The notes under the pieces: model-generated
The model's input: the letters and a program-made list of their open reading frames with translations, nothing else
Databases searched by the model: none
What the model was told of the DNA's origin: nothing
Shown: in pieces, positions 1-64,000 of the stretch
Position numbering within the stretch: position 1 is the stretch's first letter
How the letters are laid out: each line of letters opens with the position of its first letter
Made by a program: the position numbers and the translations under genes
Assembly: GCA_040954595.2 (NCBI GenBank)
Contig: CM082582.2
Location: 2,216,303 to 2,280,302 of the forward strand
Reading direction: 5' to 3'
Source of the DNA: Balanoglossus misakiensis
Lineage: Eukaryota; Animalia; Hemichordata
DNA length: 64,000 bases

Positions 1-148
1 TTGATTAAATAAAATAGTTGAAAATGTAACCATCGCCATCACACATTCTTTTAAAGTTATCTGTGGATGCCAACATCAGGACAAAACCGTGACTGTGCTT
101 CTTAAATTCCATCAAATAGACGGTACATGTTATCTTTTCGATCTGTAG

Positions 149-950
149 GATAATCACGCTGGGTGTGACCCAAAATCGAGGTGTCGGAATAGCGCGAATT
201 ACGAAGCATCGTTCCGCCCAATCAGGCAATCGAAAGCAGCTGACCTCCTGAGGCATGCAGTTAGAAAGACGCAGCTGTACAAGAAGCCAGAGAATTATGT
301 TGATGTGAGTTTTTTTAAGTATTACATAGCATGAGGTAAATGTAGGTGTGCTTAGCTATGTGTATTGAATGACAATGTTTAGCTTGAAACACGATTTCAG
401 AATACAGGTACATGTAGTTACAATGTGCAGTGTTTGAACACCACCATGCAGCAGATAGAGCATAGCAGTATTTCTCTCAGGCTTTCTTGTACCGAGATTA
501 TGCTGTAGTTTTTGTCAGCTATATGCAGACACGATTATGGAAAACCAAAGTCTCTACTCTTTGTAAAGATTTTATTTTATTTTCCATTCTAGTGTAAAGA
601 CACACACTATGTTGAGAGCTTCAACAATGTTGCGCATCCCATTAAAAAAAAACTCCTATAAATTCAGGAGTGATCTCACCTGTCTGGACTGGGTAAGTTT
701 TATTTTATTTCCGAGTGTGTTCATGTTTTCCCCATGATAATTTACAATGTTTCTGTGCAAGCTTATCACTGACAAAACAATAAAATATGACGCAGAAGCG
801 AAAGTGGTGTCAACCAATACCAGGAAGAGTCGGCGAGGAAGGCAGTACAGGAGGAGGTCTGAGCGCAGGGTATTGACGGAAAAAACAAGTCGTTGGAGGA
901 CCAATGTGTGGAGGCGTTTTGTCGAAGAAGTTTTTAGTGCCTCTCTGTAG
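149..950 (+). pseudogene. Degraded spliced C-terminal exons of a DDE transposase (Kolobok/Mutator-like type, tentative)
   Basis: AG acceptor at 147-148. Exon 149-304 reads DNHAGCDPKSRC...KKPENYVD and ends at a GTGAGT donor. The next exon starts at 593 in phase 0 (CKDTHYVESFNNVA), then a frameshifted LDW plus GTAAGT donor at 693, then a basic tail ending KTSRWRTNVWRRFV. From recall, the ESFNN...W pattern resembles the catalytic-E region of Kolobok-type transposases; not verified by search. Confidence 0.5.
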
Positions 951-3358
951 AAACCCAGAGACGTATGCTCTAGTGCATACACATACCAAACGGCCCTTAT
1001 CAGGGCCACCACATCCTTCAAAAAGAGAACTACCGTAATCACCAAAACACTTCGTAATAAAAAATTAAAAAGAAATGCACAAATCATTACACAGGCACAC
1101 ATACTCACATATAAAAGTGAATAAAGAAGTACACTACACACCCGAGGATATGACTTTGGTGTTATTTTAATGTACCATTCATTTTTGTCAAAAACAATCA
1201 CCACTCAAAGAAAACTGCCAAAAATAAAGATGTATCGCATTAAAATATGTACAATAATGTCGTCTCTTAAAAAACCTTAAACGGACTCTTGACTTCAGTG
1301 ATGCCCGGATTTGATGAAATATCGAAACGTACGGAAACGCAGAAAGTCAGTCAAAGAATTGTTTTGCTATCAATCACGTGATCTGGCGTTGTCATTTCCA
1401 AGTGACGGGCAAGCAATATTTCGCCATTCAGTAAAAGATTTTTCCAAGTATGTTTTTATTTTAAAAACCGCCAGACACGTACCATGTATCAGGTATAATG
1501 CCTCCACGCTATTGAAGTTGCCCGTCATCTGGATATTTGAATGCTAACGTAACTGTGCCTGAGCGTGCGTGCTGCTGTACACGGGCGCGACAGCTTCACG
1601 AGTGCATATAGCCGCGCCTATAGGCCCATGTCGCAATAGCAATAGATAGGACTTTCTACCTGCAAATCATGACGCACCAAGTATCAAGACATGCTGCCAA
1701 TCATTTATAGTTTTGGTAATTCGACTTGTATTCCTTTCATGTGGAATTTTCGACAAGCATCTGAGCTCCCTTCAAAAATTACCGACGCCACGATCGCGAT
1801 TGTCAGCAATTAAAACAATGCGGACATTTTCGCATCGTTCATTTCCGGGGATCAGTCTAGCTTGAACTGGGTTTGTATCGATGTCGATCTATAAACTTGA
1901 TGATCGCGAATTCAGACATTTCAACGCCTATTTTGAGTAGCGATCCGCTCTCAAGTTGATAGGAAAATTATAGACAGGCCTGTGCCGAGCCGCCCCAGCC
2001 GTGCGCAAGTGGATTGACCGACGCGTGGTACGGTAGCCGGTCATGCATGCAGGATGACTGTTTTGCATGCTGCCGGCTGCGCCTCCAATCACAATTGCTT
2101 GAGGTCAAAGTCGTCATCAAGACGGTCCTGCCTCGCAGGACAAATGCAAGTAAGAATCAATACACGCTGATTTCAGATCATAGTGAGGTGAATACAGCTT
2201 CTTTGTGCGAGATTGCGTTGTAGGGCTTACTTTACAGAGCATTGTCCGAAGTTTCGCGATCGCATTCCAGAGCTTGCACCTGTGCGCGCTTGGGAGAATT
2301 GAGCGTCGAAGTGGTTAGAGCGATCGGCCTCTTGCTTTCCAGTTGACCGTAAACAGTCTCTACTGTACTCGTGTGCAGCTAGACCATGGCACGGCCGTTA
2401 TCGTTATCTGTAATACCTAGCACCCTTTATAGGATTAGCTAAGGTGGTAAACTGTTGTGATTGGAGTGTGTTTTTAACGTACTGTAGGTTAAGCATCGCA
2501 ACTAGCCTAATGTTTGACTAGGAGGAGCACCTACTAATGCGAAAACCAGGGATTGAAAATTGCCCCTTTAAACATCGACAGACAAATGACACATTTTTCC
2601 CCCTTTATTTTGTAGAACAGAAGTAAAATGTTCTTGGAGAAGCAAATTTAAATTGTTTTGTGTTCTTTTCACAATTTTAGAAAAATGAAATATGACGACA
2701 AGTTGACTGTAGAAACGGAAGGTTTGGGGTACTTTAGGCACATCACAGATAAATAAACACGAAACGCATTAATTTTTCAGCTGGAAAACTAAAGCCCTAG
2801 GCCTGCCTATCAGTTTCCTCCCATAGACAACCTTCACAATGGGACACCATCCCTGTTTCGTTCAGGAATCTCCCTGGGTTACCTCCAGGGGACGTATAGA
2901 ATGCATTAGTGACAATTAAAACGCCATCGACTTTATCCTGTATTATTTTGTAATATTTTCACGGAATCTGAGATTGAAAATTAAGTATTCCAACCATCAG
3001 CAATAATTTACTTTCAAAAAATCTAACCGTTGAGAGCTATTTATAGAATTTTGTAATTTTGACATTAAGGCCGAACCCTGTTGTTGAGTATTAAGATTTA
3101 ATTTTAATTTTTCGATTAGTGATCTCTTTCTTATGCATGAATGAAAAAAAATAATTGACAGATCTCAGTCTTACAGATGTTTATTTTATCACCATGGTAA
3201 CAACTTCTTATCGGTATATAGAGGGTTGTTTGTCTCGTATCGCGCTACTGATATTGAAAAGTAACCTTCCTAATTTCAACAAGCTGTAAATTTTATAGAC
3301 GTGTAACTCGTGCTCATTTTCTTCTTCTTCTTCTTCTTTTTAATTTCTGTGCCGACGG

Positions 3359-3505
3359 CTTCAGTGCCCAACGTTCGATTCTGGCAGGTGGTTTCGAAAT
3401 TGGATTGTTGTATATGTGGACCAACGGCTTGTGGTCTGTCACAATGGTGAATTTCTGACCATATACATACAAGTGGAATCGTTCGCATGCCCATACAACG
3501 GCAAG
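3359..3505 (-). mobile_element. Ty3/Gypsy LTR-retrotransposon RNase H fragment
   Basis: Peptide LAVVWACERFHLYVYGQKFTIVTDHKPL...PPARIERWALK matches the canonical Gypsy Pol RNase H motif. It is an isolated ~150-bp scrap. Confidence 0.85.
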
Positions 3506-5520
3506 GCCGGGATCCAGCCGGGATCGAGCATTAAACATGAAGCAGACGACAAAAAGTGACAAGACGGGCATCGCGCGTGGCAAAGTGAAAAATATTTCCA
3601 CAGAGCAATTTCAAAATAAAACGTCCGTTAATTCAACAGTATTGTTGTTTTATTTATTTGGTTTAAACATGCGCGACTGTGGTTTTTGCTGCCATATGCT
3701 AGTTCAGCAGGGGCCCGTTTTAGCTCTGCCAGCAGTGCATTATGAGTATTTTAGCATCGCTGGATTGAGCTCTCGTCCAATCAGAATTGCGGACGGTAGC
3801 ATGATATAATATAATACTGTATATATACCATTTATATATTTGCGACAAAATTATGGTCATATATTGCCAAAGAAAACAATGGATTTCAAATAGAATTGTT
3901 TTATCAAACTCTGGATATATTTATTATTTAGCAGCATTCAAAAATGGCTAACGATGCAGTTTTTAATTTATTAAATTCATCCATATCAAACACAGAAATG
4001 TTGTCTACCTAGGATAGGATGACTAGAACAATCATCTATACAAAGTCAGTCCCCCCAGATCAATGAGAATAAAAAGTGCCTTGCTCAAGGGCACAAAATC
4101 ATTGAAGTTTATGCCATTTCCACTCAAGTTGGACTGGAAGTCAAATATGAAGACATTTGTTGGAATTTCTCTTATCTCATATACTTATCTGCATTCTGAT
4201 TGTGAGCTGATATGTTATGAGGGATTTTATTCTGAAATTGTTCTTTTTGGTGCTATGGTCTATTTATTTCCTAAGTGTCACATTCCACTGGAATGAATTG
4301 TCTCTCCCATCAGAAAACAGCATCTAGACCCCCCCTGGGGATACCAAATGATGACTCCCTGAGTACTTAACTCACTCCAAAATAAAATCAACCCAGTGCC
4401 AATTCTTCAAACATTTCAAGTAAAATTTGCCTGATAGAAGTTTCTCTTGATGAAAATCACTTGTGACTCTGAAGTGTTGCACAGAAAAGAACTTGTTTCT
4501 TTTTTTCTTTCTTCAAAGGGTGGAAAGTGTACCAGTCACAAATCAACGTCGTAACCAGGGTAACTACCAATTTCATGTCAAAGTTCATACATGCTATCCT
4601 CTGCTCGCATTAATAGCGATGTTTTGGGCGATTTCTGAGGGAGACTACACTTTCTACATGCTCAATCATGAAGGTAGCTGTGTTGTGATTGGTTATCTAC
4701 ACATTTGTCTCAGTCAGCAACCAATCAAAGCACAGCTTACTTTCCAGTAGTTGAGTGAAAAAAAAAATCATTAAGTTGGTTATTTTCACAAAGATCAGTC
4801 CTCCAAACTCTTCCATGTTTTTGTATTAAAGTGTATATGAAGTCGATTTGAAAAAAAAAAAGATTTTCATCACCTTGGTTTCATAAAAAAATAAACAATG
4901 TTCACCATGGAGTTATAGCGGCCATTTTGAATTTCAAATTTGAGACAATTTTTGTCATTCAAATTTTTACGGTGAATAATTAATCTGTATTCTTTGTTTT
5001 AAGCAAGAATAATCTAAAGTTGTATTGAGGAGAATATGACTGATTTTGAAGGTGCACATTAAAACCAAACATGAGAAGCAGTAGGAATAGTTCATGTCTT
5101 GTATTGCAATAATTTGGCAGCCCGTGTTCAACTCGGGGGGTGGGGGGTGGGGGGGGGGAATGCTAACAATGGACACACATATACACAAAAGATTGCAAAA
5201 GTAAAAGATTTATTTTGAACACATCAAGGATTTTAAAAACCTATAAAGAATCTTTCTGGCTGTGAAGAAGCAGTAAATAATTCATTTCTCAAGTCCTCAT
5301 GAAAAAGAACTGTAAAACTGCAGTTATGGAAACTGCATTGCAAGGATTGGTAACAGATAATATTCATATCCAAGATGAGGTCATACATGGAATAACATTT
5401 AAAGGGACAAAATCTCTCTCTTGCTGCCATTTTTCTGTTAATTATGTTTGATACAAGACTGTGGATATATAGTGAATCAACGTTCGACCACCCACAACTT
5501 CCATCCCACTTGTAGACACG

Positions 5521-5590
5521 AGAGTAAAACACTCGTCAAAATGAATAATCAGTCTCTACCGTTTATTCATTTTGGCGAGATTTTTACTCT
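5521..5590. repeat. Imperfect 70-nt fold-back (28-bp stem)
   Basis: agagtaaaacactcgtcaaaatgaataa (5521-5548) pairs with ttattcattttggcgagatttttactct (5563-5590) with about 3 mismatches and a 14-nt loop. Confidence 0.7.
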
Positions 5591-6999
5591 TATATCCTTT
5601 AAACAGGCATAATTTTGAATGATAAAGCGAAACTGATTCAAATTTTAAAATCAAGATGGCCACCATTCAATGTGTATTGAGAAAATTTGAAGTATTTTTA
5701 TTTTTGAGAAAGCAAATTTTTTTCTGTTTTCAAAGTGACTCTTCCCACATTTTAATACTAAAAATATAAAGATATGTCGACCACCTAAATAGCATGTCTG
5801 CAAAATGTGAATGGTGATGTCTGTATTAGTTTATAATTCAAAATTAAGAAAATAGTTTCTCAATCCTAATATGAATGATCTTGAAGTGACAACTTGTGTA
5901 CATAGAAAAAAGATGTTGAGAGTGTGTTCAATGTAATTGAAAGCAAGAAGTGAATGACAACCTCTCTTAAATTGCATATTCTTGGTTAGTCATTTGCTTT
6001 TGGGAAATAGTACACATCAAAACTGAAGTCCAGAACATTACACAAAATCATTGTGAACATGTTCTTAACATGTGTTTCAGATTTCTGCTTAAACTTATTG
6101 GAATTATTGTTAGTGCAATTTGAAACAAACTAACTCTTTACAAACTAATTTGGCTTTACAAATCAGAGACATTGTATACTGACAGGATATGTATGTTTCA
6201 GCTTTTTTGGCTCAAAATGAACATCTGCAAAACATAGAGTGAATTTCCTAAATCTGTCAACAAACAAAAGTAATGTTTCTACTGAAGATATTGATGATCA
6301 GGATTAAAAATATTACTGTACAGCTTTTTGGTGAAAACAATAATTTGAATAAAAAATGTTGCAACAAATCACAAAAATCACTAGAATTTTTAAAAAATCA
6401 ACTTTATTTTGCTATAATGGTCATTGATGTCATTAGCTGCAGTTTGTAAACTCAACATGACAATTTCTTAGTTGTCACTTTCTCATAATTGTAATTGACT
6501 CACTTTATTTGCATGTGTCTCCATCCTGTGAAGCTGACATGACATCATGTTCCTTAGAGTGATTTAATTTGTAATTAACCATTACATACACTTCAAATAG
6601 GTCAGTATCTGCAGGATGGTCTTGTACTGTATTTGGGTAATTCACTTTCTGTTATCTCATGCTAGATCTATGTCACAGATTCCATTCATTTATCTTTAGT
6701 TGTGTCACCTGTTGGTAGCTGTTTCTGCAATCACCATCTCCTCGTTGTACAGCCTGGTTATTGAGAAGACAGTAATGGTGGAGGGTGGTTTGGTGTATTG
6801 GCTTTGATTTCTCTGCAGGGCTTATAACAGTATGTGTGTACGGAACCTTTTCCTTGCACACACACATTACGTTACTCAGTTAAATTTCTCAGACATTGCA
6901 ACAAGTTCCATGGAAATACTGCCATCGTTTGCCATACTAATCAGAAATTGATATACTGACGTCACAATGGTCTGCTTCAGAGATGTTGATGTCATCATC

Positions 7000-8259
7000 T
7001 TAAGATGTAAGATGTAGATTAGCCATGTCACCTTCAACATCATGATGATCAGCTGACACACCAAGTTTTCGGAACATCTCATGTATTTCTTCTCTGGCAG
7101 CGTAGACATCACAACTTTCTTGCTCAAAAATTTTAACCAGGTTGGAAAAATTGCTCTTACAGAATTTCTTATCTGCAGTTGGCTGTTGGCCTGCACGTTG
7201 TTGTCCTCCACAGCCCTTGGACCAAACAGATAAAGCATGTTGTGTTGGGGATTGAATCAATGCACTGTATTGCCATGAATCCACCTCCATGCGAGGGATC
7301 CCCATCAAGTGTGCCATAGCCCTGTAGTCATTGCCGGATAAACGGATGATATCCATGATATTAGAAAATATCTTGAGGGCATCCTTCAGCATCCACTTGA
7401 CATCACTTTCATATCCACTGTGTCAGAGGATGGTTGTATCATACCCAGCACAAAGAAAGTCAGTAGCTGCTTCTGAAATCACCATCTCCTCGTTGTACAC
7501 CTTCTCATTCCTCTCTTCTGCTTCCCGAATTTGCTTCAATGTATAGAATGTGACATCTTCAGGGTTGCGATGGATTCGAAGAGAATCTGAACTCAACACG
7601 TGGATGTCAAGTCTTGTACCAGGACAGCAGATCTCTAACACTTCATAGACAATATCAGTTATTGTCTCTAATAATTTGTAGCATTCGCCGATTTCCTCTT
7701 CTTTCTCTGCTCTAACACAAACATGGATAGCTCTCCAACCTTTTGTCATATACACCAAGCCTTCTGCATTGTGACACACTTTGATGCCATTTTTCCATAT
7801 ACCACTTGTCCGTCGGTTGATCTTTCGGAAATGGCGTTCTATTCGGGCGTTAAGTCGGGGGGAAAATCCTGGCGAGAAACTATCAGCATCATCTCTGCAT
7901 TGGAACCGTCTACCATAGTAAATCTTCTTAGTAGCATCCTGTTTCCACTGATTTGCAGGCATATCTGTGTCCAACAACTCAGGTATTACATACCCAGTTA
8001 CAGTATTGGATTCAGAAATGACCTCATAGAGAAGGGCAAACTCTTTGAGAAGATTTATCAGCAAATCAATATCTGCCAGACCATGGAAAACTTCCTCAAT
8101 TTCGCTTCTCATATGTAAGGACTTCCGCGGCAAGCGGTTTGCAAACTGCTCAAATATTTCAGGAGCCAGCATGGTACCGAATATTCTAGAACATAACCAT
8201 TGGGGATCAAGAACAATGACGTCATCTGAATCTGGTAGGGTACTCTCGATTTGGAACAT
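7000..8259 (-). pseudogene. Terminal exon of a ROCO/DAPK-like gene (COR region then death-domain-like region), interrupted by an in-frame TGA
   Basis: Splice acceptor tttattcacAG lies directly before 8259. VIVLDPQWLCSRIFG, YVIPELL, YYGRRF, FSPGF and IWKNGI resemble the DAPK1-type COR domain. The ORF stops at 7423-7425 but continues in the same frame (7000-7392: GNDYRAMAHLMGI...SPTQHALSVW, death-domain-like). No upstream exons were recognised in the window. Confidence 0.75.
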
Positions 8260-8663
8260 CTGTGAATAAACAATGGGGAAAAATACTTATGTTTTGAGAC
8301 ATTTATTCAAATGAAATTGTGCATATATCTTAGTGACACACATACCAGTATGTAGATGTGTGCATGGCTGATCATACATAGGGAAACCGCGAAACCCAGG
8401 CCAAGTCTAGCCTTGCCTGGCCAAACCATCTCGGCTATAGTGATCGAAAAAAAACTCATCAACGCCACAATATTGCCACTGGTGATTTAGGAACAATGTC
8501 AGGGCTATACCAACACTAGTGACACACATGGACCACAAAAACATGTTTATAGCAGAGGGCCTTTTCTGGGTTTTTTTCTCAGTCTTGAATCCCTGTCTAG
8601 ATCCTCAGCAAAAGGCTCTGTCAAGCCTTTCACCCTCAGATCCCTCTTAAGAGAACCCAGCCT

Positions 8664-8957
8664 GTGATTGGAACTGCGCTGAGTACTACAGCTGGCCTCC
8701 AAGGCGCAAGACCGCGGCGTGTATGTACACTTTTCGTGTCCCGGCTGAATCCAGCAACAACATGTGAAAATGTTGAGCGCTATGCTGCGGACAAATTTGA
8801 TGTAGGTGTGAACTGTACAAAACTGAAAACAAAGTATGATATGTATGCTTCTTTTATGGTTGAATTATCTGATGTAGACATTAGAGTTGCCCTTGATCCT
8901 GTAAATTGGCCTCAGGATACTCTTGTAAGAAAATACTATAAATCTCAGACGCCATGA
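8664..8957 (+). pseudogene. Non-LTR retrotransposon ORF1, C-terminal RRM-like part (5'-truncated)
   Basis: LFVSRLNP...YASFMV...WPQDTLVRKY is a typical LINE ORF1 C-terminus. Its TGA overlaps the ORF2 ATG (ATGA at 8954-8957). Confidence 0.75.
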
Positions 8958-10570
8958 CAAAACGCAAAAATAGTTTACGGATTGTGTCATTTAACTGTCG
9001 CTCTGTGAAATCAAGCTTTCATTCTGTGTATGAATTATGTGAAACCCATGATATCTGTCTTTTACAAGAACACTGGCTTGCTAAGGAAGAGCTGTCAATT
9101 TTACATGACATACATCTGGATTTTATGTCATTCGGAGTATCTGCTTTTGATTCGTCTGAACTCCGTATTGGTAGACCGTACGGGGGGGTTGCAATTCTTT
9201 GGCGTAGATCGCTTGGCAAACTTGCCAGTATTGTTGAGTTTGCTGATAGTCGCTTGCTTGGTTTAGTTTTAGAAAATGATACTGACAAACTTGTTATTGT
9301 AAACTGTTATTTGCCCACCAATACTAATGATAATTTTGAAGTGTTCAGTGAGTACTTGGCGAAAATCAATTCCATTGTTTCTGATATTAACACTGGGAAT
9401 GTCTTTTTTATTGGTGACTGGAATGCTGATGTAACTACTGATACAGGCTTTGGCCGTGAGTTGATGGAGCATTGTGAGCAATTTGGTTACATCGTTTCTG
9501 ATGTTGAGCTGCTAGGCAGGGATTCTGGTACGTTTACTTAGATTAGCGATGCTCATGGCAGTACTTCATGGATTGACCACTGTGTTACCACTGAAGTTTC
9601 TCATAGCAATGTTCTTTCAATTTCGAGCCTTTGCAATGTTGTTGACTCCGACCATATTCCTGTTTCAATAGAGGTTCATTTCAACACTTCTGCTGATGAA
9701 AGCTTCAGCAGTAGTTCCTTCAAGCAATGTAATTTTCGAGTTGATTGGAAAAAAATTGTCACAGCAGAATATATCCGCCTACACCCTTGTACCAAAGCCA
9801 AGATTGATAAGATTAATTTATCCGAACAGTTATTCTGCACTAATGTGAACTGTACAGACCCTTCGCATTTACAGGCAATTGATACTTGTTATAGTAGTAT
9901 TGTGGACGCATTGAATTGTGCTGCAAAATATACCATTAGGGGTAAGTTTCACCAGAAAGTTCATGTTGTACCTGGCTGGAACGATTTTGTAAAAGAAAGT
10001 CACGACTATGCCCGTTCCATGTTTTTTATTATGGGTTAATGGGGGTAAACCTAAACAAGGCCCGCTTTTTGAAACCATGAAATCTTTCAGAGCTCGTTTT
10101 AAGTATGCTTTACGTGCTTGTAAAAAGATTGAGAATCAAAATAGGGCTGACAAGATGGCTGACAATTTATGCTGCCACAAACAGAACGACTTCTGGAAGG
10201 AAGTCAGAAAGCAAACTAGCAGAAAAACGCCACTTTCTGACACTGTAGGTGGAGCGACTGGTGAGAGTGAAATTGCAATTATGTGGCACAAGCATTTCAG
10301 TGATATTTTGAATTCTGTCCAGGCTCAGACTGGTAAAAATGACATCGAGGAGAAAATGAAGTATGTTAACTTTTCTTCTGATATGTATGTTTCTGAAGAC
10401 GAAGTAATTTCTGCTATACACAAGTTACCTGACGACAAGACAGCTGGCATTGACAATATTTCAGCTGAGCACCTCAAATTCTCAGACTCCTCTATTTTAC
10501 CATTTTGACTTGTTGTATTAATGCTATGATTGTTCATGGTTACCTGCCAACTGAGGCTATCAAAGTTATT
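8954..10570 (+). mobile_element. Decayed LINE ORF2 (APE endonuclease, linker, start of RT), RTE-X-like clade tentative
   Basis: APE motifs SFNCRS, LQEHWL, GRPYGGVAILW, GDWNAD, WIDH, SDHIP; linker PGWND...RARFKYALR; pre-RT motif TAGIDNISAEHLK. Stops and frameshifts are present. The frame is cut at 10570 after AIKVI. Confidence 0.9.
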
Positions 10571-10800
10571 AGGGCCCAAGCGCTTGCTTGCGCTTGGGCC
10601 CTATTGGTTTCGTTGGGGTTTTTAGGGCCCAAGCCAAGCCAGGCTTGGGCCCTATTGGTTTCGTTGGAATTTTTCAGTCTTTCTTTCTTTCTTTAGGGCC
10701 CAAGCGCATACCAGCGCTTGGGCCCTATTGGTTTCGTTGGGGTTTTTAGGGCCCAAGCGCAAGCAAGCGCTTGGGCCCTATTGGTTTCGTTGGAATTTTT
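10571..10800 (+). repeat. Stack of four ~53-bp palindromic element heads
   Basis: Repeating unit ttagggcccaagc[variable loop]gcttgggccctattggtttcgttgg(gg/aa)tttt. Confidence 0.95.
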
Positions 10801-13800
10801 CTTTCCGGCTTTCTTTCTTTATTCTTGTGTCAATTCTTCGGCCAACTAAATCTCTGAAACTACTGCAGGTACACTGCTCAAACTTGCTACAGTGGTCAAG
10901 GTCTATGAGTAGATGTGCAGTGACTTGTGAATACTTAATTAGTCACGTGACCTGGCGGCCATATTGGATTTTCTGAAAAAATTGAAATCTCAGATCTCAG
11001 AAACTACAAGTCAGATCGACTTCAAATTTGGCATGCAGGTAGACTACCTTCTACCCATCATTTTTGTAATTGGAAATTTTGCTACAGTGTTGCAGTTTTT
11101 TTGCTACAATTTTTTTTCTGAAATCTGGCTTAAATTTCAAAAATCTTCTTCTCCAGAACCGGTGATAACCGAGACACGGGGTTTGGGGTATGTGGTCACC
11201 TCACTGATGTCTATCAAGTTTGCGAAGATCATTGTGATTGGTCGAAGATTATGGCGGCCATATTGGATTTTCGAAAAACCATAGTTAAACTCCAAAAATC
11301 TTCTTCTCCAGAACGGGCGATGACTGAGTCGCAAGATTCGGGGAGTATGGTCACTACACTGATGTCTATCAAGTTTGCAAAGAACATTGTGATTGGTCGA
11401 AGATTATGGCGGCCATATTGGATTTTGTAAAAAGCAGTGAAAAATTGAAATTCCTTTTTCTAGTCTAAAAATTGATAGCATACAAATTCTTTTTATGGAT
11501 ATCAATCTTTATGTGACTAAAATATGTTACAAATTTTTGTCGATTTTTCACATGACCTTTGACCTACTTTTCACACATTATTATTTCTGCATATCTATTT
11601 CCAGGCTAACCTATAGGGCTAGACATTTGGTTTTTGATGCATGTGGATTTGTGTGTGATCAAAATATTTTGCTACTTTCATGACCCCTTTGACCTCTGCT
11701 GACCTCATTAATTATGTGCATAGCTAATTACAGGCGAACCAATAGAGCTAGAGGTTTGGTTTTTGTTGGACATGAACCAATATGGGGTCAAAATTTGTTG
11801 CCCAAATATTGGGTGACCTCTGGTGACCTTTGACCTACTTTCGCATATCTCAGCATCCAGGGCAGATACAGCCTTGGCATTTGGCAGGATGGGACCAAAA
11901 TGTAAAGCCACATTTTTGAGTCACCTGTGACACCTGCTGACCTCATTAAATATGCACATACCTAATTACAGGCGAACCAATAGAACTAGAGTTTTAGTTT
12001 TTGTTGGACATGGAACAGTATGGGTCAATAAATTTTGCCCAAATGTTGGGTGACCTCAGGTGACCTTTGACCTACTTTACTCTATTTCAGCAGGAAAAAT
12101 ACATACGTCCTTGTTATGTCATGAGATAAAACACCTGATAGAGCATTCTGTTTCTTCTCATTCATACTGTGCATATATAATACCGGATCAGCGCTTGGGC
12201 CCAACAATGCTGCTTGCAGCTTTAATTAGGGCCCAAGCGCATACCAGCGCTTGGGCCCTATTGGTTTCGTTGGGGTTTTTCTGTCTTTCCTTCTTTCTTC
12301 TTTCTTCTTCTTTCTTTATTCTTGTGTCAATTCTTTGTCGCTCTAGATCTCAGACACCACTGCAGGTACACTTCTCAAACTTGCTACAGTGGTCAAGGTC
12401 AATGAGTAGATGTGCATTGAACCCTTGAATTTTTAATTAGTCACGTGACCTGGCGGCCATATTAGATTTTCTGAAAAAATGCAAATCTCAGATCTCAGAA
12501 ACTACAAGTCAGATCGACTTCAAACTTGGTGTGCAGGTAGTTTACCTTCTACCCATCATTTTTGTAATTGGATATTTTGCTGTCAATGTTGCAGTTTTTT
12601 TGCTACAGTTGTTTTTCTGAAATCTGGTCAAAATTTCAAAAATCTTCTTCTCCAGAACCGGCGATAACCGAGTCACGCGGTTTGGGGTATGTGGTCACCA
12701 AACTGAGGTCTATCAAGTTTGCGAAGATCATTGTGATTGGTCGAAGATTATGGCGGCCATATTGGATTTTCGAAAAACCCTAGTAAAATTTCAAAAATCT
12801 TCTTCTCAAGAACCGGCGATAACCGAGTCACAAGATTTGGTGTGTGTGGTCATTAAACAGATGTCTATCAAGTTTGCGAAGATCATTGTGATTGGTCGAA
12901 GATTTTGGCGGCCATATTGGATTTTGTGAACAACGATTAAAAAGTAAAAATTCTGTTTCTAGCCTAAAAATTGATAGCACAGAAATTCTTTTTATGGATA
13001 TGAATCATCATATGACAAGAATAAGCTATAAATATTTTGGTAATTTTGGCAATGACCTTTGACCTACTTTTGACGCATCATTTTTCTGCATATCTAATTC
13101 CAGGCTAACCAATAGGGCTATAAGTTTGGTTTTTGATGTATGTGGTTTTGTATGTGATCAAAAATTTTTGCTACTTTTCATGACCCCTTTGACCTCTGCT
13201 GACCTCATTAAATATGCGCATACCTAATTACAGATGAACCAAATGACCTAGAGGTTTGTTTTTTTCTGGACATGGATCAGTATGGGGTCAAAATATTTTG
13301 CCCAAATGTTGGATGACCTCGGGTGACCTTTGACCTACTTTTGCATATCTCGACATCCACAGCAGATACAGCCTTGGCGTTTGGAGGTATGGGGCCATAA
13401 TGAAAAGCCAAAGTTTTGGGTCACCTGTGACACCTGCTTAACTCATTATTTATGTGCATACCTAATTCCGGGCTAACCAAAAGGGCTAGAGGTCTGGTTT
13501 TTGTTGGACATGGACTACTTTGGGTCAAAATTTTCTGCCCAAATTTTGGGTGACCTCAGATGACCTTTGACCTATTTTTGCATATCTCGACATCCAAAGC
13601 AGGTACAGTCTGGGCATTTGGAGGTATGGTGCCATAATGAAAAGCCAAAGTTTTGGCTCACCTGTGACACCTGCTTTACGCATTATTTATGTGCATACCT
13701 AATTCCGGGCTAACCAAAAGGGCTAGAGGTCTGGTTTTTGATGGACATGGACCACTATGGGTCAAAATTTTCTGCCCAAATTGTGGGTGACCTCTGGATG

Positions 13801-16800
13801 ACCTTTGACCTACTTAACACTATATCAGCACCAAACATAGATATAACCTTGATATTTCATTTGCTAAAACACAGCATTATGTTTCTACTCATTAATTATG
13901 TGCATATCTAATAATCAGATCAGATAATAAAGCTTGGGCCCGGACAATGCTGCTTGCAGCTTTAATTCTTTCTTTCTTTCTTTCTTTCTTTATTCTTGTG
14001 TCAATTCTTTGTCGCTCTAGATCTCAGACACCGCTGCAGGTACACTTCTGAAACTTGCTACAGTGGTCAAGGTCAATGAGTAGTCGTGCATTGAACCCTT
14101 GAATTTTTAATTAGTCACGTGACCTGGCGGCCATATTGGATATTCTGAAAAAATGCAAATCTCAGATCTCAGAAACTACAAGTCAGATCGACTTCAAATT
14201 TGGTGTGCAGGTAGTTTACCTTCTACCCATCATTTTTGTAATTGGAAATTATGCTGTCAATGTTGCAGTTTTTTTGCTACAATTTTTTTTCTGAAATCTG
14301 GCTTAAATTTCAAAAATCTTCTTCTCCAGAACCGGTGATAACCGAGTCACGCGGTTTGGGGTATGTGGTCACCTAACTGATGTCTATCAAGTTTGCGAAG
14401 ATCATTGTGATTGGTTGAAGATTATGGCGGCCATATTGGATTTTCGAAAAACCCTAGTAAAATTTCAAAAATCTTCTTCTCAAGAACCGGCGATAACCGA
14501 GTCACAAGATTTGGTGTGTGTGGTCACTAAACAGATGTCTATCAAGTTTGCGAAGAGGAATGTGATTGGTCGAAGATTATGGCGGCCATATTGGATTTTG
14601 TGAAAAACGATTAAAAAGTAAAAATTCCCTTTCTAGCCTAAAAATTGATAGCACAGAAATTCTTTTTATGGATATGAATCATCATATGACAAGAATAAGC
14701 TATAAATATTTTGGTAATTTTGGCAATGACCTTTGACCTACTTTTGACGCATGATTTTTCTGCATATCTAATTCCAGGCTAACCAATAGGGCTATAAGTT
14801 TGGTTTTTGATGTATGTCGATTTGTATGTGATCCAAAAATTTTGCTACTTTTCATGACCCCTTTGACCTCTGCTGACCTCATTAAATATGTACATACCTA
14901 ATTACAGATGAACCAATAGACCTAGAGGTTTTGTTTTTGTTATACATGGACCAGTATGGGGTCAAAATATTTTGCCCAAATGTTGGGTGACCTCAGGTGA
15001 CCTTTGACCTACTTTTGCATATCTCGACATCCACAGCAGATACAGCCTTGGCGTTTGGAGGTATGGGGCCATAATGAAAAGCCAAAGTTTTGGGTCACCT
15101 GTGACACCTGCTTAACTCATTAATTATGTGCATACCTAATTATAGGCTAACCAAAAGGGCTAGAGGTCTGGTTTTTGTTGGACATGGACCACTATGGGTC
15201 AAAATTTTCTGCCCAAATTTTGGATGACCTCAGATGACCTTTGACCTACTTTTGCATATCTCGGCATCCAAAGCAGGTACAGCCTTGGCATTTGGAGGTA
15301 TGGGGCCATAATGAAAAGCCAAAGCCAAAGTTTTGGGTCACCTGTGACACCTGCTTTAGGCATTATTTATGTGCATACCTAATTCCAGGCTAACCAAAAG
15401 GGCTAGAGGTCTGGTTTTTGTTGGACATGGACCACTATGGGTTAAAATTTTCTGCCCAAATGTTGGGTGACCTCTGGGTGACCTTTGACCTACTTAACAC
15501 TTTATCAGCACCAAACATAGATATAACCTTGATATTTCATGGGATAGAACAGCATTATGTTTCTACTCATTAATTATGTGCATATCTAATATCAGATCAG
15601 ATAATAGAGCTTGGGCCCGGACAATGCTGCTTGCAGCTTTAATTCTTTCTTTCTTTCTTTATTCTTGTGTCATTCTTTGTCGCTCTAGATCTCAGACACC
15701 ACTGCAGATACAGTTCTCAAACTTGCTACAGTGGTCAAGGTCAATGAGTAGTCGTGCATTGAACCCATGAATTTTTAATTAGTCACATGACCTGGCGGCC
15801 ATATTGGATTTTCTGAAAAAATGCAAATCTCAGATCTCAGAAACTACAAGTCAGATCGACTTCAAATTTGGCGTGCAGGTAGACTACCTTCTGTCAATCA
15901 TTTTTGTAATTGGAAATTATGCTGACAAAGTTGCAGTTTTTTTGCTACAATTTTTTTTCTGAAATCTGGCTTAAATTTCAAAAATCTTCTTCTCCAGAAC
16001 CGGTGATAACCAAGACACGGGGTTTGGGGTATGTGGTCACCTAACTGATGTCTATCAAGTTTGCGAAGATCATTGTGATTGGTTGAAGATTATGGCGGCC
16101 ATATTGGATTTTCGAAAAACCCTAGTAAAATTGCAAAATTCTTCTTCTCAAGAACCGGCGATAACCGAGTCACAAGATTTGGTGTGTGTGGTCATTAATC
16201 AGATGTCTATCAAGTTTGCGAAGAGCATTGTGATTGGTCGAAGATTATGGCGGCCATATTGGATTTTGTGAAAAACGATTAAAAAGTAGAAATTCCCTTT
16301 CTAGCCTAAAAATTGATAGCACAGAAATTCTTTTTATGGATATGAATCATCATATGACAAGAATAAGCTATAAATATTTTGGTAATTTTGGCAATGACCT
16401 TTGACCTACTTTTGACGCATCATTTTTCTGCATATCTAATTCCAGGCTAACCAATATGGCTATAAGTTTGGTTTTTGATGTATGTGGATTTGTATGTGAT
16501 CAAAAAATTTTGCTACTTTTTGTGACCCCTTTGACCTCTGCTGACCTCATTAAATATGCACATACCTAATTAATGATGAACCGGTAGACCTAGAGGTTTT
16601 GTTTTTGTTATACATGGACCAGTATGGGGTCAAAATATTTTGCCCAAATGTTGGGTGACCTCGGGTGACCTTTGACCTACTTTTGCATATCTCGACATCC
16701 ACAGCAGATACAGCCTTGGCGTTTGGAGGTATGGGGCCATAATGAAAAGCCAAAGTTTTGGGTCACCTGTGACCCCTGCTCAACTCATTATTTATGTGCA

Positions 16801-18497
16801 TACCTAATTCTGTGCTAACCAAAAGGCCTAGAGGTCTGGTTTTTGTTGGACATGGACCACTATGGGTCAAAATTTTCTGCCCAAATTGTGGGTGACCTCT
16901 GGGTGACCTTTGACCTACTTAACACTATATCAGCACCAAACATAGATATAACCTTGATATTTCATGGGATAAACACAGCATTATGTTCCATCTCATTAAT
17001 TATGTGCATATCTAATATCAGATCAGATAATAAAGCTTGGGCCCGGACAATGCTGCTTGCAGCTTTAATTCTTTCTTTCTTTCTTTCTTTTTTCTTGTGT
17101 CAATTCTTCGGCCAACGAGATCTCTTAAACTACTGCAGGTACACTGCTCAAACTTGCTACAGTTGTCAAGGTCTATGAGTAGATGTGCAGTGACTTGTAA
17201 ATACTTAATTAGTCATGTGACCTGGCGGCCATATTGGATTTTCTGAAAAAATGCAAATCTCAGATCTCAGAAACTACTAGTCAGATCGACTTCAAATTTG
17301 GCATGCAGGTAGACTACCTTCTACCCATCATTTTTGTAATTGGAAATTTTGCTGTCAATGTTGCAGTTTTTTTGCTACAATTTTTTTTCTGAAATCTGGC
17401 TTAAATTTCAAAAATCTTCTTCTCCAGAACCGGTGATAACCGAGACACGGGGTTTGGGGTATGTGGTCACCTAACTGATGTCTAGCAAGTTTGAGAAGAT
17501 CATTGTGATTGGTCGAAGATTATGGCGGCCATATTGGATTTTCGAAAAACCATAGTTAAACTCCAAAAATCTTCTTCTCCAGAACGGGCGATGACTGAGT
17601 CGCAAGATTCGGGGAGTATGGTCACTACACTGATGTCTATCAAGTTTGCAAAGAGCATTGTGATTGGTCGAAGATTATGGCGGCCATATTGGATTTTGTC
17701 AAAAGCAGTGAAAAATTGAAATTCCTTTTTCTAGTCTAAAAATTGATAGCATACAAATTCTTTTTATGGATATCAATCGTCATGTGACTAAAATATGTTA
17801 GAATTTTTTGGCGATTTTTCACATGACCTTTGACCTACTTATCACGCGTTATTATTTCTGCATATCTAATTCCAGGCTAACCTGTAGGGCTAGACGTTTG
17901 GTTTTTGATGAATGTGGATTAGTGTGTGATCAAAATATTTTGCTACTTTACATGACCCCTTTGACCTCTGCTGACCTCATTAATTATGTGCATAGCTAAT
18001 TACAGGTGAACCAATAGAGCTAGAGGTTTGGTTTTTGTTGGACATGGACCAGTATGGGATCAAAACTTTTTGCCCAAATGTTGTGTGACCTCTGGTGACC
18101 TTTGACCTACTTTCGCATATCTCAGCATCCAGAGCAGATACAGCCATGGCATTTGGTAGGATGGGACCAAAATGTAAAGCCACATTTTTGGGTCACCTGT
18201 GACATCTGCTGACCTCATTAAATATGCACATACCTAATTACAGGCGAACCAATAGAGCTAGAGTTTTGGTTTTTGTTGGACGTGGACCAGTATGGGTAAA
18301 AAAAAATTGCCCAAATGTTGGGTGATCTCAGGTGACCTTTGACCTACTTCACCCTATTTCAGCAGCAAAAATACACACATCCTTGTTATGTCATGAGATA
18401 ATACATCCGATAGAAAATTCTGTTTCTTCTCATTCATACTGTGCATATATAATTCGAGATCAGCGCTTGGGCCCGACAATGCTGCTCGCAGCTTTAA
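10571..18497 (+). mobile_element. Cluster 1: five nested non-autonomous Helentron-like (HINE/DINE-1-type) elements
   Basis: Heads (agggcccaagc-loop-gcttgggccct) at 10571, 10624, 10695, 10748 and 12228. Tails (gcttgggccc...gctgct[t/c]gcagc-tttaa) end at 12225, 13965, 15642, 17068 and 18497. The cluster sits in a T-run of the LINE with only two extra T and no longer TSD. Confidence 0.8.
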
Positions 18498-18499
18498 TT

Positions 18500-18580
18500 T
18501 TAGTTCCAATTATTAAGGATAAAACTAAGCTTTGTAGTGATGCCAGTAACTACCGGCCGATAGCACTAGCAACTGTTTTT
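18500..18580 (+). mobile_element. Resumption of LINE ORF2 (RT N-terminal motif)
   Basis: LVPIIKDKTKLCSDASNYRPIALATVF joins in frame to AIKVI ending at 10570. NYRPI is the canonical LINE RT motif. Confidence 0.93.
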
Positions 18581-19934
18581 GAAATATCAAGGTTATATCT
18601 ATGTTTGGTGCTGATATAGTGTTAAGTAGGTCAAAGGTCACCCAGAGGTCACCCACAATTTGGGCAGAAAATTTTGACCCATAGTGGTCCATGTCCAACA
18701 AAAACCAGACCTCTAGGCCTTTTGGTTAGCACAGAATTAGGTATGCACATAAATAATGAGTTGAGCAGGGGTCACAGGTGACCCAAAACTTTGGCTTTTC
18801 ATTATGGCCCCATACCTCCAAACGCCAAGGCTGTATCTGCTGTGGATGTCGAGATATGCAAAAGTAGGTCAAAGGTCACCCGAGGTCACCCAACATTTGG
18901 GCAAAATATTTTGACCCCATACTGGTCCATGTATAACAAAAACAAAACCTCTAGGTCTACCGGTTCATCATTAATTAGGTATGTGCATATTTAATGAGGT
19001 CAGCAGAGGTCAAAGGGGTCACAAAAAGTAGCAAAATTTTTTGATCACATACAAATCCACATACATCAAAAACCAAACTTATAGCCATATTGGTTAGCCT
19101 GGAATTAGATATGCAGAAAAATGATGCGTCAAAAGTAGGTCAAAGGTCATTGCCAAAATTACCAAAATATTTATAGCTTATTCTTGTCATATGATGATTC
19201 ATATCCATAAAAAGAATTTCTGTGCTATCAATTTTTAGGCTAGAAAGGGAATTTCTACTTTTTAATCGTTTTTCACAAAATCCAATATGGCCGCCATAAT
19301 CTTCGACCAATCACAATGCTCTTCGCAAACTTGATAGACATCTGATTAATGACCACACACACCAAATCTTGTGACTCGGTTATCGCCGGTTCTTGAGAAG
19401 AAGAATTTTGCAATTTTACTAGGGTTTTTCGAAAATCCAATATGGCCGCCATAATCTTCAACCAATCACAATGATCTTCGCAAACTTGATAGACATCAGT
19501 TAGGTGACCACATACCCCAAACCCCGTGTCTTGGTTATCACCGGTTCTGGAGAAGAAGATTTTTGAAATTTAAGCCAGATTTCAGAAAAAAAATTGTAGC
19601 AAAAAAACTGCAACTTTGTCAGCATAATTTCCAATTACAAAAATGATTGACAGAAGGTAGTCTACCTGCACGCCAAATTTGAAGTCGATCTGACTTGTAG
19701 TTTCTGAGATCTGAGATTTGCATTTTTTCAGAAAATCCAATATGGCCGCCAGGTCATGTGACTAATTAAAAATTCATGGGTTCAATGCACGACTACTCAT
19801 TGACCTTGACCACTGTAGCAAGTTTGAGAACTGTATCTGCAGTGGTGTCTGAGATCTAGAGCGACAAAGAATGACACAAGAATAAAGAAAGAAAGAAAGA
19901 ATTAAAGCTGCAAGCAGCATTGTCCGGGCCCAAG
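18580..19934 (-). repeat. 1355-bp inverted duplicate of 15610-16964
   Basis: The ends map as reverse complements (coordinate sum 35544). The mirrored ORF translations are identical: 16083-16271(+) with 19273-19461(-), and 16550-16753(-) with 18791-18994(+). Confidence 0.95.
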
Positions 19935-19949
19935 TTTTTGAGCATATTT

Positions 19950-20400
19950 GGGGGCACAAGCGCCCTCAGGCGGCTTGTGCCCCCATTGTTATTGTTGGAA
20001 TTTTTCTTTATTAGGGCCCAAGCGCACGCAAGCGCTTGGGCCCTATTGGTTTTGTTGGAATTTTTAGGGCCCAAGCGCACGCAAGCGCTTGGGCCCTATT
20101 GGTTTCGTTGGAATTTTTTAGGGCCCAAGCGCAACAAGCAAGCGCTTGGGCCCTATTGGTTTCGTTGGAATTTTTCTTTCTTTCTTTAGGGCCCAAGCGC
20201 TTGCTTGCGCTTGGGCCCTATTGGTTTCGTTGGGGTTTTTAGGGCCCAAGCGCAAGCAAGCGCTTGGGCCCTATTGGTTTCGTTGGAATTTTTTAGGGCC
20301 CAAGCCCAGCAGGCTTGGGCCCTATTGGTATTACTGGGGTTTTTTAGGGCACAAGCCCCACAGGCTTGTGCCCTATTGGTATTGTTGGCTTTTTTCTTCT
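19950..20400 (+). repeat. Stack of eight heads from three subfamilies
   Basis: Divergent head gggggcacaagc...gcttgtgccccc at 19950; family A heads at 20013, 20066, 20120, 20188 and 20241; family B heads (followed by ggtatt) at 20295 and 20346. Confidence 0.95.
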
Positions 20401-23400
20401 ACTTCTTCTTGGGCACTTTTTTCGGCCAGGTAGATCTGAAAAACTGCTGAACCCAAAAATCTCAAATTTGGCACAATGGTGCAGGCCAATGAGAGCTGGT
20501 GCAGTACCCTCGTGAATGTTCAATAAGTCATGTGACCTGATGACCATATATGGGCAAAATTTTCAAATCGGCCTTATTTGCATATGCACGGAGATATCAA
20601 AATTCTTTTAGCAACTTTTGTGAACCATGTGGTCAGGGTTCTACATGCCAAATGTCAAGGCCATAGGCCTTGTCAATTTTGAGAAGAAGATTTTTAAGTA
20701 TTATTTTTCATATTTTTCGGCCAAGCCATCGGCCTATACTATACATAGTTAAGCTTTGACCACATTTTATTTTGGATGAATATGCAGTCATATCTCAAAA
20801 TATGTTGGGCCGATCAACTCCAAGTTTGGTGTGCAGGTAGCTTAGCATTTGCCAATAATTTTAAGCGAAAAAAATTAATATGAAAAATCGACCGATTTTT
20901 TTATATTAATTTTTTTATGAAATTTATACCTTTACTTATACCTCTATGGTTAAGCTATGTCCACGTCTTATTGTAGAATTCTGGTCTGTGCAATGTTCCT
21001 GTACACTGACTGTCTATTGGCCCGTGCGCAGAATGGGACCAAAATAAAAGGCAAAATTTTGGGCTCACCTGTAACACCTGCTTAACTCATTAATTATGCA
21101 CATACCTCATTCCGGGCTAACTAATAGGGCTAGAGGTATTGTTCTTGTGTGACAAGGACTAGTATGGGGTCAAAAATGTTTACCAAATTTTCGGTGACCT
21201 CAGGTGACCTTTGACCTACTTTCCTATATCTCGGCATCCAGAGCAGGTACAGACTTGGCGTTTGGAGGGTTGTGACTAAAATTGAAAAGCCAAAATGGGG
21301 ATCACCTGTGACACCTGCATATCTCATTAATTATGTGCATACCTAATTCCAGGATGACCAGTAGAGCTATAGGTTTGGTTTTTGTTGAACATGGACCAGT
21401 ATAGGGTCAAAATTTCTTGCCCAAATTTCGCATGACCTCAGGTGACCTTTGACCTACTTTACCATATCTTGGCATCCAGAGCAGGTACAGACTTGGCGTT
21501 CGGAGGGTTGGGATTAAAATTGAAAAGCCGAATTGGCGCTCACCTGTGTCACCTGCATATCTCATTAATTATGTGCATACCTAATTCCAGGCTAACCAAT
21601 AGAGCTATAGGTTTGGTTTTTGTTAAACATGGACCAGTATAGGGTCAAAATTTCTTGCCCAAATTTTGCATGACCTCAGGTGACCTTTGACCTACTTTAC
21701 CAGATCTCGGCATCCAGAGCAGGTACAGGCTTGGCGTTTGGAGGGTTGGGACTAAAATTGGAAAGCCAAATTGGGGGTCAGTTGTGACACCTGCCTACCT
21801 CATTAATTATGTGCATACCTAATTTCAGGCTAACCAATAGGGCTATAGGTTTGGTTTTTGTTGAACATGGACCAGTATAGGGTCAAAATTTCTTGCCGAA
21901 ATTTTGCATGACCTCAGGTGACCTTTGACCTACTTAACCATATCTTGGCATCCAGAGCAGATATGCTTATTGCTATGTTGCTATGTGCTATGTTGGCTTG
22001 GGCCCGCTATTGCTGCTTGCAGCTATATTCTTCTACTTCTTCTTCTTTTTCTTCTTCTGTCATTTTCTTTGGCGAGGTAGATCTGGAAAACTGCTAAACC
22101 TACCAATTTCAAACTTGGCACAATGGTGCAGGCCAATGAGAGCTAGTGCAGTACCCTTGTGAATGTTTAATTAGTCACGTGACCTGATGACCATATATGG
22201 GCAAAATTTTCAAATCCGCCTTATTTGCATATGAATGGAGATATCACAATTCTTTTAGCAACTTTTGCGGACCATGTGGTCAGTGTCCTACATGCCAAAT
22301 GTCAAGGCCATTGGCCATGCCAATTTTGAGAAGAAGATTTTTAAGTATTATTTTCCATATTTTTTGACCAAGCCATGGGCCTATACTTTACATAGTAAAG
22401 CTATGACCACATATTATTTTGGAGAAATAAGCATACATATCTCAAAATCTGTTAGGCCGATCATCTCCAACTTTGGTGTGCAGCAAGCCTAGCATTTGTC
22501 AATAATTTTAAGCAGAAAAAAATAATATGAAAAATCGACAGATTTTTTTATATTAATTTGTTTATTAAATTTATACCTTTGCTTATACCTCTATGGTTAA
22601 GCTATGTCCATGTCTTATTGTGGAATTCTGGTCAGTGCGATAGTCCTGTACAGTGAGTGTCTATTGGTCAGTGAGCACAATGGCACCAAAATAAAAGGCA
22701 AAATTTTAGGCTCACCTGTAACACCTGCTTAACTCATTAATTATGTGCATACCTAATTCTGGGCTAACTAAGAGGGCTAGATGTTTCGTTCTTGTGGGAC
22801 ATGGACCAGTATAGGGCCAACATTTCTTGCCCAAATTTGGGGTGAACTCAGGTGACCTTTGACCTACTTTCCTATATCTCGGCATCCAGAGCAGGTACAG
22901 ACTTGGCGTTTGGAGGGTTGGGACTAAAGTTGAAAAGCCAAAATAGGGGTCACCTGTGACACCTGCATATCTCATTAATTATGTGCATACCTAATTCCAG
23001 GCTAACCAATAGGGCTATAGGTTTTGTTTTTGTTGAACATGGACCAGTACAGGGTCAAAATTTCTTGCCCAAATTTTGCATGACCTCAGGTGACCTTTGA
23101 CCTACTTTACCAGATCTTGGCATCGAGAGCAGGTACAGACTTGGCGTTTGGAGGGTTGGGACTAAAATTGAAAAGCCAAATTGGGGGGTCACCTGTGACA
23201 CCTGCCTACCTCATTAATTATGTGCATACCTAATTCCAGGCTAACCAATAGGGCTATAGGTTTGGTTTTTGATGAACATGGACCAGTATAGGGTCAAAAT
23301 TTCTCGCCCAAATTTTGCATGACCTCAGGTGACCTTTGACCTACTTTTCCATATCTTGGCATCCAGAGCAGATATGCTTATTGCTATGTTGCTATGTGCT

Positions 23401-23440
23401 ATGTTGGCTTGGGCCCGCCATTGCTGCTTGCAGCTATATT
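20295..23440 (+). mobile_element. Two nested family-B HINE-like elements
   Basis: Two B heads are followed by two B bodies with a (CTT)n linker, a distinct body sequence and tails ending gcagctatatt. Confidence 0.85.
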
Positions 23441-24874
23441 CTTTCTTTCTTTCTTTCTTTCTTTATTCTCCTGTCAATTCTTCGGCCAACGAGATCTCTG
23501 AAACTACTGCAGGTACACTGCTCAAACTTGCTACAGTGGTCAAGGTCAATGAGTAGATGTGCAGTGGCTTGTGAATATTTAATTAGTCACGTGACATGGC
23601 GGCCATATTGGATTTTCTAAAAAAAATGCAAATCTCAGATCTCAGAAACTACAAGTCAGATCGACTTCAGATTTGGCGTGCAGGTAGTCTACCTTCTGCC
23701 CATCATTTTTGTAATTGTATATTTTGCTGTCAATGTTGCAGTTTTTTTGCTACAGTTGTTTTTCTGAAATCTGGCTTAAATTTCAAAAATCTTCTTCTCC
23801 AGAACCGGTGATAACCGAGTCACGCGGTTTGGGGTATATGGTCACCAAACTGATGTCTATCAAGTTTGCGAAGATCATTGTGATTGGTCGAAGATTATGG
23901 CGGCCATATTAGATTTTCGAAAAACCATAGTAAAACTCCAAAAATCTTCTTCTCCAGAAGGGGCAATAACTGAGTCGCAAGATTCGGGGAGTATGGTCTC
24001 TACACTGATGTCTATCAAGTTTGCCAGGAGCATTGTGATTGGTCGAAGATTATGGCGGCCATATTGGATTTTGTAAAAAGCAATGAAAAATTGAAATTCC
24101 TTTTTCTAGTCTAAAAATTGATAGCATACAAATTCTTTTCATGGATATCAATCGTCATGTGACTAAAATATGTTACAAATTTTAGGCGATTTTTCACATG
24201 ACCTTTGACCTACTTTTCACGCATTATTATTTCTGCATATCTAATTCCAGGCTAACCTATAGGGGTAGACGTTTGGTTTTTGATGCATGTGGATTAGTGT
24301 GTGATCAAAATATTTTGCTACTTTCCATGACCCCTTTGACCTCTGCTCACCTCATTAATTATGTGCATAGCTAATTACGGGCGAACCAATAGAGCTAGAG
24401 GTTTGGTTTTTGTTGGACATGGACCAGTATGGGATCAAAATTTTTTGCCCAAATGTTGGGTGACCTCTGGTGACCTTTGACCTACTTTCGCGTATCTCAA
24501 CATCCAGAGCAGATACAGCATTGGCATTTGGCAGGATGGGACCAAAATGTAAAGCCACATTTTTGGGTCACCTGTGACACCTGTTGACCTCATTAGATAT
24601 GCACATACCTTATTACCGGTGAACCAATAGAGCTAGAGTTTTGGTTTTTGTTGGACATGGCCCAGTATGGGTCAAAAAATTTTGCCCAAATGTTGGGTGA
24701 CCTGAGGTGACCTTTGACCTACTTTACTCTATTTCAGCAGCAAAAATACATATGTCCTTGTTATGTCATGAGATAAAACACCCGATAGAGCATTCTGTTT
24801 CTTCTGAATCATACTGTGCATATATAATACCGGATCAGCGCTTGGGCCCGGCAATGCTGCTTGCAGCTTTAATT

Positions 24875-25140
24875 AGGGCCCAAGCGCATACCAGCGCTTG
24901 GGCCCTATTGGTTTCGTTGGAATTTTTAGGGCCCAAGCGCAAGCAAGCGCTTGGGCCCTATTGGTTTCGTCTGGGTTTTTCTGTCTTTAGGGCCCAAGCG
25001 CATACCAGCGCTTGGGCCCTATTGGTTTCGTTGGGGTTTTTCAGTCTTTCTTTCCTTCTTAGGGCCCAAGCGCAAGCAAGCGCTTGGGCCCTATTGGTTT
25101 CGTTGGGGTTTTTCTGTCTTTCCTTCTTTCTTCTTTCTTT
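24875..25140 (+). repeat. Stack of four heads
   Basis: Heads at 24875, 24928, 24989 and 25061; near-copy of the stack at 26555. Confidence 0.95.
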
Positions 25141-26554
25141 CTTTATTCTTGTGTCAATTCTTTGTCGCTCTAGATCTCAGACACCGCTGCAGGTACACTT
25201 CTGAAACTTGCTACAGTGGTCAAGGTCAATGAGTAGTCGTGCATTGAACCCTTGAATTTTTAATTAGTCACGTGACCTGGCGGCCATCTTGGATTTTCTG
25301 AAAAAATGCAAATCTCAGATCTCAGAAACTTCAAGTCAGATCAACTTCAAATTTGGCATGCAGGTAGACTACCTTCTACCCATCATTTTTGTAATTGGAA
25401 ATTTTGCTGTCAATGTTGCAGTTTTTTCGCTACAATTTTTTTTCTGAAATCTGGCTTAAATTTCAAAAATCTTCTTCTCCAGAACCGGTGATAACCGAGA
25501 CACGGGGTTTGGGGTATGTGGTCACCTAACTGATGTCTATCAAGTTTGCGAAGATCATTGTGATTGGTCGAAGATTATGGCGGCCATATTGGATTTTCAA
25601 AAAACCATAGTTAAACTCCAATAATCTTCTTCTCCAGAATGGGCGATGACTGAGTTGCAAGATTCGGGGAGTATGGTCTCTACACTGATGTCTATCAAGT
25701 TTGCCAGGAGCATTGTGATTGGTCGAAGATTATGGCGGCCATATTGGATTTTGTAAAAAGCAATGAAAAATTGAAATTCCTTTTTCTAGTCTAAAAATTG
25801 ATAGCATACAAATTCTTTTCATGGATATCAATCGTCATGTGACTAAAATATGTTACAAATTTTAGGCGATTTTTCACATGACCTTTGACCTACTTTTCAC
25901 GCATTATTATTTCTGCATATCTAATTCCAGGCTAACCTATAGGGGTAGACGTTTGGTTTTTGATGCATGTGGATTAGTGTGTGATCAAAATATTTTGCTA
26001 CTTTCCATGACCCCTTTGACCTCTGCTCACCTCATTAATTATGTGCATAGCTAATTACGGGCGAACCAATAGAGCTAGAGGTTTGGTTTTTGTTGGACAT
26101 GGACCAGTATGGGATCAAAATTTTTTGCCCAAATGTTGGGTGACCTCTGGTGACCTTTGACCTACTTTCGCGTATCTCAACATCCAGAGCAGATACAGCA
26201 TTGGCATTTGGCAGGATGGGACCAAAATGTAAAGCCACATTTTTGGGTCACCTGTGACACCTGTTGACCTCATTAGATATGCACATACCTTATTACCGGT
26301 GAACCAATAGAGCTAGAGTTTTGGTTTTTGTTGGACATGGCCCAGTATGGGTCAAAAAATTTTGCCCAAATGTTGGGTGACCTGAGGTGACCTTTGACCT
26401 ACTTTACTCTATTTCAGCAGCAAAAATACATATGTCCTTGTTATGTCATGAGATAAAACACCCGATAGAGCATTCTGTTTCTTCTGAATCATACTGTGCA
26501 TATATAATACCGGATCAGCGCTTGGGCCCGGCAATGCTGCTTGCAGCTTTAATT

Positions 26555-26925
26555 AGGGCCCAAGCGCATACCAGCGCTTGGGCCCTATTGGTTTCGTTGG
26601 AATTTTTAGGGCCCAAGCGCAAGCAAGCGCTTGGGCCCTATTGGTTTCGTTGGAATTTTTAGGGCCCAAGCGCACAGCAGCGCTTGGGCCCTATTGGTTT
26701 CGTCTGGGTTTTTCTGTCTTTAGGGCCCAAGCGCATACCAGCGCTTGGGCCCTATTGGTTTCGTTGGGGTTTTTCAGTCTTTCTTTCCTTCTTAGGGCCC
26801 AAGCGCAAGCAAGCGCTTGGGCCCTATTGGTTTCGTTGGGGTTTTTTAGGGCCCAAGCGCAAGCAAGCGCTTGGGCCCTATTGGTTTCGTTGGAATTTTT
26901 CTTTCTTTCTTTCTTTCTTTCTTTA
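26555..26925 (+). repeat. Stack of six heads
   Basis: Heads at 26555, 26608, 26661, 26722, 26794 and 26848. Confidence 0.95.
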
Positions 26926-29900
26926 TTCTCCTGTCAATTCTTCGGCCAACGAGATCTCTGAAACTACTGCAGGTACACTGCTCAAACTTGCTACAGTGGT
27001 CAAGGTCAATGAGTAGATGTGCAGTGGCTTGTGAATATTTAATTAGTCACGTGACATGGCGGCCATATTGGATTTTCTAAAAAAAATGCAAATCTCAGAT
27101 CTCAGAAACTACAAGTCAGATCGACTTCAGATTTGGCGTGCAGGTAGTCTACCTTCTGCCCATCATTTTTGTAATTGTATATTTTGCTGTCAATGTTGCA
27201 GTTTTTTTGCTACAGTTGTTTTTCTGAAATCTGGCTTAAATTTCAAAAATCTTCTTCTCCAGAACCGGTGATAACCGAGTCACGCGGTTTGGGGTATATG
27301 GTCACCAAACTGATGTCTATCAAGTTTGCGAAGATCATTGTGATTGGTCGAAGATTATGGCGGCCATATTAGATTTTCGAAAAACCATAGTAAAACTCCA
27401 AAAATCTTCTTCTCCAGAAGGGGCAATAACTGAGTCGCAAGATTCGGGGAGTATGGTCTCTACACTGATGTCTATCAAGTTTGCCAGGAGCATTGTGATT
27501 GGTCGAAGATTATGGCGGCCATATTGGATTTTGTAAAAAGCAATGAAAAATTGAAATTCCTTTTTCTAGTCTAAAAATTGATAGCATACAAATTCTTTTC
27601 ATGGATATCAATCGTCATGTGACTAAAATATGTTACAAATTTTAGGCGATTTTTCACATGACCTTTGACCTACTTTTCACGCATTATTATTTCTGCATAT
27701 CTAATTCCAGGCTAACCTATAGGGGTAGACGTTTGGTTTTTGATGCATGTGGATTAGTGTGTGATCAAAATATTTTGCTACTTTCCATGACCCCTTTGAC
27801 GTCTGCTCACCTCATTAATTATGTGCATAGCTAATTACGGGCGAACCAATAGAGCTAGAGGTTTGGTTTTTGTTGGACATGGACCAGTATGGGATCAAAA
27901 TTTTTTGCCCAAATGTTGGGTGACCTCTGGTGACCTTTGACCTACTTTCGCGTATCTCAACATCCAGAGCAGATACAGCATTGGCATTTGGCAGGATGGG
28001 ACCAAAATGTAAAGCCACATTTTTGGGTCACCTGTGACACCTGTTGACCTCATTAGATATGCACATACCTTATTACCGGTGAACCAATAGAGCTAGAGTT
28101 TTGGTTTTTGTTGGACATGGCCCAGTATGGGTCAAAAAATTTTGCCCAAATGTTGGGTGACCTGAGGTGACCTTTGACCTACTTTACTCTATTTCAGCAG
28201 CAAAAATACATATGTCCTTGTTATGTCATGAGATAAAACACCCGATAGAGCATTCTGTTTCTTCTGAATCATACTGTGCATATATAATACCGGATCAGCG
28301 CTTGGGCCCGGCAATGCTGCTTGCAGCTTTAATCTGTCTTTCCTTCTTTCTTCTTTAGGGCCCAAGCGCATACCAGCGCTTGGGCCCTATTGGTTTCGTT
28401 GGGGTTTTTCTTTCTTTCTTTCTTTCTTTCTTTATTCTTCTGTCAATTCTTTGTCGCTCTAGATCTCAGACACCGCTGCAGGTACACTTCTGAAACTTGC
28501 TACAGTGGTCAAGGTCAATGAGTAGTCGTGCATTGAACCCTTGAATTTTTAATTAGTCACGTGACCTGGCGGCCATATTGGATATTCTGAAAAAATGCAA
28601 ATCTCAGATCTCAGAAACTACAAGTCAGATCGACTTCAAATTTGGTGTGCAGGTAGTCTACCTTCTACCCATCATTTTTGTAATTGGTTATTTTGCTGTG
28701 AATGTTGCAGTTTTTTTGCTACAATTTTTTTTCTGAAATCTGGCTTAAATTTCAAAAATCTTCTTCTCCAGAACCGGTGATAACCGAGTCACGCGGTTTG
28801 GGGTATGTGGTCACCTAACTGATGTCTATCAAGTTTGCGAAGATCATTGTGATTGGTTGAAGATTATGGCGGCCATATTGGATTTTCGAAAAACCCTAGT
28901 AAAATTTCAAAAATCTTCTTCTCAAGAACCGGCGATAACCGAGTCACAAGATTTGGTGTGTGTGGTCACTAAACAGATGTCTATCAAGTTTGCGAAGAGG
29001 AATGTGATTGGTCGAAGATTATGGCGGCCATATTGGATTTTGTGAAAAACGATTAAAAAGTAAAAATTCCCTTTCTAGCCTAAAAATTGATAGCACAGAA
29101 ATGCTTTTTATGGATATGAATCTTCATATGACAAGAATAAGCTATAAATATTTTGGTAATTTTGGCAATGACCTTTGACCTACTTTTGACGCATGATTTT
29201 TCTGCATATCTAATTCCAGGCTAACCAATAGGGCTATAAGTTTGGTTTTTGATGTATGTCGATTTGTATGTGATCCAAAAATTTTGCTACTTTTCATGAC
29301 CCCTTTGACCTCTGCTGACCTCATTAAATATGTACATACCTAATTACAGATGAACCAATAGACCTAGAGATTTTGTTTTTGTTATACATGGACCAGTATG
29401 GGGTCAAAATATTTTGCCCAAATGTTGGGTGACCTCAGGTGACCTTTGACCTACTTTTGCATATCTCGACATCCACAGCAGATACAGCCTTGGCGTTTGG
29501 AGGTATGGGGCCATAATGAAAAGCCAAAGTTTTGGGTCACCTGTGACACCTGCTTAACTCATTAATTATGTGCATACCTAATTATAGGCTAACCAAAAGG
29601 GCTAGAGGTCTGGTTTTTGTTGGACATGGACCACTATGGGTCAAAATTTTCTGCCCAAATTTTGGATGACCTCAGATGACCTTTGACCTACTTTTGCATA
29701 TCTCGGCATCCAAAGCAGGTACAGCCTTGGCATTTGGAGGTATGGGGCCATAATGAAAAGCCAAAGCCAAAGTTTTGGGTCACCTGTGACACCTGCTTTA
29801 CGCATTATTTATGTGCATACCTAATTCCAGGCTAACCAAAAGGGCTAGAGGTCTGGTTTTTGTTGGACATGGACCACTATGGGTTAAAATTTTCTGCCCA

Positions 29901-32900
29901 AATGTTGGGTGACCTCTGGGTGACCTTTGACCTACTTAACACTTTATCAGCACCAAACATAGATATAACCTTGATATTTCATGGGATAGAACAGCATTAT
30001 GTTTCTACTCATTAATTATGTGCATATCTAATATCAGATCAGATAATAGAGCTTGGGCCCGGACAATGCTGCTTGCAGCTTTAATTAGGGCCCAAGCGCA
30101 TACCAGCGCTTGGGCCCTATTGGTTTCGTTGGGGTTTTTCTGTCTTTCCTTCTTTCTTCTTTCTTTCTTTCTTTCTTTATTCTTGTGTCAATTCTTTGTC
30201 GCTCTAGATCTCAGACACCGCTGCAGGTACACTTCTCAAACTTGCTACAGTGGTCAAGGTCAATGAGTAGTCGTGCATTGAACCTGTGAATTTTTAATTA
30301 GTCACGTGACCTGGCGGCCATCTTGGATTTTCTAAAAAAATGCAAATCTCAGATCTCAGAAACTACAAGTCAGATCGACTTCAAATTTGGCATGCTGGTA
30401 GACTACCTTCTGCCCATCATTTTTGTAATTGGAAATTATGCTGACAATGTTGCAGTTTTTTTGCTACAATTTTTTTTCTGAAATCTGGCTTAAATTTCAA
30501 AAATCTTCTTCTCCAGAACCGGCGATAACCGAGTCACGTCGTTTGGGGTATGTGGTCACCTAACAGATGTCTATCAAGTTTGCGAAGATCATTGTGATTG
30601 GTCGAAGATTATGGCGGCCATATTGGATTTTCGAAAAACCATAGTAAAACTTCAAAAATATTCTTTTCCAGAACGGGCGATAACCGAGTCACAAGATTTG
30701 GTGTGTGTGGTCATTAAACAGATGTCTATCAAGTTTGAGAAGGGGAATGTGATTGGTCGAAGATTATGGCGGCCATATTGGATTTTGTGAAAAACGATTA
30801 AAAAGTAAAAATTCCTTTTCTAGCCTAAAAATTGATAGCACAGAAATTCTTTAGATGGATATGAATCATCATATGACAAGAATAAGCTATAAATATTTTG
30901 GTAATTTTGGCAATGACCTTTGACCTACTTTTGACGAATCATTTTTCTGCATATCTAATTCCAGGCTAACCAATACGGCTATAAGTTTGGTTTTTGATGT
31001 ATGTGGATTTGTATGTGATCAAAAAATGTTGCTACTTTTCATGACCCCTTTGACCTCTGGTGACCTCATTAAATATGCGCATACCTAATTAATGATGAAC
31101 CAATAGACCTAGAGGTTTTGTTTTTGTTATACATGGACCAGTATGGGGTCAAAAATTTTTGCCCAAATGTTGGGTGACCTCGGGTGACCTTTGACCTACT
31201 TTGGCATATCTTGACATCCACAGCAGATACAGCCTTGGCGTTTGGAGGTATAGGGCCATAATGAAAAGCCAAAGTTTCGGGTCACCTGTGACACCTGCTT
31301 AACTCATTATTTATGTGCATACCTAATTCCGGGCTAACCAAAAGGGCTAGAGATCTGGTTTTTGTTGGACATAGACCATTATGGGTCAAAATATTCTGCC
31401 CAAATAATTGGTGACCTCTGGGTGACCTTTGACCTACTTAATACTATGTCAACAACAAACCTAGATATAACCTTGATATTTTATGGGATAAAACACAGCA
31501 TTATGTTTCTACTCATTAATTATGTGCATATCTAATAATCAGATCAGATAATAGAGCTTGGGCCCGAACAATGCTGCTTGCAGCTTTAATTAGGGCCCAA
31601 GCGCATACCAGCGCTTGGGCCCTATTGGTTTCGTTGGGGTTTTTCTTTCTTCTTTCTTTCTTTATTCTTGTGTCAATTCTTTGTCGCTCTAGATCTCAGA
31701 CACCGCTGCAGGTACACTTCTGAAACTTGCTACAGTGGTCAAGGTCAATGAGTAGTCGTGCATTGAACCTGTGAATTTTTAATTAGTCACGTGACCTGGC
31801 GGCCATATTGGATTTTCTGAAAAAATGCAAATCTCAGATCTCCGAAACTACAAGTCAGATCAACTTCAAATTTGGTGTGCAGGTAGTCTACCTTCTACCC
31901 ATCATTTTTGTAATTGGATATTTTGCTGTAAATGTTGCAGTTTTTTTGCTACAATTTTTTTTCTGAAATCTGGCTTAAATTTCAAAAATCTTCTTCTCCA
32001 GAACCGGTGATAACTGAGTCACGCGGTTTGGGGTATGTGGTCACCTAACTGATGTCTATCAAGTTTGCGAAGATCATTGTGATTGGTCGAAGATTATGGC
32101 GGCCATATTGGATTTTCGAAAAACCATAGTAAAACTTCAAAAATCTTCTTCTCAAGAACGGGCGATAACCGAGTCACAAGATTTGGTGTGTGTGGTCATT
32201 AAACAGGTGTCTATCAAGTTTGCGAAGGGGAATGTGATTGGTCGAAGATTATGGCGGCCATATTGGATTTTGTGAAAAACGATTAAAAAGTAAAAATTCC
32301 TTTTCTAGCCTAAAAATTGATAGCACAGAAATTCTTTTTATGGATATGAATCATCATATGACAAGAATAAGCTATAAATATTTTGGTAATTTTGGCAATG
32401 ACCTTTGACCTACTTTTGACGCATCATTTTTCTGCATATCTAATTCCAGGCTTACCAATAGGGCTATAAGTTTGGTTTTTGATGTATGTGGATTTGTATG
32501 TGATCAAAAAATGTTGCTACTTTTCATTACCCCTTTGACCTCTGGTGACCTCATTAAATATGCGCATACCTAATTAATGATGAACCAATACACCTAGAGG
32601 TTTTGTTTTTGTTATACATGGACCAGTATGGGGTCAAAATATTTTGCCCAAATGTTGGGTGACCTCGGGTGACCTTTGACCTACTTTTGCATATCTCGAC
32701 ATCCACAGCAGATACAACCTTGGCGTTTGGAGGTATGGGGCCATAATGAAAAGCCAAAGTTTTGGGTCACCTTTGACACCTGCTTAACTCATTATTTATG
32801 TGCATACCTAATTCCGGGCTAACCAAAAGGGCTAGAGGTCTGGTTTTTGTTGGACATGGACCACTATGGGTCACAATTTTCTGCCCAAATTGTGGGTGAC

Positions 32901-35900
32901 CTCTGGGTGACCTTTGACCTACTTAACACTATATCAACACCAAGCATAGATATAACCTTGATATTTCATGGGATAAAACACAGCATTATGTTTCTACTCA
33001 TTAATTATGTGCATATCTAATAATCTGATCAGATAATAGAGCTTGGGCCCGGACAATGCTGCTTGCAGCTTTAATTCTTTCTTTATTCTTGTGTCAATTC
33101 TTTGTCGCTCTAGATCTCAGACACCGCTGCAGGTACACTTCTGAAACTTGCTACAGTGGTCAAGGTCAATGAGTAGTCGTGCATTGAACCCTTGAATTTT
33201 TAATTAGTCACGTGACCTGGCGGCCATCTTGGATTTTCTGAAAAAATGCAAATCTCAGATCTCAGAAACTTCAAGTCAGATCAACTTCAAATTTGGCATG
33301 CAGGTAGACTACCTTCTACCCATCATTTTTGTAATTGGAAATTTTGCTGTCAATGTTGCAGTTTTTTCGCTACAATTTTTTTTCTGAAATCTGGCTTAAA
33401 TTTCAAAAATCTTCTTCTCCAGAACCGGTGATAACCGAGACACGGGGTTTGGGGTATGTGGTCACCTAACTGATGTCTATCAAGTTTGCGAAGATCATTG
33501 TGATTGGTCGAAGATTATGGCGGCCATATTGGATTTTCAAAAAACCATAGTTAAACTCCAATAATCTTCTTTTCCAGAATGGGCGATGACTGAGTTGCAA
33601 GATTCGGGGAGTATGGTCACTACACTGATGTCTATCAAGTTTGCAAAGAGCATTGTGATTGGTCGAAGATTATGGCGGCCATATTGGATTTTGTAAAAAG
33701 CAGTGAAAATTTTAAATTCCTTTTTCTAATCTAAAAATTGATAGCATACAAATTCTTTTTATGGATATAAATCGTCATGTGACTAAAATATGTTACAATT
33801 TTTTGGTGATTTTTCACATGACCTTTGACCTACTTATCACGCGTTATTATATCTGCATATCTAATTCCAGGCTAACCTATAGGGCTAGACGTTTGGTTTT
33901 TACTGAATGTGGATTAGTGTGTGATCAAAATATTTTGCTACTTTTCATGACCCCTTTGACCTCTGCTGACCTCATTAATTATGTGCATAGCTAATTACAG
34001 GCGAACCAATAGAGCTAGAGGTTTGGTTTTTGTTGGACATGGACCAGTATGGGATCAAAATTTTTTGCCCAAATGTTGGGTGACCTCTGGTGACCTTTGA
34101 CCTACTTTCGCATATCTCAGCATCCAGAGCAGATACAGCCATGGCATTTGGTAGGATGGGACCAAAATGTAAAGCCACATTTTTGGGTCACCTGTGACAC
34201 CTGCTGACCTCATTAAATATGCACATACCTAATTACAGGCGAACCAATAGAGCTAGAGTTTTGGTTTTTGTTGGACATGGACCAGTATGGGTAAAAAAAA
34301 AATGCCCAAATGTTGGGTGACCTCAGGTGACCTTTGACCTACATCACCCTATTTCAGCAGCAAAAATACACACGTCCTTGTTATGTCATGAGATAATACA
34401 TCCGATAGAAAATTCTGTTTCTTCTCATTCATACTGTGCATATATAATTCAAGATCAGCGCTTGGGCCCGACAATGCTGCTCGCAGCTTTAATTAGGGCC
34501 CAAGCGCATACCAGCGCTTGGGCCCTATTGGTTTCGTTGGGGTTTTTCAGTCTTTCTTTCCTTCTTTATTCTTGGTTCCATTTTTCGGCCACCTAAATCT
34601 CAAAAACTGCAGCACCAACCAGGCTGAAACTTGGTAGGCAGATAGGGGCCAATGAGTAGATGTGCAGTGGCTCGTGAATATTTAATTAGTCACGTGACCT
34701 GGCGGCCATATTGGATTTTCTGAAAAAATGCAAATCTCAGATCTCAGAAACTACAATTCAGATTGACTTCAAATTTGGTGTGCAGCTAGTATACCTTATG
34801 CCCATCATTTTTGTAATTGGATATTATGCTGTCAATGTTGCAGTTTTTTTGCTACAGTTGTTTTTCTGAAATCTGGTCAAATTTTCAAAAATCTTCTTCT
34901 CCAGAACCGGCAATAACCGAGTCACGCCATTTGAGGTATGTGGTCACCTAACTGATGTCTATCAAGTTTGCGAAGATCATTGTGATTGGTCGAAGATTAT
35001 GGCGGCCATATTGGATTTTCGAAAAACCATAGTAAAACTTCAAAAATCTTCTTCTCCAGAACGGGCAATAACTGAGTCGCAAGATTCGGGGAGTATGGTC
35101 ACAACACTGATGTCTATCAAGTCTGCAAAGAGCATTGTGATTGGTCGAAGATTATGGCGGCCATATTGGATTTTGTAAAAAGCAGTGAAAAATTGAAATT
35201 CCTTTTCCTTGTCTAAAAATTGATAGCATCTAAATTCTGTTCATGGATATCAATCGTCATGTGACTAAAATATGTTACAAATTTTTGGCGATTTTTCACA
35301 TGACCTTTGACCTACTTATCACGCGTTATTATTTCTGCATATCTAATTCCAGGCTAACCTATAGGGCTAGACTTTTGGTTTTTGATGCATGTGGATTAGT
35401 GTGTGATCAAAATATTTTGCTACTTTTCATGACCCCTTTGACCTCTGCTGACCTCATTAATTATGTGCATAGCTAATTACAGGCGAACCAATAGAGCTAG
35501 AGGTTTGGTTTTTGTTGGACATGGACCAGTATGGGATCAAAAATTTTTGTCCAATTGTTGGGTGACCTCTGGTGACCTTTGACCTACTTTCGCATATCTC
35601 AGCATCCAGAGCAGATACAGCCATGGCATTTGGTAGGATGGGACCAAAATGTAAAGCCACATTTTTGGGTCACCTGTGACACCTGCTGACCTCATTAAAT
35701 ATGCACATACCTAATTACAGACGAACCAATAGAGCTAGAGTTTTGGTTTTTGTTGGACATGGACCAGTATGGGTCAAAAAAATTGCCCAAATGTTGGGTG
35801 ACCTCAGGTGACCTTTGACCTACTTCACCCTATTTCAGCAGCAAAAATACACACATCCTTGTTATGTCATGAGATAATACATCCGATAGAAAATTCTGTT

Positions 35901-38821
35901 TTTTCTCATTCAAACTGTGCATATGTAATTCAAGATCAGCGCTTGGGCCCGACAATGCTGCTCGCAGCTTTAATTTATTCTTGGTTCCATTTTTCGGCCA
36001 CCTAAATCTCAAAAACTGCAGCACCAACCAGGCTGAAACTTGGTAGGCAGATAGGGGCCAATGAGTAGATGTGCAGTGGCTCGTGAATATTTAATTAGTC
36101 ACGTGACCTGGCGGCCATATTGGATTTTCTGAAAAAATGCAAATCTCAGATCTCAGAAACTACAAGTCAGATTGACTTCAAATTTGGTGTGCAGCTAGTA
36201 TACCTTATGCCCAACATTTTTGTAATTGGATATTATGCTGTCAATGTTGCAGTTTTTTTGCTACAGTTGTTTTTCTGAAATCTGGTCAAATTTTCAAAAA
36301 TCTTCTTCTCCAGAACCGGCGATAACCGAGTCACGCCATTTGAGGTATGTGGTCACCTAACTGATGTCTATCAAGTTTGCGAAGATCATTGTGATTGGTC
36401 GAAGATTATGGCGGCCATATTGGATTTTCGAAAAACCATAGTAAAACTTCAAAAATCTTCTCCTCCAGAACGGGCGATAACCGAGTCACAAGATTTGGTG
36501 TGTGTGGTCATTAAACAGATGTCTATCAAGTTTGCGAAGGGGAATGTGATTGGTCGAAGATTATGGCGGCCATATTGGATTTTGTGAAAAACGATTAAAA
36601 AGTAAAAATTCCTTTTCTAGCCTAAAAATTGATAGCACAGAAATTCTTTTTATGGATATGAATCATCATATGACAAGAATAAGCTATAAATATTGTGGTA
36701 ATTTTGGCAATGACCTTTGACCTACTTTTGACGCATCATTTTTCTGCATATCTAATTCCAGGCTAACCAATAGGGCTATAAGTTTGGTTTTTGATGTATG
36801 TGGATTTGTATGTGATCAAAAAATTTTGCTACTTTTCATGACCCCTTTGACCTCTGCTGACCTCATTAAATATGCACATACCTAATTACAGATGAACCGA
36901 TAGACCTAGAGATTTTGTTTTTGTTATACATGGACCAGTATGGGGTCAAAATATTTTGCCCAAATGTTGGGTGACCTCGGGTGACCTTTGACCTACTTTT
37001 GCATATCTCGACATCCACAGCAGATACAGCCTTGGCATTTGGAGGTATGGGGCCATAATGAAAAGCCAAAGTTTTGGGTCACCTGTGACACCTGCTTTAC
37101 TCATTATTTATGTGCATACCTAATTCCGGGCTAACCAAAATGGCTAGAGGTCTGGTTTTTGTTGGACATGGACCACTATGGGTCAAAATGTTCTGCCCAA
37201 ATTGTGGATGACCCCTGGGTGACCTTTGATGTTTCTACTCATTAATTATGTGCATATCTAATAATCAGATCAGATAATAGAGCTTGGGCCCGGACAATGC
37301 TGCTTGCAGCTTTAATTCTTTCTTTATTCTTGGTTCCATTCTTTGGCCAACGAGATCTCAGACACCGCTGCAGGTACACTTCTCAAACTTGCTACAGTGG
37401 TCAAGGTCAATGAGTAGATGTGCAGTGACTTGTGAATACTTAATTAGTCACGTGACCTGGCGGCCATATTGGATTTTCTGAAAAAATGCAAATCTCAGAT
37501 CTCAGAAACTACAAGTCAGATCGACTTCAAATTTGGCATGCAGGTAGACTTCCTTGTACCCATCATTTTTGTAATTAGAAATTTTGCTGTCAATGTTGCA
37601 GTTTTTTTGCTACAGTTGTTTTTCTGAAATCTGGCTTAAATTTCAAAAATCTTCTTCTCCAGAACCGGTGATAACCGAGTCACACCGTTTGGGGTATGTG
37701 GTCACCTAACTGATGTCTATCAAGTTTGCGAAGATCATTGTGATTGGTCGAAGATTATGGCGGCCATATTGGATTTTCGAAAAACCGTAGTTAAACTCCA
37801 AAAATCTTCTTCTCCAGAACAGGCGATGACTGAGTCGCAAGATTCGGGGAGTGTGGTCACTACACTGATGTCTATCAAGTTTGCAAAGAGCATTGTGATT
37901 GGTCGAAGATTATGGCGGCCATATTGAATTTTGTAAAAAGCAGTGAAAAATTTAAATTCCTTTTTCTAGTCTAAAAATTGATAGCATACAAATTCTTTTC
38001 ATGGATATCAATCGTCATATGACTACAATATGTTACAAATTTTTGGCGATTTTTCACATGACCTTTGACCTACCTATCACGCGTTATTATTTCTGCATAT
38101 CTAATTCCAGGCTAACCTATAGGGCTAGACGTTTGGTTTTTGATGAATGTGGATTAGTGTGTGATCAAAATATTTTGCTACTTTTCATGACCCTTTTGAC
38201 CTCTGCTGACCTCATTAATTATGTGCATAGCTAATTACAGGCGCACCGATAGAGCTAGAGGTTTGGTTTTTGTTGGACATGGACCAGTATGGGATCACCA
38301 TTTTTTGCCCAAATGTTGGGTGACCTCTGGTGACCTTTGACCTACTTTCGCATATCTCAGCATCCAGAGCAGATACAGCCATGGCATTTGGTAGGATGGG
38401 ACCAAAATGTAAAGCCACATTTTTGGGTCACCTGTAACACCTGCTGACCTCATTAAATATGCACATACCTAATTACAGGCGAACCAATAGAGCTAGAGTT
38501 TTGGTTTTTGTTGGACATGGACCAGTATGGGTAAAAAAAATTGCCCAAATGTTGGGTGACCTCAGGTGACCTTTGACTTACTTCACCCTATTTCAGCAGC
38601 AAAAATACACACATCCTTGTTATGTCATGAGATAATACATCCGATAGAAAATTCTGTTTCTTCTCATTCATACTGTGCATATATAATTCAAGATCAGCGC
38701 TTGGGCCCGACAATGCTGCTCGCAGCTTTAATTCTTTCTTTCTTTCTTTATTCTTGTGTCAATTCTTCGGCCAACGAGATCTCTGAAACTACTGCAGGTA
38801 CACTTCTCAAACTTGCTACAA

Positions 38822-41800
38822 TGGTCAAGGTCAATGAGTAGATGTGCAGTGACTTGTGAATACTTAATTAGTCACGTGACCTGGCGGCCATATTGGATTT
38901 TCTGAAAAAATGCAAATCTCAGATCTCAGAAACTACAAGTCAGATCGACTTCAAATTTGGCATGCAGGTAGACTACCTTCTACCCATCATTTTTGTAATT
39001 GGAAATTTTGCTGTCAATGTTGCAGTTTTTTTGCTACAATTTTTTTTCTGAAATCTGGCTTAAATTTCAAAAATCTTCTTCTCCAGAACCGGTGATAACC
39101 GAGACACGGGGTTTGGGGTATGTGGTCACCTAACTGATGTCTATCAAGTTTGCGAAGATCATTGTGATTGGTCGAAGATTATGGCGGCCATATTGGATTT
39201 TCGAAAAACCATAGTTAAAATCCAAAAATCTTCTTCTCCAGAACTGGAGATGACTGAGTTGCAAGATTCGGGGAGTATGGTCACTACACTGATGTCTATC
39301 AAGTTTGCAAAGAACATTGTGATTGGTCGAAGATTATGGCGGCCATATTGGATTTTGTAAAAAGCAGTGAAAAATTGAAATTCCTTTTTCTAGTCTAAAA
39401 ATTGATAGCATACAAATTCTTTTTATGGACATCAATCGTCATGTGACTAAAATATTATACAATTTTTTGGCGATTTTTCACATGACCTTTGACCTACTTA
39501 TCACGCATTATTATTTCTGCATATCTAATTCCAGGCTAACCTATAGGGCTAGACGTTTGGTTTTTGATGAATTTGGATTAGTGTGTGATCAAAATATTTT
39601 GCTACTTTTCATGACCCCTTTGACCTCAGCTGACCTCATTAATTATGTGCATAGCTAATTACACGCGAACCAATAGAGCTAGAGGTTTGGTTTTTGTTGG
39701 ACATGGACCAGTATGGGATCAAAATTTTTTGCCCAAATGTTGGGTGACCTCTGGTGACCTTTGACCTACTTTCGCATATCTCAGCATCCAGAGCAGATAC
39801 AGCCATGGCATTTGGTAGGATGGGTCCAAAATGTAAAGCCACATTTTTGGGTCACCTGTAACATCTGCTGACCTCATTAAATATGCACATACCTAATTAC
39901 AGGCGAACCAATAGAGCTAGAGTTTTGGTTTTTGTTGGACATGGTACAGTATTGGTCAATAAATTTTGCCCAAATGTTGGGTGACCTCAGGTGACCTTTG
40001 ACCTACTTTACTCTATTTCAGCAGGAAAAATACATATGTCCTTGTTATGTCATGAGATAAAACACCTGATAGAGCATTCTGTTTCTTCTCATTCATACTG
40101 TGCATATATAATACCGGATCAGCGCTTGGGCCCGACAATGCTGCTTGCAGCTTTAATCTTTCTTTCTTTCTTTATTCTTGTGTCAATTCTTTGGGCAACG
40201 AGATCTCAGACACCGCTGCAGGTACACTTCTCAAACTTGCTACAGTGGTCAAGGTCAATGAGTAGATGTGCAGTGACTTGTGAATACTTAATTAGTCACG
40301 TGACCTGGCGGCCATATTGGATTTTCTGAAAAAAATCAAATCTCAGATCTCAGAAACTACAAGTCAGATCGACTTCAAATTTGGCATGCAGGTAGACTAC
40401 CTTCTACCCATCATTTTTGTAATTGGAAATTTTGCTGTCAATGTTGCAGTTTTTTTGCTACAATTTTTTTTCTGAAATCTGGCTTAAATTTCAAAAATCT
40501 TCTTCTCCATAACCGGTGATAACCGAGACACGGGGTTTGGGGTATGTGGTCACCTAACAGATGTCTATCAAGTTTGCGAAGATCATTGTGATTGGTCGAA
40601 GATTATGGCGGCCATATTGGATTTTCGAAAAACCATAGTTAAACTCCAAAAATCTTCTTCTCCAGAACGGGCGATGACTGAGTCGCAAGATTCGGGGAGT
40701 ATGGTCACTACACTGATGTCTATCAAGTTTGCAAAGAACATTGTGATTGGTCGAAGATTATGGCGGCCATATTGGATTTTGTAAAAAGCAGTGAAAAATT
40801 GAAATTCCTTTTTCTAGTCTAAAAATTGATAGCATACAAATTCTTTTTATGGATATCAATCGTCATGTGACTAAAATATGTTACAATTTTTTGGCGATTT
40901 TTCACATGACCTTTGACCTACTTATCACGCGTTATTATTTCTGCATATCTAATTCCAGGCTAACCTATAGGGCTAGACGTTTGGTTTTTGATGAATGTGG
41001 ATTAGTGTGTGATCAAAATATTTTGCTACTTTTCATGACCCCTTTGACCTCTGCTGACCTCATTAATTATGTGCATAGCTAATTACAGGCGAATCAATAG
41101 AGCTAGAGGTTTGGTTTTTGTTGGACATGGACCAGTATGGGATCAAAATTTTTTGCCCAAATGTTGGGTGACCTCTGGTGACCTTTGACCTACTTTCGCG
41201 TATCTCAGCATCCAGAGCAGATACAGCCATGGCATTTGGTAGGATGGGACCATAATGTAAAGCCACATTTTTTGGGTCACCTGTGACACCTGCTGACCTC
41301 ATTAAATATGCACATACCTAATTACAGGCGAACCAATAGAGTTAGAGTTTTGGTTTTGGTTGGACATGGACTAGTATGGGTAAAAAAAAATTGCCCAAAT
41401 GTTGGGTGACCTTAGGTGACCTTTCACCTACTTCACCCTATTTCAGCAGCAAAATACACACATCCTTGTTATGCCATGAGATAATACATCCGATAGAAAA
41501 TTCTGTTTCTTCTCATTCATACTGTGCATATATAATTCAAGATCAGCGCTTGGGCCCGACAATGCTGCTCGCAGCTTTAATTCTTTCTTTCTTTCTTTAT
41601 TCTCCTGTCAATTCTTCGGCCAACGAGATCTCTGAAACTACTGCAGGTACACTGCTCAAACTTGCTACAGTGGTCAAGGTCAATGAGTAGATGTGCAGTG
41701 ACTTGTGAATACTTAATTAGTCACGTGACCTGGCGGCCATATTGGATTTTCTGAAAAAATGCAAATCTCAGATCTCAGAAACTACAAGTCAGATCGACTT

Positions 41801-44644
41801 CAAATTTGGCATGCAGGTAGACTACCTTCTACCCATCATTTTTGTAATTGGAAATTTTGCTGTCAATGTTGCAGTTTTTTTGCTACAATTTTTTTTCTGA
41901 AATCTGGCTTAAATTTCAAAAATCTTCTTCTCCAGAACCGGTGATAACCGAGACACGGGGTTTGGGGTATGTGGTCACCTAACTGATGTCTATCAAGTTT
42001 GCGAAGATCATTGTGATTGGTCGAAGATTATGGCGGCCATATTGGATTTTCGAAAAACCATAGTTAAAATCCAAAAATCTTCTTCTCCAGAACTGGAGAT
42101 GACTGAGTTGCAAGATTCGGGGAGTATGGTCACTACACTGATGTCTATCAAGTTTGCAAAGAACATTGTGATTGGTCGAAGATTATGGCGGCCATATTGG
42201 ATTTTGTAAAAAGCAGTGAAAAATTGAAATTCCTTTTTCTAGTCTAAAAATTGATAGCATACAAATTCTTTTTATGGACATCAATCGTCATGTGACTAAA
42301 ATATTATACAATTTTTTGGCGATTTTTCACATGACCTTTGACCTACTTATCACGCATTATTATTTCTGCATATCTAATTCCAGGCTAACCTATAGGGCTA
42401 GACGTTTGGTTTTTGATGAATTTGGATTAGTGTGTGATCAAAATATTTTGCTACTTTTCATGACCCCTTTGACCTCAGCTGACCTCATTAATTATGTGCA
42501 TAGCTAATTACACGCGAACCAATAGAGCTAGAGGTTTGGTTTTTGTTGGACATGGACCAGTATGGGATCAAAATTTTTTGCCCAAATGTTGGGTGACCTC
42601 TGGTGACCTTTGACCTACTTTCGCATATCTCAGCATCCAGAGCAGATACAGCCATGGCATTTGGTAGGATGGGTCCAAAATGTAAAGCCACATTTTTGGG
42701 TCACCTGTAACATCTGCTGACCTCATTAAATATGCACATACCTAATTACAGGCGAACCAATAGAGCTAGAGTTTTGGTTTTTGTTGGACATGGTACAGTA
42801 TTGGTCAATAAATTTTGCCCAAATGTTGGGTGACCTCAGGTGACCTTTGACCTACTTTACTCTATTTCAGCAGGAAAAATACATATGTCCTTGTTATGTC
42901 ATGAGATAAAACACCTGATAGAGCATTCTGTTTCTTCTCATTCATACTGTGCATATATAATACCGGATCAGCGCTTGGGCCCGACAATGCTGCTTGCAGC
43001 TTTAATCTTTCTTTCTTTCTTTATTCTTGTGTCAATTCTTTGGGCAACGAGATCTCAGACACCGCTGCAGGTACACTTCTCAAACTTGCTACAGTGGTCA
43101 AGGTCAATGAGTAGATGTGCAGTGACTTGTGAATACTTAATTAGTCACGTGACCTGGCGGCCATATTGGATTTTCTGAAAAAAATCAAATCTCAGATCTC
43201 AGAAACTACAAGTCAGATCGACTTCAAATTTGGCATGCAGGTAGACTACCTTCTACCCATCATTTTTGTAATTGGAAATTTTGCTGTCAATGTTGCAGTT
43301 TTTTTGCTACAATTTTTTTTCTGAAATCTGGCTTAAATTTCAAAAATCTTCTTCTCCATAACCGGTGATAACCGAGACACGGGGTTTGGGGTATGTGGTC
43401 ACCTAACAGATGTCTATCAAGTTTGCGAAGATCATTGTGATTGGTCGAAGATTATGGCGGCCATATTGGATTTTCGAAAAACCATAGTTAAACTCCAAAA
43501 ATCTTCTTCTCCAGAACGGGCGATGACTGAGTCGCAAGATTCGGGGAGTATGGTCACTACACTGATGTCTATCAAGTTTGCAAAGAACATTGTGATTGGT
43601 CGAAGATTATGGCGGCCATATTGGATTTTGTAAAAAGCAGTGAAAAATTGAAATTCCTTTTTCTAGTCTAAAAATTGATAGCATACAAATTCTTTTTATG
43701 GATATCAATCGTCATGTGACTAAAATATGTTACAATTTTTTGGCGATTTTTCACATGACCTTTGACCTACTTATCACGCGTTATTATTTCTGCATATCTA
43801 ATTCCAGGCTAACCTATAGGGCTAGACGTTTGGTTTTTGATGAATGTGGATTAGTGTGTGATCAAAATATTTTGCTACTTTTCATGACCCCTTTGACCTC
43901 TGCTGACCTCATTAATTATGTGCATAGCTAATTACAGGCGAATCAATAGAGCTAGAGGTTTGGTTTTTGTTGGACATGGACCAGTATGGGATCAAAATTT
44001 TTTGCCCAAATGTTGGGTGACCTCTGGTGACCTTTGACCTACTTTCGCGTATCTCAGCATCCAGAGCAGATACAGCCATGGCATTTGGTAGGATGGGACC
44101 ATAATGTAAAGCCACATTTTTTGGGTCACCTGTGACACCTGCTGACCTCATTAAATATGCACATACCTAATTACAGGCGAACCAATAGAGTTAGAGTTTT
44201 GGTTTTGGTTGGACATGGACTAGTATGGGTAAAAAAAAATTGCCCAAATGTTGGGTGACCTTAGGTGACCTTTCACCTACTTCACCCTATTTCAGCAGCA
44301 AAATACACACATCCTTGTTATGCCATGAGATAATACATCCGATAGAAAATTCTGTTTCTTCTCATTCATACTGTGCATATATAATTCAAGATCAGCGCTT
44401 GGGCCCGACAATGCTGCTCGCAGCTTTAATTCTTTCTTTCTTTCTTTATTCTCCTGTCAATTCTTCGGCCAACGAGATCTCTGAAACTACTGCAGGTACA
44501 CTGCTCAAACTTGCTACAGTGGTCAAGGTCAATGAGTAGATGTGCAGTGACTTGTGAATACTTAATTAGTCACGTGACCTGGCGGCCATATTGGATTTTC
44601 TGAAAAAATGCAAATCTCAGATCTCAGAAACTACAAGTCAGATC
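38822..44644 (+). repeat. Near-perfect tandem duplication of a two-element unit, period 2849 bp
   Basis: Seven ORF-track entries recur with identical translation at +2849 (e.g. 38910/41759, 39991/42840, 41376/44225). Confidence 0.93.
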
Positions 44645-45856
44645 AACTTCAAATTTGGCATGCAGGTAGATTACCTTCTGCCGATCATTTTTGTAATCGG
44701 AAATTATGCTGTAAAAGTTGCAGTTTTTTTGCTACAATTTTTTTCCTGAAATCTGGCTTAAATTTCAAAAATCTTCTTCTCCAGAACCAGTGATAACCGA
44801 GTCACGGGGTTTGGGGTATGTGGTCACCTAACTGATGTCTATCAAGTTTGCGAAGATCATTGTGATTGGTCGAAGATTATGGCGGCCATATTGGATTTTC
44901 AAAAAACCATAGTTAAACTCCAAAAATCTTCTTCTCGAGAACGGGCGATGACTGAGTCGCAAGATTCGGGATGTATGGTCACTACACTGATGTCTATCAA
45001 GTTTGCAAAGAGCATTGTGATTGGTCGAAGATTATGGCGGCCATATTGGATTTTGTAAAAAGCAGTGAAAAATTGAAATTCCTTTTTCTAGTCTAAAAAT
45101 TGATAGCATACAAATTCTTTTTATGGATATCAATCGTCATGTGACTTAAATATGGTACAATTTTTTGGCGATTTTTCACATGACCTTTGACCTACTTATC
45201 ACGCGTTATTATTTCTGCATATCTAATTCCAGGCTAACCTATAGGGCTAGACGTTTGGTTTTTGATGAATGTGGATTAGTGTGTGATCAAAATATTTTGC
45301 TACTTTTCATGACCCCTTTGACCTCTGCTGACCTCATTAATTATGTGCATAGCTAATTACAGGCGAACCAATAGAGCTAGAGGTTTGGTTTTTGTTGGAC
45401 ATGGACCAGTATGGGGTCAAAATTTTTTGCCCAAATATTGGGTGACCTCTGGTGACCTTTGACCTACTTTTGCATATCTCAGCATCCAGGGCAAATACAG
45501 CCTTGGCATTTGGCAGGATGAGACCAAAATGTAAAGCCACATTTTTGAGTCACCTGTGACACCTGCTGACCTCATTAAATATGCACATACCTAATTACAG
45601 ACGAACCAATAGAACTAGAGTTTTAGTTTTTGTTGGACATGGAACAGTATGGGTCAATAAATTTTGCCCAAATGTTGGGTGACCTCAGGTGACCTTTGAC
45701 CTACTTTACTCTATTTCAGCAGGAAAAATACATACGTCCTTGTTATGTCATGAGATAAAACACCTGATAGAGCATTCTGTTTCTTCTCATTCATACTGTG
45801 CATATATCATACTGGATCAGCGCTTGGGCCCGACAATGCTGCTTGCAGCTTTAATT

Positions 45857-46110
45857 AGGGCCCAAGCGCTTGCTTGCGCTTGGGCCCTATTGGTTTCGTT
45901 GGGGTTTTTAGGGCCCAAGCGCACGCAAGCGCTTGGGCCCTATTGGTTTCGTTGGAATTTTTAGGGCCCAAGCGCACGCAAGCGCTTGGGCCCTATTGGT
46001 TTCGTTGGAATTTTTCTTTCTTTCCGGCTTTCTTTACGGGCCCAAGCCAAGCCAGGCTTGGGCCCGTATTGGTTTCGTTGGAATTTTACTTTCTTTCTTT
46101 CTTTCTTTCT
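45857..46110 (+). repeat. Stack of four heads
   Basis: Heads at 45857, 45910, 45963 and 46036. The last is a variant, acgggcccaagc...gcttgggcccgt. Confidence 0.95.
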
Positions 46111-49100
46111 TTATTCTTGTGTCAATTCTTTGACCCACGAGATCTCAGACACCGCTGCAGGTACACTTCTGAAACTTGCTACAGTGGTCAAGGTCAATGA
46201 GTAGTCGTGCATTGAACCCTTGAATTTTTAATTAGTCACGTGACCTGGCAGCCATCTTGGATTTTCTAAAAAAATGCAAATCTCAGATCTCAGAAACTAC
46301 AAGTCAGATCGACTTCAAATTTGGCATGCTGGTAGACTACCTTCTGCCCATCATTTTTGTAATTGGAAATTATGCTGACAAAGTTGCAGTTTTTTGCTAC
46401 AATTTTTTTTCTGAAATCTGGCTTAAATTTCAAAAATCTTCTTCTCCAGAACCGGCAATAACCGAGACACAGGGTTTGGTGTATGTGGTCACCTACCTGA
46501 TGTCTATCAAGTTTGCGAAGATCATTGTGATTGGTCGAAGATTTTGGCGGCCATATTGGATTTTCGAAAAACCCTAGTAAAATTTCAAAAATCTTCTTCT
46601 CAAGAACCGGCAATAACTGAGTCACAAGATTTGGTGTGTGTGGTCATTAAACAGATGTCTATCAAGTTTGCTAAGAGGAATGTGATTGGTCGAAGATTAT
46701 GGCGGCCATATTGGAAGTTGTGAAAAACGATTAAAAAGTAAAAATTCCCTTTCTTGCCTAAAAATTGATAGCACAGAAATTCTTTTCAAGGATATGAATC
46801 ATCATATGACAAGAATAAGCTGTAAATATTTTGGTAATTTTGACAATGACCTTTGACCTACTTTTGACGCATCATTTTTCTGCATATCTAATTCCAGGCT
46901 AACCAATAGGGCTATAAGTTTGGTTTTTGATGTATGTGGATTTGTATGTGATCAAAAAAATTTGATACTTTTCATGACCCCTTTGACCTCTGCTGACCTC
47001 ATTAAATATGCACATACCTAATTACAGATGAACCAATAGACATAGAGATTTTGTTTTTGTTATACATGGACCAATATGGGGTCAAAATATTTTGCCCAAA
47101 TGTTGGGTGACCTCGGGTGACCTTTGACCTACTTTTGCATATCTTGACATCCACAGCAGATACAGCCTTGGCGTTTGGAGGTATGGGGCCATAATGAAAA
47201 GCCAAAGTTTTTGGTCACCTGTGACACCTGCTTAACTCATTATTTATGTGCATACCTAATTCCGGGCTAACCAAAAGGGCTAGAGATCTGGTTTTTGTTG
47301 GACTTGGACCACTATGGGTCAAAATTTTCTGCCCAAATTGTGGGTTACCTCTGGGTGACATTTGACCTACTTAACACTATATCAACACCAAACATAGATA
47401 TAAACTTGATATTTCATGGGATAAAACACAGCATTATCTTTCTACTCATTAATTATGTGCATATCTAATAATCAGATCAGATAATAGAGCTTGGGCCCGG
47501 ACAATGCTGCTTGCAGCTTTAATTCTTTCTTTATTCTTGTGTCAATTCTTTGGGCAACGAGATCTCAGACACCGCTGCAGGTACACTTCTCAAACTTGCT
47601 ACAGTGGTCAAGGTCAATGAGTAGATGTGCAGTGACTTGTGAATACTTAATTAGTCACGTGACCTGGCGGCCATATTGGATTTTCTGAAAAAAATCAAAT
47701 CTCAGATCTCAGAAACTACAAGTCAGATCGACTTCAAATTTGGCATGCAGGTAGACTACCTTCTACCCATCATTTTTGTAATTGGAAATTTTGCTGTCAA
47801 TGTTGCAGTTTTTTTGCTACAATTTTTTTTCTGAAATCTAGCTTAAATTTCAAAAATCTTCTTCTCCAGAACCGGTGATAAGCGAGACACAAGGTTTGGG
47901 GTATGTGGTCACCTAACTGATGTCTATCAAGTTTGCGAAGATCATTGTGATTGGTCGGAGATTATGGCGGCCATATTGGATTTTCGAAAAACCATAGTTA
48001 AACTCCAAAAATCTTCTTCTCCAGAACGGGCGATGACTGAGTCGCAAGATTCGGGGAGTATGGTCACTACACTGATGTCTATCAAGTTTGCAAAGAGCAT
48101 TGGTGATTGGTCGAAGATTATGGCGGCCATATTGGATTTTGTAAAAAGCAGTGAAAAATTAAAATTCCTTTTTCTAGTATAAAAATTGATAGCATACAAA
48201 TTCTTTTAATGGATATCATTCGTCATATGACTACAATATGTTACAAATTTTTGGCGATTTTTCACATGACCTTTGACCTACTTTTCACACATTATTATTT
48301 CTGCATATCTAATTCCAGGCTAACCTATAGGGCTAGACGTTTGGTTTTTGATGCATGTGGATTAGTGTGTGATCAAAATATTTTGCTACTTTTCATGACC
48401 CCTTTGACCTCTGCCGACCTCATTAATTATGTGCATAGCTAATTACAGGCGAACCAATACAGCTAGAGGTTTGGTTTTTGTTGAACATGGACCAGTATGG
48501 GGTCAAAATTTTTTGCCCAAATGTTGGGTGACCTCTGGTGACCTTTGACCTACTTTCGCATATCTCAACGTCCAGAGCAGATACAGCCTTGGCATTTGGC
48601 AGGATGGGACCTAAATGTAAAGCCAAATTTTTGGATCACCTGTGACACCTGCTGACCTCATTAAATATGCACATACCTAATTACACGCGAACCAATAGAG
48701 CTAGAGTTTTGGCTTTTGTTGGACATGGCCCAGCATGGGTCAAAAATTTTTGCCCAAATGTTGGTGATCTCAGGTGACCTTTGACCTACTTTACCCTATT
48801 TCAGCCGCAAAAATACACACGTCCTTGTTATGTCATGAGATAATGCACCCGATAGAAAATTCTGTTTCTTCTCATTCATACTGCGCATATATAATTCAAG
48901 ATCAGCGCTTGGGCCCGACAATGCTGCTCGCAGCTTTAATTCTTTCTTTCCGTCTTTCTTTATTCTTGTGTCAATTCTTTGGGCAACGAGATCTCAGACA
49001 CCGCTGCAGGTACACTTCTCAAACTTGCTACAGTGGTCAAGGTCAATGAGTAGATGTGCAGTGACTTGTGAATACTTAATTAGTCACGTGACCTGGCGGC

Positions 49101-52100
49101 CATATTGGATTTTCTGAAAAAATGCAAATCTCAGATCTCAGAAACTACAAGTCAGATCGACTTCAAATTTGGCATGCAGGTAGACTACCTTCTACCCATC
49201 ATTTTTGTAATTGGAAATTTTGCTGTCAATGTTGCAGTTTTTTTGCTACAATTTTTTTTCTGAAATCTGGCTTAAATTTCAAAAATCATCTTCTCCAGAA
49301 CCGGCGATAACCGAGACACGGGGTTTGGGGTATGTGGTCACCTAACTGATGTCTATCAAGTTTGCGAAGATCATTGTGATTGGTCGAAGATTATGGCGGC
49401 CATATTGGATTTTCGAAAAACCATAGTTAAACTCCAAAAATCTTCTTCTCCAGAACGGGCGATGACTGAGTCGCAAGATTCGGGGAGTATGGTCACTACA
49501 CTGATGTCTATCAAGTTTGCAAAGAGCATTGTGATTGGTCGAAGATTATGGCGGCCATATTGGATTTTGTAAAAAGCAGTGAAAAATTGAAATTCCTTTT
49601 TCTAGTCTAAAAATTGATAGCATACAAATTCTTTTGATGGATATCAATCGTCATGTGACTGAAATATGTTACAATTTTTTGGCGATTTTTCACATGACCT
49701 TTGACCTACTTATCAAGCGTTATTATTTCTGCATATCTAATTCCAGGCTAACCTATAGGGCTAGACGTTTGGTTTTTGATGAATGTGGATTAGTGTGTGA
49801 TCAAAATATTTTGCTACGTTTCATGACCCCTTTGACCTCTGCTGACCTCATTAATTATGTGCATAGCTAATTACAGGCGAACCGATAGAGCTAGAGGTTT
49901 GGTTTTTGTTGGACATGGACCAGTATGGGATCAACATTTTTTGCCCAAATGTTGGGTGACCTCTGGTGACCTTTGACCTACTTTCGCATATCTCAGCATC
50001 CAGAGCAGATACAGCCATGGCATTTTGGTAGGATGGGACCAAAATGTAAAGCCACATTTTTGGGTCACCTGTAACACCTGCTGACCTCATTAAATATGCA
50101 CATACCTAATTACAGGCGAACCGATTGAGCTAGAGTTTTGGTTTTTGTTGGACATGGACCAGTATGGGTAAAAAAAAATTGCCCAAATGTTGGGTGACCT
50201 CAGGTGACCTTTGACCTACTTCACCCTATTTCAGCAGCAAAAATACACACATCCTTGTTATGTCATGAGATAATACATTCGATAGAAAATTCTGTTTCTT
50301 CTTATTCATACTGTGCATATATAATTCAAGATCAGCGCTTGGGCCCGACAATGCTGCTCGCAGCTTTAATTCTTTCTTTCTTTCTTTTTTCTTGTGTCAA
50401 TTCTTCGGCCAACTAAATCTCAGAAACTACTGCAGGTACACTGCTCAAACTTGCTACAGTGGTCAAGGTCAATGAGTAGATGTGCAGTGACTTGTGAATA
50501 CGTAATTAGTCACGTGACCTGGCGGCCATATTGGATTTTCTGAAAAAATGCAAATCTCAGATCTCAGAAACTACAAGTCAGATCGACTTCAGATTTGGTG
50601 TGCTGGTAGTGTACCTTCTGCCCATCATTTTTGTAATTGGATATTTTGCTGTCAATGTTGCAGTTTTTTTGCTACAGTTGTTTTTCTGAAATCTGGTCAA
50701 AATTTCAAAAATCTTCTTCTCCAGAACCGGTGATAACCGAGACACGGGGTTTGGGGTATATGGTCACCTAACTGTTGTCTATCAAGTTTGCGAAGATCAT
50801 TGTGATTGGTCGAAGATTATGGCGGCCATATTGGATTTACGAAAAACCATAGTTAAACTCCAAAAATCTTCTTCTCCAGAACGGGCGATGACTGAGTTGC
50901 AAGATTCGGGGAGTATGGTCACTACACTGATGTCTATCAAGTTTGCAAAGAGCATTGTGATTGGTCGAAGATTATGGCGGCCATATTGGATTTTGTAAAA
51001 AGCAGTGAAAATTTGAAATTCCTTTTTCTAGTCTAAAATTTGATAGCATACAAATTATTTTTATGGATATCAATCGTCATGTGACTAAAATATGTTACAA
51101 TTTTTTTGCGATTTTTCACATGACCTTTGACCTACTTATCACGCGTTATTATTTCTGCATATCTAATTCCAGGCTAACCTATAGGGCTAGACGTTTGGTT
51201 TTTGATGAATGTGGATTAGTGTGTGATCAAAATATTTTGCTACTTTTCATGACCCCTTTGACCTCTGCTGACCTCATTAATTATGTGCATAGCTAATTAC
51301 AGGCGAACCAATAGAGCTAGGGGTTTGGTTTTTGTTGGACATGGACCAGTATAGGATCAAAATTTTTTCCCCAAATGTTGGGTGACCTCTGGTGACCTTT
51401 GACCTACTTTCGCATATCTCAGCATCCAGAGCAGATACAGCCATGGCATTTTGGTAGGATGGGACCAAAATGTAAAGCCACATTTTTGGGTCACCTGTAA
51501 CACCTGCTGACCTCATTAAATATGCACATACCTAATTACAGGCGAACCAATAGAGCTAGAGTTTTGGTTTTTGTTGGACATGGACCAGTATGGGTCAAAA
51601 AAAATGCCCAAATGTCGGATGACTTCAGGTGACCTTTGACCTACTTCACCCTATTTCAGCGGCAAAAATATACACATCCTTGTTATGTCATGAGATAATA
51701 CATCCGATAGAAAATTCTGTTTCTTCTCATTCATACTGTGCATATATAATTCAAGATCAGCGCTTGGGCCCGACAATGCTGCTCGCAGCTTTAATTAGGG
51801 CCCAAGCGCACGCAAGCGCTTGGGCCCTATTGGTTTCGTTGGAATTTTTCTTTCTTGCTTGCTTGCTTTCTTTCTTTCTTTAGGGCCCAAGCGCACGCAA
51901 GCGCTTGGGCCCTATTGGTTTCGTTGGAATTTTTCTTTCTTGCTTGCTTTCTTTCTTTCTTTCTTTCTTTATTCTTGTGTCAATTCTTCGGCCAACTAAA
52001 TCTCAGAAACTACTGCAGGTACACTGCTCAAACTTGCCACAGTGGTCAAGGTCAATGAGTAGATGTGCAGTGACTTGTAAATACTTAATTAGTCACGAGA

Positions 52101-54203
52101 CCTGGTGGCCATATTGGATTTTCTGAAAAAAATCAAATCTCAGATCTCAGAAACTACAAGTCAGATCGACTTCAAATTTGGCATGCAGGTAGACTACCTT
52201 CTACCCATCATTTTTGTAATTGGAAATTTTGCTGTCAATGTTGCAGTTTTTTTGCTACAATTTTTTTTCTGAAATCTGGCTTAAATTTCAAAAATCTTCT
52301 TCTCCAGAACCGGTGATAAGCGAGACACAAGGTTTGGGGTATGTGGTCACCTAACTGATGTCTATCAAGTTTGCGAAGATCATTGTGATTGGTCGGAGAT
52401 TATGGCGGCCATATTGGATTTTCGAAAAACCATAGTTAAACTCCAAAAATCTTCTTCTCCAGAACGGGCGATGACTGAGTCGCAAGATTCGGGGAGTATG
52501 GTCACTACACTGATGTCTATCAAGTTTGCAAAGAGCATTGTGATTGGTCGAAGATTATGGCGGCCATATTGGATTTTGTAAAAAGCAGTGAAAAATTAAA
52601 ATTCCTTTTTCTAGTATAAAAATTGATAGCATACAAATTCTTTTAATGGATATCATTCGTCATATGACAACAATATGTTACAAATTTTTGGCGATTTTTC
52701 ACATGACGTTTGACCTACTTTTCACACATTATTATTTCTGCATATCTAATTCCAGGCTAACCTATAGGGCTAGACGTTTGGTTTTTGATGCATGTGGATT
52801 AGTGTGTGATCAAAATATTTTGCTACTTTTCATGACCCCTTTGACCTCTGCCGACCTCATTAATTATGTGCATAGCTAATTACAGGCGAACCAATACAGC
52901 TAGAGGTTTGGTTTTTTTTGAACATGGACCAGTATGGGGTCAAAAATTTTTGCCCAAATGTTGGGTGACCTCTGGTGACCTTTGACCTACTTTCGCATAT
53001 CTCAACGTCCAGAGCAGATACAGCCTTGGCATTTGGCAGGATGGGACCTAAATGTAAAGCCAAATTTTTGGGTCACCTGTGACACCTGCTGACCTCATTA
53101 AATATGCACATACCTAATTACACGCGAACCAATAGAGCTAGAGTTTTGGCTTTTGTTGGACATGGCCCAGCATGGGTCAAAAATTTTTGCCCAAATGTTG
53201 GGTGATCTCAGGTGACCTTTGACCTACTTTACCCTATTTCAGCCGCAAAAATACACACGTCCTTGTTATGTCATGAGATAATACACCCGATAGAAACTGT
53301 TTCTTCTCATTCATACTGCGCATATATAATTCAGGATCAGCGCTTGGGCCCGACAATGCTGCTCGCAGCTTTAATTCTTTCTTTATTCTTGTGTCAATTC
53401 TTCGGCCAACTAAATCTCTGAAACTACTGCAGGTACACTGCTCAAACTTGCTATAGTGGTCAAGGTCTATGAGTAGATGTGCAGTGACTTGTGAATACTT
53501 AATTAGTCACGTGACCTGGCGGCCATATTGGATTTTCTGAAAAAATGCAAATCTCAGATCTCAGAAACTACAAGTCAGATCGACTTCAAATTTGGCATGC
53601 AGGTAGACTACCTTCTACCCATCATTTTTGTAATTGGATATTTTGCTGTAAATGTTGCAGTTTTTTTGCTACAATTTTTTTTCTGAAATCTGGCTTAAAT
53701 TTCAAAAATCTTCTTCTCCAGAACCGGTGATAACCGAGCCACGGGGTTTGGGGTATGTGGTCACCTAACTGATGTCTATCAAGTTTGCGAAGATCATTGT
53801 GATTGGTCGAAGATTATGGCGGCCATATTGGATTTTCGAAAAACCATAGTTAAACTCCAAAAATCTTCTTCTCCAAAACGGGCGATGACTGAGTCGCAAG
53901 ATTCGGGGAGTATGGTCACTACACTGATGTCTATCAAGTTTGCAAAGAGCATTGTGATTGGTCGAAGATTATGGCGGCCATATTGGATTTTGTAAAAAGC
54001 AGTGACAAATTCGCGGGTTCCGAGTTACCGAAACAGGCCACCTTGGCCGCGTGAGGGCGTATCAATGACGTCATTATAAGTACAAAGTGCATGATCTGAT
54101 GGGACCAAAATTCAAAATGGCGGCAGTGCGTGTGTGATCGATCGTGATCAATTCTGCTTGCAACTCCGTACTGGCATTATTTTGACAAAAAGACTTCCTG
54201 AAA

Positions 54204-54365
54204 ATGGTTAATTGGTTTTGTGCGGCTACGGACTGTACTATCAGCTTGCGCAATAAAAGAAACGCCGCAAAATACCCTGGATTGGCAGAGGTGACATTTC
54301 ATGCATTCCCAACTGAGAAACATCGCTGACTTCGGCAGCAGTGGATTTCCGTGTTACGTCGAAAG
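54204..54365 (+). pseudogene. THAP zinc-finger relic (transposase N-terminus)
   Basis: MVNWFCAATDC...(frameshift)...VTFHAFPTEKHR*LRQQWISVLRR has the THAP C-x-C, FP and W pattern. No DDE core was recognised downstream. Confidence 0.7.
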
Positions 54366-55085
54366 GATGCCCACTAGTCGCTTGGTGATTTTTGGAATAT
54401 CAATACTTTGTGTGTGTTTGCGGTGATTTTTTGTTTGTCTTTATTAATAATCTCAATATTGTGTGCGTGCTTGCCTTGAGCGTGTTTCTGGTAGTGAGGC
54501 GAGTTTCGAATTTGAGACTGATCTCATGGTTTCTGGTAGCGCCGCTACGTGTTCCCTACACATACGCGCTCACACTCGCTGACGTTTACTCCACACACAA
54601 AAAAGCAAAGCATTTATAATAGTTACATTTTTAGACATGTCATGAATTTTATTCAGCCAATAAAAATTTAACTGTGGCTGTACATGTGGTGTCTTTTTGA
54701 TTCAAATCTTAGTGCTTTTACAAGAGTTTCACACGTCACTCTACTAGAAGTACCATGAGTGATGACCCTCACTTTTTGTTTCACTTTTGACATTAAAGAG
54801 GGTGTGACTGCAGAGAAGTGTGAAATACAATATATCGTGTAAGGGAATATTGTATGTTAGTTGGTTAGAGAACTGGGGAACTTGGTTTCGGTTAGTAGGT
54901 TAGTTGGTTAATGCAAACATTCCTTGATTCCCTTACAACATATTTTTTATTTGTTGATCTCGCTACAGTCACAACCTCTTTGACATCATAAGTGAAACAA
55001 AAAGTGAGAATCACTTTTTCTCTAAAATAAAAGTAAACAATACTAAGCTATACCATGGTTATCCTTTTCACTATCAATCACAGTC

Positions 55086-56774
55086 CTATGTACAACTGAC
55101 AACAATGTTAAGTACAATAAAATCCTCATAAAATGTAGAAAGTTTAGCTTCAGTTGTTTTCCCAAACAATTCATCGAAATATATCCTCTCTATTGAAATG
55201 GCTTTTCTTGTGAATAACACAAAATCACACCATTGCAGTTTACAAGTAGCAAGTTGCATTTGTATTTGGGTATACCATTTTGATGTCCTCCTCAAACACA
55301 CTTTGCCATCTACATCCAAAAATACATGGTATTTGGGAACTCTAAGCTTGATATATCACATGGGAATATATTGCGGTGTTTGCTGGAACATTTGATTTCA
55401 CACATTTAAAGCTGGCAATGATAGTGATTTTACTAGCTATATTGGAGAATCTGTATCAGAAGCTGATATTGATTTTATGTCATCACTGACAGCTGATCAA
55501 AGCGATTATGAGGATTGGTATTTGTATAGACAAGGGAGCGTTACTGCCAGTATTGCACATGATATCGTTCACATGAAAGAAACTCAGGATTTGAATAACT
55601 ACATAGTCCAAAAAATTATGTCTGGCAGTCACAGGACAATACCTTCAACCCACATTGATTGTGGTATTACATGAACCTGTTGCTAAGCATTTATATCACG
55701 AGCAATACAAAAAGTTGCACCGGAAAGTGAAATTTCAAGATGTTGGCTTAGTCATCAGTTCTGACAAGTCATATCTTAGTTCAAGTCCTGATGGGAGGGT
55801 ATCATGCGAATGTTGTGGGACATCAAATGGCACCTGGATAATAGTTGGACATAGTTGGTCTTGGTGTGTCAGGTTCAGACTTATCCTTTCTAATGTCAAG
55901 CTCATCTATTTCCATAGGAGTGGACTCTTTGCGGGGTTTATCCCACTTACAGGGAACATCAGTACCAACTTGAATATTTCTGTCTTTGTGGCATCTATCG
56001 AAGTCGTTGATGCTAAACAACAATGCAACACAATGTTTGCATGTTCCATGCTCACTGTAAAAAAAATTCAGATACATGGTAAATGTTAACGCATGATTGC
56101 AGCATGATTTTGTTTATGCCTCTCTGTGACTGTCAAATGAAAACTGAGGTATTCAAACCTAAAACGTCAATGCATCAAATGGAGAATGAAATCATATTAA
56201 CTATTTTCAAACATTATCTAATTTTGCAAATCCTGATTTACAGTCCTCAACAGGACTTTAAATTAGTCAACAGATACTGTTGGAAAAACATAGACAATTC
56301 TGTCAGACTCTACTGACAGTTTTCTCATCGAAACACACAGATACAAAGCAAACCGAACTAAAAAACAAATGTCAAAATACATGTATAACCATGGTTATTT
56401 CAACCCACCATTTCTATGTACCTAGTCACACTGGTAGAACTAAAAGCCACGGTGGATTAAAATGATAAAATTTATATTAAAAAATACTTACGCAACACAA
56501 CTACAGCCTCAGAAGAGAATGGAGGTCGCTGACCCACTCGGTGATCGTCGCCTGATCAGGCAAAGTGATGTAGAATTGCTTTTGGCTGGGTCGCGATCGT
56601 CTGCTACCGTCCGCCTTTTTTGCTCGAAATTTCCTGGTCACCAGGCTCGAGTGGCCGAACGTCCAGTTCTATGGCTAACTCCACTACCTGAATTAGTCTA
56701 TCTTTCCTGGTATTACAGCAAGTTATACCTCTTTCCGACAAAAACTTTCTCAGGTCAGGAACTTATGTAAACAT
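55086..56774 (-). pseudogene. Spliced SAP-SWIM-YqaJ/lambda-exonuclease gene relic with an inverted internal segment
   Basis: Minus strand: SAP-like VPDLRKFLSERGI, GCSCVA plus GTAAGT donor (~56490), acceptor (~56056), GTCKHCVALLF (SWIM), then EIKC (~55399) and YTQIQMQLATCKLQWCDFV. The intervening W..R.G.VTAS and SSSPDGRVSCECCG motifs lie on the plus strand (~55403-55823). Confidence 0.8.
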
Positions 56775-58434
56775 GACCCCAGTCAGGACCGGAAGTCCAG
56801 TGGTCCCAACTCGCACGCCCTCAGGCGACAAGAGTCTATGAACTTTCTACTTTATTGAGAACTCGGAACCCGCGAATTGAAATTCCTTTTTCTAGTCTAA
56901 AAATTGATAGCATACAAATTCTTTTAATGGATATCAATCGTCATGTGACTAAAATATGTTACAATTTTTTGGCGATTTTTCACATGACCTTTGACCTACT
57001 TATCACGCGTTATTATTTCTGCATATCTAATTCCAGGCTAATCTATAAGGCTAGACGTTTGGTTTTTGATGAATGTGGATTAGTGTGTGATCAAAATATT
57101 TTGCTACTTTTCATGACCCCTTTGACCTCTGCTGACCTCATTAATTATGTGCATAGCTAATTACAGGCGAACCAATAGAGCTAGAGGTTTGGTTTTTGTT
57201 GGACATGGACCAGTATGGGATCAAAATTTTTGCCCAAATTTTGGGTGACCTCTGGTGACCTTTGACCTACTTTCGCATATCTCAGCATCCAGAGCAGATA
57301 CAGCCATGGCATTTGGCAGGATGGGACCAAAATGTAAAGCCACATTTTTGGGTCACCTGTGACACCTGCTGACCTCATTAAATATGCACATAGCTAATTA
57401 CAGGCGAACCAATAGAGCTACAGTTTTGGTTTTTGTTGGACATGGACCAGTATGGGTAAAAAAAAATTGCCCAAATGTTGGGTGACCTCAGGTGACCTTT
57501 GACCTACTTCACCCTATTTCAGCAGCAAAATACACACATCCTTGTTATGTCATGAGATAATACATACGATAGAAAATTATGTTTCTTCTCATTCATACTG
57601 TGCATATATAATTCAAGATCAGCGCTTGGGCCCGACAATGCTGCTCGCAGCTTTAATTATTAGGGCCCAAGCCCAGCAGGCTTGGGCCCTATTGGTATTA
57701 CTAGGGTTTTTTAGGGCCCAAGCCCAGCAGGCTTGGGCCCTATTGGTATTACTGGGGTTTTTCTTCTACTTCTTCTTCTTTTTCTTCTTCTGTCGTTTTC
57801 TTTGGCGAGGTAGATCTGGAAAACTGCTAAACCTAACAATTTCAAACTTGGCACAATGGTGCAGGCCAATGAGAGCTAGTGCAGTACCCTTGTGAATGTT
57901 AAATTAGTCACGTGACCTAATGACCATATATGGGCAAAATTTCCAAATCGGCCTTATTTGCATATGAATGGAGATATCAAAATTCTTTTAGCAACTTTTG
58001 CGGACCATGTGGTCAGTGTCCTACTTGCCAAATGTCAAGGCCATTGGCCATGCCAATTTTGAGAAGAAGATTTTTAAGTATTATTTTTCATATTTTTTTA
58101 CCAAGCCATGGGCCTATACTTTCCATAGTAAAGCTATGACCACATATTATTTTGGATAAATATGCATACATATCTCAAAATCTGTTAGGCCAATCATCTC
58201 CAACTTTGGTGTGCAGCTAGACTAGCATTTGTCAATAATTTTAAGCGAAAAAAAATAGTATGAAAAATCGACGGATTTTTTTATATTAATTTTTTTAATA
58301 AATTTATACCTTTACTTATACCTCTATGTCGATGTCTTATTGTGGAATTCTGGTCTGTGCAATAGTCCTGTACAGTGACTGTCTATTGGTCAGTGAGCAC
58401 AATGGCACCAAAATAAAAGGCACAATTTTAGGCT

Positions 58435-59750
58435 CACCTGTAACACCTGCTTAACTCATTAATTATGTGCATACCTAATTCTGGGCTAACTAAGAGGGCT
58501 AGAGGTTTCGTTCTTGTGGGACATGGACCAGTATAGGGTTAAACATTCCTGCCAAAATTTGGGGTGACCTCAGGTGACCTTTGACCTACTTTCCTGTATC
58601 TTGGCATCCACAGCAGGTACAGACTTGGCGTTTGGAGGGTTGGGACTAAAATTGAAAAGCCAAACTTGGAGGTCACCTGTGACACCTGCTTATCTCATTA
58701 ATTATGTGCATACCTAATTCCAGGCTAACCAATAGGGCTAGAGGTTAGATTTTTGTTGAACATGGACAAGTATTGGGTCAAAATTTCTTACCCAAATTTT
58801 GGGTGACCTCAGGTGACCTTTGACATACTTTCCTATATCTCGGCTTCCAGAGCAGGTACAGACTTGGCATTTGGAGGGATGGAACTCCTAATGGAGCCTT
58901 ACACTTTACGTCATTAAATATGCACATACCTAATTATAGGTGAACCAATAAGGCCAGAGGTCTGGTTTTTGTTGGACCGGGATTAGTATAGGGTCAAAAT
59001 TTACTGCCAAAATTTTGGGTAACCTCAGGTGACCTTTGACCTACTTTACCACATCTCGGTATCCCCAGCAGGTACAGCCTTGGTATTTGGAGGGATGGAA
59101 CTCCTAATGGAGTCTTACACTTTACCTCATTAATTATGTGCATACCTAATTCTAGGCTTGCCAATAGGGCTAGATGTTTGATTTTTGTTGAACATGGACC
59201 AGTATGGGATCAACATTTCTTGCCCAAATTTTGGTGACCTGAGGTGGCCTTTGACCTACTTTCCTATATCTCGGCATCCAGAGCAGGTACAGCCGTGGCG
59301 TTGGAGGGTTGGGACTAAATTGAAAAGCCAAAATTGGGGGTCACCTGTGACACCTGCTTAACTCATTTATTATGTGCATACCTAATTCCACGCTAACCAA
59401 TAGGGCTAGAGGTTTGTTTTTGTTGAACATGGATCAGTATGGGGTCAAAATTTCTTGTCCAAAGTTTGGGTGACCTTTGACCTATTTTACCTTATCTCGG
59501 TATCCAGAGTAGATACAGCCTTGGCATTTGGAGGGATGGAACACTTTACCTCATTAATTATGTCCAAAAATAATTCGAGGCGAACGTAGGCCTAGAGGTC
59601 TGGTTTTTGTTGGACCTGGATAAGTATTGGGTCAAATTTTTGGTGACCTCACATGACCTTTAACATTAATGTGGAAATAAGCACACACCTGTAATGGCAT
59701 GCCCTTGACCTCCGACCTAATTAATTATGTGCATATCTAATTCTGTGCTG
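58435..59750 (+). repeat. Expanded, progressively degenerate ~220-240-bp internal subrepeat (about six copies)
   Basis: Recurrent ctcattaattatgtgcatacctaatt...ggtgacctttgacctactt units near 58455, 58695, 58910, 59125, 59362, 59550 and a remnant near 59720. Confidence 0.85.
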
Positions 59751-60913
59751 ACAAATACACCTTGGATGCTAATTTCCGATGGAGAGGTACCAATAGTGGA
59801 CCAAACAATTTTTCCTAAATGTCACGTGATTTTACTGGGGATCTGTATTACCCGTACATTTGTCTGCTTAAGTTTGAAATGATTTCATGATATATTCAAT
59901 TATGAGCAAACACATTTCAGACAAAGTTTACTATTCTTTATTAAATGCTCACAAATAATCAAACATAAGAGGAAGTACAAGTTAAAAAAAAATTACTACA
60001 GTAGTAAAGAACAACATACCACATAATGTAATACTAATATGTAAATTGCAAAAGCTAAGTTTGATATGCGTGGGGTTTTCATCATTAGGGTTCATTTAAC
60101 ATTGACCTGTATCTCTACATGTTTTCTTATTTTCGTTTATACAATACACTTAGTATTCCACCCACAAAAATACTTTGTTCATCACACAACTCAATTGCAT
60201 AATGTTGTTAAAACTTTTACAAAACATGCAAGTCTATCATACATTTATCTTTGAAAATATTGAGCACAGTGTACTATGAACTTTTAATTCTTGTTAAGTA
60301 CATAGTGCTCATGATTACTTTGAAGTGGTAATATCAACCAGAAAAAGACTGAGATTCACTACATTCCAATATGCTATTCTTCAAAATGAAGAATGTATGT
60401 ATGAAATTGCAGTAACTGTGTATACTCATTGTGCAAATTGCACAGATTCACGAAATCTCAAAATAAACATTAACGTGGCAATAATAGAAACATATGCCTG
60501 TTACACTAAATAATACAAGGACATGTATAATTGACACAATGTGATTTCTTGCAACAAAACATTAATAGAGCTGGCTACAACTCATACAGAGCCCAGGAAA
60601 ACATAGACAATTGCACCTTATAGTCGAGATGTCTGTTGGACCAATAAATATATGGTGTACTGTGTAAAATCTTTCTCCATCGATTCAAGAAATTCAGTTG
60701 CATAATTGAACAACAACAATATCAACCAATTTTTAAAACATACTGCATTTACTGTGGCTGCATAATAGTAATTACATAAATGCATTAAATATGGAAGTTA
60801 ATTTGTAATTAACATAACACTGGTCAACAATACAAGTATGGCACTATAATGGACTATATTGTCTTACAATATTAGACCTATAACTGCATAAACATTACAT
60901 CAAATTTACTTAT

Positions 60914-61874
60914 CAGTAATTACCGGGTTTCACTGATAGTTCGCCCATCCAAAAAATTGCTCTTGGGTGATTTTTGGGCTGGTGGGCAACTATTTGGGAT
61001 TCTTATATTGAATTTCTGGCCGTGACATGGAAAATAGAACATCAACGATTCACCAAAGACATCCAGCGACAAATGATTACTGTACGTAAACATTCTGTCA
61101 CAGCAGGGTCCCCCTTTTTTACTATCACAAGGGAAATGACATGCAAAAATATTAAAGAAAAATACAATACACTTTGAATAACACCAGATTGAAAACAAGA
61201 CGATCTTGGAGACAAAAGTCAACAGTGCGCTGCTCTTCGCTTGAATTTCGCGAAGGATCGGTAGCACAGACTCCATTCGCTTTCCATGGGTTAACTGGCC
61301 AAGGTGATGAATCATGTCCATCTTCTGCTTGGAGGTCAGTACAGGCGGCTTTGCATCGCACAGCTTACCAGTGAACAGCACTGTTCATCTCAATGTAACA
61401 TGTGAATTCCATTGACGTCATATCTGCCATGGGGACAACGGTAAGCGCGTCCAATTCAACGGTGACCACAGAGTCCGAATCTGAGGAGATGGCTTTCTTA
61501 AAGCAACAAACAAGTGTTTGCGGCGTGACTTGGTCCCACAGCTCCTTCGCCATATACACGGCATCCAAGATGGTGAACATCTTCACAACATTGACAACTC
61601 ATATCAGCATCGGCGTCTAGGGCAGCGATGATGCGCATGTTCATGTTCGGTGGCAACGATCTCAACTAGATGTTTGTTAAAGCAATCTTCGGTGGGTAGG
61701 CAGAACAGCTGTCGAAGAGCAATCAGATGACATGCTTGCGCCCAAGTAGGTGTTTTAAAATGTAGCCAAATTATCGCCCGGGCGACTAATTGGTTCCAGG
61801 TGTGCACCTGTCAATTTCCTCAGTTTCCAATTAATTGCCCTGGGCGCACTATCAGTAAAACCCGGTAATAACTG
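60914..61874 (-). mobile_element. Tigger/pogo-like (Tc1/mariner superfamily) deleted element
   Basis: 33-bp TIRs cagtaattaccgggtttcactgatagttcgccc / gggcgcactatcagtaaaacccggtaataactg with 3 mismatches. TA follows the right end; the left flank is imperfect. Internal peptide TILDAVYMAKELWDQVTPQTLVCCFKKA matches the pogo/Tigger transposase C-terminal motif. Confidence 0.8.
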
Positions 61875-62577
61875 TAAGACTAATCACGTGATGGCATTAT
61901 ATATGCAATTTTCAATAACTATTGGAAGAGAAATATTCCCTCATTGAATATCACTTAAAAGCACATTTCACATTTTTACATCAAACAAAAGCAGTAATTC
62001 ACAGAAACTCTCACATATGCCAATTCAAGAAAAACAATATATTGTCTCAAATATATACATTATGTTTCAACAGATATTGGCCCCCGAAATTACAAAAACC
62101 ACCTATATATACACTTAAACACATTAATATCTCATAAATACATTTCAATTCATTGAACAGTTAATCAGTAAACATCAGGCATACCAATGACAATCACTGA
62201 TAAGTGTGTGTAAGCAACACAAAGAAATTGACAGGACTGTCTTAAAGGGGAAAGTTACTGATGCATATGATGTGATTGCAATCAATACAGAACAATCGCC
62301 ATAAAAATATACACAATGAATACAATGACAGTAATATACTAATTGTAATTATTGTCACTTTAAAGGGTCAAAATCACTGTTTGACTAATATGCACACAAA
62401 TACATAGAATTGCAGAATAAACATACTCGGTATTTTCTAGTCTGTATGGAAATCACACAACAAAAACTACTTCTCCTATCAAACAAAATACCCCCCCCCC
62501 CCTTAAAATCATAAACAACGACTTTGTCCCCTTATCCTACAGGACCTGCAACCACCCCCCCCCCCCCCCAATTAAGA

Positions 62578-62733
62578 CTCTGATTAATATCACCTGTACA
62601 GGCTCTTTGTCTTTATACTTGTCAGGTCTTCCTAATTCTTGTTTACTCCTGACATGTGAACAGGAGTAAAAAACGACACAGACCTGACCATGATAAAGAC
62701 AGAGCATATCTTTACAGCTGCCATTAATCAGAG
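62578..62733. repeat. ~155-nt imperfect fold-back downstream of the helicase ORF
   Basis: Outer arms ctctgattaat...gtcaggtct / agacctgac...attaatcagag, plus a perfect inner 10-bp stem tttactcctg / caggagtaaa (62642-62670). Confidence 0.75.
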
Positions 62734-62864
62734 ATTGAATTAAAACACAACAAATGTGGCCCCGTCACCATTAGATTGCCACACAATTTTTATTATCAGG
62801 ACGGGTTTATTCTTTGGAATTATTTTGCTGTATATCACGTTTGTCTCAATGTTAGTGTCAGTAT

Positions 62865-64000
62865 TCAAATCTGAATGCGTATGGCTTCATGAAAACTAAA
62901 GTATTTGGGTACAATCTCTACTGTGACATTTTCTATGCCTTTCACATATACATGGTCAATCAATGTACCAGCTTCTGTGGTTGCTCTATTAACACACTGC
63001 TTGAAACCACAGCATTGCATTAAATCCACAAGAGATGACGATGTGAATATGTTCTCATTGAAATCACCCATGATCACTATCCCACCATGGCGTTTACCCA
63101 TTTCATTCACTAAGAGAAGCAAGCTCTTCATGAATGTCTCCATTTTGTATGATGGTGGTCTGTAAACTACTGCTACTGTTACATTGATGTCTTCAACATA
63201 AAATGCCATATATTCTAGGTTAACAACAGGTAGATGCAAAATTTCAACGGTTCTGGGAATAGTACAGTACACTCCAACACCACCCCTATGTTGCGATTGC
63301 AAAGTTGCAGTATTGTTATTAAATTGATTATAGGATGAACTTCGAGGTTTGTGACTAAATACAAAACCACTGACTTCTAAATCAGATTCTATTGTTGTCT
63401 CTGATAGCCATGTTTCTGTCAAACAAATGAAGTCTGACTCCAAATATTCAGCACCACTGTGAATATCTTCAATGTGGTTTTGAACACCCTCAATATTATG
63501 CAGTATGAAAGTGCAAGCATGACTTGTCTGCAACTTTGTTTCACATGTATCAAGAAACTGTGGCATTTCTGCCAAAGCAGCCTGTATCTTTGGATTGCAA
63601 TAAATAGAAGATGTTTCAAATTCATCAATGACAAGACCTTCCAATGATGTCACTCGACTCAACGCAACATATGCCTGTCCTGGTGCAAACATCTTCTTTA
63701 AACTAACCACAGCTTTATCAACTGTCAATCCTTGTACCTTGTGCACTGTACATGCCCATGCTAGTTTCAGAGGAAACTGTCTCCTAATACCACCATTAAT
63801 TGCAACGGACAATTCCTGAGGTTCAATACGTGTGCTCCTTTCTGGTAACTGAACTACATTAGGTGTTTTCCTGCGCAACTTTTGCCCAACACTTACATTA
63901 TCAAACACCACATAAACAGCCGTTGGGAAAGTCCCAGATTCCTTCACTTCAATATGGCATACTGTTCCAAATACACCATTCACCAGCCCATCAGAAACAT
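62865..64000 (-). CDS. Helentron Rep/Helicase C-terminus: PIF1-family helicase fused to an apurinic-type (EEP) endonuclease
   Basis: The frame is open to the window edge. PIF1 motifs GLVNG, RRQFPLKLAWACTVHKVQGLT and GQAYVALSRV are followed by EEP motifs HNIEG, CLTETWL, GGVGVY, VYRPP, GDFNE, TLIDHVY and SFHEAI. This fusion is the hallmark of Helentrons. Confidence 0.93.
   Translation of the reverse strand, partial: VSDGLVNGVFGTVCHIEVKESGTFPTAVYVVFDNVSVGQKLRRKTPNVVQLPERSTRIEPQELSVAINGGIRRQFPLKLAWACTVHKVQGLTVDKAVVSLKKMFAPGQAYVALSRVTSLEGLVIDEFETSSIYCNPKIQAALAEMPQFLDTCETKLQTSHACTFILHNIEGVQNHIEDIHSGAEYLESDFICLTETWLSETTIESDLEVSGFVFSHKPRSSSYNQFNNNTATLQSQHRGGVGVYCTIPRTVEILHLPVVNLEYMAFYVEDINVTVAVVYRPPSYKMETFMKSLLLLVNEMGKRHGGIVIMGDFNENIFTSSSLVDLMQCCGFKQCVNRATTEAGTLIDHVYVKGIENVTVEIVPKYFSFHEAIRIQI

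Follow-up and report, generated by a model that had tools for sequence, protein, structure and literature searches.

Non-autonomous Helentrons nested in the linkers of their own kind at a locus of Balanoglossus misakiensis

How can a locus come to hold stacks of transposon left ends (heads) followed by runs of bodies that have none? The question is raised by a nest of HINE/DINE-1-type non-autonomous Helentrons that spans 10.6–59.8 kb of the window, by which we mean the whole 64,000-nt stretch of B. misakiensis DNA analysed here (Table 1). Motif parsing finds 35 heads and 28 tails on the plus strand and one tail on the minus strand, at 19906. Along the window they follow the order HHHHTHTTTT, t, HHHHHHHHTTTHHHHTHHHHHHTHTHTHTTHTTTTTTTTHHHHTTTTHHTTHH, with successive stacks of 4, 1, 8, 4, 6, 1, 1, 1, 1, 4, 2 and 2 heads, which reproduces the list of 4, 8, 4, 6, 4, 2, 2 plus singles given by an earlier, sequence-only reading of this DNA. 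There are 23 head–head junctions and 17 junctions between a tail and a headless body, and eight of the 35 heads directly adjoin the preceding tail, with no linker between them. Copies diverge by 1–15% within subfamilies and by more between subfamilies. The nested-element pattern is confirmed.

Table 1. Features of the window, with positions, strand and basis of assignment.
Feature	Position	Strand	Basis
Degenerate host non-LTR retrotransposon (LINE)	8601..10568	+	endonuclease ORF 8942–9538 and start of RT region
Cluster 1, five nested elements, depth 4	10569..18497	+	motif parse, bracket pairing
Example intact element	10746..12225	+	motif parse, folding, TRF
Host LINE resumes, RT N-terminal region, NYRPIAL-type motif	18498..18579	+	in-frame join
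Inverted exact copy of 15610–16964 (one tail and most of a body) inside LINE	18580..19934	-	0 mismatches in 1355 nt
Host LINE, probable final 15 nt ahead of cluster 2	19933..19947	+	inferred; frame stays open if N fills a gap of 3 or 6 nt
Cluster 2, 30 heads/23 tails, right end open	19948..59830	+	motif parse
Three-level nest 20241 > 20295 > 20346, three subfamilies	20239..24872	+	reconstitution
Duplicated stack, four heads and one chimeric body	24873..26552	+	exact repeats
Element 26794, four insertions in linker (26848, 28357, 30087, 31592)	26792..34492	+	excision
Two headless bodies duplicated in exact tandem (period 2849)	38822..44644	+	2974-nt exact match
Balanced four-level nest (45857, 45910, 45963, 46036)	45855..51794	+	bracket pairing
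Unrelated cut-and-paste DNA transposon within a body	54012..56874	+	perfect terminal inverted repeats, AATT both sides
Two C-type heads and long tailless body, decaying 216–239-nt repeats	57660..59830	+	motif parse, TRF
C-terminal 377 aa of Helentron Rep/helicase/endonuclease ORF, open to window edge	62865..64000	-	Pfam, relatives

The subTIR, GGGCCCAAGC(GC), is present in the 35 heads and its reverse complement in the 28 tails. In the intact example element, TT is followed by the head hairpin, a 12-nt spacer, a T5 run and (TCTT)n linker, a 1.4-kb body, the subTIR, a GCTGC/GCAGC hairpin and a 5-nt end. Its head hairpin is a 14-bp stem formed by the subTIR and an inverted repeat (z = −6.15); heads are hairpins of 13–14 bp, with z about −6 in all three that were folded. 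The tail hairpin, GCTGC-NN-GCAGC, is followed by exactly 5 nt to the end of the element (28/28 tails) and folds weakly (z of 0.55–0.65). Linkers are (TCTT)n or (TTC)n, and the internal repeats found by TRF measure 155 nt, as in the body of the example, or 237–239 nt, with 237 nt in other copies. TT directly precedes 35/35 heads and T directly follows 28/28 tails, the terminal T number being fixed, with two at the head. Insertion is at TT, and target duplication is absent at the empty LINE site (see below) and at internal empty sites. The array holds only short repeat-derived frames, and RepHel relatives match the window only at 62868–63998. By their subTIRs, inverted repeat, microsatellite, 3′ stem-loop, TT insertion and absence of an ORF, the elements are HINE/DINE-1-type non-autonomous Helentrons, the architecture that the sequence-only reading had recognized. 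Canonical Helitron1 (5′-TC, CTRR-3′, A/T insertion) is out, the ends here being TTAGGG or TTGGGG and TTTAA or TATAT, as is a CRISPR array or satellite: the heads are variable, and behind each comes a stereotyped linker half that joins up again with its own body.

Cluster 1 sits in a LINE whose endonuclease ORF matches Pfam Exo_endo_phos (E = 5.7e-09). This LINE is broken at 10568/10569 and its frame rejoins at 18498, beyond five heads (10571, 10624, 10695, 10748 and 12228) and five tails (ending at 12225, 13965, 15642, 17068 and 18497). In contigs from the same organism this LINE site is seen uninterrupted, at a loose end behind 10570. Parse, reading frame and empty-site contigs thus agree with the earlier description of five heads and five tails in the order HHHHTHTTTT, after which the LINE returns in frame. 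The inverted exact copy inside the LINE is a templated insertion or an assembly error.

Heads and tails had been proposed to behave as brackets, and they do so on excision: removing inner elements restores the outer ones with nothing gained or lost. Freed of its inner elements, 20241 equals intact 26848 at 1484 of 1485 positions, and 10695 equals intact 28357 at 1718 of 1728. Reconstituted 20295 equals 57713 across the first 82 nt, 26794 minus its four linker insertions is identical to intact 25061 across the first 571 nt, and 26722 minus two insertions equals 34495 across 262 nt. The 5-T linker is regained on reconstitution in 16 of the 17 nested elements; it is present in 10 of 11 intact ones. 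The further idea of a last-in-first-out record stands in part. Under this pairing, body start and tail class can both be predicted from head type across all 17 nested pairs (p = 5e-05 and 0.0018, hence p ≤ 0.002 for both), but the pairing is at chance level for the six middle pairs of cluster 2 (p = 0.45), after later duplications and probably a deletion. In the class test for cluster 1, the last-in-first-out order is tied with one other. A summed-similarity score for head–body pairing gives p = 0.001 overall, yet ranks the last-in-first-out partner top for only 2/17 heads, and this order scores 7.98 versus 8.19 for the best order in cluster 1, and 8.01 versus 8.06 in the 45857 stack. This score is crude and is without intact references for some head types; the class and exact-prefix tests were used in its place.

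Cluster 2 opens with an eight-head stack (19950–20378) of seven head types. Bracket pairing leaves seven of its heads unclosed, or six once both duplications are dropped; the cluster has been altered by these two later duplications, and its open right end may run into an autonomous Helentron. To the right of the cluster, Pfam searches of 20 frames found no LINE continuation, and the interval of 59.5–62.9 kb yielded no Helentron-type terminus. Exact repeats link 23977–24970 with 25657–26650 and 25135–25631 with 33075–33571, and the 24875 stack is short of one 53-nt head unit compared with the 26555 stack. The duplicated stack (24873–26552), which likely arose by unequal crossover, preserves the empty state of the 26794 linker. 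The span of the nest also includes the 1355-nt inverted exact copy and the exact tandem repeat of 2974 nt, together with a DNA transposon of 2.9 kb that has a THAP-like start by eye and no Pfam match.

Where, then, do the elements insert? Counting 31 independent placements, 22 fall in the 15–50-nt linker behind a head, seven at tail–head junctions and two in the LINE; there are none in 39,067 nt of bodies, despite 989 T4/A4 runs there. P for linker enrichment lies between 1e-06, under a pyrimidine-context null, and 3e-27, under a null of any TT, the placements not being strictly independent. Nested insertions lie 51–85 nt from the 5′ end of the receiving copy. The claim that every copy lands about 50–80 bp inside an earlier one therefore stands for nested self-insertion, but not for the placements at tail–head junctions or in the LINE. 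Since the bodies hold almost no long pyrimidine run (one of at least 12 nt was found), sequence preference and proximity to the head are confounded in the window.

Beyond those of the window, contigs contain further joints of the kinds tail–head (depth 10375), tail–headless body (1931) and linker–head (1255). Such depths do not count copies, and the contigs do not span the stacks: none of the pieces listed extends 31 letters to the left as well as to the right of a linker–head junction. The sequencing runs behind the contigs represent one sample, possibly the assembly's own, and run X3, with next to none of the sequence words, was left out. Joints foreign to the window at such depths likely imply many loci. 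In two unrelated contigs (L035 and L036) the grammar recurs, but the linker there is (TTA)n. In metagenome contigs the exact head pattern has no match, and a relaxed pattern matches 36 loci, of which, by eye, four are like element heads and 32 resemble chance or unrelated matches.

We consider it probable that the locus is a nest of non-autonomous Helentrons at TT in T-rich linkers, most likely placed singly by a Rep/helicase/endonuclease that favours the linker. With every new copy the locus would gain another linker, and another TT beyond the new tail, and would thereby feed itself; heads would accumulate on the left, and the bodies would follow on the right in the opposite order. The appeal of the linker may be that its pyrimidine tract unwinds easily and lies beside a strong hairpin bound by the transposase. 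As soon as several of the 1.4-kb bodies stand in tandem, they could be duplicated, deleted and shuffled by unequal crossover, blurring the middle of cluster 2.

It is also possible, if not our preference, that the enzyme targets TT in any pyrimidine or (TTTC)n tract, self-insertion being incidental and the head irrelevant. A lepidopteran relative reportedly disrupts (GAAA)n, the same repeat. The linker is moreover the sole long pyrimidine tract of the element, and the accessible text of two studies has HINEs favouring T-rich sites (PMC4067079) and Helitron2 going between TTTT and T or C (PMC5148889). However, the first 5-T run, at a constant 51–54 nt from the 5′ end, holds 14 of the 23 head-adjacent sites, neither host site is a microsatellite, and the relatives with (TTA)n linkers stack at the same place; four pyrimidine runs of at least 15 nt in unique flanks, a small number, are empty. 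We find it rather unlikely that stacks were partly imported ready-made, from outer head to first tail with several heads per body. This presupposes self-insertion and cannot yield the 17 headless bodies; heads and tails balance in cluster 1 and in the 45857 stack, and the 24875 stack shows unequal-crossover breakpoints. Yet such composite mobilisation is proposed for Fusarium, where the accessible text describes dispersed multi-5′ copies, and it would account for heads 26555, 26608 and 26661, which are surplus because heads 20066 and 20120 suit bodies 40157 and 38732 in T count and type.

Concatemers made by rolling-circle replication, or circles integrated by single crossover, are a very improbable source of the whole locus. 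The eight tail–TT–head junctions are those expected of a circle, and chimeric bodies are present, but the process yields head–body–tail repeats and never the head–head or tail–headless-body junctions, which refute it as sole cause and bear out the distinction drawn by the sequence-only reading; several tail–head neighbours, moreover, belong to different subfamilies (10748 and 12228). It may account for some of the eight, for example 28357–30087–31592, which are of one subfamily. Even less credible is a satellite built by slippage of heads and unequal crossover of bodies, without repeated insertion. Exact tandem duplications and the missing 53-nt head unit fit it, but it is rejected because neighbouring heads differ: adjacent pairs are identical in 2 of 23 cases, the same rate as among all pairs (50/595), and the neighbour is the sole best match for none of the 30 stacked heads, contrary to the likeness that had been named as the mark of slippage. 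The clean LINE join also speaks against it, and the mirror pairing of head and body types, with the exact reconstitutions, refutes it as main cause. Least probable of all is an assembly artefact. The two exact repeats invite this explanation and could by themselves be artefacts, but the divergence between copies, the exact junction grammar and the contigs that repeat both junction types and empty site oppose it for the nest.

Which enzyme might be responsible? The ORF at the window edge matches Pfam Exo_endo_phos (E = 3.1e-11) and a helicase end, its Rep part lying beyond the window, and is 53–58% identical to hemichordate and mollusc RepHel-EN proteins. Its best relatives carry PF14214, PF05970, PF03372 and PF20209. 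On this evidence the ORF fits the Helentron design, with an endonuclease fused C-terminally to a PIF1 helicase and Rep upstream. It lies 5 kb to the right of the last, tailless head, with its other end outside the window, and its minus orientation is as in Helentron-Da-40. It is a candidate autonomous partner of the nest. Tentatively, and with more doubt than confidence, one may picture a widespread animal Helentron lineage that targets its own left end: the transposase would dock on a resident head hairpin and insert at the first TT 15–50 nt downstream, irrespective of the microsatellite unit, which is TCTT in this animal and TTA in others. Such a portable landing pad would protect copies from selection, keep a record of their order of insertion and seed 1.4-kb satellite arrays. 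The enzyme may be the edge RepHel-endonuclease.

Self-targeting is known from DIRS-1 of Dictyostelium and Zepp of Chlorella, in which insertion into earlier copies builds nested clusters; unlike the elements of the window, these are retrotransposons with unrelated enzymes. DINE-1/HINE non-autonomous Helentrons (Yang & Barbash, 2008, PMC2374699; Thomas et al., 2014, PMC4067079; oyster Cg_HINE, PMC7492417) share with our elements the subTIRs, the inverted repeat at the 5′ subTIR with a microsatellite behind it, central repeats, a 3′ stem-loop, the lack of an ORF and insertion at TT without target duplication, but not the fixed terminal T number. The accessible parts of these papers report T-rich targets and clustering rather than repeated insertion into the element's own microsatellite, and the word 'nested' is absent from the main text of PMC2374699 and PMC7492417. 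Fusarium FoHeli (Helitron2) has repeated short 5′ ends of 31, 65, 73 and 85 nt (51–85 nt in the window), which Chellapan et al. (2016, PMC5148889) put down to self-insertion close to that end. There, in the text accessible, the hypothesis draws on multi-head, single-tail copies and one nested case, whereas the window offers complete nests, matching headless bodies, exact reconstitution, a depth of 4 where closed and 8–11 where open, and a site common to several subfamilies. As far as the available text goes, Xenopus HelenXT233 has two heads only, non-identical left terminal sequences in direct repeat that each mark a subfamily, given as structure and not read as self-targeting (HELIANO, PMC11417382), and the rice MITE multimers Castaway and Gaijin arise by frequent, independent self-insertion (PMC5172404) but are shallow, cut-and-paste with target duplications, and have no head-adjacent linker. 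The novelty suggested by the sequence-only reading is thus narrowed: self-insertion with multiple short 5′ termini was already proposed for Fusarium Helitron2, but we found no published description that matches this nesting depth and site precision.

To our knowledge, all that is known of how Helentrons choose their targets is 'TT in T-rich DNA'. At this locus the hotspot is much narrower, is part of the element and comes with natural empty-site controls, so that the roles of linker sequence and head hairpin become testable; a head-guided enzyme, if real, would be a candidate tool for site-specific integration. Repeat annotators will take such loci for satellites. The finding accounts for the multi-headed elements of fungi and frogs, the nesting order supplies relative ages of the subfamilies, and the locus shows concretely how dispersed rolling-circle elements can turn into satellite-like arrays.

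Self-alignment revealed a 47-kb array of related units, each of 1.4–1.7 kb, starting at 10.57 kb. A motif parse of the window found 35 heads (5′ ends of non-autonomous Helentrons) and 28 tails (3′ ends), all plus-strand, with a single further tail on the minus strand; along the window they run HHHHTHTTTT, t, HHHHHHHHTTTHHHHTHHHHHHTHTHTHTTHTTTTTTTTHHHHTTTTHHTTHH. It recovered the head stacks of the sequence-only reading (4, 8, 4, 6, 4, 2 and 2, with five singles), and bracket depth at no point falls below zero. The claim that heads and tails balance like brackets holds for cluster 1 (10569–18497; five heads and five tails), but not for cluster 2 (19948–59830, open on the right), where 30 heads face 23 tails and seven heads are unclosed. 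The self-nesting is real and unusually easy to read, and the element is of a known kind.

Helentrons are copied by a rolling-circle mechanism, without target duplication. Here, the head is a 13–14-bp hairpin formed by a subTIR and an inverted repeat (folding z of about −6 in all three heads folded), after which come 12 nt of spacer, a run of five Ts and then (TCTT)n or (TTC)n. Tails are made up of the subTIR in reverse, then a GCTGC/GCAGC hairpin, then five bases exactly; these last are TTTAA in 26 of 28 cases and TATAT in two. TT directly precedes all 35 heads and T directly follows all 28 tails; with two Ts counted as the element's own, all junctions of either subfamily group are explained and no target duplication is needed. 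The elements insert cleanly at TT, and their anatomy fits the DINE-1/HINE definition in the excerpts of PMC4067079 and PMC2374699. The bodies contain internal repeats of 155 nt and 237–239 nt and belong to subfamilies A1, A2, B, C and D; there are several chimeras, those in the table showing recombination between copies.

Coordinates of features in the window and in two related contigs
Feature	Position	Strand	Description
Later event 1	24873–26552		Stack copied and two bodies fused; adds 4 heads, 1 tail
Later event 2	38822–44644		Two bodies duplicated; exact repeat
Chimeric bodies	25097–26552; 33075–37315		First 150 nt and last 150 nt of different subfamilies
Inverted exact copy of 15610–16964	18580–19934	−	In LINE, 80 nt past cluster 1
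Cut-and-paste transposon, 2.9 kb	54012–56874		Perfect terminal inverted repeats, AATT flanks
961-nt element	60914–61874		34-nt terminal inverted repeats, transposase-like remnants; no Pfam match
Helentron Rep/helicase/endonuclease ORF, C-terminal part, open	62865–64000	−	Runs off window
Metagenome contig L035, other organism	15–110		Two different heads stacked through (TTA)n
Metagenome contig L036, other organism	1090–2514		Tail, (TTA)n, headless body, tail, TT, head

Brackets were paired last in, first out (LIFO) and inner elements were cut out, giving 17 reconstituted nested elements, named by head position. This iterative excision did restore intact elements, as had been proposed: the 5-T linker, part of the T-rich stretch behind the head, was regained in 16 of the 17, and several equal intact copies elsewhere. 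Reconstituted 20241 matches intact 26848 at 1484 of 1485 bases and reconstituted 10695 matches intact 28357 at 1718 of 1728, while identity is complete between 26794 minus four inner elements and 25061 (571 nt), between 26722 minus two and 34495 (262 nt), and between reconstituted 20295 and 57713 (82 nt). A rare head spacer and a rare body start are paired with each other in both of the independent stacks 10571 and 45857. Across the 17 pairs, body start (p = 5e-05) and tail class (p = 0.0018) can be predicted from head type, as judged by shuffling headless bodies; nine of the 14 nested elements with a same-head partner match that partner in both (2.4 expected). Two results weigh against LIFO pairing: a cruder summed-similarity score, although significant overall (p = 0.001), does not put LIFO on top in cluster 1 or the 45857 stack, and the class test does not separate the order of two B-type bodies in cluster 1. 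Nested order is present in the unrearranged blocks; there the proposed LIFO record stands, but in the rearranged part of cluster 2 six strict LIFO pairs do no better than chance (p = 0.45).

Slippage, which would leave each head most like its neighbour, was rejected as the source of the stacks: adjacent heads are identical in 2 of 23 pairs, against 50 of 595 among all head pairs, and, of 30 stacked heads, none has a neighbour as its sole best match, while for eight a neighbour ties for best. Slippage-type loss does occur, since the 24875 stack has one head unit fewer than its copy at 26555, and is minor. Exact repeats in cluster 2 appear to mark two later events (see table). The first retains a still-empty version of the 26794 linker: four insertions have entered that linker, and over 571 nt no substitution has followed. 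With both events discounted, six heads remain open (maximum depth 11). The last element, 57713, has no tail, and its repeats have faded out by 59.8 kb. In one reading all six open heads are closed past the right end; in the other, three have lost their bodies or arrived as a multi-head composite. Both parses are grammatical; the good fit of heads 20066 and 20120 to bodies 40157 and 38732 favours the loss or composite reading.

As for landing sites, 23 of the 35 heads sit behind another head's linker, at 51–85 nt counted from that head's 5′ end and in 14 cases within the first T run; two follow a linker remnant behind a tail, eight directly follow a tail and two lie in the LINE. Removal of four duplicated heads leaves 31 placements, and the claim that every copy lands about 50–80 bp inside an earlier one describes the 22 in linkers but not the seven at tail–head junctions or the two in the LINE. 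The tail–head junctions fit insertion at TT behind every tail, or concatemers where neighbours share a subfamily. Inserting copies avoid bodies: none lies in their 39,067 nt, with 989 runs of at least four T or A. The only insertion within any body is the 2.9-kb transposon, with a THAP-like start and nuclease-like remnant (by eye; no Pfam match) and a 250-nt foldback at 54763–55013. The probability that all 22 of 22 fall in linkers by chance is 3e-27 when every TT counts as a possible site and 1e-06 when a pyrimidine context of 8 nt is required; both values serve as guides, as placements are not fully independent. Because bodies have almost no long pyrimidine tracts, microsatellite preference and nearness to a head are inseparable within the window; we lean slightly towards a role for the head in the hotspot, and consider a hotspot set by sequence alone rather doubtful.

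The host LINE resumes in frame past the fifth tail of cluster 1, as first read. Its frame is continuous across the cluster, and in same-organism contigs 10570 joins directly to the sequence after that tail (one 202-nt loose end in sequencing run X1, shorter ones in X2; the two are one sample, perhaps the assembly's own). These contigs are probably other LINE copies, hence a paralogous empty site. Both clusters are inserted in the same LINE, with only ~100 host bases between their insertion points (18498–19947), suggesting local targeting near an existing copy. The inverted copy between them, where a few LINE bases are missing, resembles either an assembly error or an insertion from templated repair. 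Left of the LINE, frames at 7003–8286 (minus strand) resemble exons and match COR-A and COR-B weakly (a Roco-family gene piece).

Contig joints absent from the stretch compared with the contigs reach depths of 10375 (tail–head), 1931 (tail–headless body) and 1255 (linker–head), which suggests many loci, depth not being copy number; some long contigs have a depth near 30–40, and heads with unrelated flanks also occur. A relaxed head pattern found 36 loci in metagenome contigs, four with element-like heads. Among these, L035 and L036, presumably from fish-like animals, carry the orders given in the table, and the tails in L036 have the same hairpin and TTTAA end as those here.

The claimed novelty of deep nesting stands in part. 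Self-insertion is known: the repeated 31–85-nt 5′ ends of Fusarium FoHeli copies have been ascribed to it (PMC5148889), and it is described for rice MITEs (PMC5172404). Two different left ends stand in tandem in Xenopus HelenXT233 (PMC11417382). Excerpts of PMC7492417, PMC13085455, PMC3789558 and PMC12628747 treat T-rich targets, nesting as explanation, or Helitron pieces inside other elements, and mention no fixed self-target. Searches covering mainly the main texts of open-access papers turned up no account of Helentron nests that are deep and position-specific; Table S6 and Figure S11 of the Fusarium study could be relevant here.

The Rep/helicase/endonuclease ORF, 3 kb beyond the repeat decay, has its closest relatives in a hemichordate (55–58% identity), and no other terminus was found between the 57713 repeats and it. 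It runs opposite to the heads and is a candidate for their autonomous partner; the partner of one DINE-1 likewise carries its ORF in minus orientation (PMC4067079, in part). An imperfect palindrome of ~170 nt (62570–62741) lies just downstream of its stop. The nearby 961-nt element we take, by eye, to be Tigger/pogo-like. We predict that the ORF is indeed this partner and that the tails not seen here are located past 64 kb. Each new copy would bring a new insertion hotspot; this is probably a T-rich tract that unwinds easily, next to a hairpin bound by the transposase, and unequal crossover afterwards would let the nest drift towards a satellite.

Follow-up and report, generated by a model that had tools for sequence, protein, structure and literature searches.

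What separates the head of a repeated element from its body at this locus, and where do further copies insert? The window, a stretch of 64,000 nt from Balanoglossus misakiensis, consists for most of 10.5-59.8 kb of units 1.4-1.7 kb in length. Each unit starts with a hairpin head and ends with a defined tail, and in many of them head and body lie apart. A first-pass annotation proposed that two elements of subfamily B sit inside an element of subfamily A whose uninterrupted twin is located nearby, and that different subfamilies therefore share one target. The features on which our analysis rests are as follows.

8954..19948, + strand: host LINE-type retroelement ORF (endonuclease 8954-9541), broken by nest 1, an inverted copy and nest 2
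10570..18498, + strand: nest 1, five heads and five tails, balanced, in the LINE reading frame, no target duplication
19949..59750, + strand: nest 2, 30 heads and 23 tails, six heads open at the right side of the window (corrected parse)
20240..20293, + strand: 5' part of the split A element with first T, 14-bp hairpin (20240-20273), spacer and T5 (twin alignment; fold -19.1 kcal/mol, z -6.2)
20294..20344, + strand: 5' part of the outer B element (B1), which follows A's T-run, 21 nt behind the A hairpin
20345..22029, + strand: inner B element (B2), in one piece and directly following B1's T-run, with 238-bp central repeats (joint 20342->22028)
22030..23440, + strand: B1 continued, body plus tail (the uninterrupted 57713 differs at 10 of 304 columns)
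23441..24873, + strand: microsatellite, body and tail of the split A element (3' inverted repeat, stem-loop)
24874..26553, + strand: product of a local 1680-bp duplication, comprising four heads (three without their own body) and one chimeric body
26554..26846, + strand: stack of five A heads (26555, 26608, 26661, 26722, 26794), bodies at 33075-44430
26847..28333, + strand: uninterrupted twin of the A element, nested in head 26794
57712..59750, + strand: B1-type head and body, tail missing, continuing towards the Helentron gene
62865..63983, - strand: putative Helentron RepHel, C-terminal helicase and AP endonuclease part, truncated by the window edge

The split A element and its twin

Positions 20241-20294 joined to 23441-24872 were aligned to 26848-28332, and 1484 of 1486 columns match, in line with the near-identity that had been predicted. 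The mismatches are one extra T in the T-run and one substitution. Since the element ends are set at the starting T, the extra T is best read as the first base of the inserted B1 element. The offset of 3460 between the A body and that of the twin and the equal microsatellite length (6.5-6.8 units) were likewise recovered. Between the A head and the A body we found the B heads 20295 and 20346 as well as the two B bodies that end at 22029 and 23440. This arrangement stands as first described, while the boundary of the B block had to be corrected to 20294-23440.

Arbitrary pairings of heads and bodies do not align equally well to the twin. Only three of 918 control pairings (34 heads x 27 bodies, the twin's own head and body excluded) reach one difference, all of them using body 23441 with heads 10748, 20241 or 26608, which are identical in sequence. 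Within its own stack of eight heads 20241 is the sole best (one difference, the others 2-15), head 20066 being just one base worse. The second-ranked body, a local chimera, shows 51 differences to the twin and all remaining ones at least 70 (26 bodies compared, the one carrying a 2.9 kb insertion skipped). The twin signal is carried mostly by the body; as four of the 35 heads are identical, a matching head by itself is weak evidence and has to be backed by the bracket order. Moreover, body 23441 agrees with the twin at 24 alignment columns in which none of 19 other A bodies does. The two are therefore parent and daughter or daughters of one recent donor. According to variant rows of public contigs, bases private to the twin may be uncommon genome-wide, the placement of tied contigs being ambiguous.

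Nesting of the B pair in the A element is supported by this twin, by a second twin of the outer B element (head 20295 plus body 22030 versus the uninterrupted 57713) and by the B1 joint 20342->22028, which is present at depths of 3010 and 5935 in contigs of two public runs of one sample, perhaps the one from which the window derives. The same twin and contig evidence speaks for one target common to both subfamilies. This joint represents an intact B1, and contigs of the two runs also hold one head-after-head joint and one tail-before-head loose end; in public run X3 next to none of the searched sequence words are present.

Anatomy and classification of the elements

A unit opens with a T and a 13-14 bp hairpin, and a spacer leads to a run of five or six T's; the microsatellite (CTTT or CTT), the body and the 3' end follow in this order. 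A T precedes the defined start in 34 of the 35 heads; the remaining one starts one base earlier, likewise on T. The two hairpins that were folded reach -19.1 and -16.8 kcal/mol (z -6.2 and -4.6), which none of 200 shuffles equals. Repeat periods are 4, 155 and 238, and bodies contain 155- and 238-bp central repeats. An inverted copy of the hairpin arm is located 24-25 nt from the 3' end in all 28 tails, and 5' arm and 3' repeat are complementary over 10-13 nt in 27/28 pairs (B2 with one mismatch). A 5-bp palindrome at the 3' end is conserved in 28/28 tails. The tail ends 6 nt after this stem in all 28, the 6-nt end being A-type in 26 and B-type in two. A 3' stem-loop is predicted in both tails folded, the 50-mers folding no better than shuffles (z 0.4-0.7). 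Neither A nor B units show coding capacity, and their bodies are 58-63% alike overall. The 18 closed sites read T|T (14) or T|C (4) and lack a target duplication according to the twins and the LINE frame, whereby the assignment of T's to element or host is ambiguous, as in the literature; a TT target duplication at A elements is a formal possibility.

HINE/DINE-1 elements are described with a 5' subterminal repeat hairpin, a microsatellite, central tandem repeats and a 3' repeat plus stem-loop (PMC4067079, PMC2374699, PMC7492417). In these sources they also share the T-rich target, the lack of target duplication and T's at both ends; their microsatellite is GTCY in contrast to CTTT/CTT here, and they are described as dispersed copies, whereas the units of our window are deeply nested behind the 5' hairpin. 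Helitron2/HLE2 is reported with a 5' T, a hairpin-forming 5' repeat at most 2 nt from the end (0-2 nt), a 3' repeat 20-30 nt from the end, and insertion between TTTT and T/C or at T|T; the passages compared describe it without self-targeted nests (PMC3627910, PMC11417382). Correspondingly, the 5' terminal repeat of our units lies 0-2 nt from the T start and folds into a hairpin, and its inverted copy falls within the 20-30 nt range (24-25 nt). A short 3' stem-loop, use of T|T or T|C targets that are not duplicated, a microsatellite behind the 5' end, central tandem repeats and the absence of coding complete the set. Hence the full end anatomy indicates that these elements are non-autonomous Helentrons of the HINE type (HINE/DINE-1, Helitron2).

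Two other classes were rejected. Canonical Helitron1 has 5'-TC and CTRR-3' ends, an A|T target and no terminal repeats, features that our units do not show. The Helitron1 element Helraiser resembles them in the lack of target duplication and differs by its A|T target and the absence of terminal repeats (PMC4778049). A MITE or cut-and-paste TIR transposon is at odds with the asymmetric repeats, and the 2-3 extra T's fit fixed element ends.

Two nests inside one LINE gene

The locus around head 20241 is one corner of two large nests inside one LINE gene. Window-wide, 35 heads are found on the + strand and none on the - strand, together with 28 tails. Nest 1 is balanced (5/5), and its removal plus two T's restores a LINE-type ORF frame. 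In this ORF nest 2 follows after some 85 host bases and is open at its right end. Nest depth is up to 11 after removal of duplicated copies. The outermost head of nest 2 (19949-20012) is of a third type with a different hairpin, and its body must be located beyond the window. The LINE frame between the nests also contains 18580-19934, a segment of 1355 bp that repeats 15610-16964 in inverted orientation with 100% identity. Its ends show microhomology over a few bases, and templated repair or an assembly error is its likely origin.

Reading heads and tails as brackets revealed four further empty twins, each with 3-10 differences in about 300 columns, T's contributed by inserts included:

20295 vs 57713: 10 differences
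26722 vs 34495: 4 differences
26794 vs 25061: 4 differences (25061 itself a product of local duplication)
10695 vs 28357: 3 differences

With a twin required to have the same head sequence and no more than 3 differences over 120 bases of the body, bracket pairing gives a matching uninterrupted twin for 5 of the 17 split elements versus 1.47 expected (p 0.003, 30000 shuffles). A tolerance of 1 yields 4 twins (p 0.002) and a tolerance of 5 yields 7 (p 7e-5); without the B element 4/16 are found versus 1.5 expected (p 0.03). First-in-first-out pairing succeeds in 2/28 cases versus 8/28 for bracket pairing. Similarity tests restricted to A elements were not significant (summed-distance score p 0.15, rank correlation p 0.44). 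The nested insertions amount to 29, which come from one window and are not necessarily independent events.

Local duplications where the brackets fail

The nesting reading given earlier holds for the B pair in the A element and fails at heads 24875, 24928 and 24989, which the brackets pair with bodies of the wrong type. In this region 23977-24970 is repeated exactly at an offset of 1680 (994 bp) and 24946-25113 at an offset of 1733. Body 25109 is chimeric, its first 400 nt matching 33075 and the part after 25656 matching 23441; a loss of 53 bp between neighbouring heads is present as well. The exact repeat at offset 1680 and the chimeric body therefore point to an unequal crossover that duplicated a head stack (a 1.7 kb local duplication). 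The three heads are left over from this duplication and are not nested elements. In addition, an exact block of 2974 bp (38822-41795) recurs at an offset of 2849 and adds two bodies. The whole region 38822-44644 thus is an exact 2849-bp tandem duplication of two bodies, a nest starting towards a higher-order satellite.

A corrected parse was made after seeing the data by removing the duplicate copies, which drops 4 heads and 3 tails; it rests on the exact blocks of 994 and 2974 bp. Bracket pairing fails for 3/17 split heads in the uncorrected parse, and in the corrected one head 20120 finds the right continuation of its microsatellite at 57657. Of the duplicated pair, head 25061 is empty and its copy 26794 contains four elements, the twin 26848 included. 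The four insertions in 26794 are therefore recent or allelic.

Nested insertions occur just behind the resident hairpin

In the corrected parse all 29 nested insertions are located 20-52 nt behind the hairpin of the resident element, 15 of them at 20-21 nt and the remaining 14 within the microsatellite at 27-52 nt. The 20-52 nt zone comprises 1047 bp and 4.5-6.3% of the element-internal T sites. No insertion was found in the bodies (42 kb with 1067 + 740 overlapping TTTT/AAAA sites). Binomial figures of 1e-35 and below presume independent events and are unusable as p-values. B entered A at the same spot despite the low likeness of their bodies, and head 26608 has four T's left, not five. The two outermost insertions are in the LINE with no hairpin nearby; hence the hairpin is a preference and not a requirement.

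The head-stack pattern was also searched in other DNA. Viral contigs gave no match. Of 27 matching loci in metagenome contigs, 26 were rejected since the hairpin head is missing. The retained locus (L023), on an animal-type contig, carries a row of six related heads that lack a CTTT tract; the stack is located downstream of adenosine deaminase-like exons at the contig end, with the bodies beyond that end. Its heads may resemble fish elements. Nine of the metagenome loci (L003, L006, L009, L010, L012, L014, L019, L021 and L026) share another repeated element of short tandem units, which is unrelated to the hairpin heads.

A putative Helentron gene fragment and other features of the window

The - strand ORF at 62865-63983 encodes a predicted helicase C-terminus fused to an AP endonuclease, the remainder lying beyond the window edge. 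Its best full-length relatives are 52-57% identical and carry PF14214, PF05970 and PF03372, the Rep, PIF1 and endonuclease domains of Helitrons. The nearest are from Saccoglossus kowalevskii (57%), followed by Haliotis and fishes. The helicase-endonuclease fusion and the domain set of the relatives suggest a Helentron RepHel fragment. It is located 3 kb beyond the tail-less B-type head and body at 57713. This unit may be the end of an autonomous partner, because reversed ORFs are known in the Helentron group: in Helitron-1_DR (PMC3627910) and Helentron-Da-40 (PMC4067079) RepHel is reversed relative to the ends, and the gene in our window would likewise be reversed. The gene may belong to the mobilising element. 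Among 90 viral-contig candidates for Helentron relatives with flanks none was confirmed, and the 80 loci from prokaryote genomes are mostly helicase-part matches (33-73% over short segments), with no relatives with flanks found among them.

On the Helentron strand the transcript of this gene may end at a hexamer resembling a poly(A) signal (59925-59940, - strand), which is located near the end of B-like repeats. An imperfect inverted repeat (62570-62741; 70%, 184 columns) directly follows the stop codon of the Helentron ORF. Two small TIR elements are present: one of 2.9 kb, bounded by terminal inverted repeats, interrupts the last A body (54011-56877), its decayed frames resembling THAP and YqaJ-like domains of ISL2EU/Spy-type transposons, and one of about 1 kb with 39-bp inverted ends is located downstream of the Helentron ORF (60909-61878), its remnant frames being reminiscent of pogo/Tigger transposases. 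None of 8 frames from the two gave a Pfam match at a meaningful E-value. Weak COR-A/COR-B and Death domain matches below the curated cut-offs at 6876-8259 (- strand) weakly suggest a piece of a Roco-type host gene.

A model for the nests and its rivals

Taken together, the HINE nests probably arose from a Helentron rolling-circle transposase that prefers T|T or T|C just behind a resident 5' hairpin. In known Helitron biology RepHel nicks the 5' end and peels off one strand, and a circle is formed and joined to the nicked target. The Helraiser transposase makes single-strand cuts at the ends and produces circles (PMC4778049). With a slight lean in its favour, the transposase may have docked on the resident's terminal inverted repeat or hairpin, the same signal at which copying starts. 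From there the enzyme would place the new copy at the next T|T/C downstream, about 20 nt away. An insert starting with T would rebuild the old target and add a fresh one, such that nests would deepen and side-by-side insertions at one bond would accumulate. This would account for the nest depth and for the eight heads that directly follow a tail.

The main rival accepts the nesting and takes the pyrimidine tract (T5 plus CTTT repeats) as the target, either easily unwound or preferred by the endonuclease, with the hairpin as a bystander. We give it roughly one chance in a handful or a little better. It would fit the 14/29 sites at 27-52 nt in the microsatellite, the outermost copies in the LINE without a hairpin, and Helitron2 insertion after TTTT as reported in PMC3627910. 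Against this, none of the many TTTT/AAAA sites in the bodies was used, half of the events fall at 20-21 nt, and the metagenomic heads stack without a CTTT tract, though their bodies lie beyond the contig end.

Accounts without nested insertion would produce stacks of heads and headless bodies by slippage among 53-bp heads, unequal crossing-over, rolling-circle concatemers or multi-head chimeras, and we consider them improbable. The two exact local duplications and the 53-bp loss do explain three orphan heads and two surplus bodies in this manner, and heads right after tails are also expected from a concatemer or circle recombination. Yet adjacent heads and bodies come from different subfamilies, interrupted microsatellites pick up exactly where they broke off once the inner elements end, nest 1 is balanced within an intact host frame, and last-in-first-out pairing outperforms both shuffles and first-in-first-out. 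As a full account, a pure concatemer and pure unequal crossing-over are contradicted. Least credible is an array produced by the assembly through collapse or wrong joining of repeats. The exact blocks (994, 2974 and 1355 bp) might be assembly errors and no public contig spans the stretch, but differences between most units amount to 5-40%, public contigs contain the junction types with depths in the thousands, and mis-joins would give neither balanced brackets nor a restored host frame. Insertion behind the resident hairpin remains our preferred reading.

Relation to known systems and implications

Stacks of two to five 5' ends have been described for Fusarium FoHeli and ascribed to self-insertion near the 5' end; there, several 5' ends belong to one 3' end and self-insertion is inferred (PMC5148889, PMC13342296). 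Here, in contrast, bodies are kept in bracket order up to 11 deep, subfamilies are mixed, empty twins exist, the offset is measurable and the host is an animal. For Helraiser, no local hopping was recorded in 701 re-insertions (PMC4778049). Self-insertion at the 5' end was thus already known from Fusarium, and complete cross-subfamily bracket nests with a fixed offset appear to be new as judged from our searches. The full-text literature searched contains no such complete nest from animals; subscription journals, Repbase reports or supplements may contain one. Nested Helitrons reportedly occur in maize (PMC3288121).

To our knowledge, the target choice of Helitron2/Helentron is not known beyond 'TT'. 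The nests yield a sharp, testable rule: 20-21 nt behind a resident hairpin, in one orientation, common to subfamilies. They turn the Fusarium self-insertion model into an anatomy that can be read directly. As a warning, such blocks will be mistaken for headless tandem arrays in repeat annotation. The order in which subfamilies were active can be read from the nests, which also show one way in which a dispersed element can grow into a satellite-like block of 40 kb. Tentatively, and at somewhat less than even chances, an animal Helentron clade may dock on the 5' hairpin of any resident relative and insert about 20 nt behind it. This would be a safe-harbour rule across subfamilies and phyla, with self-renewing nests that record insertion order and seed repeat arrays.

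Follow-up and report, generated by a model that had tools for sequence, protein, structure and literature searches.

Organization of the locus

The window, that is, the whole 64,000-nucleotide stretch of Balanoglossus misakiensis DNA analysed here (contig CM082582.2 of assembly GCA_040954595.2), holds a dense pile of repeated units: 35 heads, all 35 on the plus strand, and 28 tails, as counted by a stack parse that treats them as opening and closing brackets. The units have the anatomy of HINE/DINE-1-type non-autonomous Helentrons of 1.4–1.7 kb, about 30 of which are nested, each copy lying just behind the 5′ hairpin of an earlier one, so that heads and bodies pair like nested brackets to a depth of up to 11 (after correction). 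Seven heads have no closing body inside the window, and eight of the 35 lie directly 3′ of a tail. Element starts are given at the T of TAGGG, one base to the left of those used in the earlier note on this DNA; with this shift, all of its coordinates check. The features are as follows.

8954..10569, +, LINE host, with its endonuclease and the stretch that leads up to the reverse transcriptase (Exo_endo_phos, E 5e-9)
10570..18498, +, balanced block of five elements (five heads, five tails) in the LINE (stack parse; contigs)
18499-18579 and 19932-19949, +, continuation of the LINE host (separately translated pieces; contig joints)
19950..20239, +, bottom of the large stack, with five heads left unclosed; the lowest, 19950, belongs to another family and lies in the same LINE
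20240..24873, +, nest with three levels, formed by two families (20240 > 20294 > 20345); the 20294 head pairs with the body at 22029-23439
24874..26553, +, tandem-duplication product: three duplicated heads and the chimeric element 25060 (crossover 25656-25679)
26554..26720, +, stacked heads 26554, 26607 and 26660, the last pairing by stack order with 37317-38732
26721..26792, +, head and start of the linker of the 26721 element (26722 in the earlier note; stack parse)
26793..26846, +, start of the 26793 element: its head (5′ hairpin carrying the subTIR) plus the first piece of its linker (stack parse; folding)
26847..28333, +, whole element inserted at a T-run, 22 bases behind the host hairpin arm
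28334..28355, +, middle piece of the 26793 linker (matches the 25060 linker)
28356..33075, +, three whole elements in tandem (28356-30085, 30086-31590, 31591-33075), at the second site in the 26793 linker
33076..34493, +, remainder of the 26793 element, from the last piece of its linker through body and tail (stack parse, alignment)
34494..35974, +, whole element nested in the 26721 linker as a sibling of 26793; serves as the intact copy against which the 26721 pairing is compared
35975..37316, +, rest of the 26721 element (body, tail), which resembles 34494 in its 5′ part and belongs to a different subtype in its 3′ part
38822..44644, +, exact tandem duplication of period 2849, adding two bodies (2974 identical bases; crossover 41671-41795)
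45856..51795, +, four-level nest (45856 > 45909 > 45962 > 46036; stack pairing not the best by score)
51796..57657, +, two-level nest (51796 > 51881); outer body with an unrelated 2.86 kb insertion at 54012-56874
57661..59760 (end approximate), +, two second-family heads and a body that has additional central repeats; tail absent from the window
62865..64000, −, gene for a Helentron Rep/helicase/endonuclease, 3′ end (Exo_endo_phos, E 3e-11)

Pfam gave the insertion at 54012-56874 no name (YqaJ, at E 0.088, fell below the cut-off), and a motif scan gave no sign of the LINE resuming beyond 57.7 kb.

Class of the elements

The ends of the units carry the subTIRs by which HINE/DINE-1 elements are recognized, namely GGGCCCAAG 2 bases from the start and, in all 28 tails, CTTGGGCCC 23–25 bases from the end. 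The head hairpin folds in all three heads tested (z –4.2 to –6.9, with no shuffle as good; for the 26793 head, –18.9 kcal/mol and z –6.1), and it is followed by a CT-rich 4-base tract and by internal repeats of about 155 and 240 bases with 75–89% identity, again as in HINEs. The same holds for the absence of coding capacity, only scattered chance frames being present, and for insertion into T-rich sites without target duplication: the 26793 element rejoins without an extra base, and the T count is off by one in 20240, where a one-base T duplication is indistinguishable from a terminal T. Every tail has a palindrome of 4–5 pairs, the folding of which is unremarkable against shuffles (z 1.1 and –0.4).

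Two other classes were considered and rejected. A canonical Helitron1 has a 5′ TC, a 3′ CTRR, an A^T target and no inverted repeats, whereas the ends here read TAGGG and TTTAAT or TATAT and carry subTIRs; a MITE or cut-and-paste TIR transposon is contradicted by the asymmetry of the repeats and by the absence of a duplication of at least 2 bases at the rejoined sites.

The gene at 62865 lies 5 kb past the last head in reversed orientation, its right end being outside the window, and its best matches are 53–58% identical to proteins with PF14214, PF05970 and PF03372. The transposase gene is sometimes reversed in Helitron2 as well (PMC3627910, available text), and the gene is a candidate, though unproven, source of transposase for the pile.

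Rejoined elements and the order of insertion

The earlier note had described the linker of the head at 26794 as split by inserted elements, and the parse agrees: the 26793 element lies in three pieces (26793-26846, 28334-28355 and 33076-34493) around four whole elements. Once rejoined, it shows no difference from element 25060 over the first 572 of 1494 columns, followed by 55 differences in the remainder. The body at 35974 had likewise been predicted as the partner of the next head down, and the rejoined 26721 element (26721-26792 plus 35975-37316) is indeed identical to the intact 34494 over its first 263 columns, after which it diverges (220 differing columns in total). Two further rejoined copies match intact ones: 20240 against 26847 (2 differences in 1488) and 10694 against 28356 (10 in 1730). 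The divergent second family also nests in the correct bracket order (20294 head, 22029 body), with 12 differences in 400 bases between the rejoined 20294 and the intact 57712.

The target of one block is preserved in an empty state. In the sequencing runs X1 and X2, contigs pass from 10567 straight to 18497 and from 10568 to 18499, skipping the block 10570-18498 exactly and keeping the rejoined length of the LINE. These contigs come from one sample, possibly the source of the assembly, and are too short to span the pile; over 26655-26848 they gave no joint for the seams described in the earlier note, a loose end behind 26721 that runs on as CT microsatellite being too weak to count, and run X3 contributed no contig there.

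Over all 17 split copies, the rejoined 5′ ends match better than under permuted pairing (p 0.00004–0.002); the p values are 0.005–0.028 in the strictest subset of 10 copies and 0.00004–0.03 over every subset other than the zone at 38.7–45.8 kb alone, where there is no signal (p 0.70–0.80). Stack order is nevertheless not the optimal assignment (194 against 171). By block, it is the best in two of four and tied best in a third, while in the 45856 block it ranks second of six pairings (29 against 27). Body 40158 agrees better with heads 20065 or 20119 than with 26554, to which stack order assigns it, and body 44431 agrees better with heads 26607 or 20065 than with its stack partner 20187; since such mismatched bodies coexist with unclosed heads, orphan heads or lost bodies are possible.

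Altogether, the last-in-first-out pairing proposed earlier is supported by the rejoined copies, the seam permutation, the balanced LINE block and the nest of the divergent family. The check suggested for it, congruence between head and body trees, did not bear out: within the main family no congruence between head cores and bodies was detected in eight of eight runs (Mantel rho 0.01–0.09, p 0.29–0.52), because the heads offer few sites and the copies are mosaic. When the divergent family is added, rho is 0.48–0.50 (p 0.02), and a nearest-neighbour variant of the test gives p 0.017–0.19. A rule relating ttgctt-loop heads to bodies with cttttttcttgtg held in part: heads 10570 and 45856 are stack-paired with the only two such bodies (a chance of 1 in 120 among 16 split main-family copies, for a pattern picked after the fact), but the third ttgctt-loop head, 20187, has no cttttttcttgtg body in the window by the stack parse. 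As for the open reading frames reported as identical at 25306 and 33246, the 61-codon frames are indeed the same; as genes they were rejected, the same frame running to 9–62 codons in the 21 copies found; they are chance frames.

These data also bear on another account, in which rolling-circle read-through or slippage would have produced a tandem repeat, with a 53-base head minisatellite and a 1.43 kb body satellite and no nesting. Tail-to-head junctions (eight of 35 heads), the two real tandem duplications and the likely 53-base loss between heads are what such an account would give. Adjacent copies, however, differ in length and at many positions (76–334 differing columns between pairs of the non-identical 28356, 30086 and 31591 elements), two families interleave in bracket order and the LINE closes around a balanced block; as the split linkers, which rejoin exactly, and the 20294/22029 pairing already contradict it, this account is very improbable.

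Tandem duplications and recombinant copies

The similarity between 25060 and 26793 has a particular origin. A run of 994 bases is identical between 23977-24970 and 25657-26650, and 25060 is a chimera: up to 25656 it agrees with 33085 at 50 of 51 informative sites, and from 25679 onwards with 23465 at 54 of 54. Judging from this sequence pattern, 25060 is the crossover junction of a tandem duplication of about 1.7 kb of the 26554-26793 stack and not an independent copy. The agreement with 25060 pointed out in the earlier note stands, but the use of 25060 as an independent control does not, because the copy is a recombinant from the duplication of the very stack under test; being a duplicate, it is rather a snapshot of the same site before the four insertions. 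A second tandem duplication, which is exact and has a period of 2849 bases, lies in the 38.7–45.8 kb zone, in keeping with the earlier suggestion that duplications disturb the pairing there. Crossovers are sharp in both 25060 and 41582, and later reshuffling of the pile by unequal crossing-over is likely. The window also has a 1355-base exact inverted copy, and a 53-base loss between two heads is likely.

It is possible, if doubtful, that part of the head stack arrived as composites, with the transposase starting at the outermost head and stopping at the first tail, so that several heads travel with one body. This would leave orphan heads and could also explain 24874-26553, which has four heads and one body. 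Such a model, with multi-5′-end copies, has been put forward in Fusarium (Chellapan et al. 2016, PMC5148889, available part), the available text on Xenopus reports an HLE2 with two left ends (PMC11417382), and the 35 heads against 28 tails, the mismatches in the 38.7–45.8 kb zone and a contig of depth 771 across the head-on-head junction at 26720 (though only 14 letters of it lie on one side; the other X2 records listed have depths of 6–195) point the same way. On the other hand, the body in 24874-26553 is sharply chimeric, its 3′ half being the same as the body just upstream, with identity through the tail into the next heads, as unequal crossing-over predicts; the block 10570-18498 has as many tails as heads, and the LINE closes around it; and the excess heads may close beyond the window end.

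That the pile or its exact duplications are an assembly artefact is highly unlikely: mis-assembly cannot readily make about 25 distinct, diverged copies in bracket order, and a 53-base loss sets the 24874 block apart from its twin. The 2974 identical bases in tandem and the exact inverted copy are nevertheless of the kind that an artefact would produce, and no sequencing record spans the pile; the 2849-base duplication alone is under serious suspicion of being an artefact.

Position of the seams

All 21 non-duplicated seams lie 21–53 bases behind a host hairpin arm and none lies in a body, while the first 100 bases of an element hold only 12–13% of its TT sites and 2–4 of its 35–44 TTTT positions. 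The hot spot reads TTTT followed by T or C, and eight of the 21 seams are not at a TTTT run. As a side observation, the eight seams beyond the T-run show helical phasing (p 0.03–0.05, with a null that is partly assumed for two unclosed heads), which is a lead only; with the phase constraint dropped, longer periods fit them equally well.

A somewhat less than even chance is given to self-insertion without motif recognition, in which a preference for TTTT followed by T or C, combined with easily unwound DNA at the 16-pair hairpin (a cruciform), would make the linker the most accessible target. The same target sequence is reported for Helitron2 (PMC3627910) and a preference for T-rich sites for HINEs (PMC4067079) in the available parts of both sources, the head hairpins fold well (z –4 to –7), the seams are spread over the 21–53 bases, and no arm motif in the same orientation was seen before the two LINE insertions, so that the motif is not required. 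The common orientation of 35 of 35 heads is not predicted by accessibility, though a T-rich strand bias partly does so, and the agreement of the hot-spot distance with the geometry of the tail would be a coincidence.

More tentatively, the Helentron transposase would bind the resident subTIR motif and cut at a fixed distance behind it. At the hot spot this distance would be 21–22 bases, the same as at the end of the element itself, and weaker sites would follow near 29–33, 40–44 and 53, one helical turn apart. If this is true, the element carries and regenerates its own landing pad, and there is a measurable rule of target selection for a class of transposons about whose integration little is known.

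Occurrence in other sequence collections

A pattern built on the tail had no matches in prokaryote genomes and 27 matches in 26 metagenome loci, where the palindrome is present in 27 of 27 by virtue of the search pattern itself. A head follows a tail directly in three of these loci, of which two are 97% alike, and at a spacing of 3 bases in one more; no head stacks were seen on the metagenome contigs carrying tails (1–8 kb), and the likeness to the window elements is confined to the last 30–37 bases. A search of viral contigs found no relative of the Helentron protein.

Discussion

The locus is very probably a nested pile of non-autonomous Helentrons of the HINE/DINE-1 type, likely built by self-insertion and later likely reshuffled by unequal crossing-over. 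Repeated rolling-circle transposition without target duplication, with all copies facing one way, would have built it, each 1.4–1.7 kb copy landing 21–53 bases behind the 5′ hairpin of another. What has been directly observed is the anatomy of the copies, their seamless rejoining, the empty LINE site, where the seams fall and two recombinant junctions.

The comparisons that follow rest on the available parts of the papers cited. With DINE-1/HINE elements, for which dispersed copies and clustering have been described (Thomas, Vadnagara and Pritham 2014, PMC4067079), including the oyster Cg_HINE (PMC7492417), the pile shares a 5′ subTIR near an inverted repeat, a 4-base microsatellite, central tandem repeats, a 3′ subTIR followed by a short palindrome (a putative stem-loop), T-rich targets, lack of target duplication and a varying number of terminal Ts; unlike those of PMC4067079, the copies here reach a nesting depth of 11 within their own microsatellite. 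Helitron2 (Bao and Jurka 2013, PMC3627910) has similar asymmetric terminal inverted repeats, a 5′ hairpin, a 3′ repeat 20–30 bases from the end and the same TTTT-then-T/C target, but the available text describes no self-targeting, and eight of 21 seams in the pile are off TTTT runs.

Self-insertion near the 5′ end has been proposed for the Fusarium FoHeli elements, which also have short (<200 base) repeated 5′ ends, with a three-copy case in Metarhizium (PMC5148889); there it was inferred from double heads and one nested example, whereas in the pile the host bodies are in place, the depth is 11 and the seams can be measured. Insertion near or inside relatives, giving several ends, is likewise known from maize Helitrons with multiple termini (PMC3288121) and from HelenXT233 of Xenopus with two left ends (PMC11417382), the maize cases being canonical Helitron1 with mostly 3′ ends and, in the available text, no fixed landing distance. 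Nothing on self-nesting was found in the available part of PMC3630058, and in mostly freely available literature (main texts) no published HINEs nested deep in their own microsatellite and no fixed landing distance were found. Supplementary data from the Fusarium and DINE-1 studies, which deal with termini and empty sites, may be relevant here. The pile is a clean and deep case of a known habit.

For annotators, such arrays resemble headless tandem repeats, and a copy within an array that looks like an intact control may have been duplicated from the tested site itself. Some thirty insertions are recorded in order in the pile, where nesting gives relative ages and shows which subfamilies were active in turn, the copies themselves being recombinant mosaics. 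A fixed landing distance makes the target choice of Helentrons testable, and a self-renewing target near the head would amount to a safe-haven strategy and to a route from a dispersed element to a satellite-like array.

Structure and class of the elements

Between 10.6 and 59.8 kb, the window consists almost entirely of copies of one 1.4–1.7 kb element, designated here by start coordinate (one base lower than in the earlier note). The 5′ start is a hairpin, the head, formed by GGGCCCAAG and its inverse (folding z –4.2 to –6.9 in the three heads folded, 3/3). Behind it come a spacer, then a T-run and then a CT microsatellite, together called the linker. The body that follows contains internal repeats about 155 and 240 bases long, and the tail comprises CTTGGGCCC, then a short palindrome, then either TTTAAT or TATAT. 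As far as the published descriptions go, this layout is that of DINE-1/HINE, a non-autonomous Helentron class (PMC4067079), and of Helitron2 (PMC3627910). Judged by sequence, the elements can be classed as HINEs on the testable criteria, the autonomous partner being a candidate only. A second family is only 73–82% like the main one in the parts that they have in common. A long subtype of 1730–1740 bases (elements 10694, 12227 and 28356) has one additional 240-base central repeat, and the stretch at 35975–37316 is about 70 bases short. In the head at 46035–46070 the hairpin end is compensated, TACGGGCCC pairing with GGGCCCGTA. Two other heads, 19950 and 20345, have GGGCACAAG arms on both sides. 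In all three the hairpin is maintained despite sequence change.

Neighboring genes and other insertions

Four further features lie in the window:

62865–64000, reverse strand (reversed relative to the heads): open 3′ end of a Helentron Rep/helicase/endonuclease gene, the helicase end fused to an endonuclease
18580–19934, reverse strand: exact inverted copy of 15610–16964, 1355 bases
54012–56874: unrelated 2.86 kb DNA transposon within a body, with 15–16 base terminal inverted repeats
7423–8259, reverse strand: frame of 278 codons, 700 bases away from the LINE, that matches COR-A and COR-B weakly (an exon of a Roco-type gene)

The best matches of the first gene, 53–58% identical, are Rep/helicase/endonuclease proteins of marine invertebrates, and the autonomous element that carries it may have its left end at head 57712, the last in the window. 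The inverted copy begins at a tail subterminal inverted repeat (subTIR), continues through the linker that follows and most of the body after it, and replaces about 5 LINE bases, with 3 bases shared at one junction; it resembles a templated insertion of very recent origin, or else an aberrant product of rolling-circle activity. The DNA transposon is flanked by an AATT (or AT) duplication and holds decayed coding remnants, with a YqaJ-like match under the cut-off (E 0.088).

Nested order of heads and bodies

The forward strand of the window holds 35 heads and 28 tails, the reverse strand no head and one tail. When heads and bodies are paired like nested brackets (stack order), 28 elements close (11 intact and 17 split) and 7 heads are left open. 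The block at 10570–18498 (5 heads, 5 tails) interrupts a LINE, and sequencing contigs from two runs of one sample join both LINE flanks across it, skipping 7929–7930 bases, one with a single differing letter at the seam. The same contigs connect 18579 to 19932; the intervening inverted piece therefore lies in the LINE as well, as does head 19950, the bottom one of the big stack.

The earlier note had claimed that stack order predicts head-body partners 6–9 kb apart. The linker of head 26793 does lie in three pieces separated by four inserts, exactly as described there; the rejoined element equals copy 25060 over 572 columns, and the proposed pairing of head 26721 with the body at 35974 yields an element equal to 34494 over 263 columns. 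Pairs that the note had not used agree as well: comparison of 10694, rejoined over 3.2 kb, with intact 28356 shows 10 differences in 1730 positions, and that of rejoined 20240 with 26847 shows 2 in 1488. The second family also nests in bracket order, body 22029 going to head 20294, and the rejoined element and intact 57712 agree at 388 of 400 positions. Two ttgctt heads pair, as proposed, with the two cttttttcttgtg bodies, but a third such head, 20187, lacks a counterpart among the bodies of the window; the identical reading frames reported are real but only restate DNA identity, the frame spanning 9–62 codons across 21 copies.

The near-identical copies 20240–24873 and 26847–28333, two differences apart, lie at a distance of 3.5 kb, and one was later interrupted by two elements of another family; this hints that copying took place locally, not long before the burst of the second family.

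Seam permutation (right pieces shuffled among split copies and scored against 12 intact 5′ ends; four settings per subset)
All 17 split copies: p 0.00004–0.002
16 main-family split copies: p 0.0004–0.03
11 split copies outside 38.7–45.8 kb: p 0.0003–0.007
10 split copies (25060 removed as reference, 20240 dropped): p 0.005–0.028
5 split copies inside the disturbed zone, 38.7–45.8 kb: no signal, p 0.70–0.80

The head-body congruence test that the note had put forward fails in the main family (rho 0.01–0.09, p 0.29–0.52) and is significant only with the divergent family included (rho 0.48–0.50, p 0.02). Bodies are mosaics in which the nearest relative shifts along the length, and head-body linkage is therefore loose. 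Stack order is not the optimal assignment overall among the possible pairings; within blocks it has the top score in 20240/20294 and in 26660/26721/26793 (in the latter by a narrow margin once 25060 is left out, 18 vs 19), ties for best in the first block and is only second in the block of head 45856. Even after correction for duplications, bodies 40158 and 44431 fit heads other than their stack partners better, so that stack pairing in their zone is tentative.

Duplications

Copy 25060 had been offered as evidence of the empty site and is good evidence of it, but it is a duplicate rather than an independent control, and its shared variants reflect identity by duplication. Its body agrees with body 33085 at 50/51 informative sites up to 25656 and with the directly upstream body 23465 at 54/54 from 25679; the identity with the upstream copy extends for 994 bases, past the tail and on into the two heads that follow, and heads 24874–25059 repeat 26554–26792 minus one 53-base unit. 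This is the pattern that unequal crossing-over between the 20240 and 26793 bodies leaves, and the copy thus records the 26793 site itself, either as it was before the four insertions or on a chromosome that lacks them. A second crossover (41671–41795) gave an exact 2849-base duplication, which may instead be an assembly error. Both duplications together add 3 heads and 2 bodies; after correction the greatest nesting depth is 11, not 14, and three stray bases (57658–57660) fall within the linker of head 20119, continuing the family's usual linker end.

Landing sites

Linkers of other copies hold 24 of the 35 heads. A further 8 begin immediately behind a tail, one begins three bases behind a tail and 2 sit in the LINE; none in the window lies inside a body. 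Host seams, the points where another copy is inserted, number 25, of which four were dropped (three duplicated heads, one ambiguous). All 21 retained seams follow the host hairpin's 3′ arm at a distance of 21–53 bases, 13 of them at 21–22 bases, the T-run end; eight outer seams, at 29, 29, 33, 40, 41, 41, 44 and 53 bases, give a hint of helical spacing too weak to claim (p 0.03–0.05). At the hot spot the sequence is TTTT followed by T or C, the target reported for a Helitron2 family in the account cited for that group (PMC3627910). This preference by itself fails to account for the sparing of bodies; in four copies counted, the first 100 bases hold only 12–13% of the TT sites and 2–4 of the 35–44 TTTT positions. 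The arm is identical in sequence and orientation to the tail subTIR, and the element ends 23–25 bases behind the latter.

Helitron-like elements are known to move by Rep/helicase copy-and-paste rolling-circle transposition with no target duplication. Alongside the observed structure, seams, empty site and crossovers, we propose with high confidence that copies are targeted beside resident heads. Targeting by binding of the motif has about an even chance of being the way this works, the rival being that it acts through open DNA beside the hairpin; that some heads arrived as multi-head composites seems rather unlikely.

Relation to known systems

Related habits have been described: self-insertion near the 5′ end has been proposed for Fusarium elements (PMC5148889), nesting that yields multiple ends is known in maize (PMC3288121), and an HLE2 with two left ends occurs in Xenopus (PMC11417382). 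Our literature search found no report of deep nesting in the elements' own microsatellite, nor of a fixed landing distance. A related family on metagenome contigs has the same tail motif, and 4 of its 26 loci (given in tail-strand coordinates) contain tail-to-head junctions:

L006:1092–1150
L013
L019
L023

The nested pile is well supported as real, and represents a new family that shows a known habit unusually clearly.

Follow-up and report, generated by a model that had tools for sequence, protein, structure and literature searches.

Helitrons move when their Rep protein nicks at the head of the element and the helicase peels off one strand as far as the 3' subTIR and stem-loop, the copy then entering a T-tract. 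Helentrons (HLE2 elements with an endonuclease) and their HINE/DINE-1 derivatives were set out by Thomas et al. (2014, PMC4067079), who already offer the hypothesis that the endonuclease has a role in the choice of T-tracts. A minority of elements carry the ORF reversed: Helentron-Da-40, Helitron-1_DR, Helitron-2_CRe and FoHeli4/5 are given as such in PMC4067079, PMC3627910 and PMC5148889, and the layout has been named “HLE2-reverse” (PMC11417382).

The window considered here, a stretch of 64,000 nucleotides from Balanoglossus misakiensis (CM082582.2), contains 35 heads and 28 tails on one strand over about 47 kb; some 30 short copies devoid of genes, lying one inside another, precede the end of a Helentron gene (Table 1). 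Tails on the plus strand are A-type in 26 of 28 cases and B-type in two. The last two of the 35 heads are both B-type, as the sequence-only reading had it, and start at 57661 and 57712 (57662 and 57713 in that reading). A nesting rule accounts for the first block, where five heads are closed by five tails, and B bodies are paired with B heads in three of three cases. Joining head 20294 to the body that follows tail 21998 rebuilds a junction of the 57712 type; in this single, internal empty-site comparison of B1 within B2 the uninterrupted junction is restored, with the T count ambiguous by one base. On this comparison the short copies insert into T-tracts without target duplication. An inversion and a tandem duplication (99.9%) are also present at the locus, together with foreign insertions, and a decayed LINE-type endonuclease is found at 8.9-10.5 kb.

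Table 1. Features of the window bearing on the Helentron gene end and the B-type ends.
Feature	Position	Strand	Remark
Complete short B copy B1	20345..22030	+	inserted in T-run of head 20294
Short B copy B2, body with tail; head lies at 20294	22030..23440	+	
B-type 5' end, palindromic head and T-run	57661..57711	+	
B-type 5' end, subTIR paired with inverted repeat	57712..57747	+	hairpin -16.1 kcal/mol as DNA
T-run and CTT-type microsatellite, insertion site of other copies	57748..57790	+	junction rebuilt from head 20294 and body after tail 21998
B-family unique left arm	57790..58457	+	95.8% and 90.4% to two complete B copies
Subrepeat array, 7 units	58458..59830	+	distal edge decayed
AT-rich spacer, no match elsewhere in window	59831..60913	.	
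TIR transposon relic, pogo/DDE_1-like	60914..61874	-	961 bp, 34-nt TIRs, 91%
AT-rich DNA 3' of stop codon	61875..62864	.	two minus-strand AATAAA, 62806 and 62789
Long imperfect hairpin, ~170 nt	62570..62741	.	-72 kcal/mol as RNA, z = -7.3
3' end of Helentron Rep/Helicase/AP-endonuclease gene	62865..64000	-	last helicase motifs and whole EEP domain

The ORF runs on the minus strand from 63998 to 62865, through 377 codons with neither stop nor frameshift, and is open at the edge of the window. Pfam searches found Exo_endo_phos (E=3e-11) and, weakly, the helicase C-terminal models Herpes_Helicase (0.0014) and UvrD_C_2 (0.068); PF05970 had no match in the 377-codon fragment. Of the uninterrupted PIF1+EEP frame announced earlier, the unbroken reading and the EEP domain stand, and the label PIF1 rests on full-length relatives. 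The ORF is 54.6% identical to residues 1291-1666 of protein P0002, in an alignment that reaches the very C-terminus of full-length Rep-PIF1-EEP proteins, and 54-58% identical to acorn-worm relatives; its helicase motifs and EEP domain lie in a single frame, and 99-100% of the query aligns colinearly with many Rep-PIF1-EEP proteins. A quick tree calculated without a Helitron1 outgroup grouped it with Helentron proteins of Saccoglossus and Haliotis (SH-aLRT 88); its nearest relatives are proteins of these two that carry Helitron_like_N, DUF6570, PIF1 and EEP. The endonuclease residues N168, E195, Y279, D312, N314, D348 and H370 are present, each shared by 111-120 of 120 relatives, and motif VII reads S-F-H, the Helentron-type S-Y/F-H (relatives have Y at that position in 54/120, D in 34/120 and F in 10/120). 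The fusion, the grouping and the catalytic motifs support the assignment of this ORF as the end of a typical, predicted Helentron helicase-AP endonuclease protein, and the Helentron identity proposed from the letters alone is borne out. The window ends at least 3.9 kb before the start of the gene; about 1290 aa and the Rep domain are expected beyond 64000, the Rep some 3 kb or more further on.

Head 57661 differs from head 57712 by one spacer base and by the length of its T-run, and is either the host copy that the next element entered or an additional left end of that element. The unique 5' part of the body behind 57712 is 95.8% identical (635/663) to the B body at 22060-22735 and 90.4% identical to that at 20420-21090. 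This body has seven subrepeat units against four and three in the two complete B copies, and no tail, in agreement with the extra subrepeats and missing tail of the sequence-only reading. The anchored units begin at 58458, 58697, 58913, 59129, 59365, 59553 and 59720, with lengths of 239, 216, 216, 236, 188, 167 and ~110 bp, and their first 110 nt match the inner-unit majority at 84.5, 92.7, 80, 90.8, 91.7, 74.1 and 63.6%. The last unit aligns colinearly and without gaps (63.6%), and past its anchor 48 of 87 positions match, compared with 22.4+-4.1 (maximum 41) in 5000 shuffles. The edge of the array is old and graded, not cut. Had a later insertion disrupted a young short copy, an abrupt stop within a young unit would be expected, such as B1 and B2 both show at their tails; the gradual fading counts against this. 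In B2 the last unit is cut abruptly ~35 bp ahead of the 3' subTIR.

Unnested short elements measure ~1.48-1.74 kb from head to tail, longer than the 1.4 kb first given for them, and the subTIRs, 5' inverted repeat, microsatellite, central repeats and 3' stem-loop are all present; they are HINE or DINE-1-like non-autonomous Helentrons. The subTIR has 11 bp in B and 12 bp in one A type, and ten bases are identical between A and B. Inner units of B1 and B2 are 92-97% alike mutually and at best 88-91% alike to any unit behind head 57712; B1 and B2 appear to have arisen by deletion from a close sister of the 57712 copy rather than from that copy itself. In the mite families of PMC4067079 the identity with the long element is 84-99.9% at both ends; the B copies show 90-96% in the left arm and 88-91% in the inner units, the right end of the 57712 element being expected beyond the window. 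For the A copies, descent by deletion was taken to require an identity of 80% or more across the final 60 bp together with a shared left arm. Of those final 60 bases, 36-39 are the same in the A tails and the B tail, and the A and B left arms are 73% alike over 158 bp, which places the A copies outside the subfamily of the 57712 element and probably outside its descent. The claim that the short elements are deletion derivatives of this element is not supported as it stands, and to call it the driver of the stack was an overstatement, only 2 of the 28 plus-strand tails being B-type and those apparently from a sister copy.

Between the end of the array and the stop codon lie ~3.0 kb, as announced, which are not the unique DNA that was claimed: 961 bp of them are a separate TIR transposon relic, and a 170-nt hairpin is also included. 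The relic has broken reading frames and TA-type flanks, the left one imperfect; Atlas clusters for it carry DDE_1 on 11-16% of their members, and a Pfam search of it gave no match. The spacer that follows the array is either an arm of the element, as we infer, or host DNA. No Rfam family was found across 57.6-64 kb, the long hairpin included, and no second gene was found in the gap; the OB-fold gene that lies downstream of the ORF at loci L012, L022 and L024 was not found there. A search of both strands from 59600 to 64000 for a B- or A-type tail or head returned nothing besides two 8/10 partial matches inside the TIR relic.

We consider it likely that the gene end and head 57712 belong to one element, the gene pointing back toward its head, and that the array belongs natively to the head-side arm. 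The arrangement of a head downstream of the gene, on which the sequence-only reading had relied, is there; membership in one element is favoured, because the array edge is graded, the gap holds no end of the same family, and the layout recurs at loci L011 and L013, and because the nesting rule holds and reversed ORFs are known in Helentrons and Helitron2. L011 and L013 are two copies, 80-85% identical, of one fish-clade Helentron family, and both show the stop codon, shared unique DNA and then a subrepeat array that begins at one and the same phase in both and runs the same way. Profile matches that might orient this array with respect to the fish element's head and tail were weak (E 0.11-4.7), and alignment scores to the bodies of the window were ambiguous, which limits the parallel. 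Against unity, the majority of Helentrons have the other ORF orientation (PMC4067079), no OB-fold gene was found in the gap, and the inner units of B1 and B2 match those behind head 57712 at 88-91% at best.

That majority orientation speaks for the most serious alternative, which we regard as unlikely, namely that ORF and head are two neighbours: the ORF would belong to another Helentron family with the usual layout, its head beyond 64000 and a weak tail within 59.83-62.8 kb, and the B body would be what survives of another long B element's left arm, the rest of that element deleted or misassembled. The known tail hairpin is weak, at -2.5 to -2.8 kcal/mol, and on the minus strand of the gap 19 windows fold at -3.0 or better, so that a tail of an unrelated family could lie there and a hairpin scan is powerless against weak foreign tails; an old TIR relic sits within the gap, and the rearrangements elsewhere in the locus make a break at ~59.9 kb possible. 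Arrays near Helentron ORFs are also often separate insertions: in L001 the same array lies in the opposite direction and is absent at that place from a 97% sister (L002), and in L006 and L008 separate short elements with their own tails stand beside the Helentron ORF. Set against this are the old and graded edge of the array, the lack of any tail-type short GC-rich stem-loop in the gap outside the TIR relic and the long hairpin, and the recurrence of the layout in the two fish-clade paralogues.

It is improbable that a Helentron long ago entered a short B-type element in the opposite orientation and lost its inner ends, the whole now moving as a unit and the short elements being older than it rather than derived. 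Such a model has been published for reversed ORFs (Fig. 8 of PMC5148889), and the inner units of B1 and B2 do not descend from the array behind 57712. A degenerate unit start stands directly before the tail in the A copies, so an array may border on a tail natively. A search for relics of an inner end found none, however, and the abrupt end of B1 and B2 in a young unit is what deletion products of a longer element should show. A reading of the ORF as a host gene, or as a LINE endonuclease beside a helicase fragment, unrelated to the repeats, is largely refuted: the window does hold the LINE-type relic noted above, but here one frame joins both domains in the order of Rep-PIF1-EEP proteins, with a motif VII of Helentron type.

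On balance we think it rather probable that a long B-family element extends from head 57712 past the edge of the window, and that the stack grew by landing in T-tracts. With a T-tract directly behind the head of each copy, one copy would enter another in a constant orientation, and the stack would build up in this way; the long copy would be the latest arrival, within head 57661 or next to it. The short B copies may have arisen by a deletion in the sister copy that brought a young unit up against the final ~65 bp of the far end, and the far more numerous A copies may have been moved in trans by the transposase of the 57712 element or its sister.

Matching ends were also sought elsewhere. The exact head pattern was absent from the first 80 loci, and a relaxed motif scan of 45 of the 80 gave no convincing family end; a palindrome at L009:4010 was rejected as a head, no body adjoining it. 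Viral contigs held no protein relative and no match to the tail and body patterns, and two matches to the head pattern there were chance occurrences in unrelated DNA. Prokaryote genomes gave only bacterial helicase-motif matches, plasmid and phage collections no match, and the four end motifs retrieved from the full-text literature four papers, on unrelated topics as judged by title.

Our broader reading is tentative, and we hold it with somewhat less than even confidence: a still-coding Helentron of reversed layout, enclosed in a stack of its own family that is nested like Russian dolls over 50 kb, with the array native to its head-side arm. If true, the head-side array would be a layout that it has in common with fish Helentrons, the locus would supply the missing autonomous parent for the array-bearing HINEs of marine invertebrates, and it would be a natural system in which self-targeting by the endonuclease could be tested. 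Satellite-like repeats are spread across invertebrate genomes by array-bearing HINEs, for which no autonomous partner could be established in the oyster (PMC7492417); a parent whose ends match would reveal the origin of the array, and would give a transposase and its cognate ends for testing the choice of T-tracts. The fusion, the reversed ORF, self-insertion and the idea linking endonuclease and T-tracts are all already published, and the gain is therefore a worked example, not a new mechanism.

Compared with the Helentrons of PMC4067079, the locus is alike in the EEP domain fused to the helicase C-terminus, in the 5' subTIR with inverted repeat, microsatellite, central repeats, 3' subTIR and stem-loop, and in T-tract insertion without duplication; its endonuclease motifs nearly match the Acornworm-Hele1 row. 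It differs in that the ORF would point toward the 5' end, whereas the majority there point away from it; its subTIR is none of the 15 in Table S2, and deep same-strand nesting, seen here, is not described for Helentrons in the parts of that text consulted. With the reversed-ORF Helentrons and Helitron2 it would share a transposase gene opposite to the head-to-tail direction, if ORF and ends do belong together. Fusarium FoHeli (PMC5148889) and Xenopus HelenXT233, with two left ends (PMC11417382), are alike in having copies inside copies and several 5' ends per body; the account of FoHeli in PMC5148889 describes a single nested case and 5' duplications that are short (<200 bp), against 35 heads and 28 tails here. 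The oyster Cg_HINE elements with satellite-like central arrays (PMC7492417) share the modular build, and a short box is common to the A bodies and a mollusc-type element in L008. Whereas none of the ten autonomous elements of the oyster could be related to its HINEs (PMC7492417), here a candidate parent adjoins the short copies.

The open reading frame (ORF) on the minus strand at 62865–64000 is the real end of a Helentron gene: its 377 codons are unbroken, the AP-endonuclease (EEP) domain is recognized at E=3e-11 and retains its catalytic set, and motif VII is of the S-Y/F-H type, as is usual for Helentrons. The sequence-only reading had taken this frame, with its PIF1 and EEP parts, for a Helentron, and the protein relatives (2242 of 4771 longer candidates fell below E 0.001) bear this out; the best come from Saccoglossus (54–58%), Haliotis (53%) and fish (up to 50%), and most combine Helitron_like_N, PIF1 and EEP. 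The ORF aligns to P0002, a full-length Rep-PIF1-EEP relative, from residue 1291 to the end, so that some 1290 residues, Rep among them, fall beyond the window. In a quick tree with 61 rows (38 hand-picked from 120 proteins, 22 metagenome loci and the window), the ORF groups with Saccoglossus and Haliotis (support 88), within a group that includes fish elements (88).

That this ORF and the B-type palindromic head at 57712 belong to the same element is, in our judgment, moderately probable. The left arm after this head is 95.8% identical to B2 (head 20294, body and tail 22030–23440) and 90.4% to B1 (a complete short copy, 20345–22030), and it leads into seven subrepeat units, against four and three in the complete B copies. 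Over their first 110 nt, units 1–7 match the majority sequence of the five inner units of B1 and B2 at 84.5, 92.7, 80.0, 90.8, 91.7, 74.1 and 63.6%; the last is ungapped, with 48 of 87 matches beyond the anchor (shuffles, 22.4±4.1; maximum 41, n=5000). The array fades away near 59830, whereas those of B1 and B2 end abruptly in a young unit, about 35 bp short of the 3′ subTIR. From this contrast we infer that 57712 is the start of a longer element whose array edge would be old and natural, and that the short B copies would be deletion products. They do not descend from the 57712 copy itself, as had been proposed for the short elements, because the inner units of B1 and B2, 92–97% alike among themselves, are at most 88–91% alike to any 57712 unit.

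The stretch between array edge and stop codon (approximately 59830–62864), described earlier as about 3 kb of unique DNA, has no match elsewhere within the 64-kb window, and it houses a relic with terminal inverted repeats (TIRs). One broken frame of this relic resembles clusters with DDE_1 on 11–16% of members; Pfam gave no match, and we take the relic to be of pogo type. Two AATAAA signals lie less than 80 bp from the ORF stop codon, and the nearby long hairpin may represent a MITE or give rise to silencing RNA. No end of the same family is found in this gap, and perfect GC-rich short hairpins are confined there to the relic and the long hairpin. Alternatively, the gap may hold a weak foreign tail, since the true tail is itself a weak fold (−2.5 to −2.8 kcal/mol) and 19 minus-strand windows of the gap are more stable (−3.0 or better).

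The reading that joins head 57712 and the ORF can be compared with related Helentron loci in metagenome contigs (80 of 150 confirmed loci kept). One fish-clade family has five copies (L004, L010, L011, L013, L025), and the quick tree and sequence identity suggest a fish origin. Two of these, L004 and L025, are not long enough to be informative, and L010 diverges earlier. In L011 and L013 (80–85% identical), common unique DNA follows the stop codon and leads into a subrepeat array of the same phase and orientation, interrupted in L011 by a TIR element. This layout indicates that the arm downstream of a Helentron ORF can include an array as a fixed component, which is what is proposed for the window. 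As background, teleost short elements with an array of this type would share this kind of head and tail, in fitting polarity. Profile matches favour the window layout in three of three cases on L011, at E values (0.11–2) that are not significant. Against a fixed array, that of L001 lies in the opposite orientation, its 97% sister L002 has none there, and L006 and L008 carry independent short elements, each with a tail of its own. The downstream segment common to L006 and L009 has no Rfam match and, by eye, presumably resembles a hammerhead ribozyme core.

Features of the window and of related metagenome contigs
Feature	Position	Description
COR-domain exon	7423-8286	minus strand
Decayed LINE-type endonuclease/RT region	8942-10570	stack starts within it
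Inverted A copy	18580-19933	no head; first base exactly at 3′ subTIR
Third head type	19952	adjoins the inverted A copy
Recurring head clusters	24876-25098 and 26556-26885	identical spacers
Tandem duplication	38701-44398	2849 bp, 99.86% identity
TIR element	54010-56875	2.87 kb, 19-bp TIRs; interrupts A body; broken frames, YqaJ-like and presumably THAP-like
TIR relic	within gap	961 bp, 34-nt TIRs at 91%
Hairpin	62570-62741	170 nt, z -7.3, just beyond the transposase-gene polyA signals
Common downstream segment	L006:2733-2846, L009:3297-3411	115 bp, two Helentron copies, 74% alike
Small related ORF downstream of transposase	L012:9991-11400, L022:5590-5860, L024:2790-3140	three relatives; apparently spliced, OB-fold-like (by eye)
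Contig end	L022:9230-9270	hairpin + CTAG then T, the canonical Helitron1 3′ end; contig carries an endonuclease-bearing Helentron-like ORF

The whole analysis rests on the 64-kb window, protein relatives, metagenome contigs with related elements and the literature. In the stack, a pattern scan gave 35 palindromic heads, every one of them plus-strand, and 29 tails, of which 28 are plus and one is minus; 26 of the 28 plus-strand tails are A-type. Each short element runs from the head (subTIR and paired inverted repeat) through a T-run with microsatellite, a unique arm and subrepeats of about 238 bp to the 3′ subTIR and a small stem-loop. A nested-bracket reading closes five heads with five tails in the block 10572–18493, and head type equals body type for each of the 29 bodies to which an owner was assigned (26 A, 3 B). 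Because A dominates, this agreement is informative just for the B cases and for the A body that directly follows them. Joining head 20294 to the body after tail 21998 restores an uninterrupted junction as at 57712, and this shows that insertion into the T-run caused no duplication. At the window end seven heads are still open, a soft count because the tandem duplication, either very recent or an assembly artefact, adds two tails and because recurring blocks of head clusters (93% over 1668 nt) can leave orphan heads. The recurring clusters suggest copying of multi-head composites as whole units; orphan heads of such origin are proposed for Fusarium in PMC5148889.

A T-tract lies behind every head, and copies sit there on one strand. 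Rolling-circle copying that starts at the 5′ end and runs to the 3′ subTIR and stem-loop, with T-tract insertion, is established (PMC4067079, PMC3627910 and PMC5148889); each insertion would renew the target T-tract, so that the stack would grow, and the long coding B element would have landed at 57712 likewise. A copies, which share with B 36–39 of 60 bases in the tail and 10 in the subTIR, may have been mobilised in trans by the window transposase or a sister. The intact active site would allow a role of the endonuclease in T-tract choice, a hypothesis already put forward in PMC4067079.

In the literature covered, with most subscription journals and Repbase outside its scope, we found no account of this family, and none of a coding Helentron copy nested in a stack of this kind in an animal. 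Reversed ORFs (PMC5148889, PMC4067079, PMC3627910) and self-insertion with multiple 5′ ends (PMC11417382, PMC5148889) are already published, and the short elements of the window have the same build as HINE/DINE-1 as presented in PMC4067079 and PMC7492417.
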